Part shown: one piece after another, positions 1 through 64,000 of the stretch
Position numbering within the stretch: the stretch's first letter is position 1
How the letters are laid out: every line of letters starts with the position of its first letter
Assembly: GCA_050949175.1 (NCBI GenBank)
Contig: JBMNFG010000010.1
Location: forward strand, 222,186 to 286,185
From: Bacillota bacterium
GTDB taxonomy: Bacteria > Bacillota > SHA-98 > UBA4971
Reading direction: 5' to 3'
DNA: 64,000 nt
The notes under the pieces: model-generated
Told to the model about the DNA's origin: nothing
Seen by the model: the letters and a program-made list of their open reading frames with translations, nothing else
Databases searched by the model: none
Translations under genes and position numbers: made by a program

Positions 1-643
1 GATATCCTCTTTGGATGCGACATTCTCCATCAGGCAGTATACTGCCTCATTGATCATGGGGATTAGGAGCCTGTTTGCAATAAACCCGGGAGAATCCTTG
101 ACCACAACAGGGGTCTTTCCGAACCTTTCCGCTAACCGTCTGGGTTGTCTTGAGAGTCTCTTCTGAAGTCTCGTAGCCTGCTATCACTTCTACCAGTTTC
201 ATAACGGGAACCGGATTGAAGAAATGCATTCCGATAACCTTTTCCGGACGGCGGGTAGCAGCTTGGAGCAAGGAAATAGATATGGAAGATGTATTTGAGG
301 CTATTATTGCATCAGGCTTCATTATTGAGTCGAGTTGTTCCATGACGGCAAGTTTCACGTCAACTGCTTCCACCACTGCTTCAATGGCCATGTCAGCGTC
401 ACTGAGCCCTGACAGCCCGTCTACAACGCGAATTCTTGTCAGAGCTTCTTCGCTCTCACGAGAGCTGATCCTTCCCTTCTCCACTAACCTTTCCAGGGAT
501 CTCCGAACCCAGTCGAATCCGCCCAGGGCGAGCTCATAGGATATATCGCACATGATCACATTGGTCCCTGATATAGATGCAACTTGGGCTATCCCGGATC
601 CCATTTGCCCGGCACCGACCACTGCAACAGTGGAAATATCCAT
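1..643 (-). pseudogene. hbd: 3-hydroxybutyryl-CoA / 3-hydroxyacyl-CoA dehydrogenase. The 3' end runs off the left edge and the reading frame breaks near nt 133.
   Basis: ATG at 643 sits behind a GGAGG. The N-terminus has the Rossmann motif VAVVGAGQMGSGIAQ. The listed ORF then ends in nonsense (RKDPCCGQGF...), whereas the adjacent frame reads AERFGKTPVVVKDSPGFIANRLLIPMINEAVYCLMENVASKEDI through to nt 1. This indicates a 1-nt indel or a sequencing error. Confidence 0.7.
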
Positions 644-834
644 GTCAGTACCTCCTTGAACTTGCTGCGTCATCTTTCTCCAAGTCGCTTTGGAATCCTG
701 CCGCATGGAAAATGAAAAAGCCCGTCGAAGGAGCAAGCTGCATACTCCTAAGTCAGGCTTGGTTCATCTCTACACTGTACGCTATTCCTTTTATTCAGAG
801 CCTTCGGCAGTAACCTTTCGCCGTATTATCCGGA

Positions 835-3006
835 CTACTTGCGACGGTACTTAGGGAAATTAGGGCGTTTTCGCATTCTGCCGGTGTCTTTCGTTTCACG
901 CATGCTGTCATCCCTTGGAAGAGCATCCTTGCGTGACAGATTGATCCTACCCATGGAGTCGATTTCCGTTACCTTAACCATAATCGAATCCCCAACTTCA
1001 ACTACATCTTCCACCCTGTTGACGCGCCCATGGTCCAATTGGGAAATGTGAACAAGGCCTTCCTTTCCCGGGAGGATTTCAACAAACGCGCCGAAGCCGG
1101 TCGTCCTGGTTACTGTTCCGGTGTAGATGCGCCCTGCCTCTATGTCTGCGGTAAGGTCTTCCACCATCTTTCTCGCCTTTTCACCGGCTTCTTCATCAGA
1201 AGATGCTATGAATACTCTTCCGTCATCTTCTATATCAATCTTTACTCCGGTTACATCGATAATCTGTCGTATGTTCTTGCCTCCGGGCCCGATTATATCG
1301 CGGATCTTGTCAGGACTGACGGTCATTGTGATAATCCGTGGCGCATAAGGCGAAAGCTCCTCTCTCGGTTTCGGTATTACCTCCAGCATCTTGCCGAGGA
1401 TGAACATTCGTCCTTGTCTGGCTTTCTCTAAAGCCTTCTCCATGATTTCAGTGGTGATCCCGTCAGTCTTGATATCCATTTGCAGGGCTGTGATTCCCTT
1501 TTCGGTGCCTGCGACCTTGAAATCCATGTCACCGAAGGCATCTTCTATCCCCAGGATGTCGGAGAGGATTGCAACCTTATCATTCTCCTTAATAAGGCCC
1601 ATGGCTATTCCGGCTACCGGCCGTTTAATGGGAACTCCTGCATCCATAAGTGCAAGGGTTGATCCGCATACACTGGCCTGAGAAGTCGAGCCATTAGACT
1701 CCAGCACTTCAGAAACCAGCCTGATGGTGTACGGGAATTCTTCCTCATCAGGCAGCACAGGCAACAAAGCCCTTTCAGCCAGGGAGCCATGGCCTATTTC
1801 ACGCCGTCCGGGCCCTCTTATAGGACGCACCTCTCCCACACTGTAGGGAGGGAAGTTGTAGTGATGCATATAACGTTTTGATTCTTCATCACCAAGTCCG
1901 TCCAGAAGCTGCTCATCACCGATTGCACCTAAAGTGGCATTAGTGAGGACCTGTGTCTGTCCGCGGGTGAAAAGGCCTGTACCATGAACTCTGGGGAGAA
2001 GTCCGACTTCACATGATATTTGACGGATCTCATCAGGCTTGCGTCCATCGATGCGACGGGATTCTTCAATAACCATCTTCCTCAATTGTTCCCTGGCCAC
2101 AGCCTTGAGAACAATTGATACGTCTACCTCGAGGGTGTCAGGAGCCTCGAAAGACTCGTCTTCCGTAAGCTTCTTGAGGACCTCTTGCTCTATTTCTTCC
2201 AATCTCTCTTCCCTGGTAAGCTTGTCCGCAATCCGCAGAGCGGAAGAGACGTGTTCTGTAGCAAGTTCTCGCACCTTAGACTCGATGCTTTCACCTGGAA
2301 TGTAGAAAGTCAGCTCACGCTTGGGTTTTCCACATCGTTCCACCAATTCCTCTATAAGCTCCACAATCTCAACAACTGACTTGTGGCCGAAGGAAATGGC
2401 GTCCAGCATAACCTGTTCCGGGACTTCGTTCGCTCCGGCTTCTACCATAAGGATGGCGTTCTTGCTACCGGCTATTGTCAGATCGAGGTCGCTGGCTTCT
2501 GCTTGCTCAAGAGTCGGGCAAATCACAAGTTCGCCGTTGACTCTTCCTACTCTTACTCCACCGATAGGCCCGTTAAACGGGATATCTGAGATGGACAACG
2601 CAGCAGAAGCACCGATGAGTGCGGTGATATCCGGGTCATTGTCTTGCTCCACTGATAACACTGTACAGACCACCTGGACATCGTGTCTCATTCCTTCAGG
2701 GAACAAGGGTCTGAGAGGTCTGTCTATCATTCGTGCAGAGATTATCGCAGCCTCTGTAGGCTTCCCTTCTCGCTTTATCCAGCCTCCCGGAATCCTTCCT
2801 ACAGCGTAAAGCCGTTCTTCATAGTCCACAATTAACGGAAAAAAATCAATCCCCTCACGGGGGTCCCTGGACATGCATGCTGTCACCAGCACCACGGTAT
2901 CGCCATATCGGACTAACACAGAACCGTTAGCTTGTTTAGCGACCTTACCAACTTCAAGCGAAAGTCTCCTCCCGCCCAGATTCATATCTAGGCAGTGGTA
3001 ATCCAT
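835..3006 (-). CDS. pnp: polynucleotide phosphorylase / polyadenylase
   Basis: 723 aa with two RNase PH domains plus KH and S1 tail motifs ([30 protein letters not shown]). The RBS GAGGAGG lies upstream and the gene sits in conserved rpsO-pnp order. Confidence 0.97.
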
Positions 3007-3038
3007 ATTTTATCGATCCTCCTCAAAATCAACTGCTC

Positions 3039-3308
3039 TTACTTCCTAAGACCTAGTTTTTCCACAATCGTCCTGTATCTCTCAATATCTTTGTCACGTA
3101 AGTAATTAAGAAGACGGCGTCTTTGACCCACCATTTTCAATAGCCCTCTCCTGGAATGATGGTCCTTCTTATGCTCCTTCAAGTGTTCAGTTAAGCCGTT
3201 TATCCTTTCTGTAAGTATTGCGATCTGAACTTCAGGTGAACCAGTATCATTTTGGTGAATTCTATACTTCTCGATAATTGCTTTTTTCTCTTCGGCCGGT
3301 AAAGCCAT
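3039..3308 (-). CDS. rpsO: 30S ribosomal protein S15
   Basis: 89-aa product [60 protein letters not shown] at 3308 has an AGGAGG upstream. Confidence 0.97.
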
Positions 3309-3465
3309 TCCACTACACCTCCTGAAAGTATGCACGTCTCCCGCTGCCAAGAAGCTCGCCGGAGGATCGAAGAATCCTAGCAACGGGGCTTTGCGTAGCC
3401 AAGTTGTGCTACTACATGATAATGTTATCACATGGATATCTCAATGTAAACGATGCGTAGATCCT

Positions 3466-4407
3466 TCATGAAGCGTTCTGTCCTTCGAGAATGTCTTTTG
3501 CCCTTTCCACATCTTGCGAAATCTGACAGGCCAAGGCTTCAGCGGATTCAAACCTCTTCTCATCACGAAGCCTCTTGGCAAACAGCACCCTCAAAGCCTT
3601 TCCATATATGTCCCTGTCAAACCCGATTATGTGAGTCTCCACAGTCACGGCCTTTCCTTGAAAAGTCGGTCTTGTACCGACATTGGTCACACCTTTATAC
3701 ATCTCGCCTTCGATACACGCTATTGTTGCGTATACACCTGCTTTAGGAAGAGCTATTTCGCGGGGTACGTCAAGGTTTACCGTAGGATAGCCCATGGCTT
3801 TTCCGCGGCTTTGTCCCCTTACTATCTTTCCCTTAACTGAGTAAGGCCTGCCAAGCATTTTGCAGGCAGCTTCAACATCTCCTTTTGCAAGGGAAGCCCG
3901 AATCCTTGTGCTGGAGACTACTGTTCCGTCCACCACGACAGGTTTTGAGATCTCAACATTAAAACCGTACTTTTTTCCAAAGCCTTTGAGCGTTTCCGCA
4001 TTCCCTTCTGCTTTAAACCCAAAGGTATAATTGAACCCGACAACCACCCATTTCGCATTCAAGCAATCCACAAGGACTTTTCGGACAAACTCTTCCGGGC
4101 CTGTCCTGGCCATTTTACGGTCGAACCGGGCTATGACTGTGTTTTCTATGCCTGCATCCTTAATCAAAGCAAACTTGTCCTCAAGATCAGTAAGGGTCTC
4201 CGGTGCGAGCTGAGGCTTTATGACCTCAAGAGGGTGCTTATCAAAAGTAAAAACGCAACTGGGGATGCTTTCTTGCTTTGCCCGAGACACGCACCGCCTT
4301 AAAATCTCTTTGTGTCCTAAATGAACACCGTCAAATGTGCCCAGCGCAACTACGGATTCAGATAGATCGCTTGGGCTTCCGTCTTGAGCGTCGGAAAATA
4401 CCCTCAC
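3466..4407 (-). CDS. ribF: bifunctional riboflavin kinase / FMN adenylyltransferase
   Basis: VALGTFDGVHLGHKEIL nucleotidyltransferase motif plus a C-terminal riboflavin kinase domain. GTG start follows a GGAGG. Confidence 0.95.
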   Translation of the reverse strand: MRVFSDAQDGSPSDLSESVVALGTFDGVHLGHKEILRRCVSRAKQESIPSCVFTFDKHPLEVIKPQLAPETLTDLEDKFALIKDAGIENTVIARFDRKMARTGPEEFVRKVLVDCLNAKWVVVGFNYTFGFKAEGNAETLKGFGKKYGFNVEISKPVVVDGTVVSSTRIRASLAKGDVEAACKMLGRPYSVKGKIVRGQSRGKAMGYPTVNLDVPREIALPKAGVYATIACIEGEMYKGVTNVGTRPTFQGKAVTVETHIIGFDRDIYGKALRVLFAKRLRDEKRFESAEALACQISQDVERAKDILEGQNAS

Positions 4408-4427
4408 AGATTAACCTCCATCCCTTT

Positions 4428-5387
4428 CTAAGTAAAGACAGCGACGGGCTGCAAGTAATCCAATCCTTCTCTTGTCTTTCGCTTCGCAACGCAAATCAAG
4501 TCTCCTGAAGACGCAACTACACTTATGAGGCCGGTGACATCTTCCTCCGGCTTTGTCCTTACTTCCTTGACTTCTTTAGCTAAGCTTCCCAACGGATAGG
4601 GATTGCCATGAGACAGTTTCCTTTTTGCATCTTCATCATGCTCACCCAGTATAACAGTGGGTAAATGAGAAAGGCCGGCTGACATCGGCAAGACCATGTC
4701 AATAAAACTCTCGTTTCCGGAAGCTCCCTCTATCTCCTCCAGTGTGTAGCAGGATCTTATGTCTAAATCCCCGACTCTGACGCGAGACAAGGAGCTTATG
4801 TGAGCTCCGGCACCGATGCGCTCCCCGATATCTGCTGCAAGCTGCCTTATGTATGTGCCGGCAGAACATTCAACCAGAAGAGATACCTTATCACCGTACG
4901 TCAGTACATCGCCTTCAGGCCATGACTCAACAGACAACTCATAGATATGGACCTTTCTCGGCTTCCGCTCAGCTTCCTGGCCTGCCCTGGCGAGCTCATA
5001 GAGTCTTTTCCCTTTGTAATGGACTGCAGAAACCATGGGCGGGACTTGCATTATTTCGCCCCTAAAATCCGAAAGCGCTTCCAGAAAGCGCTCTTTGGTA
5101 ACCTGAACCCCTTCAATCCGCGAAAGAACCTCTCCCGAGGCATCCAGCGTATCTGTGGTAATCCCTATAACCATTTCAGCAACATAGGTTTTCCCGAGTC
5201 CGACCATAAACTGCATCAAGCGAGTGGCTTTGCCGAGCAAGACAACGAGTACTCCTGTGGCATCCGGGTCAAGGGTCCCGGTGTGGCCGACTTTTCGCAT
5301 CTTTAAAGCTTTCCTTACAAAAACAACGACATCATGGGAGGTCATACCGGCGGGTTTTAATACAGGAAGTATTCCGTTTACGTCCAA
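4428..5387 (-). CDS. truB: tRNA pseudouridine(55) synthase
   Basis: GILPVLKPAGMTSHDVV and HTGTLDPDATGVLVV catalytic motif. TTG start. Confidence 0.95.
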   Translation of the reverse strand: MDVNGILPVLKPAGMTSHDVVVFVRKALKMRKVGHTGTLDPDATGVLVVLLGKATRLMQFMVGLGKTYVAEMVIGITTDTLDASGEVLSRIEGVQVTKERFLEALSDFRGEIMQVPPMVSAVHYKGKRLYELARAGQEAERKPRKVHIYELSVESWPEGDVLTYGDKVSLLVECSAGTYIRQLAADIGERIGAGAHISSLSRVRVGDLDIRSCYTLEEIEGASGNESFIDMVLPMSAGLSHLPTVILGEHDEDAKRKLSHGNPYPLGSLAKEVKEVRTKPEEDVTGLISVVASSGDLICVAKRKTREGLDYLQPVAVFT

Positions 5388-5390
5388 ACG

Positions 5391-6371
5391 TCAATCACCT
5401 GCTAATCCCATGATTTTGTAAACCTTGCCGAATACCAGCTCCCTTGCCTGTGCAATAGACCCTGTATCCAGAGTACATCCGGCTGCTTTCGCATGACCGC
5501 CGCCTCCCAATTCTTCAGCGAGGGCACCTACATCGAATTCTCCTTTTGACCTCATACCGACTCGGATCTTTCCATCGGAGCTCTCTCTAAAGAGGAAAGC
5601 AACTTCAACACCTCTTACCATACGGCCGTAATTCACAAACCCCTCGGTCTGTTCTTCATCGAGAGAAAACTCGGTCATCCAGTCGTCATACACTTCCAAC
5701 CAGGCAATCTTGCCTGTCTTGTCCAGGCGTAGAGTATCAAGGACCCTTCCCAGCATCTTAAGGCTTTCCAAAGGCCTCGCCTCATAAATCTGCTCCGAGA
5801 TTGCACCGGGTTCAGCGCCTTTTTCCACCAGCCTGGCAGCAATGCGAAGGGTCGTCGGAGTAGTGTTGGAAAACCTGAAAAACCCAGTATCAGTGGCAAT
5901 AGCAGTAAACAGGCATACTGCAATACTAACGTCCACACGTACGTTCATGGAGACGAGGATCTTGTAGATCTGCTCACCTGTGGCAGCAGCTGAGGTGTCT
6001 ACATAGTTGTAAGTGCCGTAAGACTTGTTTGTTGCGTGATGATCAATATTCACAATGGGTATGCCGGAACGAAGCTTCTCATATATTCCTTCAATGCGTC
6101 CTAAATCCGACGAGTCCAGAACCACCACGATGTCATATTCCGAGGGCTCTATGTTGTCAGCGGAGAGTATCTCTTCTGAACCCGGGAGGAATCGCAAGTT
6201 CTCAGGCACCCCTCCGGGACAAGCCATTGTCACCCGGCGGCCTCTTTTCTGCAATCCCATGCCTAATCCCAGCATGGAACCGATAGCATCTCCGTCAGGC
6301 AGAACGTGCGTTGCAATGAGAAACCTGTAATGCTTTAACAGGGTTCCTGCGATCTCCTGGTGGATCTCCAC
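5391..6371 (-). CDS. nrnA: DHH/DHHA1 phosphoesterase (NrnA-type oligoribonuclease / pAp phosphatase)
   Basis: DGDAIGS, DHH-type IDHHATN and C-terminal GGGGHAKAAG motifs. Position between rbfA and truB is conserved. Confidence 0.85.
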   Translation of the reverse strand: MEIHQEIAGTLLKHYRFLIATHVLPDGDAIGSMLGLGMGLQKRGRRVTMACPGGVPENLRFLPGSEEILSADNIEPSEYDIVVVLDSSDLGRIEGIYEKLRSGIPIVNIDHHATNKSYGTYNYVDTSAAATGEQIYKILVSMNVRVDVSIAVCLFTAIATDTGFFRFSNTTPTTLRIAARLVEKGAEPGAISEQIYEARPLESLKMLGRVLDTLRLDKTGKIAWLEVYDDWMTEFSLDEEQTEGFVNYGRMVRGVEVAFLFRESSDGKIRVGMRSKGEFDVGALAEELGGGGHAKAAGCTLDTGSIAQARELVFGKVYKIMGLAGD

Positions 6372-6730
6372 TACTCGCCGCCCTCCTCATCCTTTCGGAT
6401 CTCCTGCAACAGCCGGAACACTTTGGCACCGTGCTCTATAGAGGTGTCGTGACGGAACACAATCTCCGGAGTGTGGCGAAGCCTCACACGTTTTCCGATT
6501 TCAGTGCGGACGAAACCTGTGGCACTCTCAAGAGCTGCCATGGTTTCAGAGACTTGAGTCTCATCGCCCATAACACTTACGAATATTTTTACGTGTCTTA
6601 AGTCCCCGGAAACCTCCACATCTGTCACTGTGGCAAAACCAAGCCTGGGGTCTTTCATTTCCCTTGCTAAGATATCAGCTACTTCCGTTCGGATTGCCTC
6701 AGCAATCCTTTTAGGCCTTAATCGTGTCAA
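6371..6730 (-). CDS. rbfA: ribosome-binding factor A
   Basis: RIAEAIRTEVADILAREMKDPRLGFATVTDVEVSGDLRHVKIFVSV. I place the start at TTG 6730, preceded by AGGTGG, because the longer ORF to 6772 overlaps the DUF503 gene. Confidence 0.9.
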   Translation of the reverse strand: MTRLRPKRIAEAIRTEVADILAREMKDPRLGFATVTDVEVSGDLRHVKIFVSVMGDETQVSETMAALESATGFVRTEIGKRVRLRHTPEIVFRHDTSIEHGAKVFRLLQEIRKDEEGGE

Positions 6731-6749
6731 CGGTAACCACCTGCCAAAT

Positions 6750-7031
6750 CTACAGAACGCATTTCTCAACACCGGTTACTTCAAGTTTTGGGTCGGATTC
6801 AATATCCCTCAACACCCGGGACAGCACGCTGTCTACGACTCTCGCCTCATTGGAAACGCATACTATCCCAAGGGTGCTCCTTTGCCATAAGTCGCAATTA
6901 CCTACTTCTGCAATGGCTACGTCATATCTTGACTTGATTCTGTCGCAAAGGCCTTTGACAACGCGTCTTTTGTCTTTCAAAGATGTAGCCCAGCCTATAT
7001 AAATGTCAACTTCCATGGTCCCGACTATCAT
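6750..7031 (-). CDS. DUF503 (YlxP-like) protein
   Basis: MIVGTMEVDIYIGWATSLKDKRRVVKGL... is typical of DUF503. The slot between infB and rbfA is conserved. Confidence 0.8.
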   Translation of the reverse strand: MIVGTMEVDIYIGWATSLKDKRRVVKGLCDRIKSRYDVAIAEVGNCDLWQRSTLGIVCVSNEARVVDSVLSRVLRDIESDPKLEVTGVEKCVL

Positions 7032-7056
7032 CTCATTGTACCGCCCGGAGTCTTCT

Positions 7057-10038
7057 CTAAAGTGCCCTTGGCGTCTCAACCAGCTTAAATGCTTCTATTA
7101 CATCGCCTTCTCTGATGTCTTGATAATTTGCAACGCCAATCCCGCATTCGTAGCCTGACATAACTTCAGTTACATCATCTTTAAACCTCTTTAGCGATGC
7201 AAGCCTGCCTTCATGGATTACTATGTTATCTCTTATGACCCTAACCATCGCGTCTCTTGTAATCTTACCTTCATTCACGATACACCCTGCGACTATGCCG
7301 ATTCTCGGCACTTTAAAGGTCTGCAGCACATTGGCTGTTCCAAGTGTGACCTCACGTATCTCAGGTTCCAGCAACCCTTCCATTGCTGCTTTCACATCGT
7401 CCAAGGCATCATAAATCACTCTGTAGATACGGATATCAATCCGGTCACGTTCAGCTATTGCCTTAGCATTTCCGTCAGGTCTCACCTGAAAGCCGAGGAC
7501 GATGGCATTTGAAGCTGAAGCCAGCATAATGTCGCTTTCGGTTATAGCTCCTACACCTGAATGAATAACGTTAACCTTTACCTCATCAGTGGATAAGGCT
7601 TCCAGGGATTGTCGCAATGCTTCCACAGAACCCTGGACATCTGCCTTAATTATCAGGTTAAGCTCTTTGATCTCTCCTTCTTTTATCTTACCGAAGAGAT
7701 CGTCGAGGCTGATCGTTCTTGAAGACTGGATTTCCTCAGCCCGCTTTCTTTCAGATCGTATTGTTGCAAGTTGTCGAGCCAGCCTATCTTCGGAAACCAC
7801 ATCGAAGATCTCACCGGCCTCAGGGACTTCATCGAAACCCAGGATCTCAACGGGCATTGAAGGGCCTGCCTCATCCACAGGCTTACCCTTGTCGTCACTC
7901 ATAGCCTTAACCTTACCGGATACGGGCCCTGCAATAATCGCGTCTCCAACCCTGAGTGTCCCTCGTTCGATCAAAACGGTAGCTACAGGCCCTTTGCCCC
8001 TGTCCAGTTTCGCCTCGATTACTGTTCCTCTGGCAGGCCTGTTAGGATTCGCCTTAAGCTCCTTCAAGTCAGCCACGAGCAAGATCATTTCCAGAAGGTC
8101 ATCTATTCCTTGCCGTGTCAGAGCAGATACTTCCACTGTGACAGTGTCTCCGCCCCAATCCTCAGTTATCAAGCCATGTTCAGTTAGCTGCTGCTTAACC
8201 CTGTCAGGCTGTGCATCAGGCTTGTCTATCTTATTCAACGCGACGATTATAGGCACATCTGCAGCCTTAGCATGGTTGATAGCCTCAACGGTCTGAGGCA
8301 TTACTCCATCGTCAGCTGCTACAACCAGGATGGCAATGTCGGTCACCTGCGCACCCCGTGCTCTCATGGCAGTAAAAGCTTCATGGCCGGGTGTGTCAAT
8401 GAAAGTGATCTTCCTTCCATTCAGTTCAATCTGATATGCGCCGATATGTTGAGTTATGCCGCCTGCCTCCTGAGCAGTGACGTTAGTTTTTCGAATCGCG
8501 TCAAGGAGAGACGTTTTTCCGTGGTCTACGTGGCCTAACACAGTCACAACCGGAGGCCTCGGGAGGAGGTCCTCGTCTCTGTCAACGCTGTCTTCAATAC
8601 CGAATTCCCTTGCCTCTTTCTTCTCAAACGGTTCAACTTCAAAGCCCAACTCTTCCGCGACTAAGCTGGCAGCATCAAAATCGATTTCCTGATTGATTGT
8701 AACCAGCAGGCCCATGGCCATGAGAGCTTTGATAACCTCGGAAGGATTGACTCCGAGTTTATCTGCAAAAGCTCCTACTGTGATACTTTCCGGAAGCGCA
8801 ACTATGCTCTTCTTTGCCGCGTGGCTCCGTCGCTTGACAGGAGCCTCTCGCACAGGCTCCTTAACAACGTCTTTATTTCGTGTCCTTGCTCTTCTGCTTC
8901 GGATAATCGCTTCTGCACGGGATTCTCTTAGCTTTGCAGCACCTTTTCCTCCTTTGATGAGTTCCAGCCTTCTCTCATCAAGACCTTTACCTGCAGCAGG
9001 TTTACGTACAGGAGGTTTAGGCACAGATGGTTTAGGCACAGGAGGTTTAGGTGCGGCCGGTTTCCGGGCTGCAGGCGCCATCTGCGGTTTCTTCGCCTCA
9101 ACTTCCATTGCTTTCTCTTCTATCGCTGTTTCTTGACGGACATCTGATATCTCCGGTGTGGTAACAACTGCTTCTTGGGACACTGGTTCATCTGCCTTTT
9201 CTTCAGGTTTCTTTACCGGCTCTTCTGCTGCAACCGGCTCTTTTGCCTTGTCTTCCGTAACAGGCCTGACTTCCTTAGCTTCCTCATGAGGTGCTTGAAC
9301 CTTCGGTTCAGGTATGGCAGTTTCGGTGGCCTCAGGACGAACAGGAGCAGCAAGCTCGACTACCTCAGCTGCGACATCTTCTTGCACTTCCAACTTCTTC
9401 GCCTCGCCGGCAGCCATCTCTGCCTGCCGTGCACGAGCCGCTCGTGACCTTGCCAATGCATCAGCCTGAGGCTTTGCTTTATCTGCCGATTTTTTGGGAG
9501 GAATCGCCGGCGCAATCTGGGTAGGCCATTGCATCGGCCTTTGCCTGCGCCTAGCCTCTCCTGTTGTGGTTCCCGAACGTCCCTGGGACCTACGGTCACC
9601 GCTCCTCGGCCGCCTTGCCCTGTCCGGGGTTGGGCTTGACCTCTTTCGGTCAGCTGTTGGCGCACCTGCCTTTGCACCTGACATTTGGCTACGTATCTTC
9701 TTAAAATCAGCGCTGGATGTAAGATGTCCCGCTCCCCGCAGTGCACCTAAAGCGCCTGGAGTTTTCGCCTTTCTGTCAGGCTTCTTGGGCTTCGGAACCT
9801 CTACCTCCCGCACAGGGGGTTCCTCCACCTCTTCAGAAACGCCTTTTCCAACAGGCGCTTCAGGCTTCTTACCCTCTATTTCAGCAAACTTGTTCTTAAT
9901 GAACCTAACAACATTGTCGTCCAGGGCGCTCATATGGTTCTTATCCCGCACTCCCGAATCTGCAAGCAATTCCAGAATGTCCCTGCTTGTCTTTCCGAGT
10001 TCACGTGCTAATTCGTATACCCTGGTTTTTTTTGCCAT
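7057..10038 (-). CDS. infB: translation initiation factor IF-2
   Basis: 993 aa. GTPase motifs [20 protein letters not shown] and NKID follow a long low-complexity Lys/Pro/Ala N-terminal region. Confidence 0.97.
9011..9055 (-). repeat. three tandem 15-nt units inside infB encoding [15 protein letters not shown]
   Basis: The plus strand reads ggaggtttaggcaca / gatggtttaggcaca / ggaggtttaggtgcg back to back. Confidence 0.7.
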
Positions 10039-10080
10039 ATACCCACCACCTTTGAGACTTCGTCCCCGGAGCGGGTCGTC

Positions 10081-10377
10081 TTAAAGTCTCTCATTACGTT
10101 GTAATGACTCTGCCAATCTCTCTATTACCTCATCAGGCACCGCAACTCCCAAAGCTTTATCCAAGCGCTTATTTTTCGCAGCTAAGTTCAGGCACCGGCT
10201 GCTCGGACAGATGTATGCGCCTCGCCCGGCCAACTTGCCGGTAGGGTCTATCTCAACAGCGCCTTCAGGAGTGCGTGTGATTCTAACAAGATCCCATTTG
10301 GACTTGACTTCTCTACACCCAACGCAGGTTCGTTGAGGCACCTTCTTCACTTTGGGCTGAGATCTTCGTTTTGCCAT
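10081..10377 (-). CDS. ylxR: YlxR / DUF448 family RNA-binding protein
   Basis: RTCVGCREVKSKWDLVRI...GRGAYICPSSRC motif. Position between nusA and infB is conserved. No L7Ae (ylxQ) gene follows it. Confidence 0.9.
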   Translation of the reverse strand: MAKRRSQPKVKKVPQRTCVGCREVKSKWDLVRITRTPEGAVEIDPTGKLAGRGAYICPSSRCLNLAAKNKRLDKALGVAVPDEVIERLAESLQRNERL

Positions 10378-10404
10378 TTACGAGTCACTTGCCTTTACCA
10401 TAGC

Positions 10405-11955
10405 CTAGAAGTCGATTTCTTCATCCCAGTATTCGTCTTCCTCGTAGAGCTCCTTCTTGCGCCTCTTAGGACCTCTCCGCCTTATAACGGCTTCTTCATC
10501 ATCTTCTTCATCGACTGTGCCTTTTTTCTTCTTCTTTTTCCCTTTCGATTCCCGATGCAGGACATCTGTGCCTTCTTCACCACTCGCGGTGTCAACCTCT
10601 TCAATGTCCTCTGTGAACACTTCTTCTGAATCCTCTGCCTGCACTCCGTCAGCTACCTCTTCAACAGCCTCTTCAAAAGTCTCTGCAACAGCTTCTTCAA
10701 TAGAATCCTCGGTCATATCTTCACTTGGCTCGTCTGTGATATCCACTTCTTCGTCCGGGCGCCCTTCAACTTCGACACCTTCGCCGGCGTCCTCATCTTC
10801 AACCGTAACGTGGACGCTTTCCTCTTCAAGCTCTTCGGCAAGCTCGTCGATGAGCTCTTCCTGAGAATCAGCTGCTGCCTCCGCCTCAAGTTCCATTAGC
10901 CTCTCTTCCTCTTCTTCGAGGGCGCGGACTTGAGAATCGCTCTTTATGTCTACCTTCCAGCCGGTTAGCTTGGCAGCCAAGCGTGCGTTCTGGCCTTCCT
11001 TGCCGATGGCCAAGGATAACTGGCTGTCGGGAACAATCGCCCTTGCTATGTGGTTTTCCTCATCTACCCTGGTGAGGATTACTCTCGCCGGGCTCAGGGC
11101 GTTGGAAACATATATCCCTGGGTCGTTATGCCATTGAATGATATCGACCTTTTCGCCTTTCAGCTCTGCAACGATTCTTTGAATCCTCATACCCCGCGGC
11201 CCTACACAAGCACCTACCGCATCAACATTAGGATCATAAGAAAGCACTGACACCTTAGACCGATGCCCTGCCTCCCTGGCGATATCTTTGATCTCCACAA
11301 TCCCTTCATGTATCTCAGGCACCTCAAGCTCAAGAAGCCTCTTAAGGAGTGCCGGATGACTACGGGACACTATAACCTGAGGGCCCCGAGGAGTCTTGCG
11401 TGCTTCGAGGATGTATACCTTTAATCTGTCTCCGTACGAGTAATGCTCCCCTTGCACTTGTTCAGAGAGCGGCATTATAGCCTCTACTCTACCCAAATCC
11501 ACTATAACATTTCGCTCATCGCGTCGCTGGACAATACCGGTGACTACTTCGCCTTCTCTGTTACTGAATTCTTCGTAGATTATTCCCCGCTCTGCCTCAC
11601 GGATTTTCTGAACAACAACTTGTTTAGCAGTTTGAGCAGCGATTCTCCCAAACTCACCGGGAGTAATCTCTACCTCAAAGACGTCACCTACCTGATACTC
11701 AGGATTGACTTTCTCAGCTTCATCCAGGGATATCTCAAGTCTCGGGTCAGAAGGCTGTTCCACAACGGTTTTATACGCAAACACAGATATCTGTCCGGTT
11801 TCCGGATGAATCTGCACTTTTACATTTTGGGAAGTCCCGTAATTCTTCTTAAATGCTGAGATTAACGCAGCCTCCAATGCCTCAATAACAGCTTCCTTGG
11901 GAATTCCTCGTTCTTTTTCAAGTTGTTTTAGCGCCTGGATAACCTCGAAATTCAT
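10405..11955 (-). CDS. nusA: transcription termination/antitermination factor NusA with a long acidic-then-basic C-terminal extension
   Basis: [19 protein letters not shown]-terminus, then S1 and two KH domains. ATG at 11955 follows GAGGAGGG. The tail after about residue 345 is E/D-rich, followed by KKKKKK. Confidence 0.95.
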
Positions 11956-12016
11956 CCTAACCCTCCTCGCCCCAGGCAAATTATTACTGATCCCTAGCCG
12001 GGTTTTCGCCTAACAC

Positions 12017-12475
12017 TTAGATTTCCACGACCAATCTGGCGTGACTTACTTTATTCATAGGAATATCGATGATTTCCCCATCGATTTCTAACTGAACTAC
12101 ATCATCTACAAGCCCCAGCAATTTACCTTCCAGTGATTTCTTGCCGTTTATCGGCATGTAGGTGTTGACACGTATTCGTCTGCCGCGAAACCTGATATAG
12201 TCTGATTCTCCGCGAAGAGGTTTCTCCCCTGACGATGACACCTCTAAGACATACCTGTGGGGAATGGGATCGAGATCATCCAGCTTCCTCCCTAACGTCT
12301 CATTGATGTACGTACAATCATCTATAGAAACCCCGTCCGGGCAATCGATGTAAACCCTGAGATACCAGTGTCCGCCTTCTTTTTCATACATGACATCTAC
12401 GATTTCAATGTCTGTGCCTTCCGCTATCTCATCAAGCATCGCGCTGACCATAGCTTCTACTTCTTTCGGCTTCAA
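12017..12475 (-). CDS. rimP: ribosome maturation factor RimP
   Basis: IEIVDVMYEKEGGHWYLRVYIDCPDGVSIDDC...LEVSSSGEKPL. Probable TTG start at 12475, 8 nt after GGGAGG. The listed ORF extends to 12565. Confidence 0.88.
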   Translation of the reverse strand: MKPKEVEAMVSAMLDEIAEGTDIEIVDVMYEKEGGHWYLRVYIDCPDGVSIDDCTYINETLGRKLDDLDPIPHRYVLEVSSSGEKPLRGESDYIRFRGRRIRVNTYMPINGKKSLEGKLLGLVDDVVQLEIDGEIIDIPMNKVSHARLVVEI

Positions 12476-12531
12476 TGCATATTCCTCCCTGCATGCCGGG
12501 CATGAACTTGCGGAACAAGCCGCTATCCATA

Positions 12532-12557
12532 TGTGACCAAAATCTGTGACCAAAATC
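12532..12557. repeat. perfect tandem duplication of a 13-mer (TGTGACCAAAATC x2) in the rimP-nusA-infB leader/promoter region
   Basis: Read directly at 12532-12544 and 12545-12557, 57-82 nt upstream of the proposed rimP start. Confidence 0.8.
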
Positions 12558-12788
12558 CGTTGCACAACATGAAAGAGTGGGTCTCCCCACTCTCTACCTA
12601 CAACTCCTGCAGCGACGATTACTGGAAGGTTCTACGCCAAAGTATAACACATGCATATTCGTGTTGCAACAAGTCGTACATCTTCCTATTGCGGTCTTTG
12701 GAATAACTCAAGTAATGTCTCATACCATTGTTTTGAGGACCCTCAGGACTCTCTTAAGAGGACCGTTCTATCAGAAGGCAGTGATGCT

Positions 12789-13055
12789 ATGGATCCTCAT
12801 GAAAATCCTGTAACCCTAATGGCATACATTCGTGTGATCGGTGCCGGAGCTGAAATAGCAGCTGCTATTCTTATGATGAAGATGAATACGGTTGAGGCAG
12901 CTCTCAGAATCAACGCAATCCTTGGACTCCTCGGCCCTATTGTCTTGATAGCAGTCAGCGCCCTGGGTTTGTGGGGCCTTGTAGAACGGGTCTCCTTAGC
13001 CAAACTGGCACTGGTACTCTGTGGTTCTATACTAATAATAATAGGAACCAGATAA
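12789..13055 (+). CDS. small three-helix membrane protein, YqhV/DUF2619-like
   Basis: 88 aa with hydrophobic segments (AYIRVIGAGAEIAAAILMMKMN..., AILGLLGPIVLIAVSALGLWG, LALVLCGSILIIIG). The family assignment is from memory of B. subtilis YqhV. Confidence 0.5.
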   Translation: MDPHENPVTLMAYIRVIGAGAEIAAAILMMKMNTVEAALRINAILGLLGPIVLIAVSALGLWGLVERVSLAKLALVLCGSILIIIGTR

Positions 13056-13081
13056 CCGATGCGAAGAAAGCTAAGGAATCC

Positions 13082-13110
13082 TTGAAATTGACTGTGGGCA
13101 AGTGTAAAAT
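13082..13110 (+). promoter_or_regulatory. sigma-A type promoter candidate for the EF-G paralogue
   Basis: TTGAAA (13082-13087), 17-nt spacer, TAAAAT (13105-13110), about 140 nt upstream of the TTG start. Confidence 0.45.
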
Positions 13111-13248
13111 GATGAAGGTATACAAGCACCGTAAGACGATTTACGAAGACATTTTGCAGTTCGCAAGGAGCTTTCCTGCGGTCATTTCTTACCAAGTTTT
13201 GTACCACTGTTCTCTAATTTGTAAGAGGATTTCAAGGAGGAGATTCGT

Positions 13249-15336
13249 TTGAAAAGGTACCGGACAGAGGACATCCGGAATGTTGCTTTAGTTGCACATA
13301 GTGGAGCCGGAAAAACCAGCCTTGGCGACGCCGTGCTGTTCAATGCTAAAGCCATTGATAGAATGGGCAGGGTCGACGAAGGCACAAGCACACTGGACTA
13401 TGAACCTGATGAGATCAAGCGCAAGATTACGATATCGACTACAGTGGCTCATTGCGAATGGCAGAACACCAAGATCAACCTGGTGGACACGCCGGGATAC
13501 GCTGACTTTATCGGGGACGTGAAGAGCGGGCTTCGCGTAGTAGAGTCAGCCATTGTTGCGGTTTGCGCTACTGCAGGCGTGGAAGTGGGAACTGAAAACG
13601 TCTGGCAGTTCGCGGATGAGAGAGCACTTCCCAGGATGGTCGTCATTACCAAACTGGATAGAGAAAACGCTGACTTCTATAAGACTATAGATGCTGTGCG
13701 GAACACATTCGGAACGAAATGCGCTGTGATCCAGCTTCCCATAGGCTCTCAGGATTCTTTCCGCGGAGTTGTTGACCTCATCTCAATGAAAGCCTACGTT
13801 TACGACGGCAGTTCCAGCGGCAAGTTCCAAGAACAAGACATCCCCGATGATCTGAAAGAAACCGCTGAAAACTATCGCAGTGAGCTTATTGAAGCAGCTG
13901 TCGAAAGTGACGATGAATTGATCGAAAAATACCTCGAAGGTGAAGAACTGTCAGAGGAAGAGATCAGAAAAGGCCTACGGCAAGGAGTTGCGGAAGGCAG
14001 CGTATACCCAATAATATGTGTCTCAGCTCTTAAGAACGTCGGCATCAAACAGATGCTGGACACTATAGTAGCATACCTTCCCTCACCTGCCGATATCGAC
14101 AGGATTGAAGGAAAGGCGCCTGGCTCTGACGAGACAAAAGAACTGGCACCCAAAGACGATGCTCCTCTTTCCGCCCTTGTTTTCAAAACCACTGCTGACC
14201 CGTTCGTCGGAAAGATAAGCCTTTTCCGCGTATATTCCGGTACCATGCGGTCAGATGGGCAAGTCTATAACAGCAATGAAGATACCACTGAAAGAGTGGG
14301 ACAGCTGTTCTTCATGAAAGGAAAGCAGCAGGAGCCTGTAGATCAGGTATCTGCGGGAGATATCGGTGCGGTGGCAAAACTAGGGGTAACCGGCACCGGT
14401 GATACACTTTGCGACAAATCTAACCCTGTTGTGCTGCCTGGGATCAACTTCCCCAAGCCTACGCTTGCAATGGCTATGAAGCCTAAGGCAAAAGGTGATG
14501 AAGATAAAATCGGTTCAGGCCTTGCCCGGCTCACAGAGGAAGACCCCACAATCGTCGTGCATCGCGACGCTGAGACTGCTGAGACTATTGTGGAAGGACT
14601 CGGCGAAGTCCACCTTGAGGTAACAGCAGAAAGATTAAAGAGGAAATTCGGGGCTGAGGTTGTCCTAGACACACCGAGAATACCCTATCGTGAGACGATA
14701 CGTGGAACTGCAAAGGCAGAAGGCAAGCACAAGAAACAGACGGGAGGACGTGGACAATACGGCCATGTATTCCTAGAGATTTCTCCTCTACCTCCTGGAG
14801 GCGATTTCGAGTTTGAAGACAAGATCTTCGGAGGCGCTGTTCCGAAGCAATATATACCTGCAGTTGAGAAAGGCGTGCGAGAAACACTTGTCGAGGGCGT
14901 GCTGGCAGGGTATCCGCTGGTTGATCTGAAAGTTACTCTCTATGACGGTTCATATCACCCTGTAGACTCCTCGGAAATGGCATTTAAGATAGCTTCGTCC
15001 ATGGCTCTTAAGAAAGGCGTCATGGATGCATCCCCTGTTCTTCTCGAACCTATCATGGACGTGGAAGTTACGGTCCCTGAGTACCAAATGGGTGACGTCA
15101 TGGGCGACCTGAACAAGAGGAGAGGAAGGATCTTAGGGATGGAACCCCAAGGTAACAAACAAGTCATCAAAGCCCAGGTTCCTATGGCAGAGATGTTCAA
15201 ATACGCAATAGACCTTCGCTCGATTACTGCAGGACGCGGGTCTTTCACAATGGAGTTTTCCCACTATGAAGAGGTTCCTGCAGCCATCAGCCAGCAGGTA
15301 ATCGAAAAAGCGAAGCAAGAGCGAGAACAGCAGTAA
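13249..15336 (+). CDS. elongation factor G paralogue (EF-G2-like translational GTPase)
   Basis: 695 aa with AHSGAGKTSLGDAVLF, DTPGYADF and TKLD motifs and full five-domain length. TTG start follows AAGGAGG. It is not in an rpsL-rpsG-fusA-tuf context. Confidence 0.9.
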   Translation: MKRYRTEDIRNVALVAHSGAGKTSLGDAVLFNAKAIDRMGRVDEGTSTLDYEPDEIKRKITISTTVAHCEWQNTKINLVDTPGYADFIGDVKSGLRVVESAIVAVCATAGVEVGTENVWQFADERALPRMVVITKLDRENADFYKTIDAVRNTFGTKCAVIQLPIGSQDSFRGVVDLISMKAYVYDGSSSGKFQEQDIPDDLKETAENYRSELIEAAVESDDELIEKYLEGEELSEEEIRKGLRQGVAEGSVYPIICVSALKNVGIKQMLDTIVAYLPSPADIDRIEGKAPGSDETKELAPKDDAPLSALVFKTTADPFVGKISLFRVYSGTMRSDGQVYNSNEDTTERVGQLFFMKGKQQEPVDQVSAGDIGAVAKLGVTGTGDTLCDKSNPVVLPGINFPKPTLAMAMKPKAKGDEDKIGSGLARLTEEDPTIVVHRDAETAETIVEGLGEVHLEVTAERLKRKFGAEVVLDTPRIPYRETIRGTAKAEGKHKKQTGGRGQYGHVFLEISPLPPGGDFEFEDKIFGGAVPKQYIPAVEKGVRETLVEGVLAGYPLVDLKVTLYDGSYHPVDSSEMAFKIASSMALKKGVMDASPVLLEPIMDVEVTVPEYQMGDVMGDLNKRRGRILGMEPQGNKQVIKAQVPMAEMFKYAIDLRSITAGRGSFTMEFSHYEEVPAAISQQVIEKAKQEREQQ

Positions 15337-15355
15337 GCTTGAAAGGGTAACCTTG

Positions 15356-15383
15356 AAGGGGTTCGCATATATGCGAACCCCTT
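15356..15383. terminator. bidirectional intrinsic terminator between convergent genes
   Basis: AAGGGGTTCGCAT / ATGCGAACCCCTT palindrome followed by TCTTTTG on the plus strand. Confidence 0.8.
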
Positions 15384-15432
15384 TCTTTTGCAGAGTATTC
15401 TCGGGAAAAAGGTGCCTCGCAGGATAAAGGCC

Positions 15433-15867
15433 TTAACAATCATCAAATCCCACGGGACACACAAACGGACACCGCCGAGTGAGCTTACACGCGTGGAACA
15501 TCACGCATGGGCACGGACAGGGACACGGCGGACACGGCGGCGGACACGGAGGACACGGACTGGGAGACGGCATTACAGCCGAGTTGTCTGTCTGATCTCC
15601 CAGACATTGCCTTACAACTGCATTTATGGCTCTTTCCTTCTGTGCTATTGCAGCTATCTCCTGTGCCATGACACACTCTAAAGCCCTCACCCTATCAACC
15701 AGTGCCTCAAAGGGCAGTTCCGGCGCAGTATCAGGAAGCCAGTTCGCAACCTTCTCCGCTTTATCTGCTAAAGAGGTCAGGATGCGCGCCAGCTGTTCTT
15801 CTTCTGTTGCAACTGCCGCAAGGATCCTGTCACAAGGATCCGGCGAACATGGGATGCATCTTGCCAC
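15433..15867 (-). CDS. paralogue 1 of a three-member family: conserved N-terminal helical module plus a Cys/Pro-repeat tail (PSPSPCPPCPPPCPPCPCPCPC...)
   Basis: The N-terminal blocks DRILAAVATEEEQLARILTSLADKAEK and ECVMAQEIAAIAQKERAINAVVRQCLG align with the ORFs at 17676-18026 and 18838-19635. Likely GTG start at 15867, 8 nt after AAGGAGG. The listed ORF starts at 15876. Confidence 0.75.
   Translation of the reverse strand: MARCIPCSPDPCDRILAAVATEEEQLARILTSLADKAEKVANWLPDTAPELPFEALVDRVRALECVMAQEIAAIAQKERAINAVVRQCLGDQTDNSAVMPSPSPCPPCPPPCPPCPCPCPCVMFHACKLTRRCPFVCPVGFDDC
15511..15570 (-). repeat. GACACGG heptamer micro-repeat encoding the Cys-Pro tract
   Basis: gcacggacagggacacggcggacacggcggcggacacggaggacacggactgggagacgg contains four exact GACACGG copies plus two degenerate copies at irregular 2-5 nt spacing. 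Confidence 0.8.
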
Positions 15868-15872
15868 ATCAG

Positions 15873-16484
15873 TCACCTCCTTTCAGGTGCGTTGCATTTC
15901 AGGGGTTTTGCTAATATCCGTTTAAGAAGACAGGTCCATCTCTGCTTCCATAGGGATTCCGGGTAACCTTCGGCTAATTTCCGTGCATTCTCTCCCATCC
16001 TTCTACGCAGCCCTTCATTGCCGGCCAGTTCAAGAAGAGCCTGAAACACATTGGCAACAGCCGGGTATAGCAGATAGCCGTTCCACCCGTGAACAACATG
16101 TTCAGCGAGCCCTCCCGCAAATCCGGCTATGACAGGGAGTCCGCATGCCATAGCCATGAGGCATACCTTCGGGGCTGCAAGATGCCAATGGTAGTAAATC
16201 CTCAGGTCATATCCAAGGCTTCTACGGGCAAATACCGAGTTCAGTCCGGGAAACATAGACAGATGATCCGGATCTTGGTCAATGCCGAAGACGCGAACTC
16301 CATCAAATACCCGTTGCGGAATGGGAGATGCCTGAAACACATCTACCTGCCAGCTGAGTTCATCTCTGATGAAACGAATAAGCTTCAGTAAGCCTAGGTT
16401 TTCTTCAACAGGTAGAAACCTGTCCAGAGTCGGGTGCAACATGTAGTCAGTTAGAATGGCAATACTGTAAGAACCTTGCTTCAC
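15873..16484 (-). CDS. half-size glycosyltransferase (GT-B C-terminal Rossmann half only)
   Basis: 203 aa with CGLPVIAGFAGGLAEHVVHGWNGYLL and a C-terminal helix typical of GT4/GT1. Its GTG start overlaps the upstream stop by 3 nt (...ATGTGA...), and the SD for the next gene lies at its 3' end. Confidence 0.7.
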   Translation of the reverse strand: MKQGSYSIAILTDYMLHPTLDRFLPVEENLGLLKLIRFIRDELSWQVDVFQASPIPQRVFDGVRVFGIDQDPDHLSMFPGLNSVFARRSLGYDLRIYYHWHLAAPKVCLMAMACGLPVIAGFAGGLAEHVVHGWNGYLLYPAVANVFQALLELAGNEGLRRRMGENARKLAEGYPESLWKQRWTCLLKRILAKPLKCNAPERR

Positions 16485-17617
16485 ATTTCATCATCTCCCC
16501 AGACGCTTCTCAGCGTCTTTCGCCATCTTTCCTTCCATCGCTCCAGTGAAAACTGGAATGATGTCTCCAGTGCCTGTCTGCCCAGAGTTTGCCGAAGTTC
16601 AGGATGAAGAATAAGGCTCTCAACCGCTTCCTCCAGCGTCTCAGGGGATACGTTGATAAGAATGCCGTTGTACCCGTCTATCACGAGATCGGTAAGCCCT
16701 CCTACGTGCCCGCATATCACAGGTTTTCCGCAGGCCATGGCTTCAAGGCAAGCAAGGGACGTGCCTTCCGCAGCCCTGGTGGGAATGACGACAATATCCG
16801 CCATCCGGTAGAGATCCGGCATATTCTCCATGGGAACCCAGTAGTACAGGCATCTCGGATTCTCTTTAGCCCATCCGTTCATTTCAGCTTCGGAATCATC
16901 AGTTCCACCTCTACCCACGATGTGGAATTCCAAAGATGGGTATCTTCGCGTCAACCTCTCAGCTACAACTTTGACATCATCCAGTCCCCGGATCCATGTC
17001 AACCGTCTAGGATAAAGAACGACCAACGACTCGCCGGATTTCTTGTCTTCACCTGGATAGAACTCTGTGCGGTCTACAAAATTCGGGATATACGCTTGCT
17101 TGTGCTCATATCCGGGCCATGTAGCCCTTAACCAGTTCAAAGTGTTCGTATCCACGGAAACCACGAGCTCACAAGCGGTTACCGCGTAATGCAGCCTCCT
17201 CAGCCACTCCTCTTTCAGGGGTCCTGATAGAGGCGACCAAGTATGAGCCGGGTAATCCCATCCTATTCCATGGGAAATGACAATTGAGTTAGGTTTTACC
17301 CGCGGGAAGGCAAGAGGCAATGCGAAGTATATGGCTTTATCGTAACCTGCAGTGTTCTCAAAAAACTGGATGTTGAGATCGGGCAACCCGCCGAATTCCG
17401 CCCTGCCCTTAGGAAGCCCTCGGATTCTCAAACCTTTTACCAGTCGATCTTCCGAGCCCACTTGCCAAACACACGGTTCGTAGCCTGATTCCTCCAAAAA
17501 CTCACAGAGATGCACAAGATATCTGTCAGCACCGCTGAACATCATCCTATCGCCTTCTGTAATGAAAATACTTGTCAAAATGGCAACGCGTCTGTCAAAG
17601 TTCACAGATATCAACAC
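16481..17617 (-). CDS. GT4-family glycosyltransferase
   Basis: 378 aa. It has EGTSLACLEAMACGKPVICGHVGGLTDLVIDGYNGILI and an N-terminal GT-B half. The exact start is uncertain: GTG 17617 abuts the GGAGG, and GTG 17605 is better spaced. Confidence 0.85.
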   Translation of the reverse strand: MLISVNFDRRVAILTSIFITEGDRMMFSGADRYLVHLCEFLEESGYEPCVWQVGSEDRLVKGLRIRGLPKGRAEFGGLPDLNIQFFENTAGYDKAIYFALPLAFPRVKPNSIVISHGIGWDYPAHTWSPLSGPLKEEWLRRLHYAVTACELVVSVDTNTLNWLRATWPGYEHKQAYIPNFVDRTEFYPGEDKKSGESLVVLYPRRLTWIRGLDDVKVVAERLTRRYPSLEFHIVGRGGTDDSEAEMNGWAKENPRCLYYWVPMENMPDLYRMADIVVIPTRAAEGTSLACLEAMACGKPVICGHVGGLTDLVIDGYNGILINVSPETLEEAVESLILHPELRQTLGRQALETSFQFSLERWKERWRKTLRSVWGDDEM

Positions 17618-17635
17618 CTCCGTGAATGGTGAGTA

Positions 17636-17661
17636 GGGTTGGGCAAGGCTCTGCCCAACCC
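17636..17661 (-). promoter_or_regulatory. 10-bp GC-rich stem-loop between paralogue 2 and the glycosyltransferase genes (possible partial terminator or mRNA stabiliser)
   Basis: GGGTTGGGCA aggctc TGCCCAACCC. No U-tract follows on the minus strand. Confidence 0.4.
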
Positions 17662-17675
17662 ATTCGACGTCAGAT

Positions 17676-18026
17676 TCATTCTAGCGGCGGAAACGGAGGT
17701 ACCGGCGGCAGCGTCGGTTCGGCTACACAAGGTCCCACTGTCAAATTGATAGGACCTATCAGGTTCCCAAGCACTGCAGCAACTTTGAGAGCAATTGCAA
17801 ACTCCTTGCAGGCCATTGCTCCGATTACCTCGGCTATCGAATCCTCTATCGATAGCGCTTTACCCAGAATAGTATTGGGACTCTCAGTTTCAGGGAACTC
17901 GAGAGGCGTGATAAGGGCTGCAGACGCAGCAGCTTTATCTGCTTCGGCAGAAAGGATGGACGCAAGGAATTCCTGCTCGTCTGCGACTGTGCTTAAGATT
18001 CTGTCTATGACTGTACCGTTTGGCAT
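17676..18026 (-). CDS. paralogue 2: same N-terminal module with a short Pro-rich tail (PTLPPVPPFPPLE)
   Basis: DRILSTVADEQEFLASILSAEADKAAA and EDSIAEVIGAMACKEFAIALKVAAVLG blocks. ATG at 18026 follows GGGAGG. Confidence 0.75.
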   Translation of the reverse strand: MPNGTVIDRILSTVADEQEFLASILSAEADKAAASAALITPLEFPETESPNTILGKALSIEDSIAEVIGAMACKEFAIALKVAAVLGNLIGPINLTVGPCVAEPTLPPVPPFPPLE

Positions 18027-18114
18027 TCTGGATTAAACCTCCCTACCTATCTTTGGACTGCGCTCCTTCAAAGCGCGGTCTAGTCCATGATATGAAGCAG
18101 CAGGATCCTTGGAC

Positions 18115-18142
18115 ACACAGTTCATGCTTAAAGCATAGAATA
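18115..18142 (+). promoter_or_regulatory. sigma-K-like (late mother-cell) promoter candidate for the DUF3794 gene
   Basis: CATAGAATA at 18134-18142 fits the B. subtilis sigma-K -10 consensus CATA-N3-TA. AC dinucleotides lie 15 and 17 nt upstream. Confidence 0.3.
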
Positions 18143-18174
18143 ATCTGACTTGAGGTACAAGGAGTTGGGCCTCT

Positions 18175-18741
18175 ATGAATCGACTAGATCGACAAACAAT
18201 CATAAAACCTTTATTTGAGTGCGAACGGAATACCTGGTGTAAACCGGAAAAAACGACGGTGCTGATAGGTGAAGCAGAAGTCCAGACAGTGAAAAGAACG
18301 GCGTTTCCAGTTCCGAAATGCGGTTTTCCCGCAAAAAAGATCATTGCAGTCCACGTAGAAGTAGTTGACACAACTGACACGATATTCAAAAACAAAGTAG
18401 TAAAAGAAGGCGTATTCCAGGTGGACATCATTTACGCATCCTGTGACGGGCTGGTTCACCATGTATGTCATGAAATCCCGTTCATGACATCTGCTCACAT
18501 CAAATGCGTCCGTCCGGGAATGCATGTTCAAAACGAAGTCATTGACACTGAACAGAAAATCGAAATAGTTACAACACCGCGGCGCGGGGCCAAATGCCAA
18601 TGCTTTGATGTTATGGTCGCGGCAACATTTCTCATAAGAGTAACTGCCGACGTTGTCAAGAGCCCGGTTCAACGCCATACAGTCGGACGCTGCTGTCCTC
18701 ACCATAAGAAGACTGCATCGTCTTTAAGAAGAAAGAAATAG
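18175..18741 (+). CDS. DUF3794-domain protein (a domain seen in clostridial spore-coat morphogenetic proteins)
   Basis: The pattern KKIIAVHVEVVDTTDTIFKNKVVKEGVFQVDIIYASCDGLVHHVCHEIPFMTSAHI...PGMHV matches my memory of DUF3794 repeats. The Cys- and Lys-rich tail is unusual. Confidence 0.6.
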   Translation: MNRLDRQTIIKPLFECERNTWCKPEKTTVLIGEAEVQTVKRTAFPVPKCGFPAKKIIAVHVEVVDTTDTIFKNKVVKEGVFQVDIIYASCDGLVHHVCHEIPFMTSAHIKCVRPGMHVQNEVIDTEQKIEIVTTPRRGAKCQCFDVMVAATFLIRVTADVVKSPVQRHTVGRCCPHHKKTASSLRRKK

Positions 18742-18753
18742 TCACCAAATAAT

Positions 18754-18778
18754 AAGGGGGCAGTCTTCACGCCCCCTT
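18754..18778. terminator. bidirectional terminator hairpin between convergent genes
   Basis: AAGGGGGC agtcttcac GCCCCCTT, with moderately T-rich flanks on both strands. Confidence 0.7.
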
Positions 18779-18837
18779 ATCATTATGATTTACTTACCGG
18801 CTCCTTTTCCATCAGGCTTATTCACAAACTTCAAAGT

Positions 18838-19635
18838 CTACTGCGAACCAAATGTCACAAGATCGATTGATGATTCCCCTGCTCCTTCTTTTATAAACGT
18901 GATTGTTGCCGAAGTTGCGTTTTCCGGTGTGTCCAAGACATATACATAAGTATGGTATCCTTGGCCCAATGTTGTAATTACCCTGTTAAACGTAGAAATA
19001 GACCCGTTACTGAAAAACTCTACCTGTACTGAGAGTGTAGGGCCTGCCGGGTTTCCGGATGCTGCAAAAGTAAGCTGGTAAGGACATCCACCGTTTACCG
19101 GGACAGTCTGAGAGATTGATGCATCCTGACTGGTATTAGGTGAGCCTAGAACTGCAACAACATTTCCCGAGAAAACGGTAGATACCGGTTCTCCGTTCCG
19201 CACACGGGGCTCGGCGTTCACTACATCCCATCCCACTAGTTGAGGGTCCTCCGGATCTGAGCCGGTATCCTCGAAATCCCCGTTTATGATTACATCCCCT
19301 GTGCTAGGACATTGTTCTTCAGGACAGGGCAAACATTTGTCACGGCTAATGACTTTCCAGATAATAGGACCGCATTTCGTTCCCAAAAGGGCACATAGCT
19401 TCGCTGCAATGGCAATCTCTTTCTCAGCCGCAGAACTGAGAACACAACTTACAGACCTTTGTATTTGCACAATGCTTCCGATTATCTCATTTGGCGTCAG
19501 CTGCTCAAGGTCCTCGTCTGTAATCAGCGTAATCCAGCGCGCTGTCTCAGCTGCCTTGACTGCCTCGGCCGACAGTATACTTGCTATAGACTCCTCTTCG
19601 TCGGCGATGACGGATAAGATCTCACTTGTGCTCAT
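18838..19635 (-). CDS. paralogue 3: same N-terminal module fused to a roughly 170-aa beta-sandwich (CBM-like) domain
   Basis: SEILSVIADEEESIASILSAEAVKAAE and QRSVSCVLSSAAEKEIAIAAKLCALLG blocks, a Cys-rich linker (CLPCPEEQCPS), then INGDFEDTG...LVGW... typical of CBM4_9-type jelly rolls. ATG at 19635 follows GGAGG. Confidence 0.8.
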   Translation of the reverse strand: MSTSEILSVIADEEESIASILSAEAVKAAETARWITLITDEDLEQLTPNEIIGSIVQIQRSVSCVLSSAAEKEIAIAAKLCALLGTKCGPIIWKVISRDKCLPCPEEQCPSTGDVIINGDFEDTGSDPEDPQLVGWDVVNAEPRVRNGEPVSTVFSGNVVAVLGSPNTSQDASISQTVPVNGGCPYQLTFAASGNPAGPTLSVQVEFFSNGSISTFNRVITTLGQGYHTYVYVLDTPENATSATITFIKEGAGESSIDLVTFGSQ

Positions 19636-19727
19636 GTATAGACCTCCTTGAGCGTGTGGTGTGATATCGCATTATTATATGTTGGACATCACCTGAACGG
19701 TAGTCCAATAAGTCTCTCAAAAACCAA

Positions 19728-19753
19728 AACGGGGCAGATATTACTGCCCCGTT
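19728..19753 (-). terminator. intrinsic terminator downstream of the COG2403 gene
   Basis: AACGGGGCAG taatat CTGCCCCGTT followed by TTGGTTTTT on the minus strand. Confidence 0.8.
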
Positions 19754-19799
19754 CATGCATTTTAGCTGTCTCACAGCAGGTTATGACGTTGCACTGCAG

Positions 19800-21131
19800 C
19801 TAAAACAATATACCTCTGAAACGATCAAAAATTACGTCTTCCAGATCAGGTTTAGTCATCTCTTCGATTTCATACCTTACGCGAACAGCGTCCTTATCTA
19901 TCTTAATCACACGCCTGAGATCTATAGGAGTTCCGATAATGACAACATCACAAGGAGTAGCTTCTATAGTCTTCTCCAGCTCAGTCATTTGCTCCTTACC
20001 GTAACCCATTGCAGGGATAAGCGGCTCAAGCCCCGGATACTTCTCTAGAGTTTCTCTGATAGACCCCATGGCATAAGGACGAGGATCAACAAGCTCCGCT
20101 GCACCATGTTGTCTCGCGGCAATGACTCCTGCTCCGTAAGTCATCCCTCCGTGAGTCAAAGTGGGTCCGTCTTCCACCACAAGGACGCGCTTACCCTTCA
20201 CAGACTCAGGGTTTTCCAAAGTCAAAGGAGAAGCAGCACGAATGATTCTGGCCTTCGGATTGATGGACTTCACAGACTGCTCCACCTTATCAACGTCTTC
20301 AGGGGCGGCTGTATCCACCTTATTTAAGACTACAACATCCGCCGTCCGCACATTGGCCTCGCCAGGGTAGAACAGAGTCTCATGCCCGGGCCGGTGCGGA
20401 TCAGCCAATGTAATCAATAGATCAGGATAATAGAACGGCAGGTCATTATTGCCTCCATCCCAGAGTATGATATCAGCCTCTTTCTCCGCTTCCTCAAGAA
20501 TTGCACCATAGTCCACTCCTGCATAAACTACAAACCCTTCGACGATATGGGGTTCGTACTCCTCGCGTTCTTCAATGGTGGTCTCGTGCTTGTCCAGGTC
20601 CTCTAAGGTCTCGAATCGCTGCACCCTCTGCTTTAGCAGGTCTCCGTACGGCATCGGATGGCGAATCACTACGACTTTCTTTCCCCGTTCTTTTAAGATC
20701 TTCGTTATCTTCCTTGTAGTTTGGCTCTTTCCAACACCTGTCCTAACGGCTGTAACGGCAATCACAGGCACACTTGACCGTATCATTGTGCTGTCCGGTC
20801 CCATAAGCCAGAAATCCGCACCTTTTGAAAGAACCACTGCAGCCTTACGCATAACTTCTACATAAGATACGTCACTATAGGCGAAGACTACTTGGTCTAT
20901 GCCTTCTCTCTCAATAAGTGACGGGAGCTCCTCCTCAGAATAGATGGGAATGCCGTCAGGATAGTTATCGCCTGCAAGCTCTTTAGGGTAATGTCTGCCT
21001 TCGATATTCGGGATCTGTGTTGCGGTAAATGCAACTACCTGGTAGTTGTCATTGTCCCGGAAGAATGTGTTAAAGTTATGAAAATCCCTACCTGCAGCTC
21101 CCATAATCACAACTCTTTTCGTGCTCATCAC
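19800..21131 (-). CDS. COG2403 family protein (cyclic 2,3-diphosphoglycerate synthetase-like / predicted GTPase)
   Basis: 443 aa. It has RVVIMGAAGRDFHNFN, the P-loop-like AVRTGVGKSQTTRK and a C-terminal domain as in archaeal cDPG synthetase homologues. The assignment is from memory. Confidence 0.65.
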   Translation of the reverse strand: MMSTKRVVIMGAAGRDFHNFNTFFRDNDNYQVVAFTATQIPNIEGRHYPKELAGDNYPDGIPIYSEEELPSLIEREGIDQVVFAYSDVSYVEVMRKAAVVLSKGADFWLMGPDSTMIRSSVPVIAVTAVRTGVGKSQTTRKITKILKERGKKVVVIRHPMPYGDLLKQRVQRFETLEDLDKHETTIEEREEYEPHIVEGFVVYAGVDYGAILEEAEKEADIILWDGGNNDLPFYYPDLLITLADPHRPGHETLFYPGEANVRTADVVVLNKVDTAAPEDVDKVEQSVKSINPKARIIRAASPLTLENPESVKGKRVLVVEDGPTLTHGGMTYGAGVIAARQHGAAELVDPRPYAMGSIRETLEKYPGLEPLIPAMGYGKEQMTELEKTIEATPCDVVIIGTPIDLRRVIKIDKDAVRVRYEIEEMTKPDLEDVIFDRFRGILF

Positions 21132-21327
21132 TACACCACCTCGTCTGTATCTTGTGCCACCTGAACTCTGCTATTCTATTAGCCTCGTAAAACTCCTGCC
21201 GTCAATTGGGCGGAATGAAAAAAAGTCATCTTAACAAAAAGCCGGCCCCCCAGCAAAACTGTTGTGAGAGGACGGCTTTAATAAACGGCTTTCCAAAAGC
21301 AGATCCGTTTATGTTGTGCTTCATAGT

Positions 21328-23769
21328 TCAGTTACAGTATAGCTCGTTTCCTATTGCAGGACTGTCATCAGGAGGTGTAGTAGGCATCTCCGGAAAGTCC
21401 TCTTTCGTTGGCTTTTCGTAGCCATCTGCCTCTTTTCTCAGGGCAAACTCTAGGACCTCATCCATGTGATCCACGAAGATAAGCTCCATGCTGTCACGGA
21501 CGTTTGCCGGAATCTCCTCTACCTCTCGTTTATTTTCGTCCGGAAGAATGACTGTGAATATACCGGCTCTGTGTGCTGCAAGCACTTTCTCTTTTATGCC
21601 GCCTACTGCCAGGACACGTCCGCGAAGTGTGATCTCGCCGGTCATAGCCACATCACACCTTACTGCGCGCTTCGTAAGAGCCGAGGCCAAAGCGATTGCC
21701 ATGGCTATGCCTGCAGAAGGCCCGTCTTTAGGAATCGCGCCTTCAGGCACGTGGACATGGACATCGTAATTCTGATAAAACTCAGGATCTATGTCCAAAT
21801 CGACGGCACGGGATCGGATATACGTAAATGCAGCTTGTGCCGATTCTTTCATGACATCTCCAAGCTTGCCGGTGAGCGTCAGCTTTCCGGTGCCTTTCAT
21901 CACTGAAACCTCTATTGCCAGTATATCTCCGCCGGCCTCAGTAACTGCAAGGCCTGTTGCTACACCTACTCTATCCTGTGACTCAGCAACCCCGTACCTG
22001 TATTTCGGAACTCCTAGGTACTCTAAGACATCGTTTTCATCTACTATGATCTCGAAGTCCTCTAAGTTCTCAGAAACGACTTTCCTTGCGATCTTGCGCA
22101 ATATCGAAGAAATACCGCGCTCAAGTCCTCTTACACCTGCTTCGCGTGTGTAGTTCCGGATTATCGCTCTGAGAGCGTCGTCAGTAATGCTCACGTTATA
22201 TTCGTCAAGACCGTTCTCTTTCTTCTGCTTCGGCACTAAGAAGTCTCTTGCGATGATAATCTTCTCTTCTTCTGTGTATCCAGGTATATTGATAATCTCC
22301 ATCCTGTCCAAAAGAGGCCTGGGAATAGAATAGAGAAGGTTGGCTGTTGTAATAAACATCACATCAGAGAGATCATATGGGACTTCAATGTAATGATCGC
22401 TAAATGTAGCGTTCTGTTCAGGGTCTAACACTTCCAGCAGGGCAGACGCAGGATCTCCTCGGAAATCACTGCTCATCTTGTCTACCTCATCTAGGAGAAT
22501 CACAGGGTTCTTGGAGCTGGCTTGGCGCATTGCCTGGATAATCCTGCCCGGAAGTGCCCCGACATAGGTACGTCTGTGTCCGCGGATCTCAGCCTCGTCC
22601 CTGACACCGCCCAGCGAAAACCGGACAAATTCCCTGCCCAGGGCACGGGCTATCGATTTTCCCAGGGAAGTCTTACCTACACCCGGTGGGCCTACAAAAC
22701 ACAGGATAGGACCTTTTGGCCTGCTGGTGAGTCGACGCACAGCGAGGAATTCAAGGATCCTTTCCTTGACTTTCTCAAGCCCGTAGTGGTCTTCATCAAG
22801 TATCCTGGCTGCTTCCGGGAGGTCAAGGCGGTCTTCTGTTCTCGATGACCACGGAAGAGCCAAAAGCCAATCAATGTATGTCCTGACTACCACTGCTTCT
22901 GCAGCCATAGGAGGCATCTTCTCAAGCCGTTCCACCTCGCGAATGGCCTTTTCTTCGGCTTCGTCAGGCAGTCCCTTTTCTTTAATCTTTTGCAGGTATT
23001 CTTCAGCTTCCGACTGCCTTTCATCACGCTCGCCCAATTCCTTCTGGATGGCTTTCATTTGTTCCCGAAGGTAATACTCCTTCTGGGTTCTCTCCATTTG
23101 TTTCCTTACTCGAGTATTGATTTTACGTTCGAGCTCAAGTATTTCTATTTCCTTAAGGAGAATTGCACAAAGCCTCTCCAGCCTGAGCGTTACAGATACT
23201 GCCTCCAATACGGACTGTTTATCTTCAGGGCGTAAAGGAAGGTGTGCGGCAATGTCATCAGCAAGTCTGCCGGGATCCTGAACTGCTTGGATTGAAGAGA
23301 GGATTTCCGCAGGAACCTTCTTGCCAAGCCTGACATAGGATTCAAAATATGTCAGTGCAGCCCTCATCAAAGCTTCCAGTTCCTTTGTCATGGGTTCGAA
23401 GGGCCTGAGATCCTCAACCCTTACCTTGTAGAAGGGTTCAGCCTGTGTATACTCTAGAATCCTCGCCCGTTCCAATCCTTCTACCAGAACTCGGATCGTC
23501 CCGTCGGGGTATCTCGCCATCTGTCTTATCTCAGCCAGTGTGCCTATTGAGAAGATATCAGCCGGCGTAGGCTCGTTAAGTCTCGCTTGTTTCTGAGAAG
23601 CAAGCATTACCAGCCTGTTACCTATCATAGCCTCCTCAACAGCGGCTACCGACCTGTCCCGCCCCACTTCGAGAGGGACTGTCATGCAAGGAAAAACGAT
23701 TACTCCACGCAGCGGAAGAAGAGGCACTCCTTCTCTTACTGCCTCCGGTCTTCTTGAGTCTCGTGGCAT
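21328..23769 (-). CDS. lon: ATP-dependent Lon protease (LonA)
   Basis: 813 aa with the LON N-domain, AAA+ Walker [16 protein letters not shown] and protease motif [12 protein letters not shown]. Confidence 0.97.
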
Positions 23770-24026
23770 AATCTATTACACCTCCCCCGGCCTCTCCCAT
23801 GAACTGTCACACGTACCCCCTTTTATTCTCGTCGGACTGCCGGATTCCTTCACCCTATCGGATAGCAAGTCAAGCACGGTATTAGCCCGAGATGTAGCGG
23901 TTCTTGCATGCAGCATGTGTGGCATCGGAGAAAACAGCAAGAGTACAGCAAGGGACAAGCCGAAGTTAGGGTACCACAGGCCTGAGTATTATGTCAACCA
24001 TATGGGAATCATTGGCTATTATTCGT

Positions 24027-25730
24027 TTAGCAACCCACCTGGAATCTTGTGACAGAAGGAGATGAAGGACTCGTCACAACATTAGGAAAATCCAGCAAGC
24101 CAAGGATCGGTTCTTCGCAGACAACAGCAAGTTTTACAGCCTCTTCAATTCTGTCAACAGGCAGCACCCGGATGTCAGTTCTGTCCCTGAAGACTTCCTG
24201 CCAGTTTTCCCTTGGAATTATCACTCTCTCGACCCCTGCTTGCGCTGCAGCCTCGACCTTGGGGACTATTCCTCCAACCGGCCTTATATCACCTAAGATC
24301 GATACCTCGCCTGTCATGGCGACTTTATTATCCACTAGCTGCTGTGTAATAGCTGAGTAAATCGCTGTTACAATCGCTATCCCGGCCGAAGGGCCGTCCA
24401 GAGCAAGGCCTCCCGGGAAGTTCACGTGGATGTCGTAGTCTTCAGGATTCAGAGAAAAGAACCTTTTCAAGATAGTTGCTACATTCTCCACTGACCCTCT
24501 GGCCATGCTTTTTCTCTTTACTATTCGCCCCTGGCCGCCCAGCTCTTCCTCGTCCACAAGGCCTGTGGTGACCAGCTTACCTGCTTTGCCTTCCACTAGA
24601 GTGGCGACTGCTTCAATCTCAATCAGGGATCCCATATTAGGGCCGCGAATCGCAAGGCCGTTTACATAACCTATCCGCGGCTTTGGCGGAGGCTTCGGTT
24701 CACAGCGAGGTGCATACTGCCCTGCACTGACCACCCATTCTATGTCCTTCTTGAGTATTACGGATCGCCCTGCAGATATACAAGAACCCCCCGCTATCTG
24801 AAGTATATTCACTGCGTCACGGCCGTTGGACGCGTACTTTTTTATGACCTCCAAAGCTTCCTCATCCAGTTGAAAGCCTGCTTTCTTAGCAGCGTTGGAT
24901 GCGATGATCCCTACTTCTTCTTCGCTGAGCGCCCTAAAGAAAACCTCTATACACCTGGAACGCACTGCAGGAGGAATATCGTGAGGAGTCTTTGTTGTGG
25001 CTCCTACCAGCCGAAAATCCGCAGGAAGTCCGTTTTGAAATATATCGTGGATATGCTGGGGGATATTGGGATCCTCTGAATTATAGTATGCACTTTCCAA
25101 GAACACCTTCCTATCTTCAAGTACCTTTAAGAGCTTGTTTATCTGGATGGGATGGAGCTCCCCTATCTCATCGATAAACAGAATACCGCCATGGGCTTTA
25201 GTCACAGCCCCAGGCTTTGGCTGAGGAATCCCTGCCATTCCCATGGCTCCCGCTCCTTGGTAGATAGGATCGTGGACTGAACCGATAAGGGGATCAGCAA
25301 TTCCCCTATCGTCAAATCTCGACGTAGCACCGTCTATTTCCACGAATTTCGCCCCCGGCCTAAACGGAGACTTCGGGTTCTTCTTCGCTTCTTCCAGGAT
25401 AGCTCTGGCTGCGGCTGTCTTGCCGACTCCCGGAGGGCCATAGATGATGACATGCTGAGGATTGGGTCCGCATAAGGCAGCCCGCAATGCCCTGAGGCCT
25501 TCTTCCTGACCTATGATCTCTTGAAGAGAATTGGGTCGTGTCTTCTCCGACAAAGGCTCTGTCAGGGATATACTTCGCATCTTACGCAGCTTCTCCATTT
25601 CCTTCCGGGATTCACGATCAACGGCTACTTTTCCACCTTGCTGCGTCCTTAACATATGCCAGAAGTATATCCCGATGATTGCAGCAAAAAAGAGATTGAT
25701 CAGTCCGAAGACACTGCCGGAGAAGTCCAT
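24027..25730 (-). CDS. lonB: LonB-type membrane-anchored Lon-like protease
   Basis: N-terminal TM helix, [13 protein letters not shown] Walker A and GPSAGIAIVTAIYSA protease motif. The gene order clpX-lonB-lonA matches Bacillus. Confidence 0.9.
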   Translation of the reverse strand: MDFSGSVFGLINLFFAAIIGIYFWHMLRTQQGGKVAVDRESRKEMEKLRKMRSISLTEPLSEKTRPNSLQEIIGQEEGLRALRAALCGPNPQHVIIYGPPGVGKTAAARAILEEAKKNPKSPFRPGAKFVEIDGATSRFDDRGIADPLIGSVHDPIYQGAGAMGMAGIPQPKPGAVTKAHGGILFIDEIGELHPIQINKLLKVLEDRKVFLESAYYNSEDPNIPQHIHDIFQNGLPADFRLVGATTKTPHDIPPAVRSRCIEVFFRALSEEEVGIIASNAAKKAGFQLDEEALEVIKKYASNGRDAVNILQIAGGSCISAGRSVILKKDIEWVVSAGQYAPRCEPKPPPKPRIGYVNGLAIRGPNMGSLIEIEAVATLVEGKAGKLVTTGLVDEEELGGQGRIVKRKSMARGSVENVATILKRFFSLNPEDYDIHVNFPGGLALDGPSAGIAIVTAIYSAITQQLVDNKVAMTGEVSILGDIRPVGGIVPKVEAAAQAGVERVIIPRENWQEVFRDRTDIRVLPVDRIEEAVKLAVVCEEPILGLLDFPNVVTSPSSPSVTRFQVGC

Positions 25731-25810
25731 GTATTCCGCCCCATTCGTTGAGTCTCACTTGTATTATGTCCACGGAGTGTGCTGTTAAGCATAGGTCTGC
25801 AATCAGAAAA

Positions 25811-25830
25811 GGCCCGGACAAAGCCGGGCC
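25811..25830 (-). terminator. intrinsic terminator after clpX
   Basis: GGCCCGG ctttgt CCGGGCC followed by TTTTCTGATT on the minus strand. Confidence 0.75.
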
Positions 25831-25864
25831 CCTCACGCGTCATTTAACACGTCATAAGGACTTC

Positions 25865-27127
25865 TCACGCCGTTTCTTCGCGTTTTTTCACTTTTCGGTC
25901 ATGGAACACTATTTGAGGTTTTGCCTTTTCATTTATGGTCTCTTCGGTCACCAATACTTTCTTCACATCCTGCCTCGACGGGATCTCATACATAATGTCA
26001 AGCATGGTTCTTTCCATTATTGACCGAAGTCCCCGTGCACCTGTGTTCAGAGCAATAGCCTTCCTTGCCACTGCCTTCAGGGCTTCATCTGTAATCTCTA
26101 ACTCAACGCCGTCCAGTTCAAACATTTTCTTAAACTGCTTTGCCAACGCATTCCTGGGTTCAGTCAGAATCCTCACCAGTGCGTCTTCATCAAGGGCGTC
26201 CAACACGACTACCACTGGAAGGCGCCCGATGAATTCCGGAATAAGCCCGTACTTGAGTAGGTCTTCAGGCATAACCTGCCTCAAGGTATCTCCGATATTC
26301 ATGTTTACCTTAGGCTTTACCTCTGCTCCGAACCCCAGTATTGACCTGCCTATACGGTTGTTTATGATCTTGTCAAGCCCGTCAAACGCGCCTCCGCATA
26401 TGAACAGGATGTTCGTTGTATCGATCTGTATAAACTCCTGGTGAGGGTGTTTCCGTCCACCCTGGGGTGGGACGCTTGCCATAGTACCTTCAAATATCTT
26501 CAAAAGTGCCTGCTGGACACCTTCACCTGAGACATCCCGAGTTATCGAAGGGTTTTCCGACTTCCGAGCTATTTTGTCTACCTCGTCAACGTAAACAATG
26601 CCGCGCTCAGCCCGTTCAATGTCATAGTCAGCAGCCTGAATAAGTCGGAGAAGAATATTTTCCACGTCTTCTCCCACATACCCGGCTTCAGTAAGAGAAG
26701 TCGCATCAGAAATGGCAAAGGGTACGTTCAGGATCTTGGCCAGCGTCTGAGCGAGCAAGGTCTTCCCAACTCCTGTCGGGCCAAGAAGGAGAATATTGCT
26801 TTTTTGAAGCTCCACATCGTCTACACGAGTGTTTGCTCCGATACGTTTGTAATGGTTATAGACTGCAACTGCCAGAGTTTTCTTAGCCTCTTCCTGACCA
26901 ATGACATATTGATCGAGGATTTCCTTAATCTCCTTGGGCTTCGGGATATTGCAGAGCTCGATATCGGCTTCCTCGCCTAGCTCTTCTTCGATGATCTCGT
27001 TGCAGAGCTCGATACATTCATCGCAGATATAGACGCCCGGGCCTGCAATCAGCTTCTTGACCTGATCTTGAGCCTTGCCACAGAACGAGCATTTCGGTTG
27101 GCCTTTTTCATCGCCGAACCTGAACAC
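25865..27127 (-). CDS. clpX: ATP-dependent Clp protease ATP-binding subunit ClpX
   Basis: Zinc-binding CSFCGK...ICDECI and Walker [16 protein letters not shown]. Confidence 0.98.
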
Positions 27128-27138
27128 CCTACCACCCC

Positions 27139-27723
27139 CTATTTTCTGGGACTGAATATCTCGTCGATGATCCCGTAATCCTTAGCTTCCTGAGCAGACA
27201 TGAAAAAGTTCCTGTCAGTGTCTGTCATTATCTTTTCCATAGGTTGGCCTGTATGCTTAGATAGTATTTCCTGAGTTACCTCTCGCAACCGCACAATTTC
27301 CCTCGCTTGAATCTCTATATCAGTTGCTTGGCCCTGAGCGCCGCCTAACGGTTGATGGATCATTACCCTGGAATAAGGCAATGCATATCTCTTTCCTTTT
27401 GCCCCTGCAGTGAGCAGTAACGCCCCCATGCTGGCAGCCATTCCGATACAGAATGTGGCCACGTCAGGCTTTATGTACTGCATTGTATCGTAAATCGCAA
27501 GTCCTGCAGTGACTACACCGCCGGGGCTGTTAATGTAAAGGTTAATATCCTTCTCAGGGTCTTCACCTTGTAAGAAAAGCATCTGTGCAATTACCAGATT
27601 TGCTACTGTGTCGTCTATCGGTCCTCCGAGGAAAATGATCCTGTCCTTAAGTAATCTGGAATATATGTCATAAGCTCTTTCTCCTCGACTTGTTTGCTCA
27701 ACCACAATAGGAACAAGGTTCAC
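27139..27723 (-). CDS. clpP: ATP-dependent Clp protease proteolytic subunit
   Basis: 194 aa with [11 protein letters not shown] (catalytic Ser) and IHQPLGG motifs. Confidence 0.98.
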
Positions 27724-27749
27724 TTATACTCATCCTCCCTGTTCTATGC

Positions 27750-29045
27750 CTATTCTCCTCCGGCTATTTCCGCTAGGCGCTTCTTGGTTTTCTCTATTAT
27801 GATTGCATCCTCTATTTGCCTAATACGTCCGGAGTGCGTAAGTAGTTCCTTCATATCTTCAAATGTAGTATCTCTGTACTGTGCAAGAAGTCTAACTCGT
27901 TCGTTGACTTCGTCATCTGACGCCTCGAATCCTTCAGCCTTAGCGATGGCTTCCAAGACAAATTCTGCCTTAACACCTTTGTATGCATCATCCCGATAAT
28001 TACTGCGTAAGTCCTCTTTATCAATACCGACAGACTCAAGATATCCTTCTAAAGATAAGCCTTGCTGAACGAGATTAGCCTCGAAGTCATGGAGCATCCT
28101 ATCGACCTCTCGCTCGACTAAGACTTCCGGGACATCAACTTCAGCCTCCTCGGTGATCTTGTCTACTACCTTATCTATATATTCGGCTTCAAAACGTTCC
28201 TTGACGACCTTTTCCATTGTCTCTCGGATTCTTTCACGAAGAGCGTCAACGCTCTCAAAATCGCCTACTGCCTTTGCGAACTCTTCGTTGAGTTCAGGCA
28301 GTTCCTTCTTGCGGATACCGTCTATCTTGACAGTGGCAATACCTTGTTTTCCTGCAACTTCTGTATCGACAAAATGCTCAGGCAAGGTCACTTCGATTTC
28401 TGCTTCTTCGCCTACCTTAAGGCCGACGAGGTGTTTGCTTATCCCTAAAAAGTCACCTTTTTCGCTGCCTGCTTGCATCAGAACGGGATCATCGCCAAGT
28501 CCGAGGTCTACAGGTTCACCATCACAGGAAATGCTGAGTCTGGCCAACACATAGTCTTCTTCAATAACATCCTCGCGATCTACAGTTGCGAACACAGCTT
28601 GGTTTTCGCGGAGGCGCTCAATCTGGCTGTCCACGTCTTCCTCACTGACTTCCGGGATCTCCCTTTCTATACGGATCTCTTTATAATCCGGAAGCTTCAC
28701 CTCAGGCCTGACGAGAACTCTAGCGGTAAACTTCACAGGTTTGCCCTCTTCAGCCTCGGTAACGCTAAACTCAGGCTCATCAATTGGGTCTATCCCGGTT
28801 TCCTTGATCGCCTCGATGTACGCTTCAGGTATTATCCTCTTCAACGCATCTTCAATAAGGGTTGCCTTACCGATGCGCATCTCCAAGATCTGCCTGGGAA
28901 CCCTTCCTTTTCTAAATCCCGGAATACTGACCCGATATGAATACCTGCGATAGCTTTCATCCAGGGACCTTTGGAACTCGCTCTCATCTACTTCAATGCT
29001 TAGATGAGCAAAACTATCTTCTAGTTTTTCCACTGTTGCTTTCAC
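27750..29045 (-). CDS. tig: trigger factor
   Basis: 431 aa with the GFRKGRVP ribosome-binding signature and a central PPIase domain. Confidence 0.97.
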   Translation of the reverse strand: MKATVEKLEDSFAHLSIEVDESEFQRSLDESYRRYSYRVSIPGFRKGRVPRQILEMRIGKATLIEDALKRIIPEAYIEAIKETGIDPIDEPEFSVTEAEEGKPVKFTARVLVRPEVKLPDYKEIRIEREIPEVSEEDVDSQIERLRENQAVFATVDREDVIEEDYVLARLSISCDGEPVDLGLGDDPVLMQAGSEKGDFLGISKHLVGLKVGEEAEIEVTLPEHFVDTEVAGKQGIATVKIDGIRKKELPELNEEFAKAVGDFESVDALRERIRETMEKVVKERFEAEYIDKVVDKITEEAEVDVPEVLVEREVDRMLHDFEANLVQQGLSLEGYLESVGIDKEDLRSNYRDDAYKGVKAEFVLEAIAKAEGFEASDDEVNERVRLLAQYRDTTFEDMKELLTHSGRIRQIEDAIIIEKTKKRLAEIAGGE

Positions 29046-29227
29046 TTATGTCCACCCCGCCGTCAAGAACTAGATGTCACGGTTATCCTGCCGTGGCCGG
29101 AAGATATATAATGATAAAGTACGAGTCAAAAAATTCTTGGGCAAACAAAAACAATACCTCGGTAGACAACTTGACCGCATCTGCCGAGGCAGTGATCTCC
29201 ACAGTTAAAGATCATTCAGCCGGTAAT

Positions 29228-29257
29228 ATTTTATCACGCAACACGATGCTTTGTAAA
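29228..29257 (-). promoter_or_regulatory. sigma-A type promoter candidate for tig-clpP-clpX
   Basis: On the minus strand, TTTACA (29257-29252), 18-nt spacer, TAAAAT (29233-29228) preceded by TGA (extended -10 like). Confidence 0.35.
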
Positions 29258-29315
29258 GCTCGCGAATTGAAGGAATTTTGCGACCTGCGTCGAATACAGT
29301 TTTAGAGTCTCAGAA

Positions 29316-29418
29316 TAGGATCTCCGAGTCCCCTGGCCTACGGCAAATGCTATGGCAGGCGGACCGTTAGGGTGCTATTAGGAAACTTAGGCGCCTCCCA
29401 TTGCGGAAAGGAGAGCAA
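29316..29418 (+). ncRNA. molybdenum cofactor (Moco/Wco) riboswitch aptamer
   Basis: The 3' signature GCGCCUCCCAUUGCGGAAAGGAGAGC closely resembles the GCCUCCC...GGAAAGG element I remember from the E. coli moaA Moco RNA. A 5' AUCUCCGAG can close P1 with GGAGA. An internal helix CCUGGCC/GGCAGG is also possible. These motifs exist only on the plus strand. Confidence 0.6.
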
Positions 29419-29443
29419 AAAGCAACAGCCGATTTGAAACCGG

Positions 29444-29480
29444 CCGGGTTCTGCTCTTTTCCGCAGAACCCGGTTTCTTT
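29444..29480 (+). terminator. intrinsic terminator immediately after the riboswitch (expression platform)
   Basis: CCGGGTTCTGC tcttttcc GCAGAACCCGG followed by TTTCTTT. Confidence 0.75.
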
Positions 29481-29537
29481 GTCTCTAGGGATAACGGGAA
29501 ATACAACCGGTTAACCGTCCTAAGGAATAACACTATT

Positions 29538-29656
29538 GGTTGCCGGCACGAGTCTTGCGAGCGCATGTAGATTTCGGCTTTAGCCTGCAGGCCGACCTAC
29601 TTATTAGAGCGTTCTCGAGGCACCATCCCTCATTTGTTTATCCGGTGCCGGCAACC
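29538..29656 (+). other. 119-nt extended, rod-like hairpin closed by a perfect 12-bp stem and followed by a U-rich tract on the plus strand
   Basis: GGTTGCCGGCAC (29538-29549) is the exact reverse complement of GTGCCGGCAACC (29645-29656). Nested helices are CGAGCGC/GCGTTCTCG, GTAG..CGGC/GCCG..CTAC and GGC-TTTA-GCC. Then tgtattttccttgattttttt follows. Confidence 0.5.
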
Positions 29657-29802
29657 TGTATTTTCCTTGATTTTTTTCCTATTGTCACTCGTAGGTTGCA
29701 AGCACGTCGCGGCGTATCTCGTCAGCCCACTCGGAGAGTCTCCTTATACGGCCTGACAATTCCTCACGACTTACAGGTTCTCCCCATCCGTACCTGCGTA
29801 TG

Positions 29803-30598
29803 TCAGTAATGTCTGATCCCGCTGAATCCGCTGTAAACATTGAAGCGGTTTGATCTGGCAAAACCGACGAGGGTAAGCTCGCGCTCATGGGCCAGCTTGA
29901 CTGCCTTGTCAGTCGGGGCGGACAGGTGACACCAAAATCGGAGTCCTCAGCCTACAAGCCTTGCCGACTATTTCAGAAGACGCTCTTGCGCTTATAAAGA
30001 GTATTTTATCTGAGGCGTTAACATGGTTCAGAAGGCAGTATCCAACAACCTTATCAATGGCGTTACACCGTCCTATATCCTCGCGGAGCAAGATAATACC
30101 CTTGCCATCACTTATAGCTACCGCATGGCTGCCTCCGGTCTCATGAAACAGATGACAGCTCTTCTCAAACTCGTTCATGAGTCTTATCAAGTCATTTGGG
30201 TCAAGTGGATCTACATCCCATAGGGCTGTTGTTTCGGGGCAATCGGTGGAGCAACCACTGGAAGAACCGGCTAGGCAGTCACCGGGGTGTTCATTCAGGT
30301 AACTACATGGGCACTCATTAAGGCTGTCGGATTTAGAAGCAACGACGTAAACCCTTCCCTGCGTCTCATCTACTTTCAGTGACTCCACCCGCTTAATGGA
30401 ATCAATCATCCCGCTGCAGTAGAGATAGCCTGCGGCAAGTTCAGAGAGGTGTCGAGGCGTAGCTGTCAACTTGACGAGTTCATGTCCGTTCAGAACAACG
30501 GTAATCTCGGCTTCTGCTGCAACCTCATCCTTCTCCGAAAGCCACTTGCAATCGCGAAACCTCAAAACATCAACAGCAGCCACAGGCTTATTGGACAT
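29803..30598 (-). pseudogene. fdhD: formate dehydrogenase accessory sulfurtransferase FdhD, frame broken near 29920-29926
   Basis: The listed ORF 29909-30598 ends ...TPILVSPVRPD*. The adjacent frame continues with the canonical SAPTDKAVKLAHERELTLVGFARSNRFNVYSGFSGIRHY* and stops at 29803-29805. Confidence 0.8.
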
Positions 30599-31190
30599 CT
30601 GATTTCGCCTCCAGGAGAGTATGGGCTGATTCCAGGTCGGCCCAGGTGTTGATGTTGAAGAAACTTAGAAACGAAGGGCCGAACTTCCTTGTAATGTCCT
30701 CACTAATATGATAGACCCTAAGAGGTGCGATGAGGAGACTCGCTAACTTGCGATTATCTTGCTCAAGATGAGTTCTTATTATATCCAAAACCCTCTTGTC
30801 GTAAAAGGCATGCAGTGGCTCAATAAAGCGCCCAATACGCGGAATCACCACGTCGTATCTTGAGGCATACGATTTCATGTAGCAAATGAGGCCCTTGTTC
30901 AAGAAAGGCATATCGCAACCGCATACAAAGTTCACCTTATCATAAGTTGCCATTAAGCCTGCTTCAAGGCCTCCAAGGGGTCCTTTACCGGGGTGGGTGT
31001 CAGTGACTACGCGGCCTGGAAAGGCCGAATAGAGACTGGGGTCATTAGTGACAAGAATCAATTCGTCAAACAGTGGCTTTAGCCTTTCAACCACCCTATC
31101 TAGCAAGGTTTTACCTGCTAGCAGCTGTAGAGTTTTTCTTATCCCTCCCATTCTCTTGGAAGTTCCCCCTGCAAGGATTATTCCGGCCAT
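30588..31190 (-). CDS. mobA: molybdenum cofactor guanylyltransferase
   Basis: AGIILAGGTSKRMGG, PLGGLEAGL and CGCDMPFL motifs. 200 aa. Confidence 0.88.
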   Translation of the reverse strand: MAGIILAGGTSKRMGGIRKTLQLLAGKTLLDRVVERLKPLFDELILVTNDPSLYSAFPGRVVTDTHPGKGPLGGLEAGLMATYDKVNFVCGCDMPFLNKGLICYMKSYASRYDVVIPRIGRFIEPLHAFYDKRVLDIIRTHLEQDNRKLASLLIAPLRVYHISEDITRKFGPSFLSFFNINTWADLESAHTLLEAKSDVQ

Positions 31191-32008
31191 GCTGTCACAC
31201 CTTTGCTGAGAAATGCTTCACAGCCTCTCTCAATAAAGAGCACGAACAGTGATGCCGTGATGAGGTCAGCTGTAGTCCCCGGGTTAAGGTGGTTATTGTC
31301 ATCCCTCAAATAACTGTCCAAGTTCGCTTTAGCCTTCTTCCAATCATCCGAGCCGTGTCCTCCTGCATCCAAGGTTTCTTTCGCCATTGTTGACACTTCT
31401 TCGGCTCTCTCTCGGCCAACCTTTCTTGCAATCAATGTATCAGGTACCTCAGATAAGACTGTCAAGAAGGCTTGGACTACGGCGTCACTCCAGGACCTTA
31501 GTTCAGCCCTGGCTTTGAGCAGAGCAGGATATCCCAGAGTGAATGTAATCCGGTAATCAGAACAATACTCCAGAGCGATGCTGTCCCTGTCTTTCGCAAG
31601 ACGCATAGCCTCAAGCAATGTGATTGTGGGCTCATCTCTTACGTCGTGTTTGTCTACCTTTCCAATGCCGCCCGGCTATGTTTCCCTGATAGCAAGATAA
31701 GCCTTTCGGCAATCATCTACTGTAAGCGTCTTCAGTACATTACTTAGACGATTACGCAAAGAAGTAGGTGTTTTGTCTAATGCAGCCTTTGCCAGGGGTG
31801 CGAGAAGAAGAATCATCCCCAGGTTTGTGTTGGATTTGACATACTGTGCTGATGCCCGGCGTGCCGTCAAAATCAAATCTCCCACTGTGAGCTTATCTGC
31901 CTCGGCAAACACGAGAGCTGCCGCCCATGCAGATATTAGAAAATCCTCACACGTAGTATCCTGGAAATCATGGTAGCGCGTGACATTTCCCGGTTTCGGC
32001 GCCATCAC
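31178..32008 (-). pseudogene. CitG-family (triphosphoribosyl-dephospho-CoA synthase-like) gene interrupted by an in-frame TAG at 31676-31678
   Basis: ORFs 31676-32008 and 31178-31618 are in the same frame (both start positions are 1 mod 3). The joined translation reads ...AYLAIRET*PGGIGKVDKHDVRDEPTITLLEAMRLAKDRD.... It carries the KPGNVTR and NPGTTADL motifs of the family. No canonical start is visible for the upstream extension LLITPEEVAKAFGLASIVEV. Confidence 0.7.
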
Positions 32009-32058
32009 TTCAACAATGGACGCCAGCCCAAAAGCTTTGGCTACTTCCTCTGGTGTTA

Positions 32059-32355
32059 TCAGCAGCCTCCCCTCCCGTTTAAGACGAAGTCCGCAATCTC
32101 ATCTGCTATGTCAATGTCAGATACTCTTTGAAGGCCTTCCCATCCCGGAACCCCGTTCACCTCAAGGACGAACTCCTCCCAGTCTCGAGAACGAACAATA
32201 TCTACCCCTGCATACAGACAACCAATGGCCTCTGCTGCCTTGAACGCCAAATACTCTTGGCGGTCGGTAAGCTCAACAGGGCAACCTATAGCTCCTTGTG
32301 CGATGTTGGTTCTCCAGTTCGGCCTCCTGCCTGTCAAATCCCCTTGGTATTCCAC
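32059..32355 (-). pseudogene. C-terminal third of an ATP-grasp (RimK/MptN-like) ligase; the N-terminal two thirds are missing
   Basis: WRTNIAQGAIGCPVELTDRQEYLAFKAAEAIGCLYAGVDIV...VLEVNGVPGWEGL matches only the last part of the ATP-grasp fold. It is preceded directly by beta-RFAP synthase coding sequence in another frame. Confidence 0.7.
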
Positions 32356-32776
32356 CGGCTACCACGAGGCCGCCGTGTTCGAACAGCCCCAAACATGCGT
32401 CGGCGCGGAACCCTCGTAATACTATGCGTGCAATATCTTCCATTTCGCACCTGACATTATGGAGACGCGCCAGGATTATGCCAACTGCCATCCTCAACTG
32501 GACAGACGATCCAAAGCCGACATGAACCGGAATTGTCTCCTTTACCCGTAGCTTGGCTCCGCCTTTTATCCCGGCTTTTGAAAGGAAGTCACCGGCGATG
32601 TCTCTTACTCTCCGGGCATCGTTGCCGAAGACGTTCAATTCATGGTGCTCCTCAGCTAATATGACAATCTTAGGGTCTTCAAGAGCCACCCCGATACCTC
32701 CGTACATGCGCCCCAGGGAACCGTTGAGATCCAACTGTCCCAAGTGCAACCGAGAGTGGGCTTCAACCCTCAACAT
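32350..32776 (-). pseudogene. N-terminal half of beta-ribofuranosylaminobenzene 5'-phosphate (beta-RFAP) synthase (GHMP-kinase fold), truncated by deletion
   Basis: MLRVEAHSRLHLGQLDLNGSLGRMYGGIGVALEDP and the GHMP motif VGFGSSVQL are present. Homology stops after FEHGGLVVAGG at about 32350, and the ORF then runs into out-of-frame ATP-grasp sequence. Confidence 0.65.
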
Positions 32777-32899
32777 CCAAGTCACCAACCTTTCAGGCAT
32801 CGACGCTCTCATCCTGCACGGGAGCTACCAATCTAAACCAGCGTATGCAACTACAACCAAGCCAACTAAATTCTGACATACTTGAATTCTTTTGTAAGG

Positions 32900-33022
32900 C
32901 TCCGTGGCAACCGAAGGTTGCCGTAAGAATACCGCCACTTTTCTCAGCCGTGGAGTTGGGGAGGGCTGTCTCCGCTCCTACGGGGTTCACTCGCACTCCC
33001 CCGGAGGGGAGTGACATTTTCT
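32900..33022 (+). ncRNA. candidate structured RNA or attenuator ending in a terminator-like hairpin (family unknown)
   Basis: CUCCGUGGC (32900-32908) can pair with GCCGUGGAG (32947-32955) only if two G-U pairs are allowed, which works on the plus strand only. There is a competing local hairpin at 32904-32924. The terminal stem is CACTCCCC cgga GGGGAGTG (32994-33013), followed by ACATTTTCTC. An upstream GGGGAG could act as an anti-terminator. Confidence 0.3.
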
Positions 33023-33079
33023 CAGGGCGCTTATAGGGTGACGTTATCACAGACCGATCACAGAATACCGTGACTCCAC

Positions 33080-33108
33080 TTGACGCCCTGAGACTTGTGT
33101 GCTATCCT
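33080..33108 (+). promoter_or_regulatory. sigma-A promoter for tRNA-His
   Basis: TTGACG (33080-33085), 17-nt spacer, TATCCT (33103-33108) preceded by TGC (extended -10). Confidence 0.55.
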
Positions 33109-33177
33109 GTAAATGCATTTAAATACGCTGTTTAGATTTCCATCGACGGCATCAAACGAATAGCTTGTGATTTACGT

Positions 33178-33254
33178 GGTAGATGTAGCTCAACGGTGAG
33201 AGCGCTGGACTGTGGCTCCAGAGGTTGCGGGTTCGAATCCCGTCATCTACCCCA
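33178..33254 (+). tRNA. tRNA-His (anticodon GTG)
   Basis: The cloverleaf was folded by hand. It has G-1 paired to discriminator C, acceptor GTAGATG/CATCTAC, D stem GCTC/GAGC, anticodon stem CTGGA/TCCAG with loop CTGTGGC, T arm GCGGG-TTCGAAT-CCCGT and an encoded CCA. Confidence 0.95.
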
Positions 33255-33289
33255 TCTTTTTGCCTCTGAATGAAGGATGAGTTGTCTGT

Positions 33290-34267
33290 TCACGTCAGGA
33301 AAGACGGTGCTACATAAGGCAGGAAGTACAAAGCCAGCGTGACTGCAAGAAGATCTCCGGAACCGCCGGGACTGATGCCGAGAGAGGTAAACTCCTTATC
33401 CATAAGAAGAATGCTACATCTTCCGTCTTCAGTGAGCATGCCGCCTTGCGATAAAGCCAGCCTTGCTCGCGGTTTTACAACGTCTTCCAGGGTTTCAACA
33501 GACGATCTATGAACCACGCAGGTATCGTCCAGATTAGCCATTATCGAGATCAGAGAGTGTACCATGGCATCGTTCAGTGAAAGGCCGCACTTGAGGGTTT
33601 TCTCCAGTGCAGGTAATCCGTGGTGAAAGACTGTAGGAAACCCTGCTTCAGCCTCGCCTCTTGCCCCTGTTAACCCGTGCATCATGTAGATACGCTCTCC
33701 GTTAGAAAGATGCCGAGGATCGGCTTTGACACGTCTTAAGCCAAGAAGGTCTCGCTCGACTATTCCGCAGGTTATGGCCTGTACTGTCCGGGTTGTTTGA
33801 AACCTGTCAGGTACTCCGCCGCCGGCAATGATGTACCCGGTAGATGCAGCTATCAACCCTAGACTGAATATTGCCCCTTTATGGGTATTCACGCCTCCGG
33901 TAGCCTCGTACATTCTAGCTTCCGCTTGAACCCCGATCGACCTCACCTTGTCCAGTAACCCGTGCACCGGTCCTGTATGGCCCATTCCTACCTCTGCCAT
34001 GGCAGCAAAACTCGGACCTATTGCAATAGCACTCCTGACAAGAGTCAGATAGTCCATGTCATCATGTGCACCAGAGCTAGTCATATCAACCAGCCCGGGC
34101 GCAGGTGTGCAAGATGCCTCGAGAATCAGGGCGAGAAGCAATACTTCGCCTATCCTTTGAGCCTCAGGCGAGATCTGTTCATAGTAGGTCTTCGCGCCTT
34201 GCCAGCTTAACTTCGCGGATTCCTTTGACAAGGATAGTATCTCTGCCTGATAAGAGCTCACGGCCAT
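33290..34267 (-). CDS. mdcB: triphosphoribosyl-dephospho-CoA synthase (MdcB/MadG) for the malonate decarboxylase ACP prosthetic group
   Basis: TPAPGLVD, VNTHKGAIFSLGL and GISPGGSGDLLA motifs. The start is uncertain: ATG 34267 or GTG 34282. Either overlaps mdcG by about 90-100 nt. Confidence 0.85.
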   Translation of the reverse strand: MAVSSYQAEILSLSKESAKLSWQGAKTYYEQISPEAQRIGEVLLLALILEASCTPAPGLVDMTSSGAHDDMDYLTLVRSAIAIGPSFAAMAEVGMGHTGPVHGLLDKVRSIGVQAEARMYEATGGVNTHKGAIFSLGLIAASTGYIIAGGGVPDRFQTTRTVQAITCGIVERDLLGLRRVKADPRHLSNGERIYMMHGLTGARGEAEAGFPTVFHHGLPALEKTLKCGLSLNDAMVHSLISIMANLDDTCVVHRSSVETLEDVVKPRARLALSQGGMLTEDGRCSILLMDKEFTSLGISPGGSGDLLAVTLALYFLPYVAPSFLT

Positions 34268-34964
34268 TAACTCCCCACCCACCTTTTAGCTGAACTTCTA
34301 CATCTATTCGTACGGCGAAGCTCTTCTCAAGTGCGTCAGCCAACTCAACGATGCGAGAGACTTCGTCTATGGAAACTCGTGCTACAACAACGTCTAGGTC
34401 AGAAATGCCGTCAGTGTACGGCAGCCCTGTATATATCTCCAGAGCACCCGAACCCCATACCCCAAACGCAATCTCCTCCCGCACTCTCTCTTTCATGACA
34501 GACAGTGCAGCTAACGCCGGGGTCCTTGGCACAACAGGAAGCCTTGCAACCTCCTGTGGAGTAATCCGCTTTGAAACAAATCGACGGTGAAGGACACACG
34601 GAATCCTTATCCTTCTTGATTCAGGCATAAACGGAATGACGAAGCCTACTGCAACGAAACCATCCATCGTACAGTCGCCGTATATCTCACGTGCAGAATC
34701 CATATCGCCATCGGTGAACCTTCTGACAATGCCGGGAAGGTGGACTCCGTTGCACCCATGTTCAAGCACGTGCTTGCAGTAGCGCCTGGCAGAAGGTGAA
34801 GGCCATGAGTCGACCTTCAGCAGACTCTTTATATCCCAAACGTACTGCGATAAATGCTTTCGGCCTTCCGGGGAGATTTCCACCAGGTCGTGCCTGGTAA
34901 ACTCATTGGATATCCCAACTTCTTGCAGAGGGTTCACCTCCTCTTCGTATATGCCGGATCCCAT
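34179..34964 (-). CDS. mdcG: phosphoribosyl-dephospho-CoA transferase (holo-ACP synthase MdcG type)
   Basis: FGVWGSGALEIYTGLPYTDGISDLDVVV nucleotidyltransferase signature. Its position is next to mdcB. Confidence 0.8.
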   Translation of the reverse strand: MGSGIYEEEVNPLQEVGISNEFTRHDLVEISPEGRKHLSQYVWDIKSLLKVDSWPSPSARRYCKHVLEHGCNGVHLPGIVRRFTDGDMDSAREIYGDCTMDGFVAVGFVIPFMPESRRIRIPCVLHRRFVSKRITPQEVARLPVVPRTPALAALSVMKERVREEIAFGVWGSGALEIYTGLPYTDGISDLDVVVARVSIDEVSRIVELADALEKSFAVRIDVEVQLKGGWGVNGRELLSGRDTILVKGIREVKLARREDLL

Positions 34965-36073
34965 ACCTTCTCTGTCTCATATTTAACCTGCGCTTCACTG
35001 AGAACATCGAAAAGCCTAGTCTTCTCCGGGCCCTCGATGAGAGCAGTAATACTTGGCTCAACGCCTGACGACGCGCTTTCACATACAGACAGAGACAGCT
35101 TCAAAAGAGTCCTCTCCGACTTGACCTTAACGTCCGGGGCGCATTTCACAATCCTCGCTTTTGTCCTCAAAATCGTTCTTGCGACTCTGTGCACCACCTC
35201 AGCATTGGGTAGAGGTGATTCGAGGACACATACTTCAAAATCAGGATACGTCCTCACGCGCCTGTAAGTTATGATTCTACCTTCTTTGTTCAGGACATGT
35301 CCTTTGGAACTGACAGGGAAGGAATCTGACATCGGAAGTCCGCCTACTACAAGCTCGCAATACTCTCCTCCTGCAGGAGACTTCACAAGTGAAATATCAT
35401 CCCTCAGCGGGACTCCGTCCATAGTAAGCCACCCGAACTCCTGACACCCGTAGAGATCATGGACTCTCGCACCCAAAAGCTCCTCTGCAACCGGAATAAG
35501 CTCAAGATCCATTGGAGTCCCTGCGACAAATATGGAGGTCACAGCAGGAAGGTGCCCGCCAATACCCAGCTTTTTTGCATCCTCCAAAGCATATCTAATG
35601 AATGTTGATTCCCCGACGATGAAGTCAGGCTTGTTTTCCAGAACCGCGAGAAGAAAAGCATCCCTCGTTGAACGTTGGAGAAAGCCGACGCTAATCCCCA
35701 GTTTTTGAAGGGCCTCCCACGGAAACACCAAGACCAAGGGGGGATATGTGAACAATGCCTTTGCGCCGCGCTTGATTCCCGCTCGCTCAAATGCAAGCAA
35801 GGATGCCTTGATTCTGTCGGGGATCTCACTTGAGGTGACACCGACTACGTTTTGAAAGGCAGTGGAACCTGTGGTAAACGATATATACGCATAATTCAAC
35901 GGAGTATGGACTTCTTCGATAACGTGGGCAGCGGTCGGTCCGTTTGCCCCTTTATCAACCAGGGTTCTCCTGGGCATTTCTTGAATGGTAGGAGCCTGGC
36001 CGGCAGTGGCTACGCCGGCTCTCAGTATTTCAAGGACCTGCTCCAGCTCAAACTCAGGGCGTAAATCCATCAT
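34934..36073 (-). CDS. adenylate-forming ligase (PaaK / F390-synthetase-like); candidate ACP-SH:acetate ligase (MadH-equivalent)
   Basis: FTTGSTAFQ (degenerate TSGTTG AMP motif) and DLYGCQEFGW. The gene sits where madH sits in the Malonomonas cluster. The functional assignment is by position only. Confidence 0.5.
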   Translation of the reverse strand: MMDLRPEFELEQVLEILRAGVATAGQAPTIQEMPRRTLVDKGANGPTAAHVIEEVHTPLNYAYISFTTGSTAFQNVVGVTSSEIPDRIKASLLAFERAGIKRGAKALFTYPPLVLVFPWEALQKLGISVGFLQRSTRDAFLLAVLENKPDFIVGESTFIRYALEDAKKLGIGGHLPAVTSIFVAGTPMDLELIPVAEELLGARVHDLYGCQEFGWLTMDGVPLRDDISLVKSPAGGEYCELVVGGLPMSDSFPVSSKGHVLNKEGRIITYRRVRTYPDFEVCVLESPLPNAEVVHRVARTILRTKARIVKCAPDVKVKSERTLLKLSLSVCESASSGVEPSITALIEGPEKTRLFDVLSEAQVKYETEKVWDPAYTKRR

Positions 36074-36953
36074 CCTCCCCTCCAAGCCAGCTGGAAAGTG
36101 CCAGATTAAACTCCTCTTCCATGAGCTCGATGACTTTCTCCGAGGTCTTTCTACCACCACGCTTAATACCTGACATCAGCCTGGACCAGGGACCTACTTT
36201 GTCATATTCGCCCGCTGCTTTCAGCCTTCGGATCTCATCTATTTGAGCCTTTACACGTGGCCGCATGTCTGCAACTGACTCTATGATTTCATCAACCCCA
36301 CCCAGGTTATAGAAGTGTGAGACTCCTGACGCAAACACCGGATTGCCCTCTGAAAGCTCTTCCAGAAGCATAATATTGATCTTCGTTACCCTGGCAATAC
36401 CCACCAGCGGCATTACATGGACCATAGTCCCGAACTCGTCAGAAAGTGCGAGGATCCTGTCTGCCTGAAGGCCGTGACAGAGGAACCCCCCGCTTATAGC
36501 TCTCCCAACAACCATTGCAACAATGGGATGGCCTGCTCTTCTTGCTTCTGCTGAAGCCAGCTGGTATGCACCTGTCGATTTGTAAATGCCTATGATTTCC
36601 TCAACTTTACCGGGGCTCATTCCCGGGGTATCGACTACCAGAATGATAGGCCTTTTCTCTGCTAGAGGCTTGTCTTTATCTGCTTTAATAGTCAAGTAGA
36701 CGGCATGGGCCATCTTGAAGCCTTCTTCAAGCCCCATGAGGCCTGCATAAACCATTCTGAAACGAGGGTTTGCAATCCCTGCGTCATTTGCAATAACAGT
36801 CACTGTCTCCCCTGACAGAGTGGCACTTCCCACCACCGCTGATTCCGCCCATTCAGGGTCAAGGGTCTCTCCTCCACAGAGGTTCTCTTCGAAAGAGCCT
36901 TCGTCAACTATGTAATCAATCGCATCGCGTCCCCTGCCAAAGAAGTTAATCAT
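36054..36953 (-). CDS. madD: malonate decarboxylase carboxyltransferase subunit (MadD / MdcE-like)
   Basis: AcCoA-carboxylase carboxyltransferase-alpha-like fold with IVAMVVGRAISGGFLCHGLQADRILAL. ATG at 36953 follows GGGGGAGGG and overlaps the madC stop by 8 nt. Confidence 0.85.
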   Translation of the reverse strand: MINFFGRGRDAIDYIVDEGSFEENLCGGETLDPEWAESAVVGSATLSGETVTVIANDAGIANPRFRMVYAGLMGLEEGFKMAHAVYLTIKADKDKPLAEKRPIILVVDTPGMSPGKVEEIIGIYKSTGAYQLASAEARRAGHPIVAMVVGRAISGGFLCHGLQADRILALSDEFGTMVHVMPLVGIARVTKINIMLLEELSEGNPVFASGVSHFYNLGGVDEIIESVADMRPRVKAQIDEIRRLKAAGEYDKVGPWSRLMSGIKRGGRKTSEKVIELMEEEFNLALSSWLGGEDDGFTP

Positions 36954-37926
36954 TATCTCCAACCCTCCCCCTGGGCCAGCGCCGGGCATTTGCCTCAAAT
37001 TCTGAGACATTGGAATCCCAGAGATACTCAATGTCTTCGTTACCAAACTGCCTCCAGAGATCCCAGGAGTCCTGGATTCTGTCGTTTGCAGCCAGGTCTA
37101 CAAGGCGCATCTGTTCCAGCACCATCTCTCCGGTGCCTATGATCCTTTTAGACGCTATCTTTTCAATGGGCCAACTTGCAACTTCGGCAACTTTTTCCCT
37201 AAATGCCTTCATTGTGTCTTCTACAATGAAATCCGCATCACGTGTGATGAACCTATGCCTACCTCCGGTTGTCCGCCATACCAAAGCCCGGTTGGCAGCA
37301 TCAAATTCCTCAGTCCCCACCACTTCTTCGATAACTCCGGGCCCTGTCAAGCCCAGCCTTCCTACATCACTCATGATGAGCACATCGACAGACGCTGCTA
37401 CAAAGCCCATTCCTCCGAAGCAGCCTACAGTGCCTCCGACAATTCCAATAATAGGCACTTTGCCTCTTGCTGCCTGGAATGCATCCATCACCTCAGAATG
37501 AGCCAAGAGGCCTGCGTTGGCTTCTTGAAGCCTTACTCCGCCTGTGTCAAAGGAAATCACTACTGCAACCCGGCCTCTGCTTTCAGAGGATTTGCTTCGT
37601 GACTCCAAAATCTCTTGTCCGCGCAAGGCAAGGCGGATGGCCATAACCATTTTCGTGCCGTGGGCTTCACCGACGCCTCCGCCTAAGAACTTGCTTTCTT
37701 GAGACACGACGACGGCGGGAGCTTTACCCACCGTTCCTAAACCTACAACTACCCCGTCATCAAACTGGGGGGTCTGGCCCATAGGAGGTAGATGGGGACT
37801 CGTCAATTTCAGCCTGGGACCTAACAGTTCAGTGAAACTTTCCGGATTACAGATGGCATACGCTCTTTCTCTCGCATTGAGTCTTGAAAAAGGCTGGTTC
37901 TGCAGCAGATTCCATCTATCGTCCAT
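36946..37926 (-). CDS. madC: malonate decarboxylase carboxyltransferase subunit (MadC / MdcD-like)
   Basis: Carboxyltransferase-beta-like. Motifs are VVVSQESKFLGGGVGEAHGTKM and FDTGGVRLQEANAGL. ATG at 37926 follows GGAGGTGG. Confidence 0.85.
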   Translation of the reverse strand: MDDRWNLLQNQPFSRLNARERAYAICNPESFTELLGPRLKLTSPHLPPMGQTPQFDDGVVVGLGTVGKAPAVVVSQESKFLGGGVGEAHGTKMVMAIRLALRGQEILESRSKSSESRGRVAVVISFDTGGVRLQEANAGLLAHSEVMDAFQAARGKVPIIGIVGGTVGCFGGMGFVAASVDVLIMSDVGRLGLTGPGVIEEVVGTEEFDAANRALVWRTTGGRHRFITRDADFIVEDTMKAFREKVAEVASWPIEKIASKRIIGTGEMVLEQMRLVDLAANDRIQDSWDLWRQFGNEDIEYLWDSNVSEFEANARRWPRGRVGDND

Positions 37927-37948
37927 ACGCAATAGCCACCTCCATGTA

Positions 37949-38281
37949 TTACCCGGATTTCTCTCGCGACATTTCTTTTGCCAGTTGCGCAAGTCTCAGC
38001 TTGACTACTGCCGGGGTGGCTCCGTCATCATTTATCCAGATTTCGCATGCACGCACTTTATGGGTGGCCATAAACTCATCGATAACCATCTGCCAGACGC
38101 TTCCAAACCCTACAGCACTGGTAGTAACGTGGAACTTAGTAACACCGGGCTCATGCGGCATTGGCTCTGCCAGAATCTCGAGGTCCCCGGACATTACATG
38201 TCCGATATGGATATACTCCCAGTCACGTTTACCTTTTTCAGCCGGTCCTAGATATTCAAATTCTAAACGTTCCAGAGCCAC
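37949..38281 (-). CDS. madE: malonate decarboxylase acyl carrier protein (MadE / MdcC)
   Basis: 110 aa. HVMSGDLEILAEP contains the prosthetic-group serine context (SGDLE). Confidence 0.9.
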   Translation of the reverse strand: MALERLEFEYLGPAEKGKRDWEYIHIGHVMSGDLEILAEPMPHEPGVTKFHVTTSAVGFGSVWQMVIDEFMATHKVRACEIWINDDGATPAVVKLRLAQLAKEMSREKSG

Positions 38282-38317
38282 GGCAATCCCCCTTCTCGGT
38301 GCGCATACCTGTCTGTT

Positions 38318-40000
38318 CTACCATTCCCTGAACCTGTCCGGAGGACGGTAAAGCCCGCCTGACCATTCCACCAAGTCTCTTATGGAGCGAGCTGCAAGAA
38401 GTGAAGTGTTTGCCTCTCCAACATCGATACCTAGATCTTCCGGAGTCTGGACTATTCCTTTACGTCTCAGCTCCAGAGTTTTCTTGGGATCAGCCTCTCT
38501 GCCCAACTCTGTGTACCCTGCTACAGCTTTGATAGCAGATTCTCGCTCCTCTAGCGAAGTACACTTAAGAAGGTGGGCTATTCCTTCCTCAGTAACCAGG
38601 TGTGTAACGGCATCGCCGTATACCATAATGGGTGGAATCGCAAAACCTGCTTCCTCCATAAGTGTCCATGCGTCCAGACGATGGACAAAGCTTGGAACAA
38701 GTCCTGCCCCAAAGGTCTCCACCATCTGAATGACTAATTTCTTTCCGCGCGGAACCGGCCCGATGAGCGAACTCGTTACAACGCTTTCTTTACCTGCCTT
38801 AAGCCAACTGGGAGAAGAGTGCCGCCTCCCCGGCGGATCGCATCCCATGTTCGGTGCACCGCCAAACCCTGCAATCCTGCCTGCAACCGCAGCAGAGCTG
38901 TTGCCGTACTTGTCAACCTGCAGAGTCGACCCTACAAAAGCATCAATGGCATAATGGCCCGCTACCTGACACATAGCCCTGTTTGACCTCATGCTTCCGT
39001 CAGGTCCTATAAAGAACACATCCGGACGGCTTGCCATGTAGTCTTCCATCCCTACTTCGGAACCGAATGAGTGGATGGACTCAACAAACCCGGTTTCAAT
39101 AGCAGGAATAAGGCTGGGATGCGGATTCACAGCCCAATGGGAGCAGACCTTGCCCTTAAGACCGAGGCTTTCTCCAAAGGTAGGAAGGAGCAATTCGATT
39201 GCGCAAGTCCCAAAGCCTATTCCGTGGTTTAAGGACTTTACTTCATATTCTTTGTAGATGCCCTTAATCACCATCATGGCCATGAGGACGTGCACATCTG
39301 TTATAAGCGCAGGATCCCTTGTGAAGAGAGGCTCAGTGTAGCAAGGCCTGCCCACCGGGACAAGAAAATCTACCCACTCAGCGGGAATATCAACCCGTGG
39401 CAACTTATCTATGACCCTCTCAACCTGTGCCACGACAATTCCCTGTCTGAACTTGGTGGCTTCAACAATCGTAGGTGTATCCTCCGTGTTCGGCCCGGTA
39501 TACAGATTGCCGGCCCCGTCCGCATAAATCGCGGTAATCAGCGCTACGTCCGGAGTAAGGTCAACGAAATAGCGGCCGAACAGTTCAAGGTAGGTGTGGA
39601 TCTCCCCGATCTTCATCTTACCTTCCTCCACCATCCGGGCCACTCTTGTACTCTGAGGAGCTGAGTATGAGAAATCGGCAAGCCGGGCTATTCCACGCTC
39701 AAAGATCTCACAGTGGGATGGTAGAGCAATGACTGACTGCACCATGTGAAGATCATTCACTCGATCCACGTCTACTCTGCATAAACACTCTGCCAGAAAG
39801 TCAGCTTGTTTTTGGTTATTTCCCTCAAGAGCTACCCTGTCACCCGGCCGAATCACAGCCTCTAACAGGGATACGCACTCATTAGGATTCACCACCTTGC
39901 TGCCTGGCTCAGATACAAACTGTTGTGCCTGACGCAGCCTCTTCTGAAATTCTTCCTGCCTTCGTGTCCAGTCAGTCCTTCTCGAAGCCCTGTTTTCCAT
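38318..40000 (-). CDS. madA: malonate decarboxylase alpha subunit, acetyl-S-ACP:malonate ACP transferase (MadA / MdcA)
   Basis: 560 aa. Matches my memory of MdcA in LEGNNQKQADFL, GNLYTGPNTEDTP, LNHGIGFGTCAIELLLPTFGESLGLKGK, GSMRSNRAMCQVAG and GFGGAPNMG. Confidence 0.92.
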   Translation of the reverse strand: MENRASRRTDWTRRQEEFQKRLRQAQQFVSEPGSKVVNPNECVSLLEAVIRPGDRVALEGNNQKQADFLAECLCRVDVDRVNDLHMVQSVIALPSHCEIFERGIARLADFSYSAPQSTRVARMVEEGKMKIGEIHTYLELFGRYFVDLTPDVALITAIYADGAGNLYTGPNTEDTPTIVEATKFRQGIVVAQVERVIDKLPRVDIPAEWVDFLVPVGRPCYTEPLFTRDPALITDVHVLMAMMVIKGIYKEYEVKSLNHGIGFGTCAIELLLPTFGESLGLKGKVCSHWAVNPHPSLIPAIETGFVESIHSFGSEVGMEDYMASRPDVFFIGPDGSMRSNRAMCQVAGHYAIDAFVGSTLQVDKYGNSSAAVAGRIAGFGGAPNMGCDPPGRRHSSPSWLKAGKESVVTSSLIGPVPRGKKLVIQMVETFGAGLVPSFVHRLDAWTLMEEAGFAIPPIMVYGDAVTHLVTEEGIAHLLKCTSLEERESAIKAVAGYTELGREADPKKTLELRRKGIVQTPEDLGIDVGEANTSLLAARSIRDLVEWSGGLYRPPDRFREW

Positions 40001-40014
40001 ATTCTCAAGTCCCT

Positions 40015-40278
40015 CTATAGTTCTTCTAAGGTCATAAGGAGATCTCCGACTTTAACCATGTCCCCTGTAGTTGCATGGATCTCCACTACTTTTCCCTTCT
40101 TAGGTGCGAGTATCTGGTTTTGCATTTTCATAGCTTCGATAAACGCTACTTCCTGTCTTTCCTCAACAACATCTCCTACCCCGGGTAGGTCCGTATTTTT
40201 CATAGGGTGTTTACCGGGATGTATGGTAACCTGCCCGGGCAGCTTCGCTCTGATTTCAACCAAGTTTCCGTTTGCCAT
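40015..40278 (-). CDS. madF: biotin carrier protein of malonate decarboxylase (MadF type)
   Basis: 87 aa lipoyl/biotinyl domain with the biotinylation motif EAMKM. Confidence 0.9.
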   Translation of the reverse strand: MANGNLVEIRAKLPGQVTIHPGKHPMKNTDLPGVGDVVEERQEVAFIEAMKMQNQILAPKKGKVVEIHATTGDMVKVGDLLMTLEEL

Positions 40279-40318
40279 ATAAAACTACACCTCCTAGAGA
40301 TTCGTAACAGCTGGCTAA

Positions 40319-41458
40319 CTAACCAAGTAAGGCTAAGAAGCATCCTGCTGCAACCGCTGTTCCGATTACGCCTGCGACATTCGGGCCCATCGCATGCATA
40401 AGCAGGAAGTTTTCAGGGTTCGCCCTTTGCCCCTCAACCTGACACACTCGCGCAGCCATGGGGACTGCTGACACTCCGGCTGCACCGATAATCGGGTTTA
40501 TCTTGCCTCCGCTCAATATGTAAAAAAGCTTTCCCAGGAGCACGCCACCTGCTGTACTGGCTGCAAATGCGATAGCGCCCAGGGCAATTATTTTAAGGGT
40601 TGCAACAGTTAAGAACGTTTCAGCACCCATTGTTCCCCCTACTGCTATGGTGAGGAGTATAGTCACTATGTTAACCATTTCACCTTGCGCCGTCTTAAAC
40701 AAGCGATCCGTCACACCTGACTCCCGCAAGAGGTTCCCCAGCATCAAGCAGCCTATAAGCGGGGTAGTATCTGGCAGCAACATACAGGTGACAATCGTTG
40801 TAACAATCGGGAATAGGATTTTCGTAGTCTTCGGTACAGGCTTGGGATACTCCATCACAGTCTCGCGTTCTTTTTGCGTAGTTAGAAGGCGAATAACCGG
40901 TGGCTGGATTAAAGGCACAAGTGACATATACGAATAAGCCGCAACTGCAACAGCTCCTAGCAGGTGAGGAGCAAGCTTTACACTAAGATAAATCGCAGTC
41001 GGGCCGTCTGCTCCACCGATTATCGCAATAGAAGCTGCCTCTTTAATGCCGAAGCCAAACATATCTGCGAGGAACATAGCAAAAAAGACACCAAATTGCG
41101 CCGCTGCTCCCAGCAGAAAAGTTACAGGCCGGGCAAGCAATGGAGTAAAATCAGTCAGAGCACCTATTCCCAGGAAGATCAAACACGGCAGTATCTCTGT
41201 TTCCAGTCCGTATTTATAGAAGTAATAAAGAAGTCCCCCTTCATCTGAAATGCCCGCTCCCGGTATATTAGCTAACAAGCACCCAAAGGCTATCCCTACA
41301 AGAAGCAGAGGCTCAAAGCCTTTGACAATAGCCAGGTAAAGGAGGACAAGGGCAACTCCGATCATTATCATGTTTCCTATTGTCAAGCCCATAAGTCCGC
41401 CGGAAGCTAAGACTGACCCTAGTGTTTTCAAAAACAACGATATCCCCCCACTTGCCAC
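40319..41458 (-). CDS. madB: Na+-translocating carboxybiotin decarboxylase beta subunit (OadB/GcdB/MadB family)
   Basis: 379-aa polytopic membrane protein with GNLLRESGVTDRL and the conserved C-terminal GAAGVSAVPMAARV. The start is uncertain: GTG 41458 or a downstream TTG. Confidence 0.9.
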   Translation of the reverse strand: MASGGISLFLKTLGSVLASGGLMGLTIGNMIMIGVALVLLYLAIVKGFEPLLLVGIAFGCLLANIPGAGISDEGGLLYYFYKYGLETEILPCLIFLGIGALTDFTPLLARPVTFLLGAAAQFGVFFAMFLADMFGFGIKEAASIAIIGGADGPTAIYLSVKLAPHLLGAVAVAAYSYMSLVPLIQPPVIRLLTTQKERETVMEYPKPVPKTTKILFPIVTTIVTCMLLPDTTPLIGCLMLGNLLRESGVTDRLFKTAQGEMVNIVTILLTIAVGGTMGAETFLTVATLKIIALGAIAFAASTAGGVLLGKLFYILSGGKINPIIGAAGVSAVPMAARVCQVEGQRANPENFLLMHAMGPNVAGVIGTAVAAGCFLALLG

Positions 41459-41498
41459 AAGCTAATGCCCGTTACTCGCCCAGAACACCTACTCAATC

Positions 41499-41615
41499 TC
41501 ATTCAGACGTAATCGCACTGAGGGCCATAATCACGAGACAAAGAAGGCCCGTCACCAGGAAGACAATGGAGATTGATACAAGACATACTGTGAGTGTACT
41601 AAGTTCGAATCCCAA
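41499..41615 (-). CDS. possible 38-aa single-TM subunit (OadG-like) preceding madB; not in the supplied ORF track
   Basis: TTG start 7 nt after GGGGGTGA. Product MGFELSTLTVCLVSISIVFLVTGLLCLVIMALSAITSE. Small anchor subunits commonly accompany this pump family. Confidence 0.35.
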   Translation of the reverse strand: MGFELSTLTVCLVSISIVFLVTGLLCLVIMALSAITSE

Positions 41616-41657
41616 AACCTCACCCCCACTGCGTTTACCAACTGAAAACCATGAACG

Positions 41658-42686
41658 TCACCGAAGATTTCGTATGAAATCAGTTAAAAGGCTAGCTGTC
41701 TGTTCCATTGTGTTAAGGTCAACAACTTCGTACGGTGAATGAGAGTTTCTCCTTGGTACTGTTATAGAAACGCATTTTATGTCAGACCACTCATCGTAAA
41801 CCCCGGCTGCGTCTGTAAACAGGCCAAATCGCACATCCAGGCTGTAAGGAACATCGGCTCTTTTCGCTGATTCCCTAAGATCAGTAACAAGCTGAGGGTC
41901 GGCAAAGAACAACAGCATACCTCTTAACGGCTTTACTGACTCAAACCGTCTTATAACCGGCCCTGTCCCCAGTGGGACGCCTACGCCTGGGCCTGCTTCA
42001 GGGTCGCCGCCGTACCCGGTGTCAATGGAAATCGCCCACTTCGGATGGACCGTCTTTGCAAGGTGCCTGGCTCCCCTGCAGCCGATCTCCTCCTGGACTG
42101 TAAAGGCAAACATCACATTGATATCGAGGTCCACATCTGCCACGCGTCGTGCAGTCTCAAGCAAAACAGCGCACCCTTGCCTGTTATCAACTGCTCTTGA
42201 AGCAAGCAGAGTCTCCTCATCATTTAACCATCGCGGGACTGTGTCAAATACTATTGGGTCTCCCGGCTCCACCTGTGAACAGCGCGGCCCTGCATCAATC
42301 CAAAGGCGGTTTAGGGTTTGACCCAGATGAGTGCTGGGTGACCGGACTACACCGGGAACAGGACCTTTCTCTGTCAGTACCAGAACAGGCTGACCCGAAG
42401 TTACAGCAGGGTTTATGTCCACCACAAAGTCAAACCAAACAAACCCGTCTCTAACATCAGTCGTAACCATGCTTACTTCGTCCATATGAGCCAGAAGCGC
42501 CAAAGTCGGAGCCCCTTCCGGGCCCTTCTTCGTGGCAAGCAAGTTCCCCATTCCATCCACTTGGATAGTGGAGATATACGGTTCGACCTTCTTACGGATC
42601 ACCTCTGCCACAGGTTGTTCAAACCCGGAAGGGCCCGGGATTCTCACAAGTTCAAGAAGATCTCTGCGGAGCTCTGTAATACCCAT
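41658..42686 (-). CDS. M42 family metallopeptidase / aminopeptidase-like hydrolase
   Basis: 342 aa. LLAHMDEVSMVTT and FTVQEEIGCRGA metal-ligand motifs (FrvX/YsdC family). Confidence 0.85.
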   Translation of the reverse strand: MGITELRRDLLELVRIPGPSGFEQPVAEVIRKKVEPYISTIQVDGMGNLLATKKGPEGAPTLALLAHMDEVSMVTTDVRDGFVWFDFVVDINPAVTSGQPVLVLTEKGPVPGVVRSPSTHLGQTLNRLWIDAGPRCSQVEPGDPIVFDTVPRWLNDEETLLASRAVDNRQGCAVLLETARRVADVDLDINVMFAFTVQEEIGCRGARHLAKTVHPKWAISIDTGYGGDPEAGPGVGVPLGTGPVIRRFESVKPLRGMLLFFADPQLVTDLRESAKRADVPYSLDVRFGLFTDAAGVYDEWSDIKCVSITVPRRNSHSPYEVVDLNTMEQTASLLTDFIRNLR

Positions 42687-42695
42687 TTATTCCAC

Positions 42696-43481
42696 CTACT
42701 CAGCATCAAATGCTACAATCCTGCATATGGAAGATTCGCCGCCGACAAATCTCCATGGGAAGCAACCGATAATCATTCTCTTGTTAAGGATCTGGTCTAT
42801 GTCCCCTCCTACGTTCTCAGCGTGGATAATGGTGTGAGGGAACAGAAGCGTGTGCATTATCTGATAATCCGCCGGCGGGAAGAAATCATCAAGGCCTTTG
42901 CCGTACTTGTTCTTAAGGTATTCATCCGCCTCTTTCGCCTGGACAGGCATCCATTCACGGATCTTGGTGTTCATTGGGTGGTCGGCAGACCCGCAGTCCA
43001 CAGCAAGCCATTTCAGTTCCATTTCCTTGCACCATTCAGCAAACTCTCTGGTAGGTCCGGGATGCTTTATCATGTACCTGACTTCATCAGCCTCAGGCTG
43101 ATCCCAGGCATACTTGTGATAACCTGTGTTAATAACGAGAATGTCTCCTTTTTTTACTTCAACCCTGTCTGTAATGTCTTTTTGTGTATAAATCCCGTAG
43201 TCTTCCGAGATGTCGCTGAGGTCTACGATGACTCCGGGCCCAACAAGGTAATCCAAAGGCAGGCTGGCGATATCCTTGCCATGGGTGCAGAAGTGAAGAG
43301 GCCCGTCAAGATGGGTCCCTACGTGGTTTGACGTGGTAATAAGCTGCCCGTTGGCACCGTTGGGACTGAGTCTCTTGAAGAACTTAATCTGAAGCGGCTC
43401 ATAAGTCGGCCACGGCGGTGTGAGATGGCTTAACGGCTGTGTGAGGTCATACATCTTCACTTTGTCCCAATACTTAAGCAT
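42696..43481 (-). CDS. cyclase-family (PF04199, kynurenine-formamidase-like) metal-dependent hydrolase
   Basis: HVGTHLDGPLHF signature (HxGTHxDxPxH). Confidence 0.85.
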   Translation of the reverse strand: MLKYWDKVKMYDLTQPLSHLTPPWPTYEPLQIKFFKRLSPNGANGQLITTSNHVGTHLDGPLHFCTHGKDIASLPLDYLVGPGVIVDLSDISEDYGIYTQKDITDRVEVKKGDILVINTGYHKYAWDQPEADEVRYMIKHPGPTREFAEWCKEMELKWLAVDCGSADHPMNTKIREWMPVQAKEADEYLKNKYGKGLDDFFPPADYQIMHTLLFPHTIIHAENVGGDIDQILNKRMIIGCFPWRFVGGESSICRIVAFDAE

Positions 43482-43520
43482 TTTGTCTCATCCTCCTCAA
43501 GAGATCTTTTTTACTAAGTC

Positions 43521-44939
43521 CTAGCTTTCGTTAGCGTACTTTTTGCCAAAGGCGATAATCGCCTTTTCAAAACACTCCCAAGGCGGGTTTACAAGCCCGG
43601 CTCCCACTTGCCCGACTCCGGGGTCTTTATGGGCAATCCCGGTATTGATCTGTGGCAATATACCTGTTTCCACTACTTTTCTGATGTCTATGCCTGTAGG
43701 TGTGCCTCTGAAGTTCAAGATAGGTATGGTGAAGTACCTGCTCTCTGAGATCGTTATGCTGTACATCTTCTCAGAGAACCTGACTGCATCATCAGGCGTG
43801 CCGCCTACGAATTGAACAATTGGGATTGCAGCTGCCATCGCAAACCCGCCAACACCTGCAGTTTCGGTTATGGCAGAGTCCCCGATATCGGGATTTGCGT
43901 CATCTTCACTATATCCTGGGAAGTAGAGGCCTTTTACTACCTGTGCAGGCCCGGTAAACCACTGATTTCCCAATCCGCTTACTTTGATTCCGAACTCAGT
44001 ACCGTTTCTCGCCATTATCGTCACGACAGAACTCTTCTCGATGCCGTGAGCTGCTTCAAGCATTGCCTTGACTGCAGGCATGGAAAGGTTAAGGAAGAAA
44101 TGGTCATTGGAGTTGATAAATTCCAGGCACCTTCTGATATCTGCCTGCGGAAAATCAAGTCCCACAAGGTGAGGTACTATGGCTCGCACAAAGAGGGATG
44201 TCCCTGCCCTGTTCCGGTTGTGCACCTCATCACCCATGTGCAGTGCCTGGGCTATCATTGACTTAAGGTCTATACCGCCTGAGGCCTCGATCGCCTTCTT
44301 CAAAACCGGGGCTAGGCCTTTCTCCATCCATTTCAGCCGTTCCAGGACTTCTTCACCGTAAGCTCCGTACCGGAGGACTTTTCCTAAGCCTTCGTTTAGC
44401 GTACAATATGACCTGTTTCCGTGAGTCCTGTTCTCAATGATAAACACAGGCATCCTAGGTGAGACTACCCCGGCCATCGGCCCTACTGCAGAATGCTCAT
44501 GACACGGCGAGTATTCAATTTCACCTTTTGACGCCAGGTCCTCGGCTTTTTCCGGCGTATCTGCCCAACCTTCGTACAGAATCGCACCGATTACAGCACC
44601 GCGGAGAGGCCCTGACATCTTCTCCCAGGTTATGGGAGGGCCGGCATGAAGTAGCATACGGTCGCCAAACCCGGGGATTACATCGCGGGCGATACCGATA
44701 CCTACGAGAACAGGTTGAGCCTCACTGAATATCTCAATCGCCCTTTGGTTAGCCTCATCAATATCACTTCTGTCCTTCAGCTTATCCAAGATATCAATAA
44801 GCTCAGCCTTACCGTGGGCAGGCGGTTGCCACTTGACCTGATACACCTTGGCACCTTGTTCCTGCATAGATTCAGCAAACACGCTGCTTCCTACGTTGAT
44901 TACTCCCCCTTCGGGGGGCCAGTTCTTTATCGTAAGCAC
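43521..44939 (-). CDS. DUF1116 protein (YlbE-like)
   Basis: MLLHAGPPITW...PCHEHSAVGPMAGVVSPRMPVFIIENRTHGN...NEGLGKVLRYGAYG matches my memory of YlbE. It overlaps the fdrA stop by 13 nt. Confidence 0.8.
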   Translation of the reverse strand: MLTIKNWPPEGGVINVGSSVFAESMQEQGAKVYQVKWQPPAHGKAELIDILDKLKDRSDIDEANQRAIEIFSEAQPVLVGIGIARDVIPGFGDRMLLHAGPPITWEKMSGPLRGAVIGAILYEGWADTPEKAEDLASKGEIEYSPCHEHSAVGPMAGVVSPRMPVFIIENRTHGNRSYCTLNEGLGKVLRYGAYGEEVLERLKWMEKGLAPVLKKAIEASGGIDLKSMIAQALHMGDEVHNRNRAGTSLFVRAIVPHLVGLDFPQADIRRCLEFINSNDHFFLNLSMPAVKAMLEAAHGIEKSSVVTIMARNGTEFGIKVSGLGNQWFTGPAQVVKGLYFPGYSEDDANPDIGDSAITETAGVGGFAMAAAIPIVQFVGGTPDDAVRFSEKMYSITISESRYFTIPILNFRGTPTGIDIRKVVETGILPQINTGIAHKDPGVGQVGAGLVNPPWECFEKAIIAFGKKYANES

Positions 44940-46507
44940 GGTCTTGCTCCTCCCCGCTCCTTGATGATCCGAGCTACCAGTTCAGTTGCTGCCCTATTAG
45001 AAAACAGGACCTCTGCTCCTGCTTCCCGCAAGATTCCAGCTTGCTTTTCTACATCCTGGGGGTCTCCGGCAGTGCCGACTATAACAGCAATCTGCACTAA
45101 CCCTTTGCCCATATCCTCACGAATCCGACGAGCTTCCTTCACAGCTTCAGCTGTCACGCCTGCAGGATTCGGATGACTTCCGTAACCCAACACCAGGTCA
45201 AATAGGAGAATTCCTACATCCTCATGACGTGCCTCCTCAATATGGCGGGGGATCCTCAGTCCGGGTTCCAGCATTGGGTGAGGCTTGCCTCGGGTGAAAT
45301 AGTCCTCTCCCATATCAATGCAGGTATGCGCAACGCTCTCCAGAGGGTTCGTAAGTAAGAATTCCTTATCCTGTGCGATGTTGGAATATGCATCTATTCC
45401 GGCTCTTCTAAGGATAGTGAGGGTTTCATGGCACAAGGTTCCACCTGAGTACAATCCTCTGAGGAACCCTTCACCGTCGATGGTTCTCGCAAGTCTATAC
45501 GCCAACTCATCAAGTTCACTGTCGGAATGGAGCCTCTCTTTACCTTCGCCGCTTGTTAACCGGCAAGCCAAAACCGCAGTCTCCTCAAGGTCTCCGGCAA
45601 ACAGCACCTTACCTGATTCGCTTCTTTGCGCTTTAACATCCTCGCCCATGAAGCAGACAACTGCAGGTTTTGACCCATCCTCCAGCGCTCTTATGAGGTT
45701 GTCACGAACACTTGGATGAGGCGGCTTTGATATGACTACTTTGACAGCAGTATTAGAATCTGATTCAAGAAGGGCTAGCCCCATAAAGGTCGTGATCCCC
45801 CCGACCTCTTCGGACAGGTCACGGCCGCCTGTCCCGATAGCTTCACTGATCCCTTCGCCAAGGCTGTCAATGACTGACATTACCTGTTGCAGCCCTGTGC
45901 CTGCTGCAGCCACAAGACCGATCCTGCCTGGTCTCACTTTATTGGCAAATCCTAATCCCACTCCGCCTATGACAGCAGTTCCGCAATCAGGCCCCATAAC
46001 AAGGAGGCCGTTTTCTTTACCAAGCTTCTTTAAGCGAATCTCATCCTCAATAGAGACGTTATCGCTGAAGAGGAAAACGTGTAACCCACGGGCAAGGGCC
46101 TCCCTTGCTTCCCTTGCAGCGTACTCTCCGGGAACGGATATCGCTGCAATCCCGGCGTCCCCTGCAGCTGCTGCTTCAGATAGAGTCGCGTAGGTTTTTT
46201 CTCCCTTCACCGCGGTCTCTTCGTGTTTGACAGAGCCTTCGAGACCCTCATTAATGGCTCTTTCTGCGCTATCTAAGGCACCTTCATCCTCTGCCACAAC
46301 AGCGATGACAAGATCGTTAGGCGTAGCAGCCTCCAGCTCTTCTGAGGAAAACCCCATTTCTCTGACTGCATCTTTGTTCAGGTCAGTCGCCATTCCTACC
46401 TGAGCTTCAACTACGTCATCTATATTTCGCACCTTTCGGGCCAGGCGCATGAGGACAATAGAGTCATAGTAACTATTGGGCTTTATTACCAACCTCTTGA
46501 ACACCAA
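44927..46507 (-). CDS. fdrA: FdrA (succinyl-CoA-synthetase-alpha-like, CoA-ligase fold) protein
   Basis: 526 aa. VMGPDCGTAVIGGVGLGFANKVRPGRIGLVAAAGTGLQ and Rossmann-like N- and C-domains. Confidence 0.85.
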   Translation of the reverse strand: MVFKRLVIKPNSYYDSIVLMRLARKVRNIDDVVEAQVGMATDLNKDAVREMGFSSEELEAATPNDLVIAVVAEDEGALDSAERAINEGLEGSVKHEETAVKGEKTYATLSEAAAAGDAGIAAISVPGEYAAREAREALARGLHVFLFSDNVSIEDEIRLKKLGKENGLLVMGPDCGTAVIGGVGLGFANKVRPGRIGLVAAAGTGLQQVMSVIDSLGEGISEAIGTGGRDLSEEVGGITTFMGLALLESDSNTAVKVVISKPPHPSVRDNLIRALEDGSKPAVVCFMGEDVKAQRSESGKVLFAGDLEETAVLACRLTSGEGKERLHSDSELDELAYRLARTIDGEGFLRGLYSGGTLCHETLTILRRAGIDAYSNIAQDKEFLLTNPLESVAHTCIDMGEDYFTRGKPHPMLEPGLRIPRHIEEARHEDVGILLFDLVLGYGSHPNPAGVTAEAVKEARRIREDMGKGLVQIAVIVGTAGDPQDVEKQAGILREAGAEVLFSNRAATELVARIIKERGGARPCLR

Positions 46508-47361
46508 CCATACCTCCTTTGCCAGTCTAGGGCAAGGTAAATGCCTAGCCCTATGTCATAGCCGGACGTAGCACCTACCGAAAGCAACCTGGCTACCGCA
46601 TCCCTTGCTTCACCCGGTTTTCCCGTGAGCACGCAAAACAAGGCTCTTTCAACGGTTTCATGAGCGCATCCTTCCAGTGCCCGCTTGATGAAGAATGCAC
46701 TTAGGTCGGATGTCCTGCCAAGGTTCTTTCTGACACAGGCCTCCCATATGCCGTCTCTATCTCGTCCAGGCACTCGAAAGACACTTCTTGTCAGACTCAT
46801 TCCAAGGACCAGATCATCGCCGCTGGGAGTAAGACCGGGTCCGAACCCGATTATTCCGGCCAAAGCCGAATCCAAACCTTTAGCGTCGTTCTCAAGCAGA
46901 GACGTTCTGATTTCTTCAATGATCCCGCCTGACACATCGAAAGCCAGGTCACGATGTTTTGAAGTCAGGGCCTGTTCCAGGACTGCCAAGTTCTCTTCCT
47001 TTATTAGGTGCAGACAATTAACCGCCTCAAGGGGACTGCTCCACCTCCGGCTGTCACTGAAATCTATGACAGCCTTTTTCCCAAGCCGCAGGCTGGAGGA
47101 GGTAGGCGCAATTACTGTGTCGTCAATAGATACACCTAAGGTGAGAAACGAGAAATCTCCTGATACAGCTACTGTAGCAGCGTCGCGTCCGCATCCTCGT
47201 GCCAACGGAAGAACAGTCAAGAACTCTGATCCGGCTACAAGGTTGATTGCATGAGTAAACACGCTGTGCACCCTAAATGTATCCCGGTGCTTAAAGATAA
47301 GTTCAAATTCCCTACCGTGATTGACTGCAGCCAGATAAAACGATTGTTCGTACATTTCCAT
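46486..47361 (-). CDS. DUF2877 protein (YlbF-like)
   Basis: 291 aa with GFGPGLTPSGDDLVLG. It is translationally coupled to fdrA (22-nt overlap). The family call is from memory. Confidence 0.6.
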   Translation of the reverse strand: MEMYEQSFYLAAVNHGREFELIFKHRDTFRVHSVFTHAINLVAGSEFLTVLPLARGCGRDAATVAVSGDFSFLTLGVSIDDTVIAPTSSSLRLGKKAVIDFSDSRRWSSPLEAVNCLHLIKEENLAVLEQALTSKHRDLAFDVSGGIIEEIRTSLLENDAKGLDSALAGIIGFGPGLTPSGDDLVLGMSLTRSVFRVPGRDRDGIWEACVRKNLGRTSDLSAFFIKRALEGCAHETVERALFCVLTGKPGEARDAVARLLSVGATSGYDIGLGIYLALDWQRRYGWCSRGW

Positions 47362-47513
47362 GTCAGTGTCATTATTCCAAACTGCAGTGTTGTAAACCTT
47401 TATGAAATGACTATAAAGTTTAGCCGTTTATTATGTTAAAAAGTATCAGTTTATTAGGAAAAACCAGGCAGCAAAGGGACTATGAGGACTCGGATACTAC
47501 GTGGAATAGCGAA

Positions 47514-49217
47514 TCAGTTGAGGTGGTGTCCCATATCGAAGATCCTGGACAAGCGGAGAGCGGTCTGAAGGGAAAGACGTTGGTCGGCATGATTGGGATC
47601 GAGGCCTGTAAGCTCTTTGATCTTTCGCAGACGGTAAAGGATCGTGTTGTAGTGAGCATACATCAACTCAGCAGTCTGTCGGGCGTTGCCGTTAGTGCTG
47701 AAGTACGCCTCAAGAGTCTTTAGGAGTTCCCCTCCCTTAGACGCGTCATATTCGCGAAGCTTTCCTACGATTTCATCGGCAAATCGCCTTTGCTCGTTAA
47801 CATCTGCCTGACCCAGTAGAAGGCCGTATATACCCAGCATCTCATAGTGGATATCCATGCCTTTTCCGAAAATGACTTTACCGAGGTCCAAGGCTACTTT
47901 AGCCTCTCTGAAACCTTTCTTTATTCCCGCTACACCCCGTACACGCCGGCTTATGCCTGAACTTACAGTCCACCTTCCAAGGTTACTACGGGCTTTCTTG
48001 AGCAAACGCTCAGTCCAAGCGGGAGTATCATCTAATTCCACTTCCTCCGGATGTACAAACAGGAGGATTCCACTGGCATGCCGGGTGAGAATATGCCTGA
48101 GGCGATTTCTCCTGCAAAACTCTGAAATAACGGTTGTAGCCTGCGTTTTTGCCAGTTGACATGCTTTCTCATACTCCGTGATATTAGCGATTTCCTTTGA
48201 TGGCAGGACATCTAAGAGGATGGTTACGTAGTCGAGACTCAAATCCCATCCGAACGTTTTGGCTCGTTCAAGGAACCCTTCTTCTATGGGATTGTCTGAA
48301 GAAAATAGTTGATCCAGAAACTCTGTCCGGTATTTCTGCTCTACCTGAGCCACGTCGTGAAACCGTATTATGTCAAGGGCAATAAGCGGGCAAAGTCTCT
48401 CAAGGCTGTATAAGTCGGTCACAGTAAACTCCCCGAAGAACTTAACCGCGGTAAGGGCCCCTAACTGCTCGTTTGCAGCGGTAACCGGGGCACGGATTAT
48501 TTCAGCTTTAAAGCCTTCTGTCTCAACCTGGCTGCGCTTGAACCAAAGCACAGAGCCTTCCACACGATCAGTAAAAGTCTCAGGTTCAAGGTGTTCGGTA
48601 GGCCTATCGAGCAAGTCGCCTATCACACCCTCGTTAGAAGGCCCCCAGCACATGCCTGAGACTGAACGTCTCAGGTTTAAGGAGTCATCTATAGATACGA
48701 CTGCCTGGAGAAGGTCTGCTGCTGCGCCCGATATCTCGTGTAGACTTCCTCCTTGCAGAAGGAGGTTTATAACCTTTCTGTGAGCAGCTAGGCTACCATG
48801 GACAAATCTGCTTTGGCGATTGACAAGTTCTGCTAATACGGCTGATATGAGGTCAGAGAAGTTGGCTTCGCGGGGAAGCTCGAGAAGAGCAATCCCTAGT
48901 TGATCTGCAGCAGTTATCATGTGAGCAGGTATTGCGTCTATGTACCGTTTCGGCTTCATACCGAGCACTGCCAGGCCTTTTCTGGCAAGAGTCGGCAGCA
49001 AGGCCTTCTGGGCGTCCGGGTTGTCTTTAATGGCGTAGCCTGTTGTAAGGAGCATGTCTCCTTCTCGTACCCAGTCAAGGATATCAGGGACTTCCATGAC
49101 GTTAATGTTAGTGACAACCCGCTCCAGACCGGATTTTCCTCCGGCTACGGTGACTCCGGAAAATTCAGGCAACTCCAGGATCTCTCTGACAGTGATTCCG
49201 ACTTCATGAAACATCAT
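47514..49217 (-). CDS. pucR: PucR-family transcriptional regulator (purine catabolism regulator type)
   Basis: The N-terminal PucR domain starts with ITVREILELPEF. The C-terminal HTH is NARQTAELMYAHYNTILYRLRKIKELTG. ATG at 49217 lies 6 nt after GGAGGG. Confidence 0.85.
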   Translation of the reverse strand: MMFHEVGITVREILELPEFSGVTVAGGKSGLERVVTNINVMEVPDILDWVREGDMLLTTGYAIKDNPDAQKALLPTLARKGLAVLGMKPKRYIDAIPAHMITAADQLGIALLELPREANFSDLISAVLAELVNRQSRFVHGSLAAHRKVINLLLQGGSLHEISGAAADLLQAVVSIDDSLNLRRSVSGMCWGPSNEGVIGDLLDRPTEHLEPETFTDRVEGSVLWFKRSQVETEGFKAEIIRAPVTAANEQLGALTAVKFFGEFTVTDLYSLERLCPLIALDIIRFHDVAQVEQKYRTEFLDQLFSSDNPIEEGFLERAKTFGWDLSLDYVTILLDVLPSKEIANITEYEKACQLAKTQATTVISEFCRRNRLRHILTRHASGILLFVHPEEVELDDTPAWTERLLKKARSNLGRWTVSSGISRRVRGVAGIKKGFREAKVALDLGKVIFGKGMDIHYEMLGIYGLLLGQADVNEQRRFADEIVGKLREYDASKGGELLKTLEAYFSTNGNARQTAELMYAHYNTILYRLRKIKELTGLDPNHADQRLSLQTALRLSRIFDMGHHLN

Positions 49218-49403
49218 GTGAAACCCTCCATGAACCACCGGCAGTTAGTAACGAATCTCCGGATATGTTATCGCGATATTCTCTTTTTTCTATCTTTGTT
49301 TAGATTCGCCATATGTTCCCTGAATTCCTTTAATAAGTACAACAAAGGGGGCTTTGTTCAAGCCCCCTCACTACTGTATCAAACAGCTAAAGATGAACCG
49401 GGA

Positions 49404-50660
49404 TTATTCGCTGCCTTCAGATCCTGATTCTGACCTCGGCAGGACCTGGTTGAGGATTATACCTATTATGGCTGCAAGGCCCATTCCTCCAAACTGGAGG
49501 TTGCCCCATATCTGGATCATAGCGCCTCCGATACCTACAACCAGGATTACACTGGCAATAAACAAGTTCCTTGAATCCTTCAAGTCAACGTTGTTCTCTA
49601 CCATGGTTCTAACGCCAATAGCTGCGATCATACCAAAGAGTACAATAGATATTCCTCCGATGACCGGGTCAGGAATCGTCCTGATAGCTGCACCGAGCTT
49701 ATCAACGAACGCAAGTAAAATGGCGATTACTGCGGCTATCCTCATCACTTCAGGCTTCCAGACTTTCGTCAAAGCCAACACACCTGTGTTCTCTGAATAA
49801 GTTGTGTTAGCAGGTCCACCGAACAAGCCTGCAAGGGATGTAGCAACACCGTCTCCAAGAAGAGTCCTGGGAAGGCCTGGGTCTGCTACAAAGTCCTCTT
49901 CAACAGTTGCACCTACAGCCAGAATATCTCCTACATGCTCCACCATACTGGCAAAGGCTGCGGGGGCGATGATCCCAATGGCAGCAGCATCAAACACCGG
50001 CAATGTAAATCTCGGAACTCCTATCCATGCTGCTTGAGCCACCGGTGTCGGATCAACATTACCTGTGATGAGACAGAGTATGTACCCCACGACAATTCCT
50101 GCAATAACCGGAAGCAACCTAAGGAAGCCTTTTACGTATAGGTTTACAATGGCAACTGTAGCAAGGACAATCAATGCAATAGGCCAGTTCTGGCTTGCAC
50201 TTTCAATGGCCGTAGGTGCCAGGTTCAATCCTATTACCATAATGATAGGCCCTGTAATCACAGGCGGGAGTATACGCGGCATGAACTCAGGACCGAGAAA
50301 ATGGATGAGAATTCCGAAAGCTACGTAGAGAAGACCTGCTACAATGATTCCTCCCTGAGCTGCCGGAATTCCCTTCTCCGCCACAACCAATGCTACCGGT
50401 GCAATAAACGCGAAGGATGATCCCAAGAATACCGGCACTTTTCCTTTGGTGACAAGATGGAACCATAAAGTACCGATTCCTGCAGTGAACAAGGCTACGC
50501 TAACATCAAGGCCTGTCAGGAGTGGGACAAGAACTGTGGCGCCGAACATTGTAAAAGCGTGTTGAAGACCAAGTATGAGCGATTGCTCTGTAGACAGATA
50601 GTCTCCGGCTCTAATCGGCCCCGTAATCCTCGTGTTAACTGTTGGCTTGGTACTCGCCAT
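49404..50660 (-). CDS. NCS2-family nucleobase:cation symporter (uracil/xanthine permease)
   Basis: 418-aa polytopic protein. Motifs are LGLQHAFTMFGATVLVPLLTG and GPANTTYSENTGVLALTKV. Confidence 0.88.
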   Translation of the reverse strand: MASTKPTVNTRITGPIRAGDYLSTEQSLILGLQHAFTMFGATVLVPLLTGLDVSVALFTAGIGTLWFHLVTKGKVPVFLGSSFAFIAPVALVVAEKGIPAAQGGIIVAGLLYVAFGILIHFLGPEFMPRILPPVITGPIIMVIGLNLAPTAIESASQNWPIALIVLATVAIVNLYVKGFLRLLPVIAGIVVGYILCLITGNVDPTPVAQAAWIGVPRFTLPVFDAAAIGIIAPAAFASMVEHVGDILAVGATVEEDFVADPGLPRTLLGDGVATSLAGLFGGPANTTYSENTGVLALTKVWKPEVMRIAAVIAILLAFVDKLGAAIRTIPDPVIGGISIVLFGMIAAIGVRTMVENNVDLKDSRNLFIASVILVVGIGGAMIQIWGNLQFGGMGLAAIIGIILNQVLPRSESGSEGSE

Positions 50661-50708
50661 TACTTTTTTCCTCCCTTCGTGCTCCTTCGCCTATTATTCC
50701 GTGGATAA

Positions 50709-53057
50709 TCAGCGATCGGATGCACTAGCTCTCTCTTTAAGCGCCCAATACACCTTTTCCGATGTCATGGGTAATGTCGTCAGCCTTATGCCTGCTGCAT
50801 GATACAGCGCGTTGGCAATAGCAGGAGGCGTTGGTACCATGACATGCTCCCCTATACCTCTGGCTCCGTACGGTCCGTCTTCTTGAGGAACCTCTACGAA
50901 GTCAACGAGCAACTCACCAGGTATATCGGCTGCAGTTGATATCTTATAATCAATATACGACGGATTCAAGAGTTTTCCTTGCTCGTCGAATTTAAGTTCC
51001 TCAAGTAAGCCTATACTTATACCCTGCACTACACCTCCTTCCACTTGCGTACTGGCAGTGATTGGGTTTATGACCCGTCCGGCATCGTACACTGCAACAA
51101 CTTTGAGGACATCTATTTTTCCGGTCTCAACATCAAGCTCAATCTCTACAGCTTGAGCTCCATAGGTCCAGTTGGCTACCGGTTTCTCACTCTGTCCGGT
51201 CTCAGGATCCATAGCGCTAATCCCTTCAGGGATGAATTTCCCTCTTCCTATTATAGGCCCACCATAGCCGCTGTAGTCAGGGAGGGTGACACCCAGCGAC
51301 AATTGACCTATGTGGACAGACCGCTTAGGATCGCTCTTTACAAAAACCATACTGTCTGCAATGTCGATGTCTTCAACAGGGACTCCGAAGTACTTTGAAG
51401 CATGATCCAGGACCTGGCGTCTGGCATCTTGGGCTGCAGCCATGACTGCTCTGCCACAGGAGAACGTAATCCTGCTGGCTACAGTCTGCCATTCATAGGC
51501 ACTTGTATCTGTATCAACAGGCAGAACCTTTACATCTTCGTATCTGACTCCGAGTTCATTGGCTGCTATCTGGGCTAAGGCTGTAAACGAGCCTTGTCCG
51601 AGTTCCTGGGCACCAATGCTCAAGTACACAGTTCCATCATCATTCACCTTGATGAGAGCTGAGGATGCGGCATCATTGGGCATGGCAGGGGCTTTGGTCA
51701 TGCAAGCGATTCCCTTTGCCCTGACCTTCTTTGTGCCCGGTTTGACAACGCCGGGGCCGGTAACCTCTTCCCAACCGATGAGTTCCACAGCTTTCTCAAG
51801 GCATTGCTCGATGCCTGGGTTGCGAAGCACCTGACCTGTTGCGTTTGTGGAGCCGTCCCTTTGCAGGTTGACCCTGCGGACCTCGACCGGATCCATTCCC
51901 AGTTCATGAGCAATCCTGTCTATGTGCTGCTCCATTGCCCAGTGGTTCTCACCGTGGCCGAATCCCCTTAGCGGGCCGCCCACGGGCTTGTTTGTGTATA
52001 CGCAATATGAATCCGTCTTCATATTAGGTATGTCATACACACCGGATGAGCTGTATCCCGCTGCTCTTGTCACGTTTACTCCATACTCCGTATACGCGCC
52101 TGCATCCCAGTACATCTCGAACTCCTGGGCAGTGATTCTGCCGTTGCGTTTTACGCCGGTCTTGAGACGGCATAACATTCCCTGCCTGACAAAGGTGTCT
52201 CTGAATTCCTCTTCCCTTGTACATACCAGCTTAACCGGTCTGCCTTTGCATTTCATCGCAAGGGGCACCAGAGTAGCCTCAACGTTGAGGCCGGCTTTGC
52301 CGCCGAAACCCCCGCCGACGTACGGCGCGATAACCCTTACCTTATTCATGGGTATACCCAGGCTCTGGCTTAAGATGCTGCGCATTGCAAAGGGAGACTG
52401 AGAACTTGCCCACATTGTCAGCTTGCAGTTGTGATCATAGAGAGCTATTGCAGCATGAGGCTCGATAGGTGAATGCTGAATATGAGGGACCCAGTACTCA
52501 CCTTCAACTATCAGGTCTGCCTCAGCAAATCCCTTTTCAAGATCGCCTTTGCGTATTCTAAAATGGTTGCTTATGTTGGTGTGGGGTACAGGGTAGAAAG
52601 CAGGGCCAATCTCATACGTATGAAGGTCAGGGTGGACAAGGCAGGCGTCGGGTTTTATCGCTTCTCTGATGTCCAGCACACAGGGAAGCTCTTCATATTC
52701 GACTTCTATCAGTTCTAGGGCTTTTTCCGCAACCTCCACAGACTCAGCTGCGACACCTGCAACAGGTTCTCCGTAGTAGCGCACTTTGTCAATGGCATAA
52801 GGTGTACGGTCTTTCAAGTAAAGCCCCATCCTATACGGAAAATCCTTCCCTGTGACAACAGCCTTTACACCAGGCAGTTCCTGTGCTTTACTTGTATCAA
52901 TCCGTACAATACGCGCATGCGCATAAGGACTTCTCAAAAGCTTAACATACAGCATTCCGGGAAACTTCAGATCTCCTGCATAACGTGCGGCCCCGGTCAC
53001 CTTTTCCAATGCGTCGTTTCGCCTGACGCCTACACCGATATAGGCTTCGCGTGCCAC
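50709..53057 (-). CDS. xanthine dehydrogenase / aldehyde oxidase family molybdopterin-binding large subunit
   Basis: 782 aa with the a/b hammerhead and Mo-binding domains (GGGFGGK, GPLRGFG, ARGIGE). Confidence 0.9.
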   Translation of the reverse strand: MAREAYIGVGVRRNDALEKVTGAARYAGDLKFPGMLYVKLLRSPYAHARIVRIDTSKAQELPGVKAVVTGKDFPYRMGLYLKDRTPYAIDKVRYYGEPVAGVAAESVEVAEKALELIEVEYEELPCVLDIREAIKPDACLVHPDLHTYEIGPAFYPVPHTNISNHFRIRKGDLEKGFAEADLIVEGEYWVPHIQHSPIEPHAAIALYDHNCKLTMWASSQSPFAMRSILSQSLGIPMNKVRVIAPYVGGGFGGKAGLNVEATLVPLAMKCKGRPVKLVCTREEEFRDTFVRQGMLCRLKTGVKRNGRITAQEFEMYWDAGAYTEYGVNVTRAAGYSSSGVYDIPNMKTDSYCVYTNKPVGGPLRGFGHGENHWAMEQHIDRIAHELGMDPVEVRRVNLQRDGSTNATGQVLRNPGIEQCLEKAVELIGWEEVTGPGVVKPGTKKVRAKGIACMTKAPAMPNDAASSALIKVNDDGTVYLSIGAQELGQGSFTALAQIAANELGVRYEDVKVLPVDTDTSAYEWQTVASRITFSCGRAVMAAAQDARRQVLDHASKYFGVPVEDIDIADSMVFVKSDPKRSVHIGQLSLGVTLPDYSGYGGPIIGRGKFIPEGISAMDPETGQSEKPVANWTYGAQAVEIELDVETGKIDVLKVVAVYDAGRVINPITASTQVEGGVVQGISIGLLEELKFDEQGKLLNPSYIDYKISTAADIPGELLVDFVEVPQEDGPYGARGIGEHVMVPTPPAIANALYHAAGIRLTTLPMTSEKVYWALKERASASDR

Positions 53058-53548
53058 TATCCCTCACTCCCCTTTTCCTGGGAATCGGAGCTTCCTGCAA
53101 CCTGCATTATTGCGTCGACTATACGAGCATACCCTGTGCACCTGCACAGATTCCCGCTTATCGCCTGAACAACTTCATCCCGAGTAGGGTTCGGGTTTCG
53201 CATTAGGAAGCCTTTGGCTGTCATGACTATCCCCGGCGTGCAGTACCCGCATTGAAGTGCGCTGTTATCGACTATACTCTCCTGGATCGGATCGAGGCGG
53301 CCCTCATCGCAAATGCCTTCTACAGTAAGCACTTCTTTACCGTCGGCTTCCACAGCCAGCATCAGGCATGAGTTCACAGGCACACCGTCTACCAGGACTG
53401 TGCAGGCTCCGCATTCTCCTTTTCCGCATCCCTCTTTGGCACCTGTCAAATCCAACTCTTCCCGGAGGAAGTCTAACAGTCTCATATGGGAGGATACTTC
53501 TGCTTCAACACGACAACCATTAACCGTCATCTTTATCTTGTGCATCAC
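53057..53548 (-). CDS. (2Fe-2S)-binding small subunit of the molybdenum hydroxylase
   Basis: GCGKGECGACTVLVDG and QCGYCTPG cluster motifs. Confidence 0.93.
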   Translation of the reverse strand: MMHKIKMTVNGCRVEAEVSSHMRLLDFLREELDLTGAKEGCGKGECGACTVLVDGVPVNSCLMLAVEADGKEVLTVEGICDEGRLDPIQESIVDNSALQCGYCTPGIVMTAKGFLMRNPNPTRDEVVQAISGNLCRCTGYARIVDAIMQVAGSSDSQEKGSEG

Positions 53549-53556
53549 AGCTCACT

Positions 53557-54441
53557 TCACCTCCTAAGTGCTGCAAGGCCTGAAAGAGCTCGCTCGATAG
53601 CGTTTCTGGTCAAGACTTCTGTCATTTCAAGGCGATAGTCCTTGCTTCCTCTTAGGTCACTGATAGGCTTGACTTGCTCCCTTGCAATAGATGCAGCGTG
53701 AGCTATTGATTCTTCGTCTTTGCTGTCTCTTAGGACAGCCTCAGCTTCTCTCGCTCTTATAGGAGTAGGCGCTACCGCTCCAAGAGCAATACGGACTTCT
53801 CCGTTTGCCAAGGCCAGGCAGGCTACACCTACGATGGATAAGTCCAAGGCATTAGTTCTGCCTAGTTTCAGATACACACCGTATGATTGCACATCATTCT
53901 TGGGAAGCCAGATCTTATACAAGAATTCGCCCTGTTCAAGGACGGTCTGACCCGGCCCGACGAAGAACTCGTCCATAGGAATACGCCTGGATCCATTAGG
54001 CCCCCATGTCTCGACTTCAGCCTCATAGACTAACAATGCAGGAGCAGTATCAGCAGCAGGAGAAGCATTACATATGTTTCCGCCGATTGTCGCCCGGTTT
54101 CTGATTTGGAATGCTGCTACAGAATGGGCCCCCTGCGCCAACGCTCCGTACTCTTTTTGAATAAACTCATCTCCGGCAATGGCATTCATTGGTGTTGCTG
54201 CACCTATGGAGAGGCCTTCCCCATTCCCGTACTCTATTCCGTTGATTCCTTCGATTGGCTTGAGGTCTATCACTGTCTTCGGCTTCAGTTTTCTGTCATG
54301 GATAAGAACAAACAGATCTGTTCCGCCTGCGAGGAACCTGCCGGCAGCCCCTGCTTCAGCGGCAAGCCTAACAGCATCCTCACGAGTTTCGGCACGTACA
54401 TAATCGAAAGGTAACAGCACCGGTCGCCCTCCCTTCAACAT
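53557..54441 (-). CDS. FAD-binding medium subunit (CoxM/XdhB type)
   Basis: FLAGGTDL and IGGNICNASPAAD motifs. Confidence 0.88.
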   Translation of the reverse strand: MLKGGRPVLLPFDYVRAETREDAVRLAAEAGAAGRFLAGGTDLFVLIHDRKLKPKTVIDLKPIEGINGIEYGNGEGLSIGAATPMNAIAGDEFIQKEYGALAQGAHSVAAFQIRNRATIGGNICNASPAADTAPALLVYEAEVETWGPNGSRRIPMDEFFVGPGQTVLEQGEFLYKIWLPKNDVQSYGVYLKLGRTNALDLSIVGVACLALANGEVRIALGAVAPTPIRAREAEAVLRDSKDEESIAHAASIAREQVKPISDLRGSKDYRLEMTEVLTRNAIERALSGLAALRR

Positions 54442-54664
54442 GTCCCTGCGGCCTTGTAAATCGTGCCTGCAGTGGCATTTTAGTCACAATATGCCTTGTT
54501 TCGAATTTCTTGAGCCCGGTTTGGATACCCTTCGTAAAATTACACAAAATCTTCCATAACGAAGTATGCAATCATCACAATATACAGATTTCTTCAGGTA
54601 AAAAGCAGTTTTCTGGAGTTTCTGACCGGTGTGGTTTAAAGAGAGGTTGCCAGAAATGAAAACA

Positions 54665-54684
54665 GGCGGGACCGGAATCCCGCC
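54665..54684 (-). terminator. intrinsic terminator after lpdA, marking the upstream boundary of the catabolic island
   Basis: GGCGGGA ttccgg TCCCGCC followed by TGTTTTCATTTCT on the minus strand. Confidence 0.75.
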
Positions 54685-54718
54685 AAAACCGGTATACACC
54701 GTTATTGAAGATCAACTC

Positions 54719-56098
54719 TTACACATGTATTGCCATGCCATACGCAGCCTCAGCTGCTTCCACCAGTGACTCGGCAAGTGTAGGGTGGGCGTGCATTGTA
54801 TCTGTAAACTCTCCCAGCGTCATACGGGTTCGCACCGCCAGCGTAGGCTCAGCAATAAGGTCTGTTGCATTCGGACCGACAATGTGGACGCCAAGGATTA
54901 CGTCGGTGACTGCATCAGCGATAACCTTGACGAACCCATCAGCCTGCCCCATGGCTAATGCCTTACCGCTGGCTCTGAAAGGAAATGTCCCTATCTTGAC
55001 ATCAAGGCTTCGCTCTTTTGCCTGAGCTTCATTTATTCCGACGCTTGCCACCTCAGGTACGGTGAATATTGCACTTGGAACTGCGTCGTAATTCATACGA
55101 CGCTCCTCTCCTGCAATGTTATGGACAGCAGTTATCCCTTCGTACGATGCAACATGGGCCAGCATGACAGTACCGACGACATCGCCGATAGCATATGTAT
55201 TCTCGATGTTTGTCTCCATTTTGTCGTTAACCACGATTTCGCCGCGCGCTGTCACCTCTACCCCTAACTTCTCCAGGCCAATCCCTTCGGAGTTAGCTTT
55301 CCGTCCCACGGACAATAAGGCTTTCTCTGCTACAAGCTCCTCGCCTGAATCAAGGGCTGCTACAACTCCACCGTTTACCTGGCTAATCTTTTCGATTCTC
55401 ACGCCACACTTAACGCCAACGCCTTCTTTTTTCAGAGAAGCCATGATAGCTTGAGAGATATCCGGATCCTCCATCGGGAGTACAGTAGGCATGATATCGA
55501 CAACAGTCACTTTACTTCCGAGGCTTGAGAATATGAAAGCCAGCTCGCATCCGATGACACCGCCTCCGACAACAAGGAGGGATTCAGGGACATCTGAAAA
55601 ATCCAATGCTTCATCGCTGGTAATGACAGTGCTTCCGTTATAACCGAAGGTCGGGAATACCAAAGGCCTTGACCCTGTTGCAATTATTGTGTTTCTTGCC
55701 TGTATCTCCACAGACTCATTTTGTGAATCCACTACAATCCTTCCGGGTGCAACAAGCCGGCCTGTCCCGTTTATGACATTGACTTTAGCCCTCTTCAGGA
55801 GAAAACCTACACCTGCTCTAAGACGCGAGACCACCTTGTTTTTCCTGGCTATCATCTTGTGGAAATCCACTGACACTTCTTTTGCTTCTACCCCGAATTC
55901 CCCCAACCTCTTGGCAAGGGAGTAAGCTTCCATACTCGAAATCAGTGATTTTGTGGGAATACAGCCTCTGTTGAGACACGTGCCGCCAAGTTGATCCTTC
56001 TCGATGAGGCACACACTCTGCCCCAGTTGAGAAGCTCTAATTGCCGCAACGTATCCTCCGGGCCCTCCTCCAAGCACAGCAACGTCATATTCAAACAC
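54719..56098 (-). CDS. lpdA: dihydrolipoyl dehydrogenase
   Basis: VLGGGPGGYVAA, redox-active GGTCLNRGCIPTK and the C-terminal HAHPTL interface motif. Confidence 0.93.
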   Translation of the reverse strand: MFEYDVAVLGGGPGGYVAAIRASQLGQSVCLIEKDQLGGTCLNRGCIPTKSLISSMEAYSLAKRLGEFGVEAKEVSVDFHKMIARKNKVVSRLRAGVGFLLKRAKVNVINGTGRLVAPGRIVVDSQNESVEIQARNTIIATGSRPLVFPTFGYNGSTVITSDEALDFSDVPESLLVVGGGVIGCELAFIFSSLGSKVTVVDIMPTVLPMEDPDISQAIMASLKKEGVGVKCGVRIEKISQVNGGVVAALDSGEELVAEKALLSVGRKANSEGIGLEKLGVEVTARGEIVVNDKMETNIENTYAIGDVVGTVMLAHVASYEGITAVHNIAGEERRMNYDAVPSAIFTVPEVASVGINEAQAKERSLDVKIGTFPFRASGKALAMGQADGFVKVIADAVTDVILGVHIVGPNATDLIAEPTLAVRTRMTLGEFTDTMHAHPTLAESLVEAAEAAYGMAIHV

Positions 56099-56137
56099 AG
56101 AGCCACACTCCTTCTCTCCGTTCTTCCCTTAATCTCT

Positions 56138-57286
56138 CTACGTTCTGGACAGGTAAATCCGCGGAACCCGCCTGCTTATTCCACAAAGGATTTCATGGGC
56201 CACTGTACCGGCTCTCTCTGCGACGTCCTCTGCTGTAATCTCTTCATCTCCTTGCATTCCGATGATAATGACTTCATCTTCTGTGTCAACTTCGAAGTCT
56301 CCTGTAGATATCATGCATTCATCCATGCATACTCTCCCGACTACAGGAAACCTCTTGCCTCTTATGAGAACCTCTCCGCGGTTGGAAAGGGAACGAGGAA
56401 AACCGTCAGCGTATCCAATGGGAATAGTTGCGATTGTACAGTCGTTCTCTGTTGTGTAAGTAGCACCGTATCCTATGGAGGTTCCTCCGGGACATCTCTT
56501 GACGAAACCTACCTTTGTCTTAAGGGACAGAGCAGGTGTGATATCCAGCTCTCTCCTGAGCTTTCTCGCTCTTTCTCCGTGAACCGGAGTCAGCCCGTAC
56601 ATGAAGATCCCTGTTCTCACCAGATCAAACCTGGCTTCGGTCACGGTCAATGCTGCCATACTGTTGGCTGCATGGTAGTACTGGGCCTCAATTCCGCTGC
56701 GCCTGAGTGCGGAAATAATGTCATTAAAGCAGGAAAGCTGCCTGTCCAGAAAAGACCTGTCTTCATCCTCTGCAGTTGCAAAGTGTGTAAAGATACCTTC
56801 GATTTCTATGTTAGGCAGCATGGAAATGCGCTTTACAAAGCTTACTGTCTGGGCAGGGGTTACGCCTATACGCCCCATGCCTGTATCGACTTTTACATGG
56901 CACTTTGCCTTCTTTCCTTCTTTTACGGCAGCATTGGACAACGCCTCGGCAAACTCGTACGTAGCAGTCGCACATGCCAGGTTGTAACGCAAGGCTACCT
57001 GAGCCTGGGCAGGAAATAATTGAGCCAAAACTAAAATAGGAGCAATGATGCCTGATCTCCTGAGAGCTATACCTTCTTCTACCAGGGCCACCCCTAGCCA
57101 GGTCGCCCCATTATTCAGCACTGTTCGCGCTATAGGTATCGCTCCGTGCCCATAGGCGTCTGCTTTGACGACTCCCAGGATCTCGCAATCAGGCCCTACG
57201 GCCTTACGTATAGCCTGCATGTTTCGGGTTATACATGCAAGATCGATTTCAGCTATGGTTGGCCTGTCTCTCGGGACATCCCGCAT
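56138..57286 (-). CDS. alr: alanine racemase
   Basis: RPTIAEIDL start region and VVKADAYGHG PLP-lysine motif. Confidence 0.95.
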   Translation of the reverse strand: MRDVPRDRPTIAEIDLACITRNMQAIRKAVGPDCEILGVVKADAYGHGAIPIARTVLNNGATWLGVALVEEGIALRRSGIIAPILVLAQLFPAQAQVALRYNLACATATYEFAEALSNAAVKEGKKAKCHVKVDTGMGRIGVTPAQTVSFVKRISMLPNIEIEGIFTHFATAEDEDRSFLDRQLSCFNDIISALRRSGIEAQYYHAANSMAALTVTEARFDLVRTGIFMYGLTPVHGERARKLRRELDITPALSLKTKVGFVKRCPGGTSIGYGATYTTENDCTIATIPIGYADGFPRSLSNRGEVLIRGKRFPVVGRVCMDECMISTGDFEVDTEDEVIIIGMQGDEEITAEDVAERAGTVAHEILCGISRRVPRIYLSRT

Positions 57287-58874
57287 TCTTCTCGCCTCTT
57301 TCCCCGGTCAATCTAAGCAATGCCTCCGGGACGCTTCCCAGGATGTCCGTGGCTGTCATACCCATCTCGCCATATCTGGAAGACGCAATGTCTCCGGCCA
57401 GTCCGTGCACATAAACACCTAATACAGACGCTTCCAGGGGCCTTATTCCTTGGGCAAGGAGACCTGCAATAATCCCTGTAAGCACATCTCCGCTTCCCGC
57501 TGTCGCCATTCCCGAGTTTCCAGTTGTGTTAATATAGGCGACTCCTGACGGGTCAGCGATTATCGTGCGAGCACCTTTCAGGACCACGATCTTTCCCCAC
57601 TGAGCCGCAACCCTAAGAGCTATGTTAAGCCTGTCCAGTTTAATCTCTTGTACAGAAAGGCCTGTAAGTCTTGCCATCTCGCCGGGATGTGGAGTAAGTA
57701 CAATCGGGGCTTTCGCAGCTTTCAGTGTGCCGGGATCCTGGGCAATAGCATTTATCCCGTCTGCATCTACCACTGTTGGAACAGATGTAGTCATTACCAT
57801 ATTCCTAACCAACTGAGCAGTCTCACTGTGAGTGGACAATCCAGGCCCAATAGCCAATGCGCCTGCACCGCGGGTAATGCCATCGAGAAGAGGCTGGGCT
57901 TGCAGGCTTATACTCCCGGATTCAGTTTCAGGGAGGCCACGGGTCATAACCTCAGTCAGTTTTGAATTCATAACACTATGTAGACTGATAGGCACACCGA
58001 GGATTACAACTCCCGCGCCTGACTTCAGCGCTGCATTGCCGGTAAGAGCTGCAGCTCCTGACATATTCGATGACCCGGCAATCACCAGGACCTTCCCGAA
58101 CGTACCTTTATGAGAGTCCCGGGTCCTGACAGGAATCCAAGTCCTGATCTCATCAGCAGTGGACAGATTTAACTTAAACGCCTCATCCACCAGGAGAGAT
58201 CTGGGTATTCCGATATCAGCGACGATTAATTCACCGACGTAAGCTGCACCGGGATAAAGGAGCAGCCCTACTTTGGGAAGGCCGAAAGTCACTGTATGAG
58301 TAGCTTTGACACAGCTTGAACTCACCTTGCCTGTTGTGGAATCTAATCCGGAAGGAACATCAACTGCTACAACAGGCCTGCCTGACTCGTTAATGGTGTC
58401 CAGAACACGGCAGACATATCCTTCAACCTCTCCCTTAAACCCTGTGCCGAAAACAGCGTCAACTATCAAGTCGGACATGGACATCGCAACCCTTGCAGTC
58501 GGAAGCCCGTCTCGGCTTAGTTCTTCTACGTCCATTCCCATACCTTGAAGGATATCTAAATTGATCTTGGCATCGCCTTGAACCTGGCCTTTCTCGCCCA
58601 GGAGAAAAGTCTTCACTCTGAACCCTGAGTTTGCAAGGTGCCTTGCGATGACAAAACCGTCTCCTCCGTTATTCCCCTTACCCGCAAATATGCATACACG
58701 CGGGTTTTCTAGATGCCGAAGAAGATCCTTAATCGTTTCAGATACAGCCCGGCCTGCATTCTCCATGAGAACGACACCGGGAATGCCCACTACTTCAATG
58801 GCACGCCTGTCTATCTCCCGCATTTCATCGGCAGTTACAATCTTCAAACTTTCCACCTCCGACTGCGACTGCAA
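57249..58874 (-). CDS. nnr: bifunctional NAD(P)H-hydrate epimerase / ADP-dependent dehydratase
   Basis: 541 aa. YjeF N-domain (GKGNNGGDG) plus a carbohydrate-kinase C-domain (GSGDVLTG). Confidence 0.92.
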   Translation of the reverse strand: MQSQSEVESLKIVTADEMREIDRRAIEVVGIPGVVLMENAGRAVSETIKDLLRHLENPRVCIFAGKGNNGGDGFVIARHLANSGFRVKTFLLGEKGQVQGDAKINLDILQGMGMDVEELSRDGLPTARVAMSMSDLIVDAVFGTGFKGEVEGYVCRVLDTINESGRPVVAVDVPSGLDSTTGKVSSSCVKATHTVTFGLPKVGLLLYPGAAYVGELIVADIGIPRSLLVDEAFKLNLSTADEIRTWIPVRTRDSHKGTFGKVLVIAGSSNMSGAAALTGNAALKSGAGVVILGVPISLHSVMNSKLTEVMTRGLPETESGSISLQAQPLLDGITRGAGALAIGPGLSTHSETAQLVRNMVMTTSVPTVVDADGINAIAQDPGTLKAAKAPIVLTPHPGEMARLTGLSVQEIKLDRLNIALRVAAQWGKIVVLKGARTIIADPSGVAYINTTGNSGMATAGSGDVLTGIIAGLLAQGIRPLEASVLGVYVHGLAGDIASSRYGEMGMTATDILGSVPEALLRLTGERGEKNAGCPERQANHS

Positions 58875-59250
58875 AAGCTACAGCAAGGGTATCTGTGTGC
58901 GATATGCTTATCAAAACAGTGCTTACACCCAGTTCCCTGGCAAGGGTTTCCGCTCTGCCGGACAACTGCACATAAGGCTTTCCGGAAGGTTCTTTTCTAA
59001 TCTCGATTTCATTCCACCCGATTCCCGATATTCCTTGTCCAAGAGCCTTTGACACAGCCTCCTTGGCAGCAAACCTCCCAGCCAGCTTCTCATAGTGTCC
59101 CCCTTTTCCGGCATCCATCTCGATATCTGTAAACACCCGCCCGTGGAGCCTATCCCCTTTACGCTCCATCAGCCGGCGGATTCTGCTGACTTCGATAACG
59201 TCAACTCCGATACCGATTATTTGCCAACCTGAGCAGGCCAAAGGCAACAT
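58825..59250 (-). CDS. acpS: holo-[acyl-carrier-protein] synthase
   Basis: IIGIGVDVIEVSRI, FAAKEAVSKALG and ISISHTDTLAVA motifs. The exact start is uncertain. Confidence 0.9.
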   Translation of the reverse strand: MLPLACSGWQIIGIGVDVIEVSRIRRLMERKGDRLHGRVFTDIEMDAGKGGHYEKLAGRFAAKEAVSKALGQGISGIGWNEIEIRKEPSGKPYVQLSGRAETLARELGVSTVLISISHTDTLAVAFAVAVGGGKFEDCNCR

Positions 59251-60621
59251 CTATCCCAACTCTTTCTCTATGATACTGGCTACCTTAGAGACAACCTCTC
59301 TTACCATGGATTCATCAGGCCCTTCGCCGAGGACTCTGATTAATGACTCTGTCCCTGACGGCCGTACGAAGATCCGTCCGTCTTCACCCATGGTTTCTTT
59401 TGCCCATTCAATTACCTCATTTATTACAGAGCTGGAAAACAAGCCTTCCTTGTCTCGGACATTGACGTTCACCAAGACTTGCGGGTACACATCCATGCAC
59501 GAAGCCAGTTCAGACAGGCTCGCGCCTGTCCTCTTAAGAACCGAAAGGAGGGCAAGGGCTGTGATCAGCCCGTCACCTGTGGTATTGCGATCCAAGAAAA
59601 TTATATGCCCTGACTGTTCGCCGCCGAGGATGACGCCTTGTTTCCTCATCTCTTCCAGGACATATCTGTCTCCGTTCTTGGTGATTACAACATTGCCGCC
59701 TTCACGGGCAAAGGTCTTTGATAATCCTAAGTTGCTGTACACAGTAGCAACAATAGAGTCTTTCGGAAGCATTCCGCGCCTTAACAGATCCAAACCGCAG
59801 ATGGCCATAATATGATCACCGTCAACGAGATTGCCCTTCTCATCCACTGCAATCAACCTGTCAGCATCTCCGTCATGGGCAAGCCCTACATCGGCATGGA
59901 CTTCCACGACGGTTTTAGCGAGGGTTTCAGGGCAAGTGGAACCACATCCGGCGTTAATATTACGGCCGTCAGGCTCATTGTGAATCGCTGTCACAGAGGC
60001 TCCAAGGTCCTCCAGCAGTCGCGGAGTATACCGCGAGGCAGCACCGTTTGCACAGTCTACAACTACCTTCAATCCTTCCAGTCCGACATCAAGTGTGCTC
60101 TTTGCGTACTCCAGATATCTTTCTCCGGCATGGTGCGACCTTGAAACCTTTCCGACACTGTCCCCTACCGGCCTTGAAAACGCGTCATTCAGATTCAGAG
60201 ACAGCTGCCCTCGCTCATCAAATATGATATGTTCCTCTATTTCCAGCTCCTCTTCGTCTGACAGTTTGAACCCGTCAGCTGAGATGAACTTTATTCCGTT
60301 ATACTCCATGGGGTTGTGAGATGCTGAAACAATGATACCTGCATCAGCAGAGAGGTCTCGTACAAGAAACGCCACTCCGGGAGTGGGGATCACACCGACA
60401 TCCAACGCATGGCCGCCAACTGACGCAATCCCTGCCATCACTGCTGCTCCCAGCATGTCACCTGAGAGTCGTGTATCCCGTCCTACGATAACCTTAGGCG
60501 GCCTGCCGAATTTCTGTCCAATAACCCCTGCTCCGACACGCCCCAAGACAAAAGCTAACTCAGGGGAGAGGAAAGTGTTAGCAATCCCTCGAACCCCATC
60601 CGTCCCGAACAACCTCGCCAT
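59251..60621 (-). CDS. glmM: phosphoglucosamine mutase
   Basis: MARLFGTDGVRG, the active-site motif SASHNP and GGEQSGH. Confidence 0.97.
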   Translation of the reverse strand: MARLFGTDGVRGIANTFLSPELAFVLGRVGAGVIGQKFGRPPKVIVGRDTRLSGDMLGAAVMAGIASVGGHALDVGVIPTPGVAFLVRDLSADAGIIVSASHNPMEYNGIKFISADGFKLSDEEELEIEEHIIFDERGQLSLNLNDAFSRPVGDSVGKVSRSHHAGERYLEYAKSTLDVGLEGLKVVVDCANGAASRYTPRLLEDLGASVTAIHNEPDGRNINAGCGSTCPETLAKTVVEVHADVGLAHDGDADRLIAVDEKGNLVDGDHIMAICGLDLLRRGMLPKDSIVATVYSNLGLSKTFAREGGNVVITKNGDRYVLEEMRKQGVILGGEQSGHIIFLDRNTTGDGLITALALLSVLKRTGASLSELASCMDVYPQVLVNVNVRDKEGLFSSSVINEVIEWAKETMGEDGRIFVRPSGTESLIRVLGEGPDESMVREVVSKVASIIEKELG

Positions 60622-60671
60622 AACCCGTTCCTCCTGATGAATATGAGAATCTTAGGAGATCAATCGCATGT

Positions 60672-61418
60672 CTAGTTAAGAAGTGGTGCTAAGTCAGTAT
60701 CGGAAGCTTCCGGCTCCTGGCCTCCGTCCAACTCCTCCCCGTCAAATGGGAGGACCGGCATCTTACGGACAGGCACAAACATGCGGATGGTTTGAGGCTG
60801 TATGCTCAAATCTGACACAAGATTGCCTGCCGCGTCAAGCGGGATCACCTTCACGCTCTTGGAAATGGCAGATGTAACCCCTGAGACGTCAATGTGAGCC
60901 ACAACTTCCCGAATCGACTCAACCTGGCTTCTCGGCCCGATAATAGTAACAGAGCTCGGCCATAGTTCCGGCTCAAGCAGAATATTACTTTCTCCCGGAT
61001 ACCCGACTATCCCAGGCCGTACCTGGAAATCTTCACTGACGATAGCATCTACCTTTACCCCTATTGACGAGGGCGTAACGTCAAGCACCTGGATCCCTTC
61101 AGGCGCTGTTACCTGCACCCTTACAGCATATTCTCCTTCGCCCCGTCCGTCCACAGACACATAAGCCCGCACCTTCGAACCATCCAACGGCTCCACAAGA
61201 TATTTAGCGCCACGCAGTCGTACCTCCACATCTCTTGGCCTTGTTTCAACTGTGAAGTCCGGTGGCAAGCCGTCTACCTCGACATTTGTGGTAATGAAGC
61301 GTTCTACGGTGTCAACCTGGGTTCGGCTGATCTCTGCACCTGCCACAAACCAAATAACTATGGCTAACAAGACAGCCACGATTTTGAGATAGAGCTCCCT
61401 GGGGACCCGCATCTTCAC
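60672..61418 (-). CDS. cdaR: YbbR-domain protein CdaR (regulator of diadenylate cyclase)
   Basis: N-terminal TM helix and repeated YbbR beta domains in conserved cdaA-cdaR-glmM order. GTG at 61418 (GTGA overlap with the cdaA stop, SD AAGGGGG 8 nt upstream) is preferred over TTG 61439 or ATG 61412. Confidence 0.85.
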   Translation of the reverse strand: MKMRVPRELYLKIVAVLLAIVIWFVAGAEISRTQVDTVERFITTNVEVDGLPPDFTVETRPRDVEVRLRGAKYLVEPLDGSKVRAYVSVDGRGEGEYAVRVQVTAPEGIQVLDVTPSSIGVKVDAIVSEDFQVRPGIVGYPGESNILLEPELWPSSVTIIGPRSQVESIREVVAHIDVSGVTSAISKSVKVIPLDAAGNLVSDLSIQPQTIRMFVPVRKMPVLPFDGEELDGGQEPEASDTDLAPLLN

Positions 61419-62266
61419 ATGACATGCCCCCTTAGCCAAGCAGGAATGCTCTGCCGCAGCCTGTTCCCGTACAGCAATTCTACGAGTTTCTCCCTGAGAG
61501 TGCCTTCATCAAGATAGCGCATTAGCTTTCCGCTGGTTGCCATGGAGATAACTCCGGTTTCTTCCGATACCACAATGGACACTGCATCAGACTGCTCTGA
61601 CAAGCCCAGAGCTGCACGATGCCTGGTTCCAAGTCTCCTGCTGATATTCTGGTTTTCAGAGAGGGGAAGATAACAACCTGCAGCCATTATTCTGTTGCCG
61701 CGGATTATCACGGCACCGTCATGCAACGGGGAGTTAGGCATGAAAATGTTCAACAAAAGCTCTGTTGAAACCACAGCATCGATTCGCGTTCCTGTCTCCA
61801 TTAACTCTGCAATGCCTGTGTCTCGTTCAATAACGATAAGGGCTCCAATCTTATCTCTTGCCAGGAGTGTCGTTGCTTTGGCCACGTTAGAAATCATAGC
61901 CAATATGTCCTCTTTCTCCAGCAAGCCCAGGGGTCCGGTAAACATCCCTCCCCTGCCTATTTGCTCAAGAGCTCTCCGGAGTTCAGGCAAGAACACGATG
62001 GGCAAGGCGACAAACAGCATGGTGATTGTCTTTTGCAAGAGCCAGTTTACTGTGCGCAGCTCCAGCAAATCACTGAGCATTGTGGAGATAAAAATGACAG
62101 CGATACCCTTGAGGAGAGATACAGCCCTTGTTCCCCTGATGATGCCCAGAAGCTTATAGATGACATAAGCCACAATAAGAATATCGATTATTGAGCGCAC
62201 TGCATTCGTAGCGTTTACCCTTGCCAGACTCTCCGTAAGCCTGGCTAACGTGAAGTCAAACGACAT
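61415..62266 (-). CDS. cdaA: diadenylate cyclase CdaA
   Basis: Three N-terminal TM helices. DAC domain with DGAVII and GTRHRAALG motifs. Confidence 0.95.
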   Translation of the reverse strand: MSFDFTLARLTESLARVNATNAVRSIIDILIVAYVIYKLLGIIRGTRAVSLLKGIAVIFISTMLSDLLELRTVNWLLQKTITMLFVALPIVFLPELRRALEQIGRGGMFTGPLGLLEKEDILAMISNVAKATTLLARDKIGALIVIERDTGIAELMETGTRIDAVVSTELLLNIFMPNSPLHDGAVIIRGNRIMAAGCYLPLSENQNISRRLGTRHRAALGLSEQSDAVSIVVSEETGVISMATSGKLMRYLDEGTLREKLVELLYGNRLRQSIPAWLRGHVM

Positions 62267-62313
62267 CTGCCTCCCCCTTGGCTCCCCATGGATACAGCCT
62301 CTATCACAAATAT

Positions 62314-62342
62314 ATACTATACATTAATAGAACCCGATGCAA
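62314..62342 (-). promoter_or_regulatory. sigma-A promoter candidate for cdaA-cdaR-glmM
   Basis: On the minus strand, TTGCAT (62342-62337), 17-nt spacer, TAGTAT (62319-62314). Confidence 0.4.
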
Positions 62343-62392
62343 GGCTGATAGATCATTATTAGCCAGACAAACCCCTGATTCAGGCTAAGATC

Positions 62393-63601
62393 TCAGGCTC
62401 CAAATTTGCCCAGCTTCAGCCCATGGGCAAGTGCCAGCGGCATGGTGCCAAGTGAAGGAAAGACCCCGAGGTCCCCTTTTGCGCATGCAGCTTCACTGAA
62501 TTCCTCAACCCGTAGCGGCCTCACCCACTCGGAATGAATAAGGAACGGAACCGGATGCCAGCTGTGTGCCTTCATCTTTGCAGGAGTTGAATGGTCGCCT
62601 GTTACGATGAGCACGTCAGGCTTAAGGCCTAGTATTGACGGAAGGAGGGCGTCAAACTCCTCGATCACTTCGACTTTCCGCTTGAAATCGCCGTCTTCTC
62701 CTGAGCTGTCTGTGTCTTTTACATGGAGGTAGAAGAAATCGTAATTGTCGAATTGAGCCTGAAGCGTTTCCACCTCATCTTTGAGGCTTGGCCCTGTTTC
62801 AAGAATCTCCATACCCACCAGCCTCGCAAGGCCGCGGTACATGGGATAGCCTGATATAGCTGCAGGGGTCAATTTGAACACTTGAGACATACCGGGTATG
62901 TCAGGAAGGCCGGCAAAACCGCGGAGCAAAACCATGTTTGCAGGATATTCATTCTTCAGTACTTCTCTGACTTTTTCAAGCCATTGATTAACAAGGTTTG
63001 CAGTGTAAGCTGCGTCAGGTGTCCGCGGAGCCGCATCTTTAGGCTTTTCACCGACATGCTGGGGGTCTGTGTCATAAAGCTCGCCGGACAGGCCTTGTCC
63101 GCGGAATAGCGCGACAAAACGGTGGAACTTTCCTGATTCAAGGATCACTTCTACTCCTTCAACATTTATAGAGCGGAGCATTTCCACAAGACGTCGATTC
63201 TCTTCAGTTGGAATCCTCCCTGCACGTCTGTCAGTGATGACCCCGGAAGAGTCATCCACTGTGCAGAAGTTCCCTCGGGCTGCAACGTCAGAGGGCTGTA
63301 GCTCCAGCCCGACCCCAAGAGCTTCCAAAACCCCTCTGCCTATGTCATACCGGAGCGGGTCATATCCGAATAAAGCGAGATGGCTGGGCCCGCTTCCCGG
63401 TGTAATGCCAAGAGCAACAGGTTCAACTAAACCGCAACTGGAAACAGCCGCCAGTCTATCCAAATTCGGTATGTTTGCCTCTTCCAAAGCAGTTCTGCCA
63501 ACGCAGGGATGAGGCAGCCCTCCTATTCCGTCCACAACTACCAGGATAATTTTGGTTTCGGTTTTTTGACTGAGACTTGATACAAGTTCAATGTTGACCA
63601 C
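62393..63601 (-). CDS. apgM: cofactor-independent phosphoglycerate mutase, archaeal ApgM type
   Basis: 402 aa of the alkaline-phosphatase superfamily with VVVDGIGG and TGDHSTP motifs. Confidence 0.85.
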   Translation of the reverse strand: MVNIELVSSLSQKTETKIILVVVDGIGGLPHPCVGRTALEEANIPNLDRLAAVSSCGLVEPVALGITPGSGPSHLALFGYDPLRYDIGRGVLEALGVGLELQPSDVAARGNFCTVDDSSGVITDRRAGRIPTEENRRLVEMLRSINVEGVEVILESGKFHRFVALFRGQGLSGELYDTDPQHVGEKPKDAAPRTPDAAYTANLVNQWLEKVREVLKNEYPANMVLLRGFAGLPDIPGMSQVFKLTPAAISGYPMYRGLARLVGMEILETGPSLKDEVETLQAQFDNYDFFYLHVKDTDSSGEDGDFKRKVEVIEEFDALLPSILGLKPDVLIVTGDHSTPAKMKAHSWHPVPFLIHSEWVRPLRVEEFSEAACAKGDLGVFPSLGTMPLALAHGLKLGKFGA

Positions 63602-63751
63602 GTTGCTGATGCCTCCTCCTGTGATGCGTGAAACACTCTTAACTTAGACGTAATTCGTCATGCCCTTACATTATCCTCTCCACAGTCAGGGAAAGGGCAT
63701 ACTACAATTAAACGATCCAGGTCACAGAGGCGGATTGACCGGCAGAAAGCG

Positions 63752-64000
63752 GTGGTAGATCTGGAAAACGGCTCGAGGGAGACTGGAAACCGCCGAAATA
63801 GACAAAGCATCATCCGTTCGTGGCGATGGTGGCTGGTTTTTGTCATCTTTTTGGTCCCTGTAGTTGCAGTGCTAGCCGAGATCCGACCTGTCCCTTTGAT
63901 AATAGGCGGAAGCGTCTTCTACGACACAAACGGTGTAGTCATTGCGTCAACAGCAGCACCAGACAGGATTGACATACGCCTTTCTGATATGTCCCCCTAC
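63752..64000 (+). CDS. N-terminus of a class A penicillin-binding protein (transglycosylase start), open at the window edge; not in the supplied ORF track
   Basis: The frame is open from 63632 to 64000. Translation: basic cytoplasmic stretch, TM helix WRWWLVFVIFLVPVVAVLA, then IIGGSVFYDTNGVVIAS...RIDIRLSDMSPY, typical of PBP1A entry into the GT51 domain. The GTG 63752 start is a guess. Confidence 0.5.
   Translation, partial: MVDLENGSRETGNRRNRQSIIRSWRWWLVFVIFLVPVVAVLAEIRPVPLIIGGSVFYDTNGVVIASTAAPDRIDIRLSDMSPY

Follow-up and report, generated by a model that had tools for sequence, protein, structure and literature searches.

The window, by which the whole analysed stretch of 64 kb of DNA is meant, contains a cluster of six genes, all of whose ORFs were found as originally predicted. 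These genes and the associated features are:

15433-15867, minus strand: P1, A_ENA-domain protein (membership weak), 144 aa from a GTG at 15867
15873-16484, minus strand: second GT4-family glycosyltransferase (GT) gene, in-frame deletion allele, 203 aa
16481-17605, minus strand: first GT4-family glycosyltransferase (GT1), 374 aa, Pfam Glycos_transf_1 with 95.8 bits
17636-17661, minus strand: GC-rich RNA hairpin separating P2 from the GT genes
17676-18026, minus strand: P2, single-domain A_ENA protein, 116 aa
18027-18174, no strand: divergent control region of P2 and the SPOCS gene, with CATAGAATA on the plus strand at ~18134-18142 and CATATCATGG on the minus strand
18175-18741, plus strand: SPOCS/DUF3794 protein, 188 aa, 10 Cys, Pfam SipL/SPOCS with 33.9 bits (cut-off 23.6)
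18838-19635, minus strand: P3, A_ENA domain, Cys-rich linker and CBM-like beta-sandwich, 265 aa
19673-19681, minus strand: -10-like element CATATAATA upstream of P3 (pattern match)
19727-19754, minus strand: intrinsic terminator of the gene upstream of P3, an 11-bp stem followed by a T-run (terminator scan)

P1, P2, and P3 had been predicted to share an N-terminal module in front of differing C-termini. This was borne out by BLASTP, which detected a common 85-residue helical-hairpin module at pairwise E-values of 2e-6 to 2e-14 (P1/P2, 2e-6, 39% over 82 aa; P2/P3, 2e-14, 48% over 87 aa; P1/P3, 9e-7). The two alignable blocks of the original prediction are the two helices of this hairpin, which span residues 4-39 and 50-85 in the AF2 model of P2. 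When all 748 segments of the six reading frames were scanned with an HMM, no fourth copy of the module was found in the window. The tails are indeed unrelated, consisting of Cys-Pro repeats in P1, of PTLPPVPPFPP in P2, and of the Cys-rich linker and beta-sandwich in P3, and cysteines close to the hairpin end are conserved in each of the three. Neither a signal-peptide-like N-terminal hydrophobic segment nor an obvious membrane anchor was seen when the protein sequences were read.

On sequence grounds, the module of P1, P2, and P3 is a member of the Pfam family A_ENA (PF26595). It is not uncharacterised, as had been assumed, for this family includes A-ENA (Q8KNV8), from which Bacillus thuringiensis israelensis builds its isopeptide-crosslinked cross-alpha "sporesilk" fibre; a cryo-EM structure of the fibre is available at 2.1 A (PDB 9ihh; Sleutel, Sogues & Remaut 2026, PMC13111695). 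The motif SIALEExALSHILNAEGEK, named in the original prediction, corresponds to A-ENA helix 1 (LEELGLAHVINAEGEK), and the idea of a spore-associated module that recurs before variable passenger domains proved correct: single-domain subunits and passenger-domain fusions, the latter thought to dock their passengers on the fibre, occur in clusters of several paralogues (PMC13111695). The term "anchoring module" was too narrow, since A-ENA is a self-polymerising fibre subunit with intermolecular isopeptide bonds. Precomputed Pfam annotation placed PF26595 on P2 and P3 (E <= 1e-5), on P1 with a mark as weak, and also on true A-ENA (P0030/Q8KNV8) and about 120 relatives. The top PDB sequence match was the A-ENA fibre (9ihh_A), with an alignment covering the entire hairpin at an E-value of 0.5, and comparison of the window family with the canonical family by hhalign gave an E-value of 4.2e-5 over 76 columns at a probability of only 69.6%. 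An HMM of canonical A-ENA proteins only ranked P2 (E 0.002), P3 (E 0.005), and P1 (E 0.06) first to third among the 748 window segments, the next segment having an E-value of 3; with the reverse HMM, 48-49 of 120 canonical proteins scored above the best of 1200 decoys. As judged from these alignments, the similarity of the window proteins to the solved A-ENA is remote, and the membership of P1 (orthologues examined: P0010-P0022) appears weak, its helix 2 not being aligned by hmmalign to the canonical model. In the assembly collection, P2 occurs in 874 blocks. Foldseek did not retrieve 9ihh with the P2 model; all matches had E >= 2, the usual outcome for simple hairpins.

Synteny of the block P3/SPOCS/P2/GT/GT/P1 extends over at least seven assemblies of uncultured Bacillota, with a related arrangement in L020. 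The surrounding chromosomal region, from lonA to an EF-G-like gene, is a housekeeping one, and both GT genes lie between P2 and P1 in every syntenic locus. For GT1, a start at 17617 was rejected; the most likely start is 17605, as called in L001 and L003. The second GT gene had been taken for a natural half-size enzyme, but an internal in-frame deletion of 186 residues has removed positions 108-293 of a 389-aa GT. Another assembly of this species contains the full-length gene (L001:7543-8712), which is 100% identical outside the deletion; the deletion is also seen in alignments with 381-aa orthologues, and the Pfam Glycos_transf_1 match comprises the last part of the domain only. The deletion allele is probably inactive. 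The two GT genes overlap at GTGA as predicted, by 4 nt according to the coordinates rather than by 3, and the SD of P1 does lie in the GT gene upstream of it, within the final codons.

The predicted recurrence of the N-module beside GT genes in other genomes was found. Of 80 unrelated canonical A_ENA loci from metagenomes, 15 have a GT4 ORF at a distance of no more than about 1 kb from an A_ENA gene. Three of the 15, L033, L034, and L050, encode a GT with 36-38% identity to GT1 over its full length (E 1e-68), after which come a GT2-like gene and then an A_ENA fusion. Another GT type adjoins A_ENA proteins with long poly-Thr/Ser linkers. A link between A_ENA and glycosyltransferases is not mentioned in the A-ENA paper (PMC13111695). 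It is conceivable, though rather doubtful, that the two GT4 genes are functionally separate from the A_ENA proteins, share only their locus, and serve spore or cell-wall polysaccharide synthesis. Both are generic GT4 enzymes, whose best structural relatives include the lipid-linked or teichoic-acid enzymes PglA, TarM, and MshA as well as the protein O-glycosyltransferase SdgB, and the Ser/Thr-rich linkers that make glycosylation plausible elsewhere are absent from the window proteins. The GT genes are also decaying in some strains: since one is deleted here and the GT1 counterpart is broken in the sibling assembly L002, they may not be needed or may have nothing to do with the fibre. Against such a separation stand the invariable location of the GT genes between P2 and P1, where the junctions are overlapping or SD-embedded, the GT1 relatives and second GT family directly adjoining A_ENA genes in unrelated contigs, and the mucin-like poly-Thr linkers in many of the GT-adjacent A_ENA proteins of those contigs.

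The invariant or near-invariant polar residues of the window family are, in P3 numbering and with the aligned A-ENA residues in brackets, E13 (E28), E/Q14 (E29), E24 (E39), K27 (K42), E/Q59 (N64), K72 (K77), E73 (E78), and K79 (K84). Of the five isopeptide triads of A-ENA, they correspond to three, including the catalysts, i.e., IPB2 (K42-N64/E39), IPB3 (K84-E29/E28), and IPB4 (K77-E78/E28; PMC13111695), which are the axial (i to i-1) intermolecular stacking bonds of the solved fibre. Residue mapping revealed neither the N-terminal latch and IPB1 nor the lateral inter-protofilament bond IPB5 (K76-Q82/E86) in the window family; in A-ENA the latch joins subunit i to i-5 (PMC13111695). With two of five bonds and the latch absent, the fibre architecture could differ or polymerisation could fail. 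In P2-type proteins a Cys occupies the K76 position, and P1 has no equivalents of E39 and K84.

These losses would be compatible with A_ENA modules that only oligomerise or anchor P1-P3 in a coat or exosporium lattice without forming an extended fibre, as would the conserved cysteines near the hairpin end, encoded beside a Cys-rich SPOCS protein of lattice type, and the P2 tail (GPINLTVGPC, then EPTLPPVPPFPPLE), which faintly resembles an exosporium-targeting motif (TIGR03720, E 0.086). Such an arrangement is nevertheless unlikely, because the retained residues are exactly those of the bonds that build the protofilament, because a single-domain P2 with nothing to display makes most sense as a polymer subunit, and because the sole family member studied forms fibres by itself both in vivo and in E. 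coli (PMC13111695). P2 is likely the major fibre subunit. P3 is a candidate fibre-borne adhesin or tip protein. The "CBM-like" label given to its beta-sandwich was correct at the fold level: Foldseek matched the better-modelled part (pLDDT 65-78) to CBM16, CBM4, and CBM61 at E-values of 1e-5 to 1e-6, in agreement with weak matches to DUF642, CBM_4_9, and NTTRR-F1. Relatives of this domain form the ends of collagen-like proteins (P0186, P0187, P0189, and P0196) and occur in other A_ENA fusions. P1, with 16 cysteines, a Cys-rich N-terminus (CIPCSPDPC), and the Cys-Pro tail, is possibly a donor-deficient cap or anchor subunit.

The SPOCS gene is kept in all syntenic loci and in L020. Cys-rich SPOCS proteins, CsxA and CsxC, form exosporium and parasporal lattices in Clostridium sporogenes (bioRxiv 10.64898/2026.09.03.749163), and the window protein is a candidate lattice or anchoring partner in the spore envelope; the combination of such a gene with A_ENA genes is so far undescribed. 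The predicted CATA-N3-TA motifs are present and invariant at orthologous loci. The P2/SPOCS control region (18027-18174), in which no sigma-70-type match was reported, has a mean identity of 92% over seven orthologous loci, so that its conservation does not single out the two motifs. Upstream of P3, CATATAATA is invariant in five orthologous loci inside the conserved block GTCCAACATATAATAATGCGAT, and the terminator at 19727-19754 indicates that P3 is a separate transcription unit. The predicted stem-loop between P2 and GT1 is real, with an 11-bp GC-rich stem (z -2.8) in an 86-nt stretch folding at -30.2 kcal/mol; it lacks a U-tract, is kept in eight loci with compensatory changes at two pairs, and is a candidate attenuator or 3'-end stabiliser favouring P2 over the GTs. 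The window also encodes a LonB sporulation protease equivalog. Although the sigma-factor motifs are putative ones from pattern matching, a vegetative cell-surface, phage-derived, or secretion-system element with no tie to sporulation is highly improbable, given that neither PHROG families nor phage genomes were matched by P1-P3 or the SPOCS protein, that signal peptides and membrane anchors are not obvious, that the SPOCS domain is known from morphogenetic and structural proteins of the spore envelope, that the family members so far investigated are spore-matrix proteins (PMC13111695), and that the chromosomal setting from lonA to the EF-G-like gene is a housekeeping one.

The locus is thus fairly probably a divergent A-ENA-type endospore appendage system of an uncultured endospore-forming member of the Bacillota from anaerobic digesters; its assembly into fibres, its glycosylation, and its expression specifically during sporulation are inferences. 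P2 would be produced in the mother cell late in sporulation and would stack as a cross-alpha protofilament, locking itself covalently by Lys-Glu/Gln isopeptide bonds. P3 could enter the same stack via its A_ENA domain, and its beta-sandwich would then be displayed as an adhesin or glycan-binding head. P1, in which acceptor residues are kept but the donor of K84 type and the catalyst of E39 type are missing, may serve as the end or the anchor of the fibre, possibly via disulfides to the SPOCS protein. The two GT4 enzymes, the second presumably crippled by its deletion in this strain, may glycosylate one or more of P1-P3 or the fibre itself, and the hairpin might hold P2 in excess over them. The conserved combination of A_ENA proteins, two GTs, and a Cys-rich SPOCS protein suggests a sugar-coated variant of spore fibres. 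The spore-surface glycoprotein system originally proposed thus stands in its spore-associated module and GT link, but not as regards an uncharacterised module, a mere anchor, or bclA membership.

BclA-type exosporium glycoprotein genes adjoin glycosyltransferase genes. The window resembles them in encoding spore-surface proteins beside GT genes and in the PTLPPxPPF-like motif of the P2 tail, but this motif is C-terminal, species-specific, and statistically weak, and collagen repeats, a C1q domain, and a significant exosporium leader are absent from the window proteins. With A-ENA of B. thuringiensis the window family shares the Pfam family, the hairpin of about 85 residues, the conserved IPB2-IPB4 residues, and the organisation in several paralogues with single-domain subunits beside passenger fusions. 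It differs, apart from the missing latch, IPB1, and IPB5, by a conserved GPI-x-W/L motif at the C-terminus with cysteines after it, by a CBM-like beta-sandwich or Cys-Pro tail instead of collagen/C1q passengers, by a chromosomal cluster with two GT4 genes and one SPOCS gene, where that of B. thuringiensis lies on a toxin plasmid and includes an amidase, and by its host, an uncultured anaerobic Bacillota rather than a Bacillus. As in the A-BclA fusions (A_ENA, collagen-like region, and C1q) and the Pcl clusters of Pasteuria ramosa (PMC13111695), A_ENA would insert a functional head domain into or onto the fibre, and relatives of the P3 head also terminate collagen-like proteins; P3, however, joins its head by a short Cys-rich linker rather than a collagen stalk. 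Like the proposed window system, the S-ENA and L-ENA of the Bacillus cereus group are spore appendages made of small self-assembling subunits with covalent links between them and tip-protein decoration, and the conserved cysteines adjoining the polymerising domain in the window subfamily recall their disulfides, but their subunits are beta jellyrolls (DUF3992), whereas the window fold is an alpha hairpin and no Pfam DUF3992 match was found for the window proteins. The SPOCS protein, with 10 cysteines, resembles CsxA/CsxC in its domain and its richness in cysteine but is much smaller at 188 aa.

All six ORFs of the original prediction were present in a check of the window:

15433-15876/15867, minus strand: P1
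15873-16484, minus strand: glycosyltransferase (GT) fragment of 203 aa, the second GT
16481-17617/17605, minus strand: GT4-family glycosyltransferase, GT1
17676-18026, minus strand: P2
18175-18741, plus strand: DUF3794/SPOCS gene with a SPOCS (PF12673) match
18838-19635, minus strand: P3

P1, P2 and P3 are paralogous over about 85 residues (BLASTP E-values of 2e-6 for P1/P2, 2e-14 for P2/P3 and 9e-7 for P1/P3), past which their C-termini diverge completely, as had been proposed, and scanning the window's 748 six-frame segments with an HMM revealed no further copy of the shared module. The operon details also held: the two GT genes overlap by a shared GTGA, the Shine-Dalgarno site of P1 lies inside the final codons of the upstream GT gene, and the stem-loop between P2 and the GT4 gene is a GC-rich hairpin that folds well (z -2.8). 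Eight orthologous loci preserve this hairpin, which shows two compensatory pair changes among them and has no U-tract behind it.

The N-terminal module, which had been regarded as an unknown anchor, instead belongs to a known family of fibre-forming, self-crosslinking subunits. A-ENA is an alpha-helical hairpin of 101 residues that stacks into a two-protofilament cross-alpha fibre around the spores of B. thuringiensis israelensis, in which ten intermolecular isopeptide bonds per subunit lock the structure; its homologues occur throughout Bacilli and Clostridia, with several paralogues often sharing a cluster, and are either single-domain subunits or passenger-domain fusions (Sleutel, Sogues & Remaut, Nat Commun 2026, PMC13111695). 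Of the natural protein polymers studied, these fibres are said to be among the most resilient, and they can be made recombinantly as nanofibres (PMC13111695). A profile of the three modules retrieved about 29 relatives, every one from uncultured Bacillota, and 25 of these 29 carry a precomputed match to Pfam PF26595, for which the gene tables give the name A_ENA. Precomputed matches to this accession are unmarked for P2 and P3 (E <= 1e-5) and marked as weak for P1, and a search with the A-ENA sequence showed that the true A-ENA protein (P0030) and its relatives bear the same accession.

Three independent tests of the link were run alongside the precomputed matches. Alignment of the window family with 25 canonical A-ENA homologues by hhalign gave an E-value of 4.2e-5 and a probability of 69.6% over 76 columns. 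An HMM built from canonical A-ENA proteins only placed P2 (E 0.002), P3 (0.005) and P1 (0.06) at ranks 1-3 among the window segments, with the next segment at 3. With the reverse HMM, 48-49 of 120 canonical proteins outscored all 1200 decoys, which were shuffled or reversed sequences. The top PDB match, 9ihh (Ex vivo spore-silk A-ENA fibers), has a weak E-value of 0.5 and covers the whole hairpin. The AF2 model of P2 is a helical hairpin (H4-39 and H50-85, helix pLDDT about 70-80), a fold so simple that a Foldseek comparison with the PDB was uninformative, its helical-hairpin matches all being insignificant (E >= 2) and 9ihh not among them. P1 and P2 had no significant match in Pfam or NCBIfam; the Pfam set used does not include PF26595, and true A-ENA also scores nothing with it. 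P1, P2 and P3 are thus members of the A_ENA family, and the motif cited in the original prediction (...ALEExALSHILNAEGEK) corresponds to A-ENA helix 1.

The polar residues conserved in the window family fall on positions that form intermolecular isopeptide bonds (IPBs) in the solved A-ENA fibre (PDB 9ihh, Q8KNV8).

Isopeptide-bond residues of the window family (P3 numbering) and their A-ENA equivalents
E13: A-ENA E28, catalyst of IPB3 and IPB4
E/Q14: A-ENA E29, acceptor of IPB3
E24: A-ENA E39, catalyst of IPB2
K27: A-ENA K42, donor of IPB2
E/Q59: A-ENA N64, acceptor of IPB2
K72-E73: A-ENA K77-E78, IPB4
K79: A-ENA K84, donor of IPB3

IPB2, IPB3 and IPB4 are exactly the bonds that join subunit i to i-1 along the protofilament. 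In the sequence alignment, all eight axial-bond positions (IPB2 K42-N64/E39, IPB3 K84-E29/E28, IPB4 K77-E78/E28) hold the required K, E/Q or E in P2- and P3-type proteins; by this alignment both types possess the residues for axial crosslinking, and formation of the bonds themselves is predicted. P1-type proteins retain the equivalents of E28, E29, K42, N64 (as E), K77 and E78, have L at the E39 and V/L at the K84 equivalent, and are very rich in cysteine (16 Cys). Two hallmarks of the solved fibre are missing from the window subfamily. The N-terminal latch (MxMPxIPxxxPxIxIxR) that forms IPB1 between the N-terminus and Q44 is not present in P1-P3, where helix 1 is preceded by about 5-7 residues (P2, P3) or by a Cys-rich segment (P1), and the Q44 position is A, E or D. 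The residues of the lateral inter-protofilament bond IPB5 (K76-Q82, catalyst E86) are not conserved in the window family either: K76 is replaced by C, D or E, Q82 by A, and E86 by A, C or S, with a conserved Cys at the K76 position in P2-type proteins. All P2- and P3-type proteins have in common a post-hairpin motif, LG-x-x-x-GPI-x-W/L, followed by cysteines. Features of the subfamily beyond those of solved A-ENA are these cysteine-containing connectors, the CBM-like passenger, the two GT genes and the SPOCS neighbour. Because only the axial crosslinks are retained, it should help to separate the bonds needed for stacking from the accessory ones, and it suggests cysteines as an alternative path to bundling or anchoring.

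The passenger is carried by P3. The AF2 model of the full-length protein, based on four sequences, has a mean pLDDT of 46 with an unreliable N-module and linker, and its usable part is the beta-sandwich alone (residues 160-265, pLDDT 65-78). Foldseek matched this domain to CBM16, CBM4, CBM61 and toxin receptor-binding domains (E 1e-5 to 1e-6), in agreement with weak profile matches of P3 to DUF642, CBM_4_9, NTTRR-F1 and choice-of-anchor C. A word-indexed search with full-length P3 found 5 close relatives only, and an exhaustive search with the beta-sandwich found 19. Among the latter are several collagen-like (GXX-repeat) proteins that carry the sandwich at one terminus and a further A_ENA fusion (P0190), and a third A_ENA fusion with such a domain (CBM_4_9 match, E 2e-4) is encoded in locus L020. 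Since it is found on collagen-like proteins and on other A_ENA fusions, the domain behaves as a head of spore-surface-type fibrous proteins. In P0186, P0187, P0189 and P0196 the P3-type sandwich lies at the N- or C-terminus of GXX-repeat proteins, some of which have a different helical N-terminal domain.

The proposed association of the module with glycosyltransferases was borne out beyond the window. Within the window's clade the GTs are always present, which amounts to a single evolutionary observation. Outside the clade, a locus with the order A_ENA, A_ENA, GT4, A_ENA fusion was found (L022), an A_ENA fusion of Acetivibrio alkalicellulosi adjoins NDP-sugar genes and a GT2, and a metagenome scan with the canonical profile yielded 80 loci, 15 of which have a GT4 ORF 28-996 bp from an A_ENA gene, a count without a formal baseline. 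The adjacent GTs fall into two types. Type A, of about 420 aa and with 58-69% mutual identity, occurs in at least seven loci next to A_ENA proteins whose linkers or tails are long poly-Thr/Ser stretches. Type B, of about 650 aa, occurs in L033, L034 and L050; over its C-terminal 375 residues it shares 36-38% identity with the full-length window GT1 (E 1e-68), far exceeding the generic GT4 level (PDB enzymes, E 1e-10), and 3' of it lie a GT2-like gene and, next, an A_ENA fusion whose Pro/Thr linker reads, for example, TPTLPPSPP or ETPTPPTPPTPE. Because GTs recur beside A_ENA genes outside the clade, a functional partnership of A_ENA proteins and GTs is well supported by comparison of gene neighbourhoods. 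By analogy alone, candidate acceptors in the window proteins are the P2 tail EPTLPPVPPFPP and the P1 segment SPSPSPCPP. The two recurring GT families, often found with mucin-like Thr linkers, point to glycosylation of spore fibres, which is not mentioned in the main text of the A-ENA paper (PMC13111695) and could bear on the adhesion and aggregation of spores and on phage or host recognition; a literature search found no work linking A-ENA with glycosyltransferases. Many canonical-type A_ENA proteins beside the 420-aa GT type (L024, L026, L029, L079 and L093) carry a long poly-Thr/Ser tract directly after the hairpin, which in one protein extends over about 100 residues; in sequence these tracts look like mucin-type O-glycosylation tracts.

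The GT pair of the window is not intact. GT1 (16481-17605) matches Glycos_transf_1 with 95.8 bits and the Glyco_transf_4 N-domain with 25.8 bits, under the gathering score of 28.5 bits, and has both Rossmann-like domains of the GT-B fold. The second GT lacks this two-domain organization. It had been described as a half-size enzyme and proved to be an in-frame deletion allele: L001, from the same species, encodes a gene of 389 aa at this position (7543-8712), to which the window gene is 100% identical outside the deleted residues 108-293. The 186-residue deletion is shared with L002/L003, and more distant relatives encode 381 aa. The second GT of the window is therefore probably inactive. In a third assembly, L002 (6422-7387), the first GT is interrupted, and the GT genes are thus polymorphic or decaying within the population.

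The original prediction had drawn an analogy to BclA-type exosporium glycoproteins, which did not hold. P1-P3 have no GXX collagen repeats and no C1q domain, the C-terminal domain of P3 being CBM-like where BclA-type proteins have a C1q-like one, and the only leader-like motif is a 9-residue match to the exosporium leader TIGR03720 at the C-terminus of P2, which is sub-threshold (12.6 bits against a cut-off of 23, E 0.086). BclA-type membership was thus rejected. The P2 tail EPTLPPVPPFPP (window 17676-17720) resembles the core of the B. anthracis BclA exosporium leader as well as the TPTLPPSPP linker behind A_ENA in the fusion by the GT1-like enzyme (L033 3513-4235); P2 orthologues in sister species lack the tail. 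Membership in the S-/L-ENA families was ruled out by the lack of a DUF3992 Pfam match in any ORF of the cluster, and a phage origin was rejected for the lack of any PHROG match and of any tblastn match in 50,697 phage records.

An indirect link to sporulation comes from the gene context: the SPOCS neighbour, the lonB gene that the window also holds, and -10-like motifs of the CATA type. The SPOCS match (33.9 bits, Pfam gathering score 23.6) lies in a protein with 10 cysteines, for which a PDB sequence search returned nothing relevant; in C. sporogenes, the basal layer of the exosporium and the parasporal lattice are formed by CsxA and CsxC, SPOCS proteins that are likewise rich in cysteine (bioRxiv 10.64898/2026.09.03.749163). 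Because the window encodes a LonB sporulation-protease equivalog (24027-25730, 888 bits) beside lonA, the host very probably forms endospores. Display on the spore surface with associated glycosyltransferases is compatible with the evidence and partly strengthened by it; the main point to give up is the notion of an unknown anchor.

The intergenic region between P2 and the SPOCS gene (18027-18174) shares 92% identity across loci that encode proteins of only about 70-75% identity, implying that it is under dense regulatory constraint. Both CATA-type motifs in it are invariant across the loci compared, as is CATATAATA upstream of P3 among the orthologous loci compared; the conservation and the invariant motifs of the P2/SPOCS region argue for regulatory constraint without singling out a sigma factor. 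No -35 element at canonical spacing for sigma-K or sigma-E could be fitted convincingly to the CATA motifs by eye, and a sigma-70 promoter scan was not enriched relative to shuffles and gave no match ahead of the P2, P3 and SPOCS genes. The convergent P3 and SPOCS genes are separated by a GC-rich inverted repeat at 18745-18785 (AAGGGGGC...GCCCCCTT) that resembles a bidirectional terminator serving both and is absent from the terminator-scan list. In sister loci, the 5' leader of the P3 orthologue contains a 32-nt insertion with an inverted repeat (TTACGTC...GACGTAA) that is missing from the window (19636-19672, compared with L004 at about 6330-6400).

Taken by residue conservation and domain content, P2 would polymerise by the A-ENA stacking mechanism, P3 would enter the P2 stack bearing its passenger domain, and P1 may act as a polar terminator or anchor. 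We further consider, as a tentative and rather unlikely proposal, that A-ENA fibres are generally glycoproteins made by dedicated neighbouring GTs and that the clade represents a distinct design, in which the axial locks are kept, the latch and the lateral bond are replaced by the C-terminal GPI-x-W/Cys connector (a hybrid of isopeptide and disulfide crosslinking), and the fibre is rooted through the donor-deficient, cysteine-rich cap P1 on a SPOCS lattice.

The gene order lonA, 442-aa P-loop protein, P3, SPOCS, P2, GT, GT, P1, (CW_binding_2 in relatives), EF-G-like is conserved: the block recurs in several assemblies, which belong to the same species or to related ones, represent uncultured Bacillota throughout and come mostly from metagenomes of digesters or fermentations. 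A more distant relative of the subfamily in L020 (939-3605) consists of a SPOCS gene, an A_ENA-CBM fusion (286 aa) and two single-domain A_ENA genes, without the flanking housekeeping genes. Since P2 was found in 874 blocks of a public assembly collection, with named relatives from digester-type metagenomes, A_ENA fibres may influence the clumping and persistence of spores in engineered anaerobic ecosystems. The window also contains a malonate decarboxylase/Na+-translocating decarboxylase cluster (mdcA, mdcB-like, beta subunit; 33290-41458). ATP-grasp genes of the YheC/D family adjoin A_ENA genes in Heliorestis convoluta, Acetivibrio alkalicellulosi and Anaerobranca californiensis (neighbourhoods at L015 4171-8129, L016 8954-11270 and L021 372-1157) and may be another recurrent partner of A_ENA.

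Follow-up and report, generated by a model that had tools for sequence, protein, structure and literature searches.

A candidate gene block for anaerobic, energy-conserving conversion of uracil to acetate in a Bacillota bacterium

Introduction

Why does a single-strand gene block in an uncultured anaerobic Bacillota bacterium place a molybdenum hydroxylase, a nucleobase permease and a carbamoyltransferase-like trio directly before the genes of a Na+-pumping malonate decarboxylase? The block lies within a 64-kb stretch of DNA, referred to here as the window. The original prediction was a route from uracil to acetate, an interpretation that comparative genomics supports, and we consider it fairly likely that the block encodes an anaerobic, energy-conserving oxidative pyrimidine pathway. 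Gene content, homology, operon anatomy and co-occurrence across genomes were observed directly.

Results

Block layout and transcription units

ORF calls and translations placed all genes in 33290-54441 on the minus strand, and translations with Pfam scans bore out the family assignments first given to them. The limits of the block were likewise as predicted, with the following boundary and internal signals:

54665-54684, minus strand: intrinsic-terminator-like hairpin that ends the upstream Lpd-like gene; upper boundary
49345-49369, minus strand: strong terminator-like hairpin, 3' of the permease gene and before PucR
47410-47439, minus strand: sigma-70-like promoter candidate 5' of AllH, within the 152 nt that separate AllH from PucR
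33179-33254, plus strand: tRNA-His (ARAGORN, Rfam); lower boundary

The upper hairpin has an 8-bp stem with six GC pairs and a T-rich tail. The block had been described as unbroken, but it is divided by the PucR gene and by the hairpin at 49345-49369, which had been missed; this GC-rich hairpin has a 10-bp stem (six GC pairs) and a U-rich tail, and folds at -26.6 kcal/mol (z = -3.1). Because of this hairpin and the promoter-like site before AllH (hexamer matches 10/12), the block is predicted to form at least three transcription units, namely XDH-permease, PucR, and AllH through CitG. The separation of the XDH-permease unit weighs against a single pathway. In the last unit the gaps do not exceed about 60 nt, and it holds 16 ORFs and not 15 because a conserved 38-amino-acid membrane ORF fills the 199-nt M42-madB gap that had been taken as empty. 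The absence of a terminator hairpin here stood, as both remaining gaps fold no better than shuffled sequence. GC content does not change from module to module, and the M42 and mad modules appear to be joined without a break.

This arrangement bears on the alternative that two unrelated operons are simply neighbours with no shared function, one an ordinary malonate-fermentation mad operon and the other a purine/ureide module consisting of xanthine dehydrogenase, xanthine permease, PucR and oxamate carbamoyltransferase. Default annotations agree with such a division and PucR is classically a regulator of purine catabolism; however, the terminator-free, closely spaced M42-madB interval argues against it, and overall we regard it as unlikely.

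Molybdenum hydroxylase, permease and regulator

The upstream units contain five genes:

53557-54441, minus strand: XDH-family FAD subunit (Pfam FAD_binding_5 and CO_deh_flav_C)
53057-53548, minus strand: Mo-hydroxylase 2x[2Fe-2S] subunit (Pfam Fer2 and Fer2_2)
50709-53057, minus strand: Mo-hydroxylase molybdopterin subunit (Pfam Ald_Xan_dh_C, MoCoBD_1 and MoCoBD_2)
49404-50660, minus strand: NCS2 permease of uracil/pyrimidine type, by NCBIfam scores and identities
47514-49238, minus strand: PucR-family transcription regulator (Pfam PucR, GGDEF_2 and HTH_30)

The FAD subunit (start at 54420 according to the gene caller; gene also called in L001) scored under every NCBIfam equivalog cut-off. The same was true of the molybdopterin (Mo) subunit, which reached 595 bits against XdhA where 780 are required; among solved structures it is closest to 4-hydroxybenzoyl-CoA reductase alpha. 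Unlike true xanthine dehydrogenases, which carry the xanthine-binding Glu802, the Mo subunit has Ala at the equivalent position while keeping the catalytic Glu, and cluster-linked Mo enzymes share this pattern (Ala in 34/36, catalytic Glu in 36/36). Its sequence sets the Mo subunit apart from canonical xanthine dehydrogenases, and we propose the enzyme as a candidate uracil (or thymine) C6-hydroxylase.

NCBIfam scores for the permease were 375 bits for uracil permease, 331 for RutG and 220 for pbuX, and it is 40% identical to UraA and 41% to RutG, compared with 25-29% for XanQ/UacT, which carry xanthine and urate. It keeps the UraA residues F73, E241 and E290, with H245 replaced by Asp. Seven loci, from Sporomusa, Anaerospora, other Negativicutes, Neomoorella and Peptococcaceae, encode permeases that share 59-70% identity with E. 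coli UraA and have all four uracil-binding residues. By these measures, the module-associated permeases are uracil-type, not xanthine-type, which together with the lack of the xanthine-binding Glu again speaks against a separate purine operon. A PucR gene was present in 25/80 related loci.

The same pathway logic could also apply to another substrate (thymine, giving methylmalonate and propionate; barbiturate; or another hydroxypyrimidine), or with the hydrolase roles swapped, and this we judge improbable. RutG-like carriers transport several pyrimidines, but the UraA-like carriers (up to 70% identity and an unaltered binding site) favour uracil.

AllFGH-like trio

The 16-ORF unit begins with three subunits:

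46486-47361, minus strand: AllH-like subunit (DUF2877; Pfam AllH; 25% identity to E. coli YlbF)
44927-46507, minus strand: AllF/FdrA-like subunit (Pfam CoA_binding and Ligase_CoA; HMA_AllF_N)
43521-44939, minus strand: AllG-like subunit (DUF1116; Pfam AllG; 47% identity to E. coli YlbE)

AllF scored 471 bits for the NCBIfam FdrA subfamily (cut-off 433) and shares 37% identity with E. coli FdrA. Experiments have proven AllFGH to be an N-acylurea phosphorylase that forms carbamoyl phosphate, and the link from fdrA-ylbE-ylbF to oxamate carbamoyltransferase is correct (PMC11326118). By analogy, we propose AllF, AllG and AllH as a candidate N-malonylurea:phosphate carbamoyltransferase. As previously remarked, there is no carbamate kinase gene, and this holds across all 64 kb of the window, a point against the proposed pathway.

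Oxalurate is the sole substrate known from a characterised AllFGH, which fits a different route in which a heterocycle yields oxalurate, AllFGH forms oxamate, an amidase releases oxalate for activation by a family III CoA-transferase, and the decarboxylases serve some other purpose. Oxamate would likewise require an amidase, and the CoA-transferase found in relatives scores best against CoA:oxalate CoA-transferase (392 bits, below the cut-off of 522). Against this, Pfam scans of the block showed allantoin genes allB, allC, allD and allE to be absent, a thiamine-dependent oxalyl-CoA decarboxylase was not recognised among the annotated neighbours, which comprised families found repeatedly in the surveyed loci, and uracil-type permeases fit a C4N2 ring yielding a C3 diacid. 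We consider the oxalurate route very unlikely.

Two hydrolases

Two metal-dependent hydrolases follow:

42696-43481, minus strand: cyclase-family (PF04199) metal-dependent amidohydrolase (Pfam Cyclase)
41658-42686, minus strand: M42-family metallohydrolase (Pfam Peptidase_M42)

The cyclase translation contains an HxGTHxDxPxH motif, and its relatives in the PDB are kynurenine formamidase and isatin hydrolase. Between phyla the cyclase keeps 50-92% identity, and in most loci it adjoins AllFGH; we propose it as a candidate ring-opening barbiturate hydrolase. M42 falls far under all NCBIfam aminopeptidase cut-offs and is confined to loci of the mad clade (defined below), never alongside CN_hydrolase or AS amidase, which occupy its place in other species; it is a candidate malonamate amidohydrolase, the weakest of our assignments. 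That the cyclase would open the ring and M42 deamidate is the most economical reading. In the swapped version, M42 or another amidase opens the ring and the cyclase deamidates; however, the cyclase travels with the Mo enzyme even where AllFGH is absent, which fits ring opening straight after hydroxylation.

Malonate decarboxylase genes

The remainder of the unit comprises:

41499-41615, minus strand: conserved 38-amino-acid single-helix membrane ORF
40319-41458, minus strand: MadB-like carboxybiotin decarboxylase/Na+ pump beta subunit (Pfam OAD_beta, 514 bits)
40015-40278, minus strand: MadF-like biotin carrier protein (Pfam Biotin_lipoyl; EAMKM biotinylation motif in the translation)
38318-40000, minus strand: MadA/MdcA, acetyl-S-ACP:malonate ACP transferase (Pfam Mal_decarbox_Al, 907 bits)
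37949-38281, minus strand: malonate decarboxylase acyl carrier protein, MadE/MdcC (Pfam PF06857)
36946-37992, minus strand: carboxyltransferase MadC (Pfam Carboxyl_trans; called start 37926 in L001)
36054-37046, minus strand: carboxyltransferase MadD (Pfam MdcE and Carboxyl_trans; called start 36953)
34934-36160, minus strand: MadH-like ACP-SH:acetate ligase (weak Pfam AMP-binding; MadH_C PF27502; called start 36070)
34179-34964, minus strand: MdcG-like holo-ACP synthase (Pfam MdcG)
33290-34282, minus strand: CitG/MadG triphosphoribosyl-dephospho-CoA synthase (Pfam CitG, 254 bits); last gene of the block

The small ORF is conserved in every mad-clade locus (amino-acid identity 79-97%) and has an upstream GGGGGTGA ribosome-binding site; its match to OAD_gamma is weak (E = 0.047), and we take it as a probable small, OadG-like subunit of the Na+ pump. 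Inspection of start sites indicated TTG at 41437 as the likely MadB start. MadB scored 487 bits for NCBIfam Na_pump_decarbB, and 169 against the 597 bits required for the M. rubra-type MadB equivalog. MadA passed the malonate-specific mdcA equivalog cut-off (903 bits versus 789), which argues against oxalate as the diacid and also points to malonate, not methylmalonate. Stand-alone mad operons carry a MadLM, MatC or TRAP permease, whereas no malonate carrier is present in the block, a further difference from an independent malonate-fermentation operon.

Conservation of the module

A context survey anchored on AllG covered 80 species-representative genomes with close AllG homologues. AllF and the highly conserved cyclase nearly always adjoin these homologues, and the three-subunit Mo hydroxylase usually does. 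Neighbours were counted in those species-representative loci found with AllG that span 15 kb or more (n = 47): AllF was present in 46, the cyclase in at least 40 and the Mo subunit in 31. Exactly one amidase from three unrelated families (CN_hydrolase, AS amidase or M42) occurred in 23/47 and two in 0/47, while 16/47 held a malonate-activating gene, either CoA_transf_3 or MadA and never both. On this genomic evidence, AllFGH, cyclase and Mo hydroxylase are a conserved module across many phyla, with uracil-type permease, carbamate kinase, amidase and malonate-activating system as variable partners. Blocks of this kind are spread over many anaerobic phyla, and the cluster is present in several cultured strains, among them Alkaliphilus metalliredigens QYMF and Sporomusa rhizae DSM 16652.

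Carbamate kinase lies within the clusters of Carboxydothermus, Sporomusa, Neomoorella, Moorellaceae and Peptococcaceae loci (413 bits, arcC equivalog cut-off 358). In Carboxydothermus islandicus and two Sporomusa genomes, a CoA-transferase, mmdA-like carboxyltransferase, biotin carrier and OAD_beta protein are encoded between the amidase and XDH genes, by sequence a non-orthologous replacement of the decarboxylase. With this in-operon set, the module has a second, independent connection to malonyl-type thioester decarboxylation. Chance proximity of two operons is difficult to reconcile with an unrelated Na+-pumping decarboxylase and dicarboxylate CoA-transferase embedded in the module, and an mmdA-type enzyme, acting on malonyl- or methylmalonyl-CoA, counts against the oxalurate route. 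The 755-bit score of this carboxyltransferase to methylmalonyl-CoA decarboxylase alpha does favour a thymine-type substrate in the CoA-dependent variants. Riflebacteria loci, with AllF, AllG and cyclase and no XDH within 10 kb, also favour another substrate and suggest one that is already oxidised.

Co-occurrence of the module in other genomes was thus stronger than expected, but the mad linkage itself is found in one clade only. Mad and M42 accompany the module solely in the clade of the window (AllG identity of 86% or more), represented by six related loci from five species-representative genomes and metagenome contig L007, and the nearest non-mad relatives (L008 and L013) have the module without mad. 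Both observations fit two separate operons, and mad adjacency could be lineage-specific. Also weighing against the pathway, a single Thermotogota locus lacks AllFGH and carries cyclase-XDH next to an adenine-deaminase-like gene, and five loci encode dihydropyrimidinase, which belongs to the reductive route. In approximately ten loci an unknown protein, thiolase and DUF35 replace the amidase and CoA-transferase, an arrangement outside the model's account.

Discussion

We infer each substrate, each product and the assignment of hydrolases to steps from genomes. In the favoured uracil-to-acetate pathway, with PucR as regulator, the UraA/RutG-type permease would take in uracil, and possibly thymine, and the three-subunit Mo hydroxylase would oxidise C6 to give barbiturate, which the cyclase would open to N-malonylurea (ureidomalonate). 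The AllFGH-like complex would then convert N-malonylurea and phosphate to carbamoyl phosphate and malonamate, with a carbamate kinase encoded beyond the window forming ATP from carbamoyl phosphate. M42 would deamidate malonamate to malonate, and the biotin-dependent Mad complex would convert this to acetate with Na+ export. If correct, energy would be gained twice, as ATP from carbamoyl phosphate and as a sodium gradient from malonate decarboxylation. We found no published description of a uracil-to-acetate pathway in the literature. The E. coli enzyme, the sole characterised AllFGH, uses oxalurate, and its subunits are just 25-47% identical to those of the window; the predicted step on N-malonylurea would follow the same chemistry as its conversion of oxalurate to oxamate.

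Organisation of the block

Using ORF listing, translation and Pfam scans, we recovered all the genes named in the original prediction, at their predicted coordinates and on the minus strand.

Features of the block and its boundaries (coordinates, strand, identity; genes by ORF and Pfam match)
54665-54684: terminator-like hairpin, one block boundary
53557-54441, 53057-53548 and 50709-53057, minus: XDH-family molybdoenzyme, three subunits
49404-50660, minus: NCS2 permease
49345-49369, minus: perfect 10-bp GC-rich hairpin with U-rich tail, directly after the permease gene
47514-49238, minus: PucR
47410-47439: promoter-like site within a 152-nt gap flanking PucR
46486-47361, minus: AllH (DUF2877)
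44927-46507, minus: AllF (FdrA)
43521-44939, minus: AllG (DUF1116)
42696-43481, minus: PF04199 cyclase-family protein
41658-42686, minus: M42 metallohydrolase
41499-41615: 38-aa ORF with RBS and one hydrophobic helix, inside the 199-nt M42-madB interval
41458 to 33290, minus: complete biotin-type malonate decarboxylase set (OAD_beta, biotin carrier, MadA, ACP, MadC, MadD, MadH, MdcG, CitG)
33179-33254, plus: tRNA-His, other block boundary

These genes had been proposed to form one uninterrupted block, but the hairpin after the permease gene (-26.6 kcal/mol, z = -3.1 versus shuffled sequences), the gaps of 189 and 152 nt either side of PucR and the promoter-like site divide them into at least three transcription units. 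The tight run of ORFs predicted from AllH to CitG is present, although it comprises 16 ORFs with gaps of ~60 nt or less and not 15 with gaps of ~45 nt or less. Every related locus retains the 38-aa ORF (amino-acid identity 79-97%) amid diverging flanking DNA, and the ORF has a weak match to OAD_gamma (E = 0.047). A hidden terminator between M42 and madB was ruled out, as both residual short gaps fold no better than shuffled sequence, which agrees with the earlier reading that no hairpin terminator separates M42 from the mad genes. GC content is flat across the modules (0.48-0.52 in a GC and skew profile), and with no compositional break between them there is no sign of a recent insertion of the mad genes. 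We also considered a 281-aa ATG ORF on the plus strand (42486-43331), which is longer than the cyclase gene. It overlaps the cyclase and M42 genes in antisense and was rejected as an artefact that almost certainly encodes nothing.

An Rfam scan of the whole window identified no riboswitch or leader inside the block, so RNA gives no clue to the ligand; the matches were tRNA-His and a Moco riboswitch aptamer 4 kb away (29310-29429, plus; 62.7 bits, gathering score 36), located between a trigger-factor gene and FdhD. Downstream of this aptamer the plus strand offers no convincing gene, as the sole ORF (29540-29809) resembles noise, and with Moco-related genes close by the aptamer may act in antisense or be an orphaned regulator. 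Upstream of it, ORFs at 21328-29045 (minus) look by size and order like the housekeeping genes for trigger factor, ClpP, ClpX and Lon, with the translation inspected for trigger factor only. An FdhD/NarQ-family sulfurtransferase and a MobA-like nucleotidyltransferase (29909-31190, minus) are encoded 2-3 kb beyond tRNA-His and could serve molybdoenzyme maturation; in E. coli, MocA makes the cytidine dinucleotide cofactor for XDH-family enzymes. At 31178-32812 (minus) there is a second CitG-like gene in two ORFs, with 31178-31618 and 31676-32008 matching the C-terminal and N-terminal halves of PF01874, respectively. Next come a RimK/ATP-grasp fragment of 98 aa and one of the GHMP-kinase-N type of 179 aa, and the whole stretch gives the impression of a further cofactor-biosynthesis cluster in decay.

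Substrate clues from the permease and molybdenum hydroxylase

The window permease scored 375 bits against the uracil-permease model (cut-off 477), 331 against RutG and 220 against xanthine permease, and is 40-41% identical to E. coli UraA and RutG compared with 25-29% to XanQ and UacT. It retains three uracil-binding residues of UraA (F73, E241 and E290), with H245 replaced by Asp, and carries the Glu form of the NAT signature motif and not the Gln form. Cluster-linked permeases from seven other loci (Sporomusa, Anaerospora, other Negativicutes, Neomoorella and Peptococcaceae) are 59-70% identical to UraA and keep all of F73, E241, H245 and E290.

The Mo subunit of the XDH-family enzyme fell below all curated XdhA, PucD and XdhB equivalog thresholds (595 versus 780, 471 versus 784 and 317 versus 850 bits), and its closest solved relative is 4-hydroxybenzoyl-CoA reductase, not xanthine dehydrogenase. 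The residue directly after GGFGGK, a position that we take to correspond to the substrate-binding Glu802 of bovine XDH (the numbering is internally consistent), is Ala in the window enzyme and in 34 of 36 cluster-linked Mo enzymes. The catalytic Glu (bovine Glu1261) is present in all 36, as is the Arg of the FRGFG Mo-site motif, with the Phe of this motif in 34. E. coli XdhA was dropped as a reference for canonical xanthine dehydrogenase since it has Gln instead of Glu at the key position, and the Glu802 argument rests for this reason on the bovine sequence. Sub-threshold scores, Ala after GGFGGK and the invariant catalytic Glu together indicate that, judged by its sequence, the Mo enzyme is a hydroxylase though not a canonical purine one. 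YqeB-like or XdhC-like accessory genes lie beside the Mo enzyme at several AllG-anchored related loci in other genomes (hereafter L-numbers), namely L030, L044, L070 and L084 (e.g. L030:4860-5705) and L009, L015, L030 and L044. This hints that some cluster versions are selenium-dependent molybdenum hydroxylases; neither accessory gene was found in the window.

AllFGH, the cyclase-family protein and the amidase

AllF, AllG and AllH are adjacent in the order H-F-G with overlapping stop and start codons, and carry the domains HMA_AllF_N, CoA_binding and Ligase_CoA (AllF), PF06545 (AllG) and PF11392 (AllH), with AllF scoring 471 bits against the FdrA subfamily model (cut-off 433). Purified E. coli AllFGH interconverts oxalurate plus Pi and carbamoyl phosphate plus oxamate (Kim and Kim 2024, PMC11326118), and the current Pfam names of PF06545 and PF11392 are oxamate carbamoyltransferase subunit AllG/AllH; the link between fdrA-ylbE-ylbF and this activity, as given in the original prediction, is thus correct. 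Nonetheless, the window proteins are only 37% (AllF), 47% (AllG) and 25% (AllH) identical to those of E. coli, so specificity cannot be read from homology. There are no allantoin genes (allB/C/D/E) in the block and no carbamate kinase homologue within the 64-kb window, and probes for CoA-transferase, CN_hydrolase and mmdA-type carboxyltransferase matched nothing in the window besides mad paralogues.

The cyclase-family protein has a PF04199 domain score of 124.5 bits, and in its translation the metal-binding motif HxGTHxDxPxH is kept as HVGTHLDGPLH. Its PDB relatives are kynurenine formamidase and isatin hydrolase. Metal-dependent amidohydrolases belong to this family, among them isatin hydrolase, which opens a lactam. 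Databases name the cyclase-family protein just 'cyclase family protein' or 'kynurenine formamidase'. In a Thermotogota MAG (L099:7931-14566) a cyclase-family gene lies directly upstream of a three-subunit XDH with AllFGH absent within 10 kb and with a divergent adenine-deaminase-like gene alongside, and this pair may reflect a purine-related use.

Conservation of the cluster in other genomes

We scanned one genome per species (GTDB) with AllG, took the best 80 loci with a 10 kb flank on each side, probed these by tblastn with all window proteins and extra proteins from a Carboxydothermus locus, and clustered all locus ORFs, discarding several antisense ORF clusters from high-GC loci as spurious. 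Proteins identical to the window AllG occur on contigs of uncultured Bacillota MAGs, and homologues of 65-78% identity in Moorellaceae, Carboxydothermus, Peptococcaceae and others. Neighbour counts refer to the 47 loci that span 15 kb or more; those of carbamate kinase and OAD_beta refer to all 80.

Neighbours of AllG in the surveyed loci
AllF: 46 of 47
Cyclase-family protein: at least 40 of 47, 50-92% identical to that of the window; best-conserved partner
Mo subunit: 31 of 47
Permease: 21 of 47
PucR: 20 of 47
Exactly one amidase: 23 of 47 (10 nitrilase-superfamily CN_hydrolase, 9 amidase-signature, 4 M42; two together in none)
Malonate-activating function: 16 of 47 (12 family III CoA-transferase, 4 MadA; both in none)
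Carbamate kinase: 8 of 80
OAD_beta Na+ pump: 8 of 80

Counting by tblastn gave 12 loci in all with carbamate kinase, L009 included, and the Carboxydothermus protein scored 413 bits with the arcC equivalog model (cut-off 358). An amidase of the amidase-signature (AS) family was present at 12 related loci and absent from the window block. Four operons illustrate how the parts combine.

Representative operons
Sporomusa rhizae: CoA-transferase, permease, PucR, AllH, AllF, AllG, cyclase, carbamate kinase, CN_hydrolase, carboxyltransferase, OAD_beta, XDH
Peptococcaceae: PucR, AllHFG, CoA-transferase, cyclase, carbamate kinase, CN_hydrolase, XDH, permease
Ignavibacteria: dihydropyrimidinase, CoA-transferase, XDH, AllHFG, cyclase, AS amidase
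Alkaliphilus metalliredigens QYMF: XDH, permease, PucR, AllHFG, cyclase, CN_hydrolase, CoA-transferase

Clusters were detected in Bacillota, Negativicutes, Chloroflexota, Elusimicrobiota, Ignavibacteriota, Bacteroidota, Coriobacteriia, Caldisericota and Armatimonadota, while Riflebacteria, Thermotogota and Bathyarchaeia have incomplete versions. The co-occurrence anticipated by the original prediction therefore extends across phyla for AllFGH, cyclase and XDH, but not for mad itself, which is confined to the window's own clade. Cultured strains with the cluster are A. metalliredigens QYMF, S. rhizae, Anaerospora hongkongensis, Carboxydothermus islandicus and Neomoorella carbonis, making the hypothesis directly testable.

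Two further neighbours recurred. An equivalog-level dihydropyrimidinase (594 bits, cut-off 393) adjoins the module in five species (L076:1260-2642, L018, L059, L079 and L082), which again links the cluster to pyrimidines, via an enzyme of the reductive route. Inside AllFGH-cyclase-XDH operons of about ten species, one Bathyarchaeia MAG included, we also observed an unannotated protein of ~241 aa with no Pfam or NCBIfam match, usually followed by an SCP-x-type thiolase and DUF35 (L042:6817-7542, L077:7991-10220, L067:8331-9059, L040:1166-1894, L008:3380-5258 and L100:6276-8490). It never occurs together with the three amidases or the CoA-transferase, and with the thiolase and DUF35 looks like an alternative downstream branch.

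Malonate decarboxylase and putative sodium pump

MadA scored 903 bits against the NCBIfam mdcA equivalog (cut-off 789) and 907 bits against Pfam, and the dedicated ACP (PF06857), CitG/MadG (PF01874), MdcG (PF10620) and ACP-acetylating MadH (PF27502) are all present, along with the MadC/MadD carboxyltransferase pair and an 87-aa biotin carrier with an EAMKM motif. The membrane beta subunit scored 514 bits against OAD_beta and 487 bits against Na_pump_decarbB, compared with 169 against the Malonomonas rubra-type MadB equivalog (cut-off 597). In an assembly otherwise identical to the window (L005, ENA contig NODE_5_length_309462; coordinates of that locus), MadA (14940-16622) is called as a truncated 371-aa product and two short ORFs replace the permease gene (4280-5536), which is either assembly or frameshift error or strain-level gene decay.

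The malonate carrier MadL/MadM is absent from 33290-41658, where each ORF has another assignment. Stand-alone mad operons, with MadA homologues 64-75% identical, encode a carboxylate carrier, either MadL/MadM, MatC or a TRAP permease, with MadL/MadM itself found in a stand-alone Lachnospiraceae operon. Mad genes and M42 beside the module were found only in the window's clade (AllG at least 86% identical), at six further loci (L007, L010-L012, L026 and L073), and a linkage limited to one clade is weak evidence by itself. In C. islandicus and two Sporomusa genomes, the corresponding position between the amidase and XDH genes is taken by another decarboxylase set with a Na+ pump, for a malonyl-type thioester. 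Its parts are OAD_beta, OAD_gamma, a biotin carrier, a family III CoA-transferase and a carboxyltransferase of 512 aa that scores 755 bits with methylmalonyl-CoA decarboxylase alpha. Two non-homologous solutions for decarboxylation in one place within one conserved module constitute strong evidence that the upstream steps would release a C3 dicarboxylate, and the carrier-less block, unlike stand-alone mad operons, agrees with this.

The CoA-transferase of the relatives also bears on a pathway of oxalurate and oxalate in place of malonylurea and malonate, which we keep alive since the best match of this enzyme, below cut-off, is CoA:oxalate CoA-transferase; that pathway would nevertheless leave the decarboxylases unexplained, and oxalyl-CoA decarboxylase was not recognised among the recurrent neighbour families of the surveyed loci.

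Proposed pathway

For the malonylurea and malonate route, we propose that the cyclase-family hydrolase would open the ring, after hydroxylation and before phosphorolysis, a slot that fits its ties, the tightest of any partner, to AllFGH and, in the Thermotogota locus without AllFGH, to the Mo enzyme. N-malonylurea, an N-acylurea like its one-carbon homologue oxalurate, would then undergo AllFGH-type phosphorolysis to carbamoyl phosphate and malonamate, which would account for the amidase and carbamate kinase that travel with the module. Malonamate hydrolysis is assigned to M42, as this fills the amidase slot in the mad clade, and is the weakest assignment, while MadA, a malonate enzyme at equivalog level, would serve the malonate end of the pathway. 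Electrons from hydroxylation would require a sink, and many hosts are probably acetogens or hydrogen producers.

We consider a functional coupling of the malonate decarboxylase to the ureide module highly probable, and hold with moderate confidence, on independent comparative evidence, to the full scheme from uracil to acetate as written. The ~ten loci in which the 241-aa protein branch replaces both amidase and CoA-transferase count against this scheme and fall outside its explanation. Also weighing against it are the lack of a carbamate kinase in the window, the reductive-route dihydropyrimidinase at five loci and the one locus where cyclase-XDH stands beside an adenine-deaminase-like gene. 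Evenly balanced in our judgement is the broader reading of a widespread, modular anaerobic oxidation of uracil that conserves energy twice, as ATP via carbamoyl phosphate and as a Na+ gradient via malonate or malonyl-CoA decarboxylation, with new roles for the cyclase, AllFGH, three amidase families and the 241-aa/thiolase/DUF35 branch. As parts of that same reading, the cyclase-family protein would be a non-homologous barbiturase, most non-enterobacterial AllFGH homologues would be N-malonylurea phosphorylases, the M42, nitrilase-superfamily and amidase-signature proteins would be interchangeable malonamidases, and the unannotated protein with thiolase and DUF35 would be another downstream branch.

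To our knowledge only the reductive route of pyrimidine breakdown is known in strict anaerobes, and the oxidative route passes for a peculiarity of aerobes, with very little known of its genes. If true, the pathway would let many anaerobes, acetogens, syntrophs and digester organisms among them, grow on nucleobases while conserving energy at two steps. It would also supply the type of gene for uracil hydroxylation that has long been missing, and account for a malonate decarboxylase without a malonate transporter. The DUF1116/DUF2877/FdrA family, which is large and for the most part unannotated, would gain a function in physiology, as would a highly conserved cyclase-family protein. The full-text literature that we searched holds no description of the same pathway, although most subscription journals fell outside its scope and a prior description is possible; the reductive breakdown of uric acid described in a 2025 paper involves another cluster.

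Comparison with known systems

The block resembles three known kinds of system. In Rhodococcus erythropolis and other aerobic actinomycetes, the oxidative pyrimidine pathway consists of uracil/thymine dehydrogenase, barbiturase and ureidomalonase. The known barbiturase has the AtzD/cyanuric-acid-hydrolase fold, and in the known route ureidomalonate is hydrolysed to urea and malonate, aerobically and with no link to ATP or Na+ conservation. The proposed route would likewise begin with a hydroxylation and pass through the intermediates of the known one (uracil, barbiturate, N-malonylurea or ureidomalonate, and malonate). However, the candidate for ring opening here is a PF04199 cyclase-family hydrolase, and in place of urea release, phosphorolysis would take off the ureido group as carbamoyl phosphate, so that malonamate remains and an amidase is needed. 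In Pfam scans, no block protein matched an AtzD-fold barbiturase or an amidase-signature, urea-releasing ureidomalonase, and the block may work like the Rhodococcus pathway but is not built from its enzymes. The oxidative pathway of actinomycetes is cited in PMC4051656 and PMC3758960.

Compared with AllFGH and the carbamate kinase AllK of the anaerobic allantoin branch in E. coli (PMC11326118, PMC9843812), the window shares the three-subunit family and, as proposed, phosphorolysis of an N-acylurea, and its relatives also retain the association with a catabolic carbamate kinase. In contrast, the window module has no allB, allC, allD or allE neighbours and instead has a cyclase-family partner (as at most surveyed loci), usually with a Mo hydroxylase and uracil-type permease, and its predicted substrate is one carbon longer (malonyl versus oxalyl). 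Oxamate, the amide product, is excreted in E. coli, whereas malonamate here would be deamidated and decarboxylated.

The mad genes of Malonomonas rubra, according to Dimroth and co-workers, encode a Na+-translocating, biotin-dependent malonate decarboxylase, and the window has the same MadA, ACP, MadC/D, biotin carrier, MadH, CitG and MdcG, with a candidate for the membrane beta subunit. It differs in lacking the MadL/MadM carrier, in a beta subunit nearer to generic OAD_beta, in gene order, and in that its genes follow those for ureide degradation within one operon, an arrangement that implies an intracellular origin of the malonate. Likewise, Sporomusa malonica reportedly ferments malonate via malonyl-CoA, using a CoA-transferase and malonyl-CoA decarboxylase (Dehning and Schink), and this system and the methylmalonyl-CoA decarboxylase pumps resemble the Carboxydothermus and Sporomusa clusters with their CoA-transferase, mmdA-like protein, OAD_gamma, biotin carrier and OAD_beta. 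This variant does not occur in the window and is the functional counterpart of Mad in other lineages. The novelty of the block would lie in new assignments of enzyme function within known kinds of system.

Follow-up and report, generated by a model that had tools for sequence, protein, structure and literature searches.

A malonate decarboxylase gene cluster adjoining candidate pyrimidine-degradation genes in a Bacillota bacterium

Introduction

Malonomonas rubra carries its malonate decarboxylase (Mad) genes in the order madGBAECDHKFLM, a cluster that includes its own type of the pump subunit MadB and the malonate carrier MadLM. In a different pathway, the AllFGH proteins of Escherichia coli release carbamoyl phosphate from oxalurate (PMC11326118). 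We analyzed, by computation, a 64,000-nucleotide stretch of a Bacillota genome (the window), in which a cluster orthologous to the Mad genes of M. rubra, with a ligase gene at the place of madH, lies next to genes related to AllFGH. On balance, we favor the reading that an operon forms malonate intracellularly from an imported pyrimidine, namely uracil, and that Mad catalyzes its final step, in which energy is conserved. Since no malonate importer was found and the Mad genes are apparently co-transcribed with likely uracil-to-malonate genes, the pump probably conserves energy at this last step, and would thus gain it from the end of an undescribed pyrimidine fermentation in an uncultured anaerobe.

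Gene content of the Mad cluster

Ten intact ORFs occupy positions 33290–41615, at coordinates that agree with the earlier note. They are on the minus strand, as are the upstream genes of the window described below. In minus-strand order, they encode a membrane peptide, a pump beta subunit, a biotin carrier, MadA, an acyl carrier protein (ACP), MadC, MadD, a ligase, MdcG and MdcB. Genes were assigned by Pfam and NCBIfam profile searches, with bit scores judged against the equivalog cut-offs. MadA (38318–40000), the predicted acetyl-S-ACP:malonate ACP transferase, scored 903 bits on the mdcA equivalog TIGR01110 (cut-off, 789) and shared 61% identity with M. rubra MadA. The free-standing biotin carrier MadF (40015–40278) matched Biotin_lipoyl with 59 bits and contains the motif EAMKM with an invariant Lys51, and the ACP MadE (37949–38281) matched TIGR03130 with 94 bits (cut-off, 84) and contains the motif SGDLE with an invariant Ser31. 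The two carboxyltransferase subunits also exceeded their cut-offs: MadC (maximal ORF, 36946–37992; 51% identity with the M. rubra protein) with 339 bits on NF005530 and 316 bits on TIGR03133, and MadD (maximal ORF, 36054–37046; 58% identity) with 275 bits on TIGR03134 (cut-off, 237). MdcG/MadK, the holo-ACP synthase (34179–34964), scored 71 bits on Pfam MdcG and 98.4 bits on TIGR03135, below the cut-off of 99.7. Similarly, MdcB/MadG, the triphosphoribosyl-dephospho-CoA synthase (33290–34282), scored 254 bits on Pfam CitG and 264 bits on TIGR03132, below the cut-off of 282. Because the family alignments of madC, madD and mdcB begin at residues 25–47 of the maximal ORFs, their true starts are probably located about 15–40 codons inside these ORFs. 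The intact ORFs, family matches and the two attachment motifs support the claim of the earlier note that this is a complete Mad-type system, combining biotin with a membrane pump.

The ligase (34934–36073) gave a weak AMP-binding match, but in M. rubra DSM 5091 the gene at the madH position, between madD and madK, encodes a protein 56% identical to it. A search for relatives returned 636 proteins; the family was present at all 80 Mad loci kept, and at least 80 species conserve it in their Mad clusters. The earlier note had described the ligase as PaaK-like and as a possible non-orthologous enzyme for ACP re-acetylation. The first part held, because the top Foldseek matches of an AlphaFold2 model were PaaK1, PaaK2 and BT_0428. 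The second part was not supported, given the sequence identity, the shared position and the 80 Mad loci: judged from sequence, the ligase is the MadH orthologue, and homology predicts that it is an acetate:HS-ACP ligase.

By homology to M. rubra, MdcB and MdcG would make the 2′-(5″-phosphoribosyl)-3′-dephospho-CoA arm and link it to Ser31 in MadE, the MadH ligase would load the arm with acetate at the expense of ATP, and MadA would exchange the acetyl group for malonate on the ACP. MadC and MadD would then move the free carboxyl group onto the MadF-bound biotin, regenerating acetyl-ACP. MadF would be biotinylated by BirA, which a genome-wide search found to be encoded. Finally, the beta subunit, together with the membrane peptide as an anchor, would decarboxylate carboxybiotin and export Na+.

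The pump beta subunit and membrane peptide

The beta subunit (40319–41458) scored 514 bits on OAD_beta and 487 bits on TIGR01109. The earlier note had called its gene madB, but a Malonomonas-type identity was rejected: on TIGR03136, whose cut-off is 597, the protein reached only 169 bits, and in a phylogenetic tree it fell inside the generic OadB/GcdB/MmdB clade, split from the Malonomonas-type MadB with 100/100 support. This is a difference from M. rubra. The earlier note had regarded grouping with other decarboxylases, and partners encoded elsewhere, as evidence against a Mad pump. The beta subunit does group with those of generic oxaloacetate and acyl-CoA decarboxylases, but no such partners are encoded elsewhere. 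Genome-wide, we found no second beta subunit; the only further carboxyltransferase is an acetyl-CoA-carboxylase-like pair, and the only further biotin protein is AccB-like. Therefore, as far as gene content can tell, Mad is the sole available partner of the pump in this genome.

The 38-aa single-helix membrane peptide (41499–41615), an ORF conserved in four genomes, occupies the place of an OadG-like anchor. It had no match in a Pfam search, and its start position, length and GGGGGTGA ribosome-binding site are all conserved in three sister genomes. The pump block of another locus, L128, includes a recognizable OAD_gamma gene, with the biotin-carrier gene between it and the beta gene.

Genes upstream of the Mad cluster

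The genes upstream form a module (PucR, AllHFG, cyclase, Mo hydroxylase and NCS2 permease) that recurs in the phylum Bacillota, where 34 of the 401 genomes sampled have it; we examined 20 other module loci. We infer the substrates, and the step allotted to each hydrolase, from the observed gene identities, synteny and distribution.

In the first step, uracil would be imported by the NCS2 nucleobase permease (49404–50660; Xan_ur_permease, 307 bits), which is closest in sequence to uracil permease (NF007995, 375 bits), followed by RutG (331 bits) and xanthine permease (220 bits), all below the cut-offs. In the second step, uracil would be oxidized to barbiturate by a molybdenum (Mo) hydroxylase. 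Its FAD-binding subunit (53557–54441) matched FAD_binding_5 with 161 bits as well as CO_deh_flav_C, and at most of the 20 other loci the corresponding gene adjoins the cyclase/AllFGH module. The 2Fe-2S subunit (53057–53548; Fer2_2 and Fer2) is syntenic in module loci. The Mo-cofactor subunit (50709–53057; MoCoBD_1, MoCoBD_2 and Ald_Xan_dh_C) is XdhA-like with 595 bits, yet under every equivalog cut-off, and in three sister genomes its orthologues (85–89% identity) share a contig with the Mad genes. We propose that it belongs to a uracil (or thymine) dehydrogenase. Since both the permease and the Mo hydroxylase score under every equivalog cut-off, uracil is only a best guess for the substrate.

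In the third step, the barbiturate ring would be opened to N-carbamoylmalonamate (ureidomalonate) by a cyclase-family metal hydrolase (42696–43481; Pfam Cyclase, 124.5 bits), for which we propose a role as a ring-opening amidohydrolase, acting as a barbiturase. Among proteins of solved structure, the hydrolase is closest to kynurenine formamidase and isatin hydrolase; the protein is 72–92% identical across Moorella, Alkaliphilus, Thermotogota, Omnitrophota and Bathyarchaeia, and its gene is next to AllG in 18 of the 20 module loci. To our knowledge, a cyclase-family barbiturase would be without precedent. Our search for the known barbiturase family, AtzD/TrzD, gave no match, but its control query likewise matched nowhere.

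In the fourth step, an AllFGH-like enzyme would phosphorolyse ureidomalonate to carbamoyl phosphate and malonamate; oxalurate, the substrate in E. coli, is the one-carbon-shorter homologue of ureidomalonate. The three subunits are AllH-like (46486–47361; Pfam AllH, 79.7 bits), FdrA/AllF-like (44927–46507; NF004760 FdrA, 471 bits, cut-off 433; 69–76% identity in sister genomes) and AllG-like (43521–44939; Pfam AllG, 348 bits; 86–90% identity in sister genomes). ATP would be obtained from carbamoyl phosphate by a carbamate kinase, which the genome does encode (445 bits), although in a separate, purine-type cluster; carbamate-kinase-like genes are joined to the module in 10 of the 20 other loci.

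In the fifth step, an M42-family dinuclear metallohydrolase (41658–42686; Peptidase_M42, 194 bits) would release malonate from malonamate. The protein scored far under the aminopeptidase equivalog cut-offs and is 82–85% identical in sister genomes. No M42 gene was present at the 20 other module loci, 11 of which have a C-N hydrolase; speculatively, we propose that the M42 hydrolase is an amidase that takes the place of the latter. Because M42 homologues also adjoin two unrelated Mad clusters (L070 and L080), it may instead serve Mad itself rather than the supply pathway. In the sixth step, Mad would convert malonate to acetate and CO2 and build up a Na+ gradient.

Putative operon structure and probable source of malonate

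The AllFGH-to-Mad genes lie downstream of the permease, the three-subunit Mo hydroxylase and a PucR-family regulator (47514–49238; PucR, GGDEF_2 and HTH_30 domains), a homologue of which accompanies the module in most other loci. Consensus scans detected a terminator-like hairpin 3′ of the permease gene (49345–49369; a T-rich tail after a 10-bp stem that includes 6 G-C pairs) and a promoter-like site upstream of the allH-like gene (47410–47439; TTAACA-18-TATAGT, 10/12 matches), both consensus matches only and on the minus strand. The latter is a candidate start for a transcript of about 14 kb from allH to mdcB. Over this span the intergenic gaps are 14–42 nt or the genes overlap, and the scan found no convincing terminator. 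The Mad genes are thus apparently co-transcribed with the AllFGH-like, cyclase-family and M42 genes.

The earlier note had reported neither MdcH nor a madL/madM- or mdcF-type carrier in the window. This was borne out and extends to the assembly of 14 contigs (92% complete), in which no MadL, MadM, AEC/MdcF carrier or true MdcH was detected, whereas M. rubra has MadLM in its cluster, and MadLM adjoin 56 of the 80 Mad clusters in species other than this one. We regard it as improbable that Mad uses external malonate as in Malonomonas, through an unrecognized carrier family, and that the N-heterocycle genes are an unrelated abutting operon. Mad clusters elsewhere are malonate-utilization loci with their own carrier, and in an incomplete assembly the carrier could be missing or belong to another family, such as an unrecognized dicarboxylate carrier; likewise, no MadLM are seen within 10 kb of at least three further Mad loci (L070, L078 and L080). 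However, the M42 gene is separated from the first Mad gene by merely 42 nt without a terminator, and three sister genomes share the order FdrA-AllG-cyclase-M42-peptide-Mad, preceded upstream by the Mo hydroxylase, at 68–92% amino-acid identity. In addition, the same module bears a different Na+-pumping decarboxylase in other lineages. The proposal of the earlier note that malonate is generated intracellularly is strongly supported by the adjoining permease, Mo hydroxylase, AllFGH-like and hydrolase genes, which the note had not connected with the cluster; they run in the same direction, and their arrangement with Mad is kept in sister genomes.

Distribution of the module and nature of its product

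MadA was found in only 3 of the 401 sampled genomes, most module-bearing genomes lack it, and many module loci have no linked decarboxylase within 10 kb. At L128, the module is accompanied by a full biotin acyl-CoA decarboxylase pump, comprising a 518-aa carboxyltransferase, OAD_gamma, a biotin carrier and a beta subunit with 62% identity to the one described here. Two differing decarboxylation chemistries on the same module suggest that its product is of the malonate type.

It is less easily dismissed, although still unlikely, that malonate or an analogue arises intracellularly from another N-heterocycle: thymine would lead to methylmalonate, and a ring that is hydroxylated or derived from a purine would lead to oxalurate, oxalate or a substituted malonate. 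For the Mo-cofactor subunit, the models of xanthine dehydrogenase and 4-hydroxybenzoyl-CoA reductase give equal scores, under both cut-offs, and PucR regulators are typical of purine catabolism. Family III CoA-transferases, which include oxalate-activating enzymes, are joined to the module in 6 of the 20 other loci. Moreover, the only characterized AllFGH uses oxalurate (PMC11326118). Against these points, MadA exceeds a malonate-specific equivalog cut-off, the L128 decarboxylase is of the malonyl/methylmalonyl/glutaconyl-CoA type of biotin carboxyltransferase and not an oxalyl-CoA decarboxylase, the permease scores best on the uracil and worst on the xanthine model, and no allantoin genes were found within the window. 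On chemical grounds, a pyrimidine ring would also yield a three-carbon dicarboxylate plus a carbamoyl unit, as expected for uracil as the source.

The island is variable within the genus: MadA was found in 5 of 8 genomes, and two genomes are missing the cyclase gene and the beta subunit. The genes directly downstream of the Mad cluster look degraded, including a CitG fragment at 31178–31618. These observations would fit a decaying or silent acquisition, brought in jointly on an island and out of use, but we consider this highly improbable, because the whole run of 21 genes, from the Mo hydroxylase through mdcB, consists of intact ORFs that match their families over the full length, the catalytic and attachment motifs are preserved, and the sister-genome orthologues, at the identities given above, differ chiefly by conservative changes.

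The Mad cluster is complete and contains a MadH orthologue

Open reading frames (ORFs) were listed and scanned with Pfam and NCBIfam models to identify the genes of the Mad cluster, all of which, like the other window genes discussed here, lie on the minus strand. This bore out the gene order that the earlier note had proposed from the sequence. The cluster opens with an ORF for a 38-aa membrane peptide (41499–41615) without a Pfam match, followed by the gene for the pump beta subunit (40319–41458; OAD_beta, PF03977, 514 bits; TIGR01109, 487 bits) and by madF (40015–40278). MadF (87 aa) consists of a biotinyl domain with the biotinylation motif EAMKM, in which the lysine was invariant in the alignment. 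Next come the genes for MadA, the acetyl-S-ACP:malonate ACP transferase (38318–40000; TIGR01110, 903 bits against a cut-off of 789), and for the ACP, MadE (37949–38281; TIGR03130, 94 bits against a cut-off of 84), whose SGDLE motif contains an invariant Ser31. The MadC (36946–37992; TIGR03133, 316 bits) and MadD (36054–37046; TIGR03134, 275 bits) genes, both scoring above cut-off, precede a ligase gene with only a weak AMP-binding match (34934–36073). The last two genes encode an MdcG homologue (34179–34964; Pfam MdcG, 71 bits; 98.4 bits against an equivalog cut-off of 99.7) and an MdcB homologue (33290–34282; Pfam CitG, 254 bits; 264 bits against an equivalog cut-off of 282). The intergenic distances are 14–42 nt, or the genes overlap.

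Most hallmarks of a Mad-type enzyme were present: MadA, a dedicated ACP with MdcB- and MdcG-like enzymes for building its arm (these two just below their equivalog cut-offs), a MadC/MadD pair, a free-standing MadF, and MadH within the cluster. The roles of MadA to MadH are presumably those of their homologues in the Malonomonas enzyme. A biotin ligase, for which a genome-wide search had been suggested, is encoded as BirA. The cluster is very probably real and complete, and a variant of a known enzyme type.

The ligase was examined in particular, because the earlier note had suspected that the ACP is re-acetylated by a non-orthologous enzyme. Its family comprises 636 relatives, with a mean column identity of 65% over ten diverse members. 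The scan of species genomes yielded 175 relatives, and in the 80 loci kept the ligase gene lay within a Mad cluster, adjoining madD. The window ligase was 56% identical to the product of the Malonomonas rubra gene between madD and madK, which is the H position. Because the gene is conserved beside madD in 80 Mad loci and matches the H position of M. rubra, we identified the ligase as a MadH orthologue rather than a substitute. The other part of that claim, that the ligase is PaaK-like, was upheld by a fold search. A sequence search against the PDB gave no match at E ≤ 1, but the folds that best matched an AlphaFold2 model of moderate quality (pLDDT 69) were those of PaaK1, PaaK2 and BT_0428, which is PaaK-like (Foldseek E ~2e-7, TM ~0.38). 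No description of MadH was found in the openly readable literature; in at least 80 species, Mad systems appear to use the PaaK-like MadH family as their usual enzyme for priming the ACP.

For comparison, the mad gene order of M. rubra DSM 5091, G-B-A-E-C-D-H-K-F-L-M, was reproduced from ORFs and Pfam matches (locus L049, NZ_FQZT01000031), with MadF, MadL and MadM recognised. The window shares the A-E-C-D-H-K core in the same order, the free-standing biotin carrier with its AMKM sequence and a membrane subunit of the OAD_beta family; identities to M. rubra were 61% for MadA, 42% for MadE, 51% for MadC, 58% for MadD, 56% for MadH, 31% for MadK/MdcG and 35% for MadG/MdcB. It differs in its gene order, which starts with the beta gene and madF and ends with mdcB, in the 38-aa membrane peptide encoded ahead of the beta gene, in lacking MadL and MadM, in having a beta subunit from another clade, and in lying within an N-heterocycle catabolic operon. 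The soluble Mdc enzyme of Klebsiella, Pseudomonas and Acinetobacter (mdcABCDEFGH) likewise has homologues of the window MdcA, ACP, MdcD/E-type carboxyltransferase, MdcB and MdcG, and the window MadC and MadD even exceed the cut-offs of NCBIfam models named "biotin-independent". However, the window encodes a biotin carrier and a membrane beta subunit, lacks MdcH and a carrier of the MdcF/AEC type, and has the MadH ligase instead.

The pump subunit belongs to the generic beta clade

On the MadB equivalog model TIGR03136, the window beta subunit scored 169 bits against a cut-off of 597, which places it outside the MadB subfamily. Its identity was 30–36% to MadB from the majority of Mad clusters (35% to that of M. 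rubra), 49–60% to the beta subunits of six others, and 60–66% to the ordinary beta subunits found throughout the phylum; beta subunits from genomes of the same family were only 51–61% identical to it. A maximum-likelihood tree set the MadB proteins of the Malonomonas type apart as a clade (100/100 support) and placed the window lineage on a long branch of its own within the generic OadB/GcdB/MmdB clade. Mad-linked generic beta subunits fell at three or more places in the generic clade, and generic subunits appear to have been recruited in at least three Mad lineages.

A beta subunit that clusters with those of other decarboxylases could have its proper partners elsewhere in the genome. The first half of this reading stood, in that the subunit is of the generic type, and the second did not. 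The genome yielded no second beta subunit; its carboxyltransferases were an AccD/AccA-like pair and MadC/MadD, with no alpha subunit for oxaloacetate or an acyl-CoA, and its biotinyl proteins were an AccB-like protein and MadF. A weak third biotin-lipoyl match, on contig C11 of this genome, was rejected as a biotin enzyme, since it is an HlyD-family protein. As the genome yielded no beta subunit, carboxyltransferase or biotinyl protein beyond these, the pump can serve Mad only.

The resulting assembly resembles OadGAB, Mmd and Gcd in the type of its beta subunit, and its small peptide occupies the place where an OadG-like subunit would be expected. It differs from them in that the genome has no alpha carboxyltransferase, and the carboxyl donor would be malonyl-S-ACP, via MadC/MadD. 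The 38-aa peptide gave no match to the OAD_gamma Pfam model. It is a single-helix ORF directly upstream of the beta gene and is retained in three sister genomes; its start position (ATG, GTG or TTG), its length of 38 codons and the upstream GGGGGTGA site are identical in all four genomes. As judged from these sequences, the Mad enzyme of the window is a hybrid that includes a pump subunit of the generic type, and the Mad system would be able to use pump subunits from either of two deeply divergent beta clades.

No malonate carrier is encoded with the Mad genes

The absence of a malonate carrier, which had been noted for the window, extended to the whole genome (14 contigs, 92% complete), where MadL, MadM and the AEC family, which contains MdcF, had no match above cut-off. 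Of the 80 other loci, 56 have MadL and MadM next to the Mad genes; none of the three sister loci does. The absence of a true MdcH was likewise corroborated: the only candidate in the genome was a FabD-like gene on another contig (233 bits against a cut-off of 298). Such an absence is what one would expect of a Mad system, as M. rubra has no MdcH either.

The known use of Mad is as the entire energy metabolism of fermentation specialists that import malonate. Here the cluster has no importer and is apparently co-transcribed with a nucleobase-degradation module, which suggests that Mad saves energy in the last step of breaking down malonate that the cell itself produces. We consider it probable that the enzyme works on such internally produced malonate.

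The Mad genes follow a probable nucleobase-degradation module

Upstream of Mad, on the same strand, lie in order the genes of a three-subunit molybdenum hydroxylase (53557–50709), an NCS2 permease scoring best on the uracil permease model (49404–50660), a PucR regulator, AllH-, FdrA/AllF- and AllG-like subunits, a cyclase-family hydrolase and an M42 hydrolase. The AllFGH-like subunits scored 471 bits (FdrA, cut-off 433), 348 bits (AllG) and 80 bits (AllH), and no allantoin genes were found within the window. Scans for consensus sequences, on which these transcriptional features depend, detected a strong terminator-like hairpin 3′ of the permease gene, a promoter-like site 5′ of allH, and no convincing interruption of the 14 kb from allH to mdcB. 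The series FdrA-AllG-cyclase-M42-peptide-Mad is kept in three sister genomes with 68–92% amino-acid identity, and there the Mo hydroxylase genes lie about 5 kb upstream on the same contig. MadA was present in 5 of the 8 genomes of the genus; the relatives stem from anaerobic digesters.

The surroundings of the operon hold several further genes. The Mo hydroxylase genes are preceded on their strand, at a distance of 277 nt, by a gene for a dihydrolipoyl dehydrogenase (54719–56098; TIGR01350, 567 bits), which might accept electrons from the hydroxylase. At the other end, right after a tRNA-His and the end of the operon, a C-terminal fragment of CitG (146 aa) and a short N-terminal piece of a GHMP kinase (31178–32812) are followed by mobA-like and fdhD-like genes; these look like gene remnants. 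Carbamate kinase is encoded in the genome, but within a purine-type cluster. This second N-heterocycle cluster, on contig C12 (39576–48522; L213:1577–10523), comprises genes for a PLP enzyme, an HTH-cupin regulator, the carbamate kinase, an Amidohydro_1 protein, an M20 hydrolase, a 2Fe-2S protein, a MobA-like protein, XdhC and a GltD-like flavoprotein, and resembles the anaerobic purine genes of the ygeX/hyuA/ygeY/yqeA type.

The module recurs with a second type of decarboxylase pump

Proteins 72–92% identical to the cyclase-family hydrolase occur in Moorella, Alkaliphilus, Thermotogota, Omnitrophota and Bathyarchaeia. An orthologue was present in 34 of 401 genomes sampled evenly from the phylum, and 20 module regions were fetched, in which PucR-AllH-FdrA-AllG-cyclase together with the Mo hydroxylase and the NCS2 permease formed the recurrent core. 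Additional genes included a carbamate-kinase-like gene (10 of 20), a C-N hydrolase (11 of 20) and a family III CoA-transferase (6 of 20). Only 3 of the 401 genomes encoded a true MadA, and the other 33 module-bearing ones had none; the link to Mad is therefore particular to the genus of the window.

At locus L128, from another lineage, a complete biotin-dependent acyl-CoA decarboxylase pump accompanies the module, with a 518-aa carboxyltransferase, an OAD_gamma subunit, a biotin carrier and a beta subunit 62% identical to that of the window. Beta subunit genes also adjoin the module at locus L141 and in genomes G364 and G313. With Mad and an acyl-CoA decarboxylase pump both linked to one module, the gene content points to two ways of decarboxylating the malonyl unit by way of a Na+ pump, one through the ACP chemistry of Mad and the other through a CoA-transferase and an acyl-CoA decarboxylase. 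Descent of the window beta subunit from the module's acyl-CoA decarboxylase pump was examined by means of the tree, which neither favoured nor disfavoured it, the window subunit being on a long branch of its own.

A nitroreductase-family gene was seen between the C-N hydrolase and decarboxylase genes of the module in two unrelated lineages (L128:7266–7763 and L141:11557–12045). The arrangement also varies within the family of the window. In a sister genus (L125, genome G098), PucR-AllH-FdrA-AllG-cyclase is followed directly by the Mo hydroxylase and permease genes, and Mad genes, carbamate kinase and C-N hydrolase were not found within 10 kb, whereas in the genus of the window the hydroxylase and permease genes precede pucR and the M42 and Mad genes follow the cyclase gene.

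A possible route from uracil to malonate

The substrates named in this section are those that we infer from the enzyme families. Uracil would enter by the uracil-type permease and be converted to barbiturate by the Mo hydroxylase without oxygen; the combination of a uracil-type permease with a Mo hydroxylase fits an oxidation of uracil to barbiturate. The cyclase-family hydrolase would then open the barbiturate ring to give ureidomalonate, which fits a family whose members isatin hydrolase and kynurenine formamidase cleave lactams and amides. As ring-opened barbiturate, ureidomalonate is a homologue of oxalurate that is longer by one carbon. AllFGH of Escherichia coli, an oxamic transcarbamylase, phosphorolyses oxalurate to carbamoyl phosphate and oxamate (PMC11326118), and the homologous ureidomalonate would accordingly give carbamoyl phosphate and malonamate. 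The AllFGH-type enzyme would in this way split off the ureido group in the form of carbamoyl phosphate, from which carbamate kinase would gain one ATP, and a hydrolase would then free malonate from malonamate; which of the two hydrolases acts at which step is a guess. Finally, malonate would be decarboxylated by the hybrid Mad enzyme, combining ACP chemistry, a generic OadB-type pump and an OadG-like peptide, with formation of a Na+ gradient.

The window and E. coli have in common the FdrA/AllF, AllG and AllH set (PMC11326118) and a carbamate kinase in the genome, which in E. coli is catabolic (PMC9843812). The window set differs in its linkage to a pyrimidine-type permease, a Mo hydroxylase and malonate decarboxylation, and its substrate would be ureidomalonate rather than oxalurate.

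The aerobic oxidative pyrimidine pathway of Rhodococcus reportedly consists of uracil/thymine dehydrogenase, barbiturase and ureidomalonase. Our proposal shares its intermediates, barbiturate and ureidomalonate, and its carbon product, malonate. It differs in that the ureido group would leave as carbamoyl phosphate, yielding ATP, and not as urea, that malonate decarboxylation would be coupled to a Na+ pump, and that the host is an anaerobe. No barbiturase of the AtzD/TrzD family was found, a result of little weight since the controls gave no signal either.

We found no description of such a pathway in the openly readable literature. That uracil is the source of the malonate, by the route set out here, strikes us as an evenly balanced proposition. 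There is about an even chance, too, that the Mad pump is the terminal step of an undescribed pyrimidine fermentation built from the Mo hydroxylase, the cyclase, AllFGH and the hybrid Mad enzyme. The data support an oxygen-independent oxidative route for uracil, which would yield ATP from carbamoyl phosphate as well as a sodium gradient. The contribution of the window is that the module is here fused to an ACP-based decarboxylase specific for malonate; no other observation so far points as specifically to free malonate as the product. Since MadA acts specifically on free malonate, the lineage would reveal which carbon compound arises from a module that occurs in many anaerobic phyla, and it offers a concrete answer, open to testing, to the question of what is made by the widespread PucR-AllFGH-cyclase-Mo hydroxylase-permease module.

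Observations on other Mad loci

Two Lachnospiraceae Mad clusters with generic-type beta subunits are adjoined by M42 hydrolase genes (L070:1763–2824 and L080:11792–12847), whose products are 28–30% identical to that of the window; MadLM was not found within 10 kb of either cluster. The proximity may be due to chance or may reflect a functional link between M42 and Mad. Mad clusters were also present in records titled Bacteroidaceae, Segatella copri, Escherichia coli, Bacteroides sp. and Ruminococcus intestinalis (L012, L013, L014, L016 and L021). Their identities to the window proteins nearly equal those of the Phascolarctobacterium loci, and these metagenome bins are probably mislabelled or mixed.
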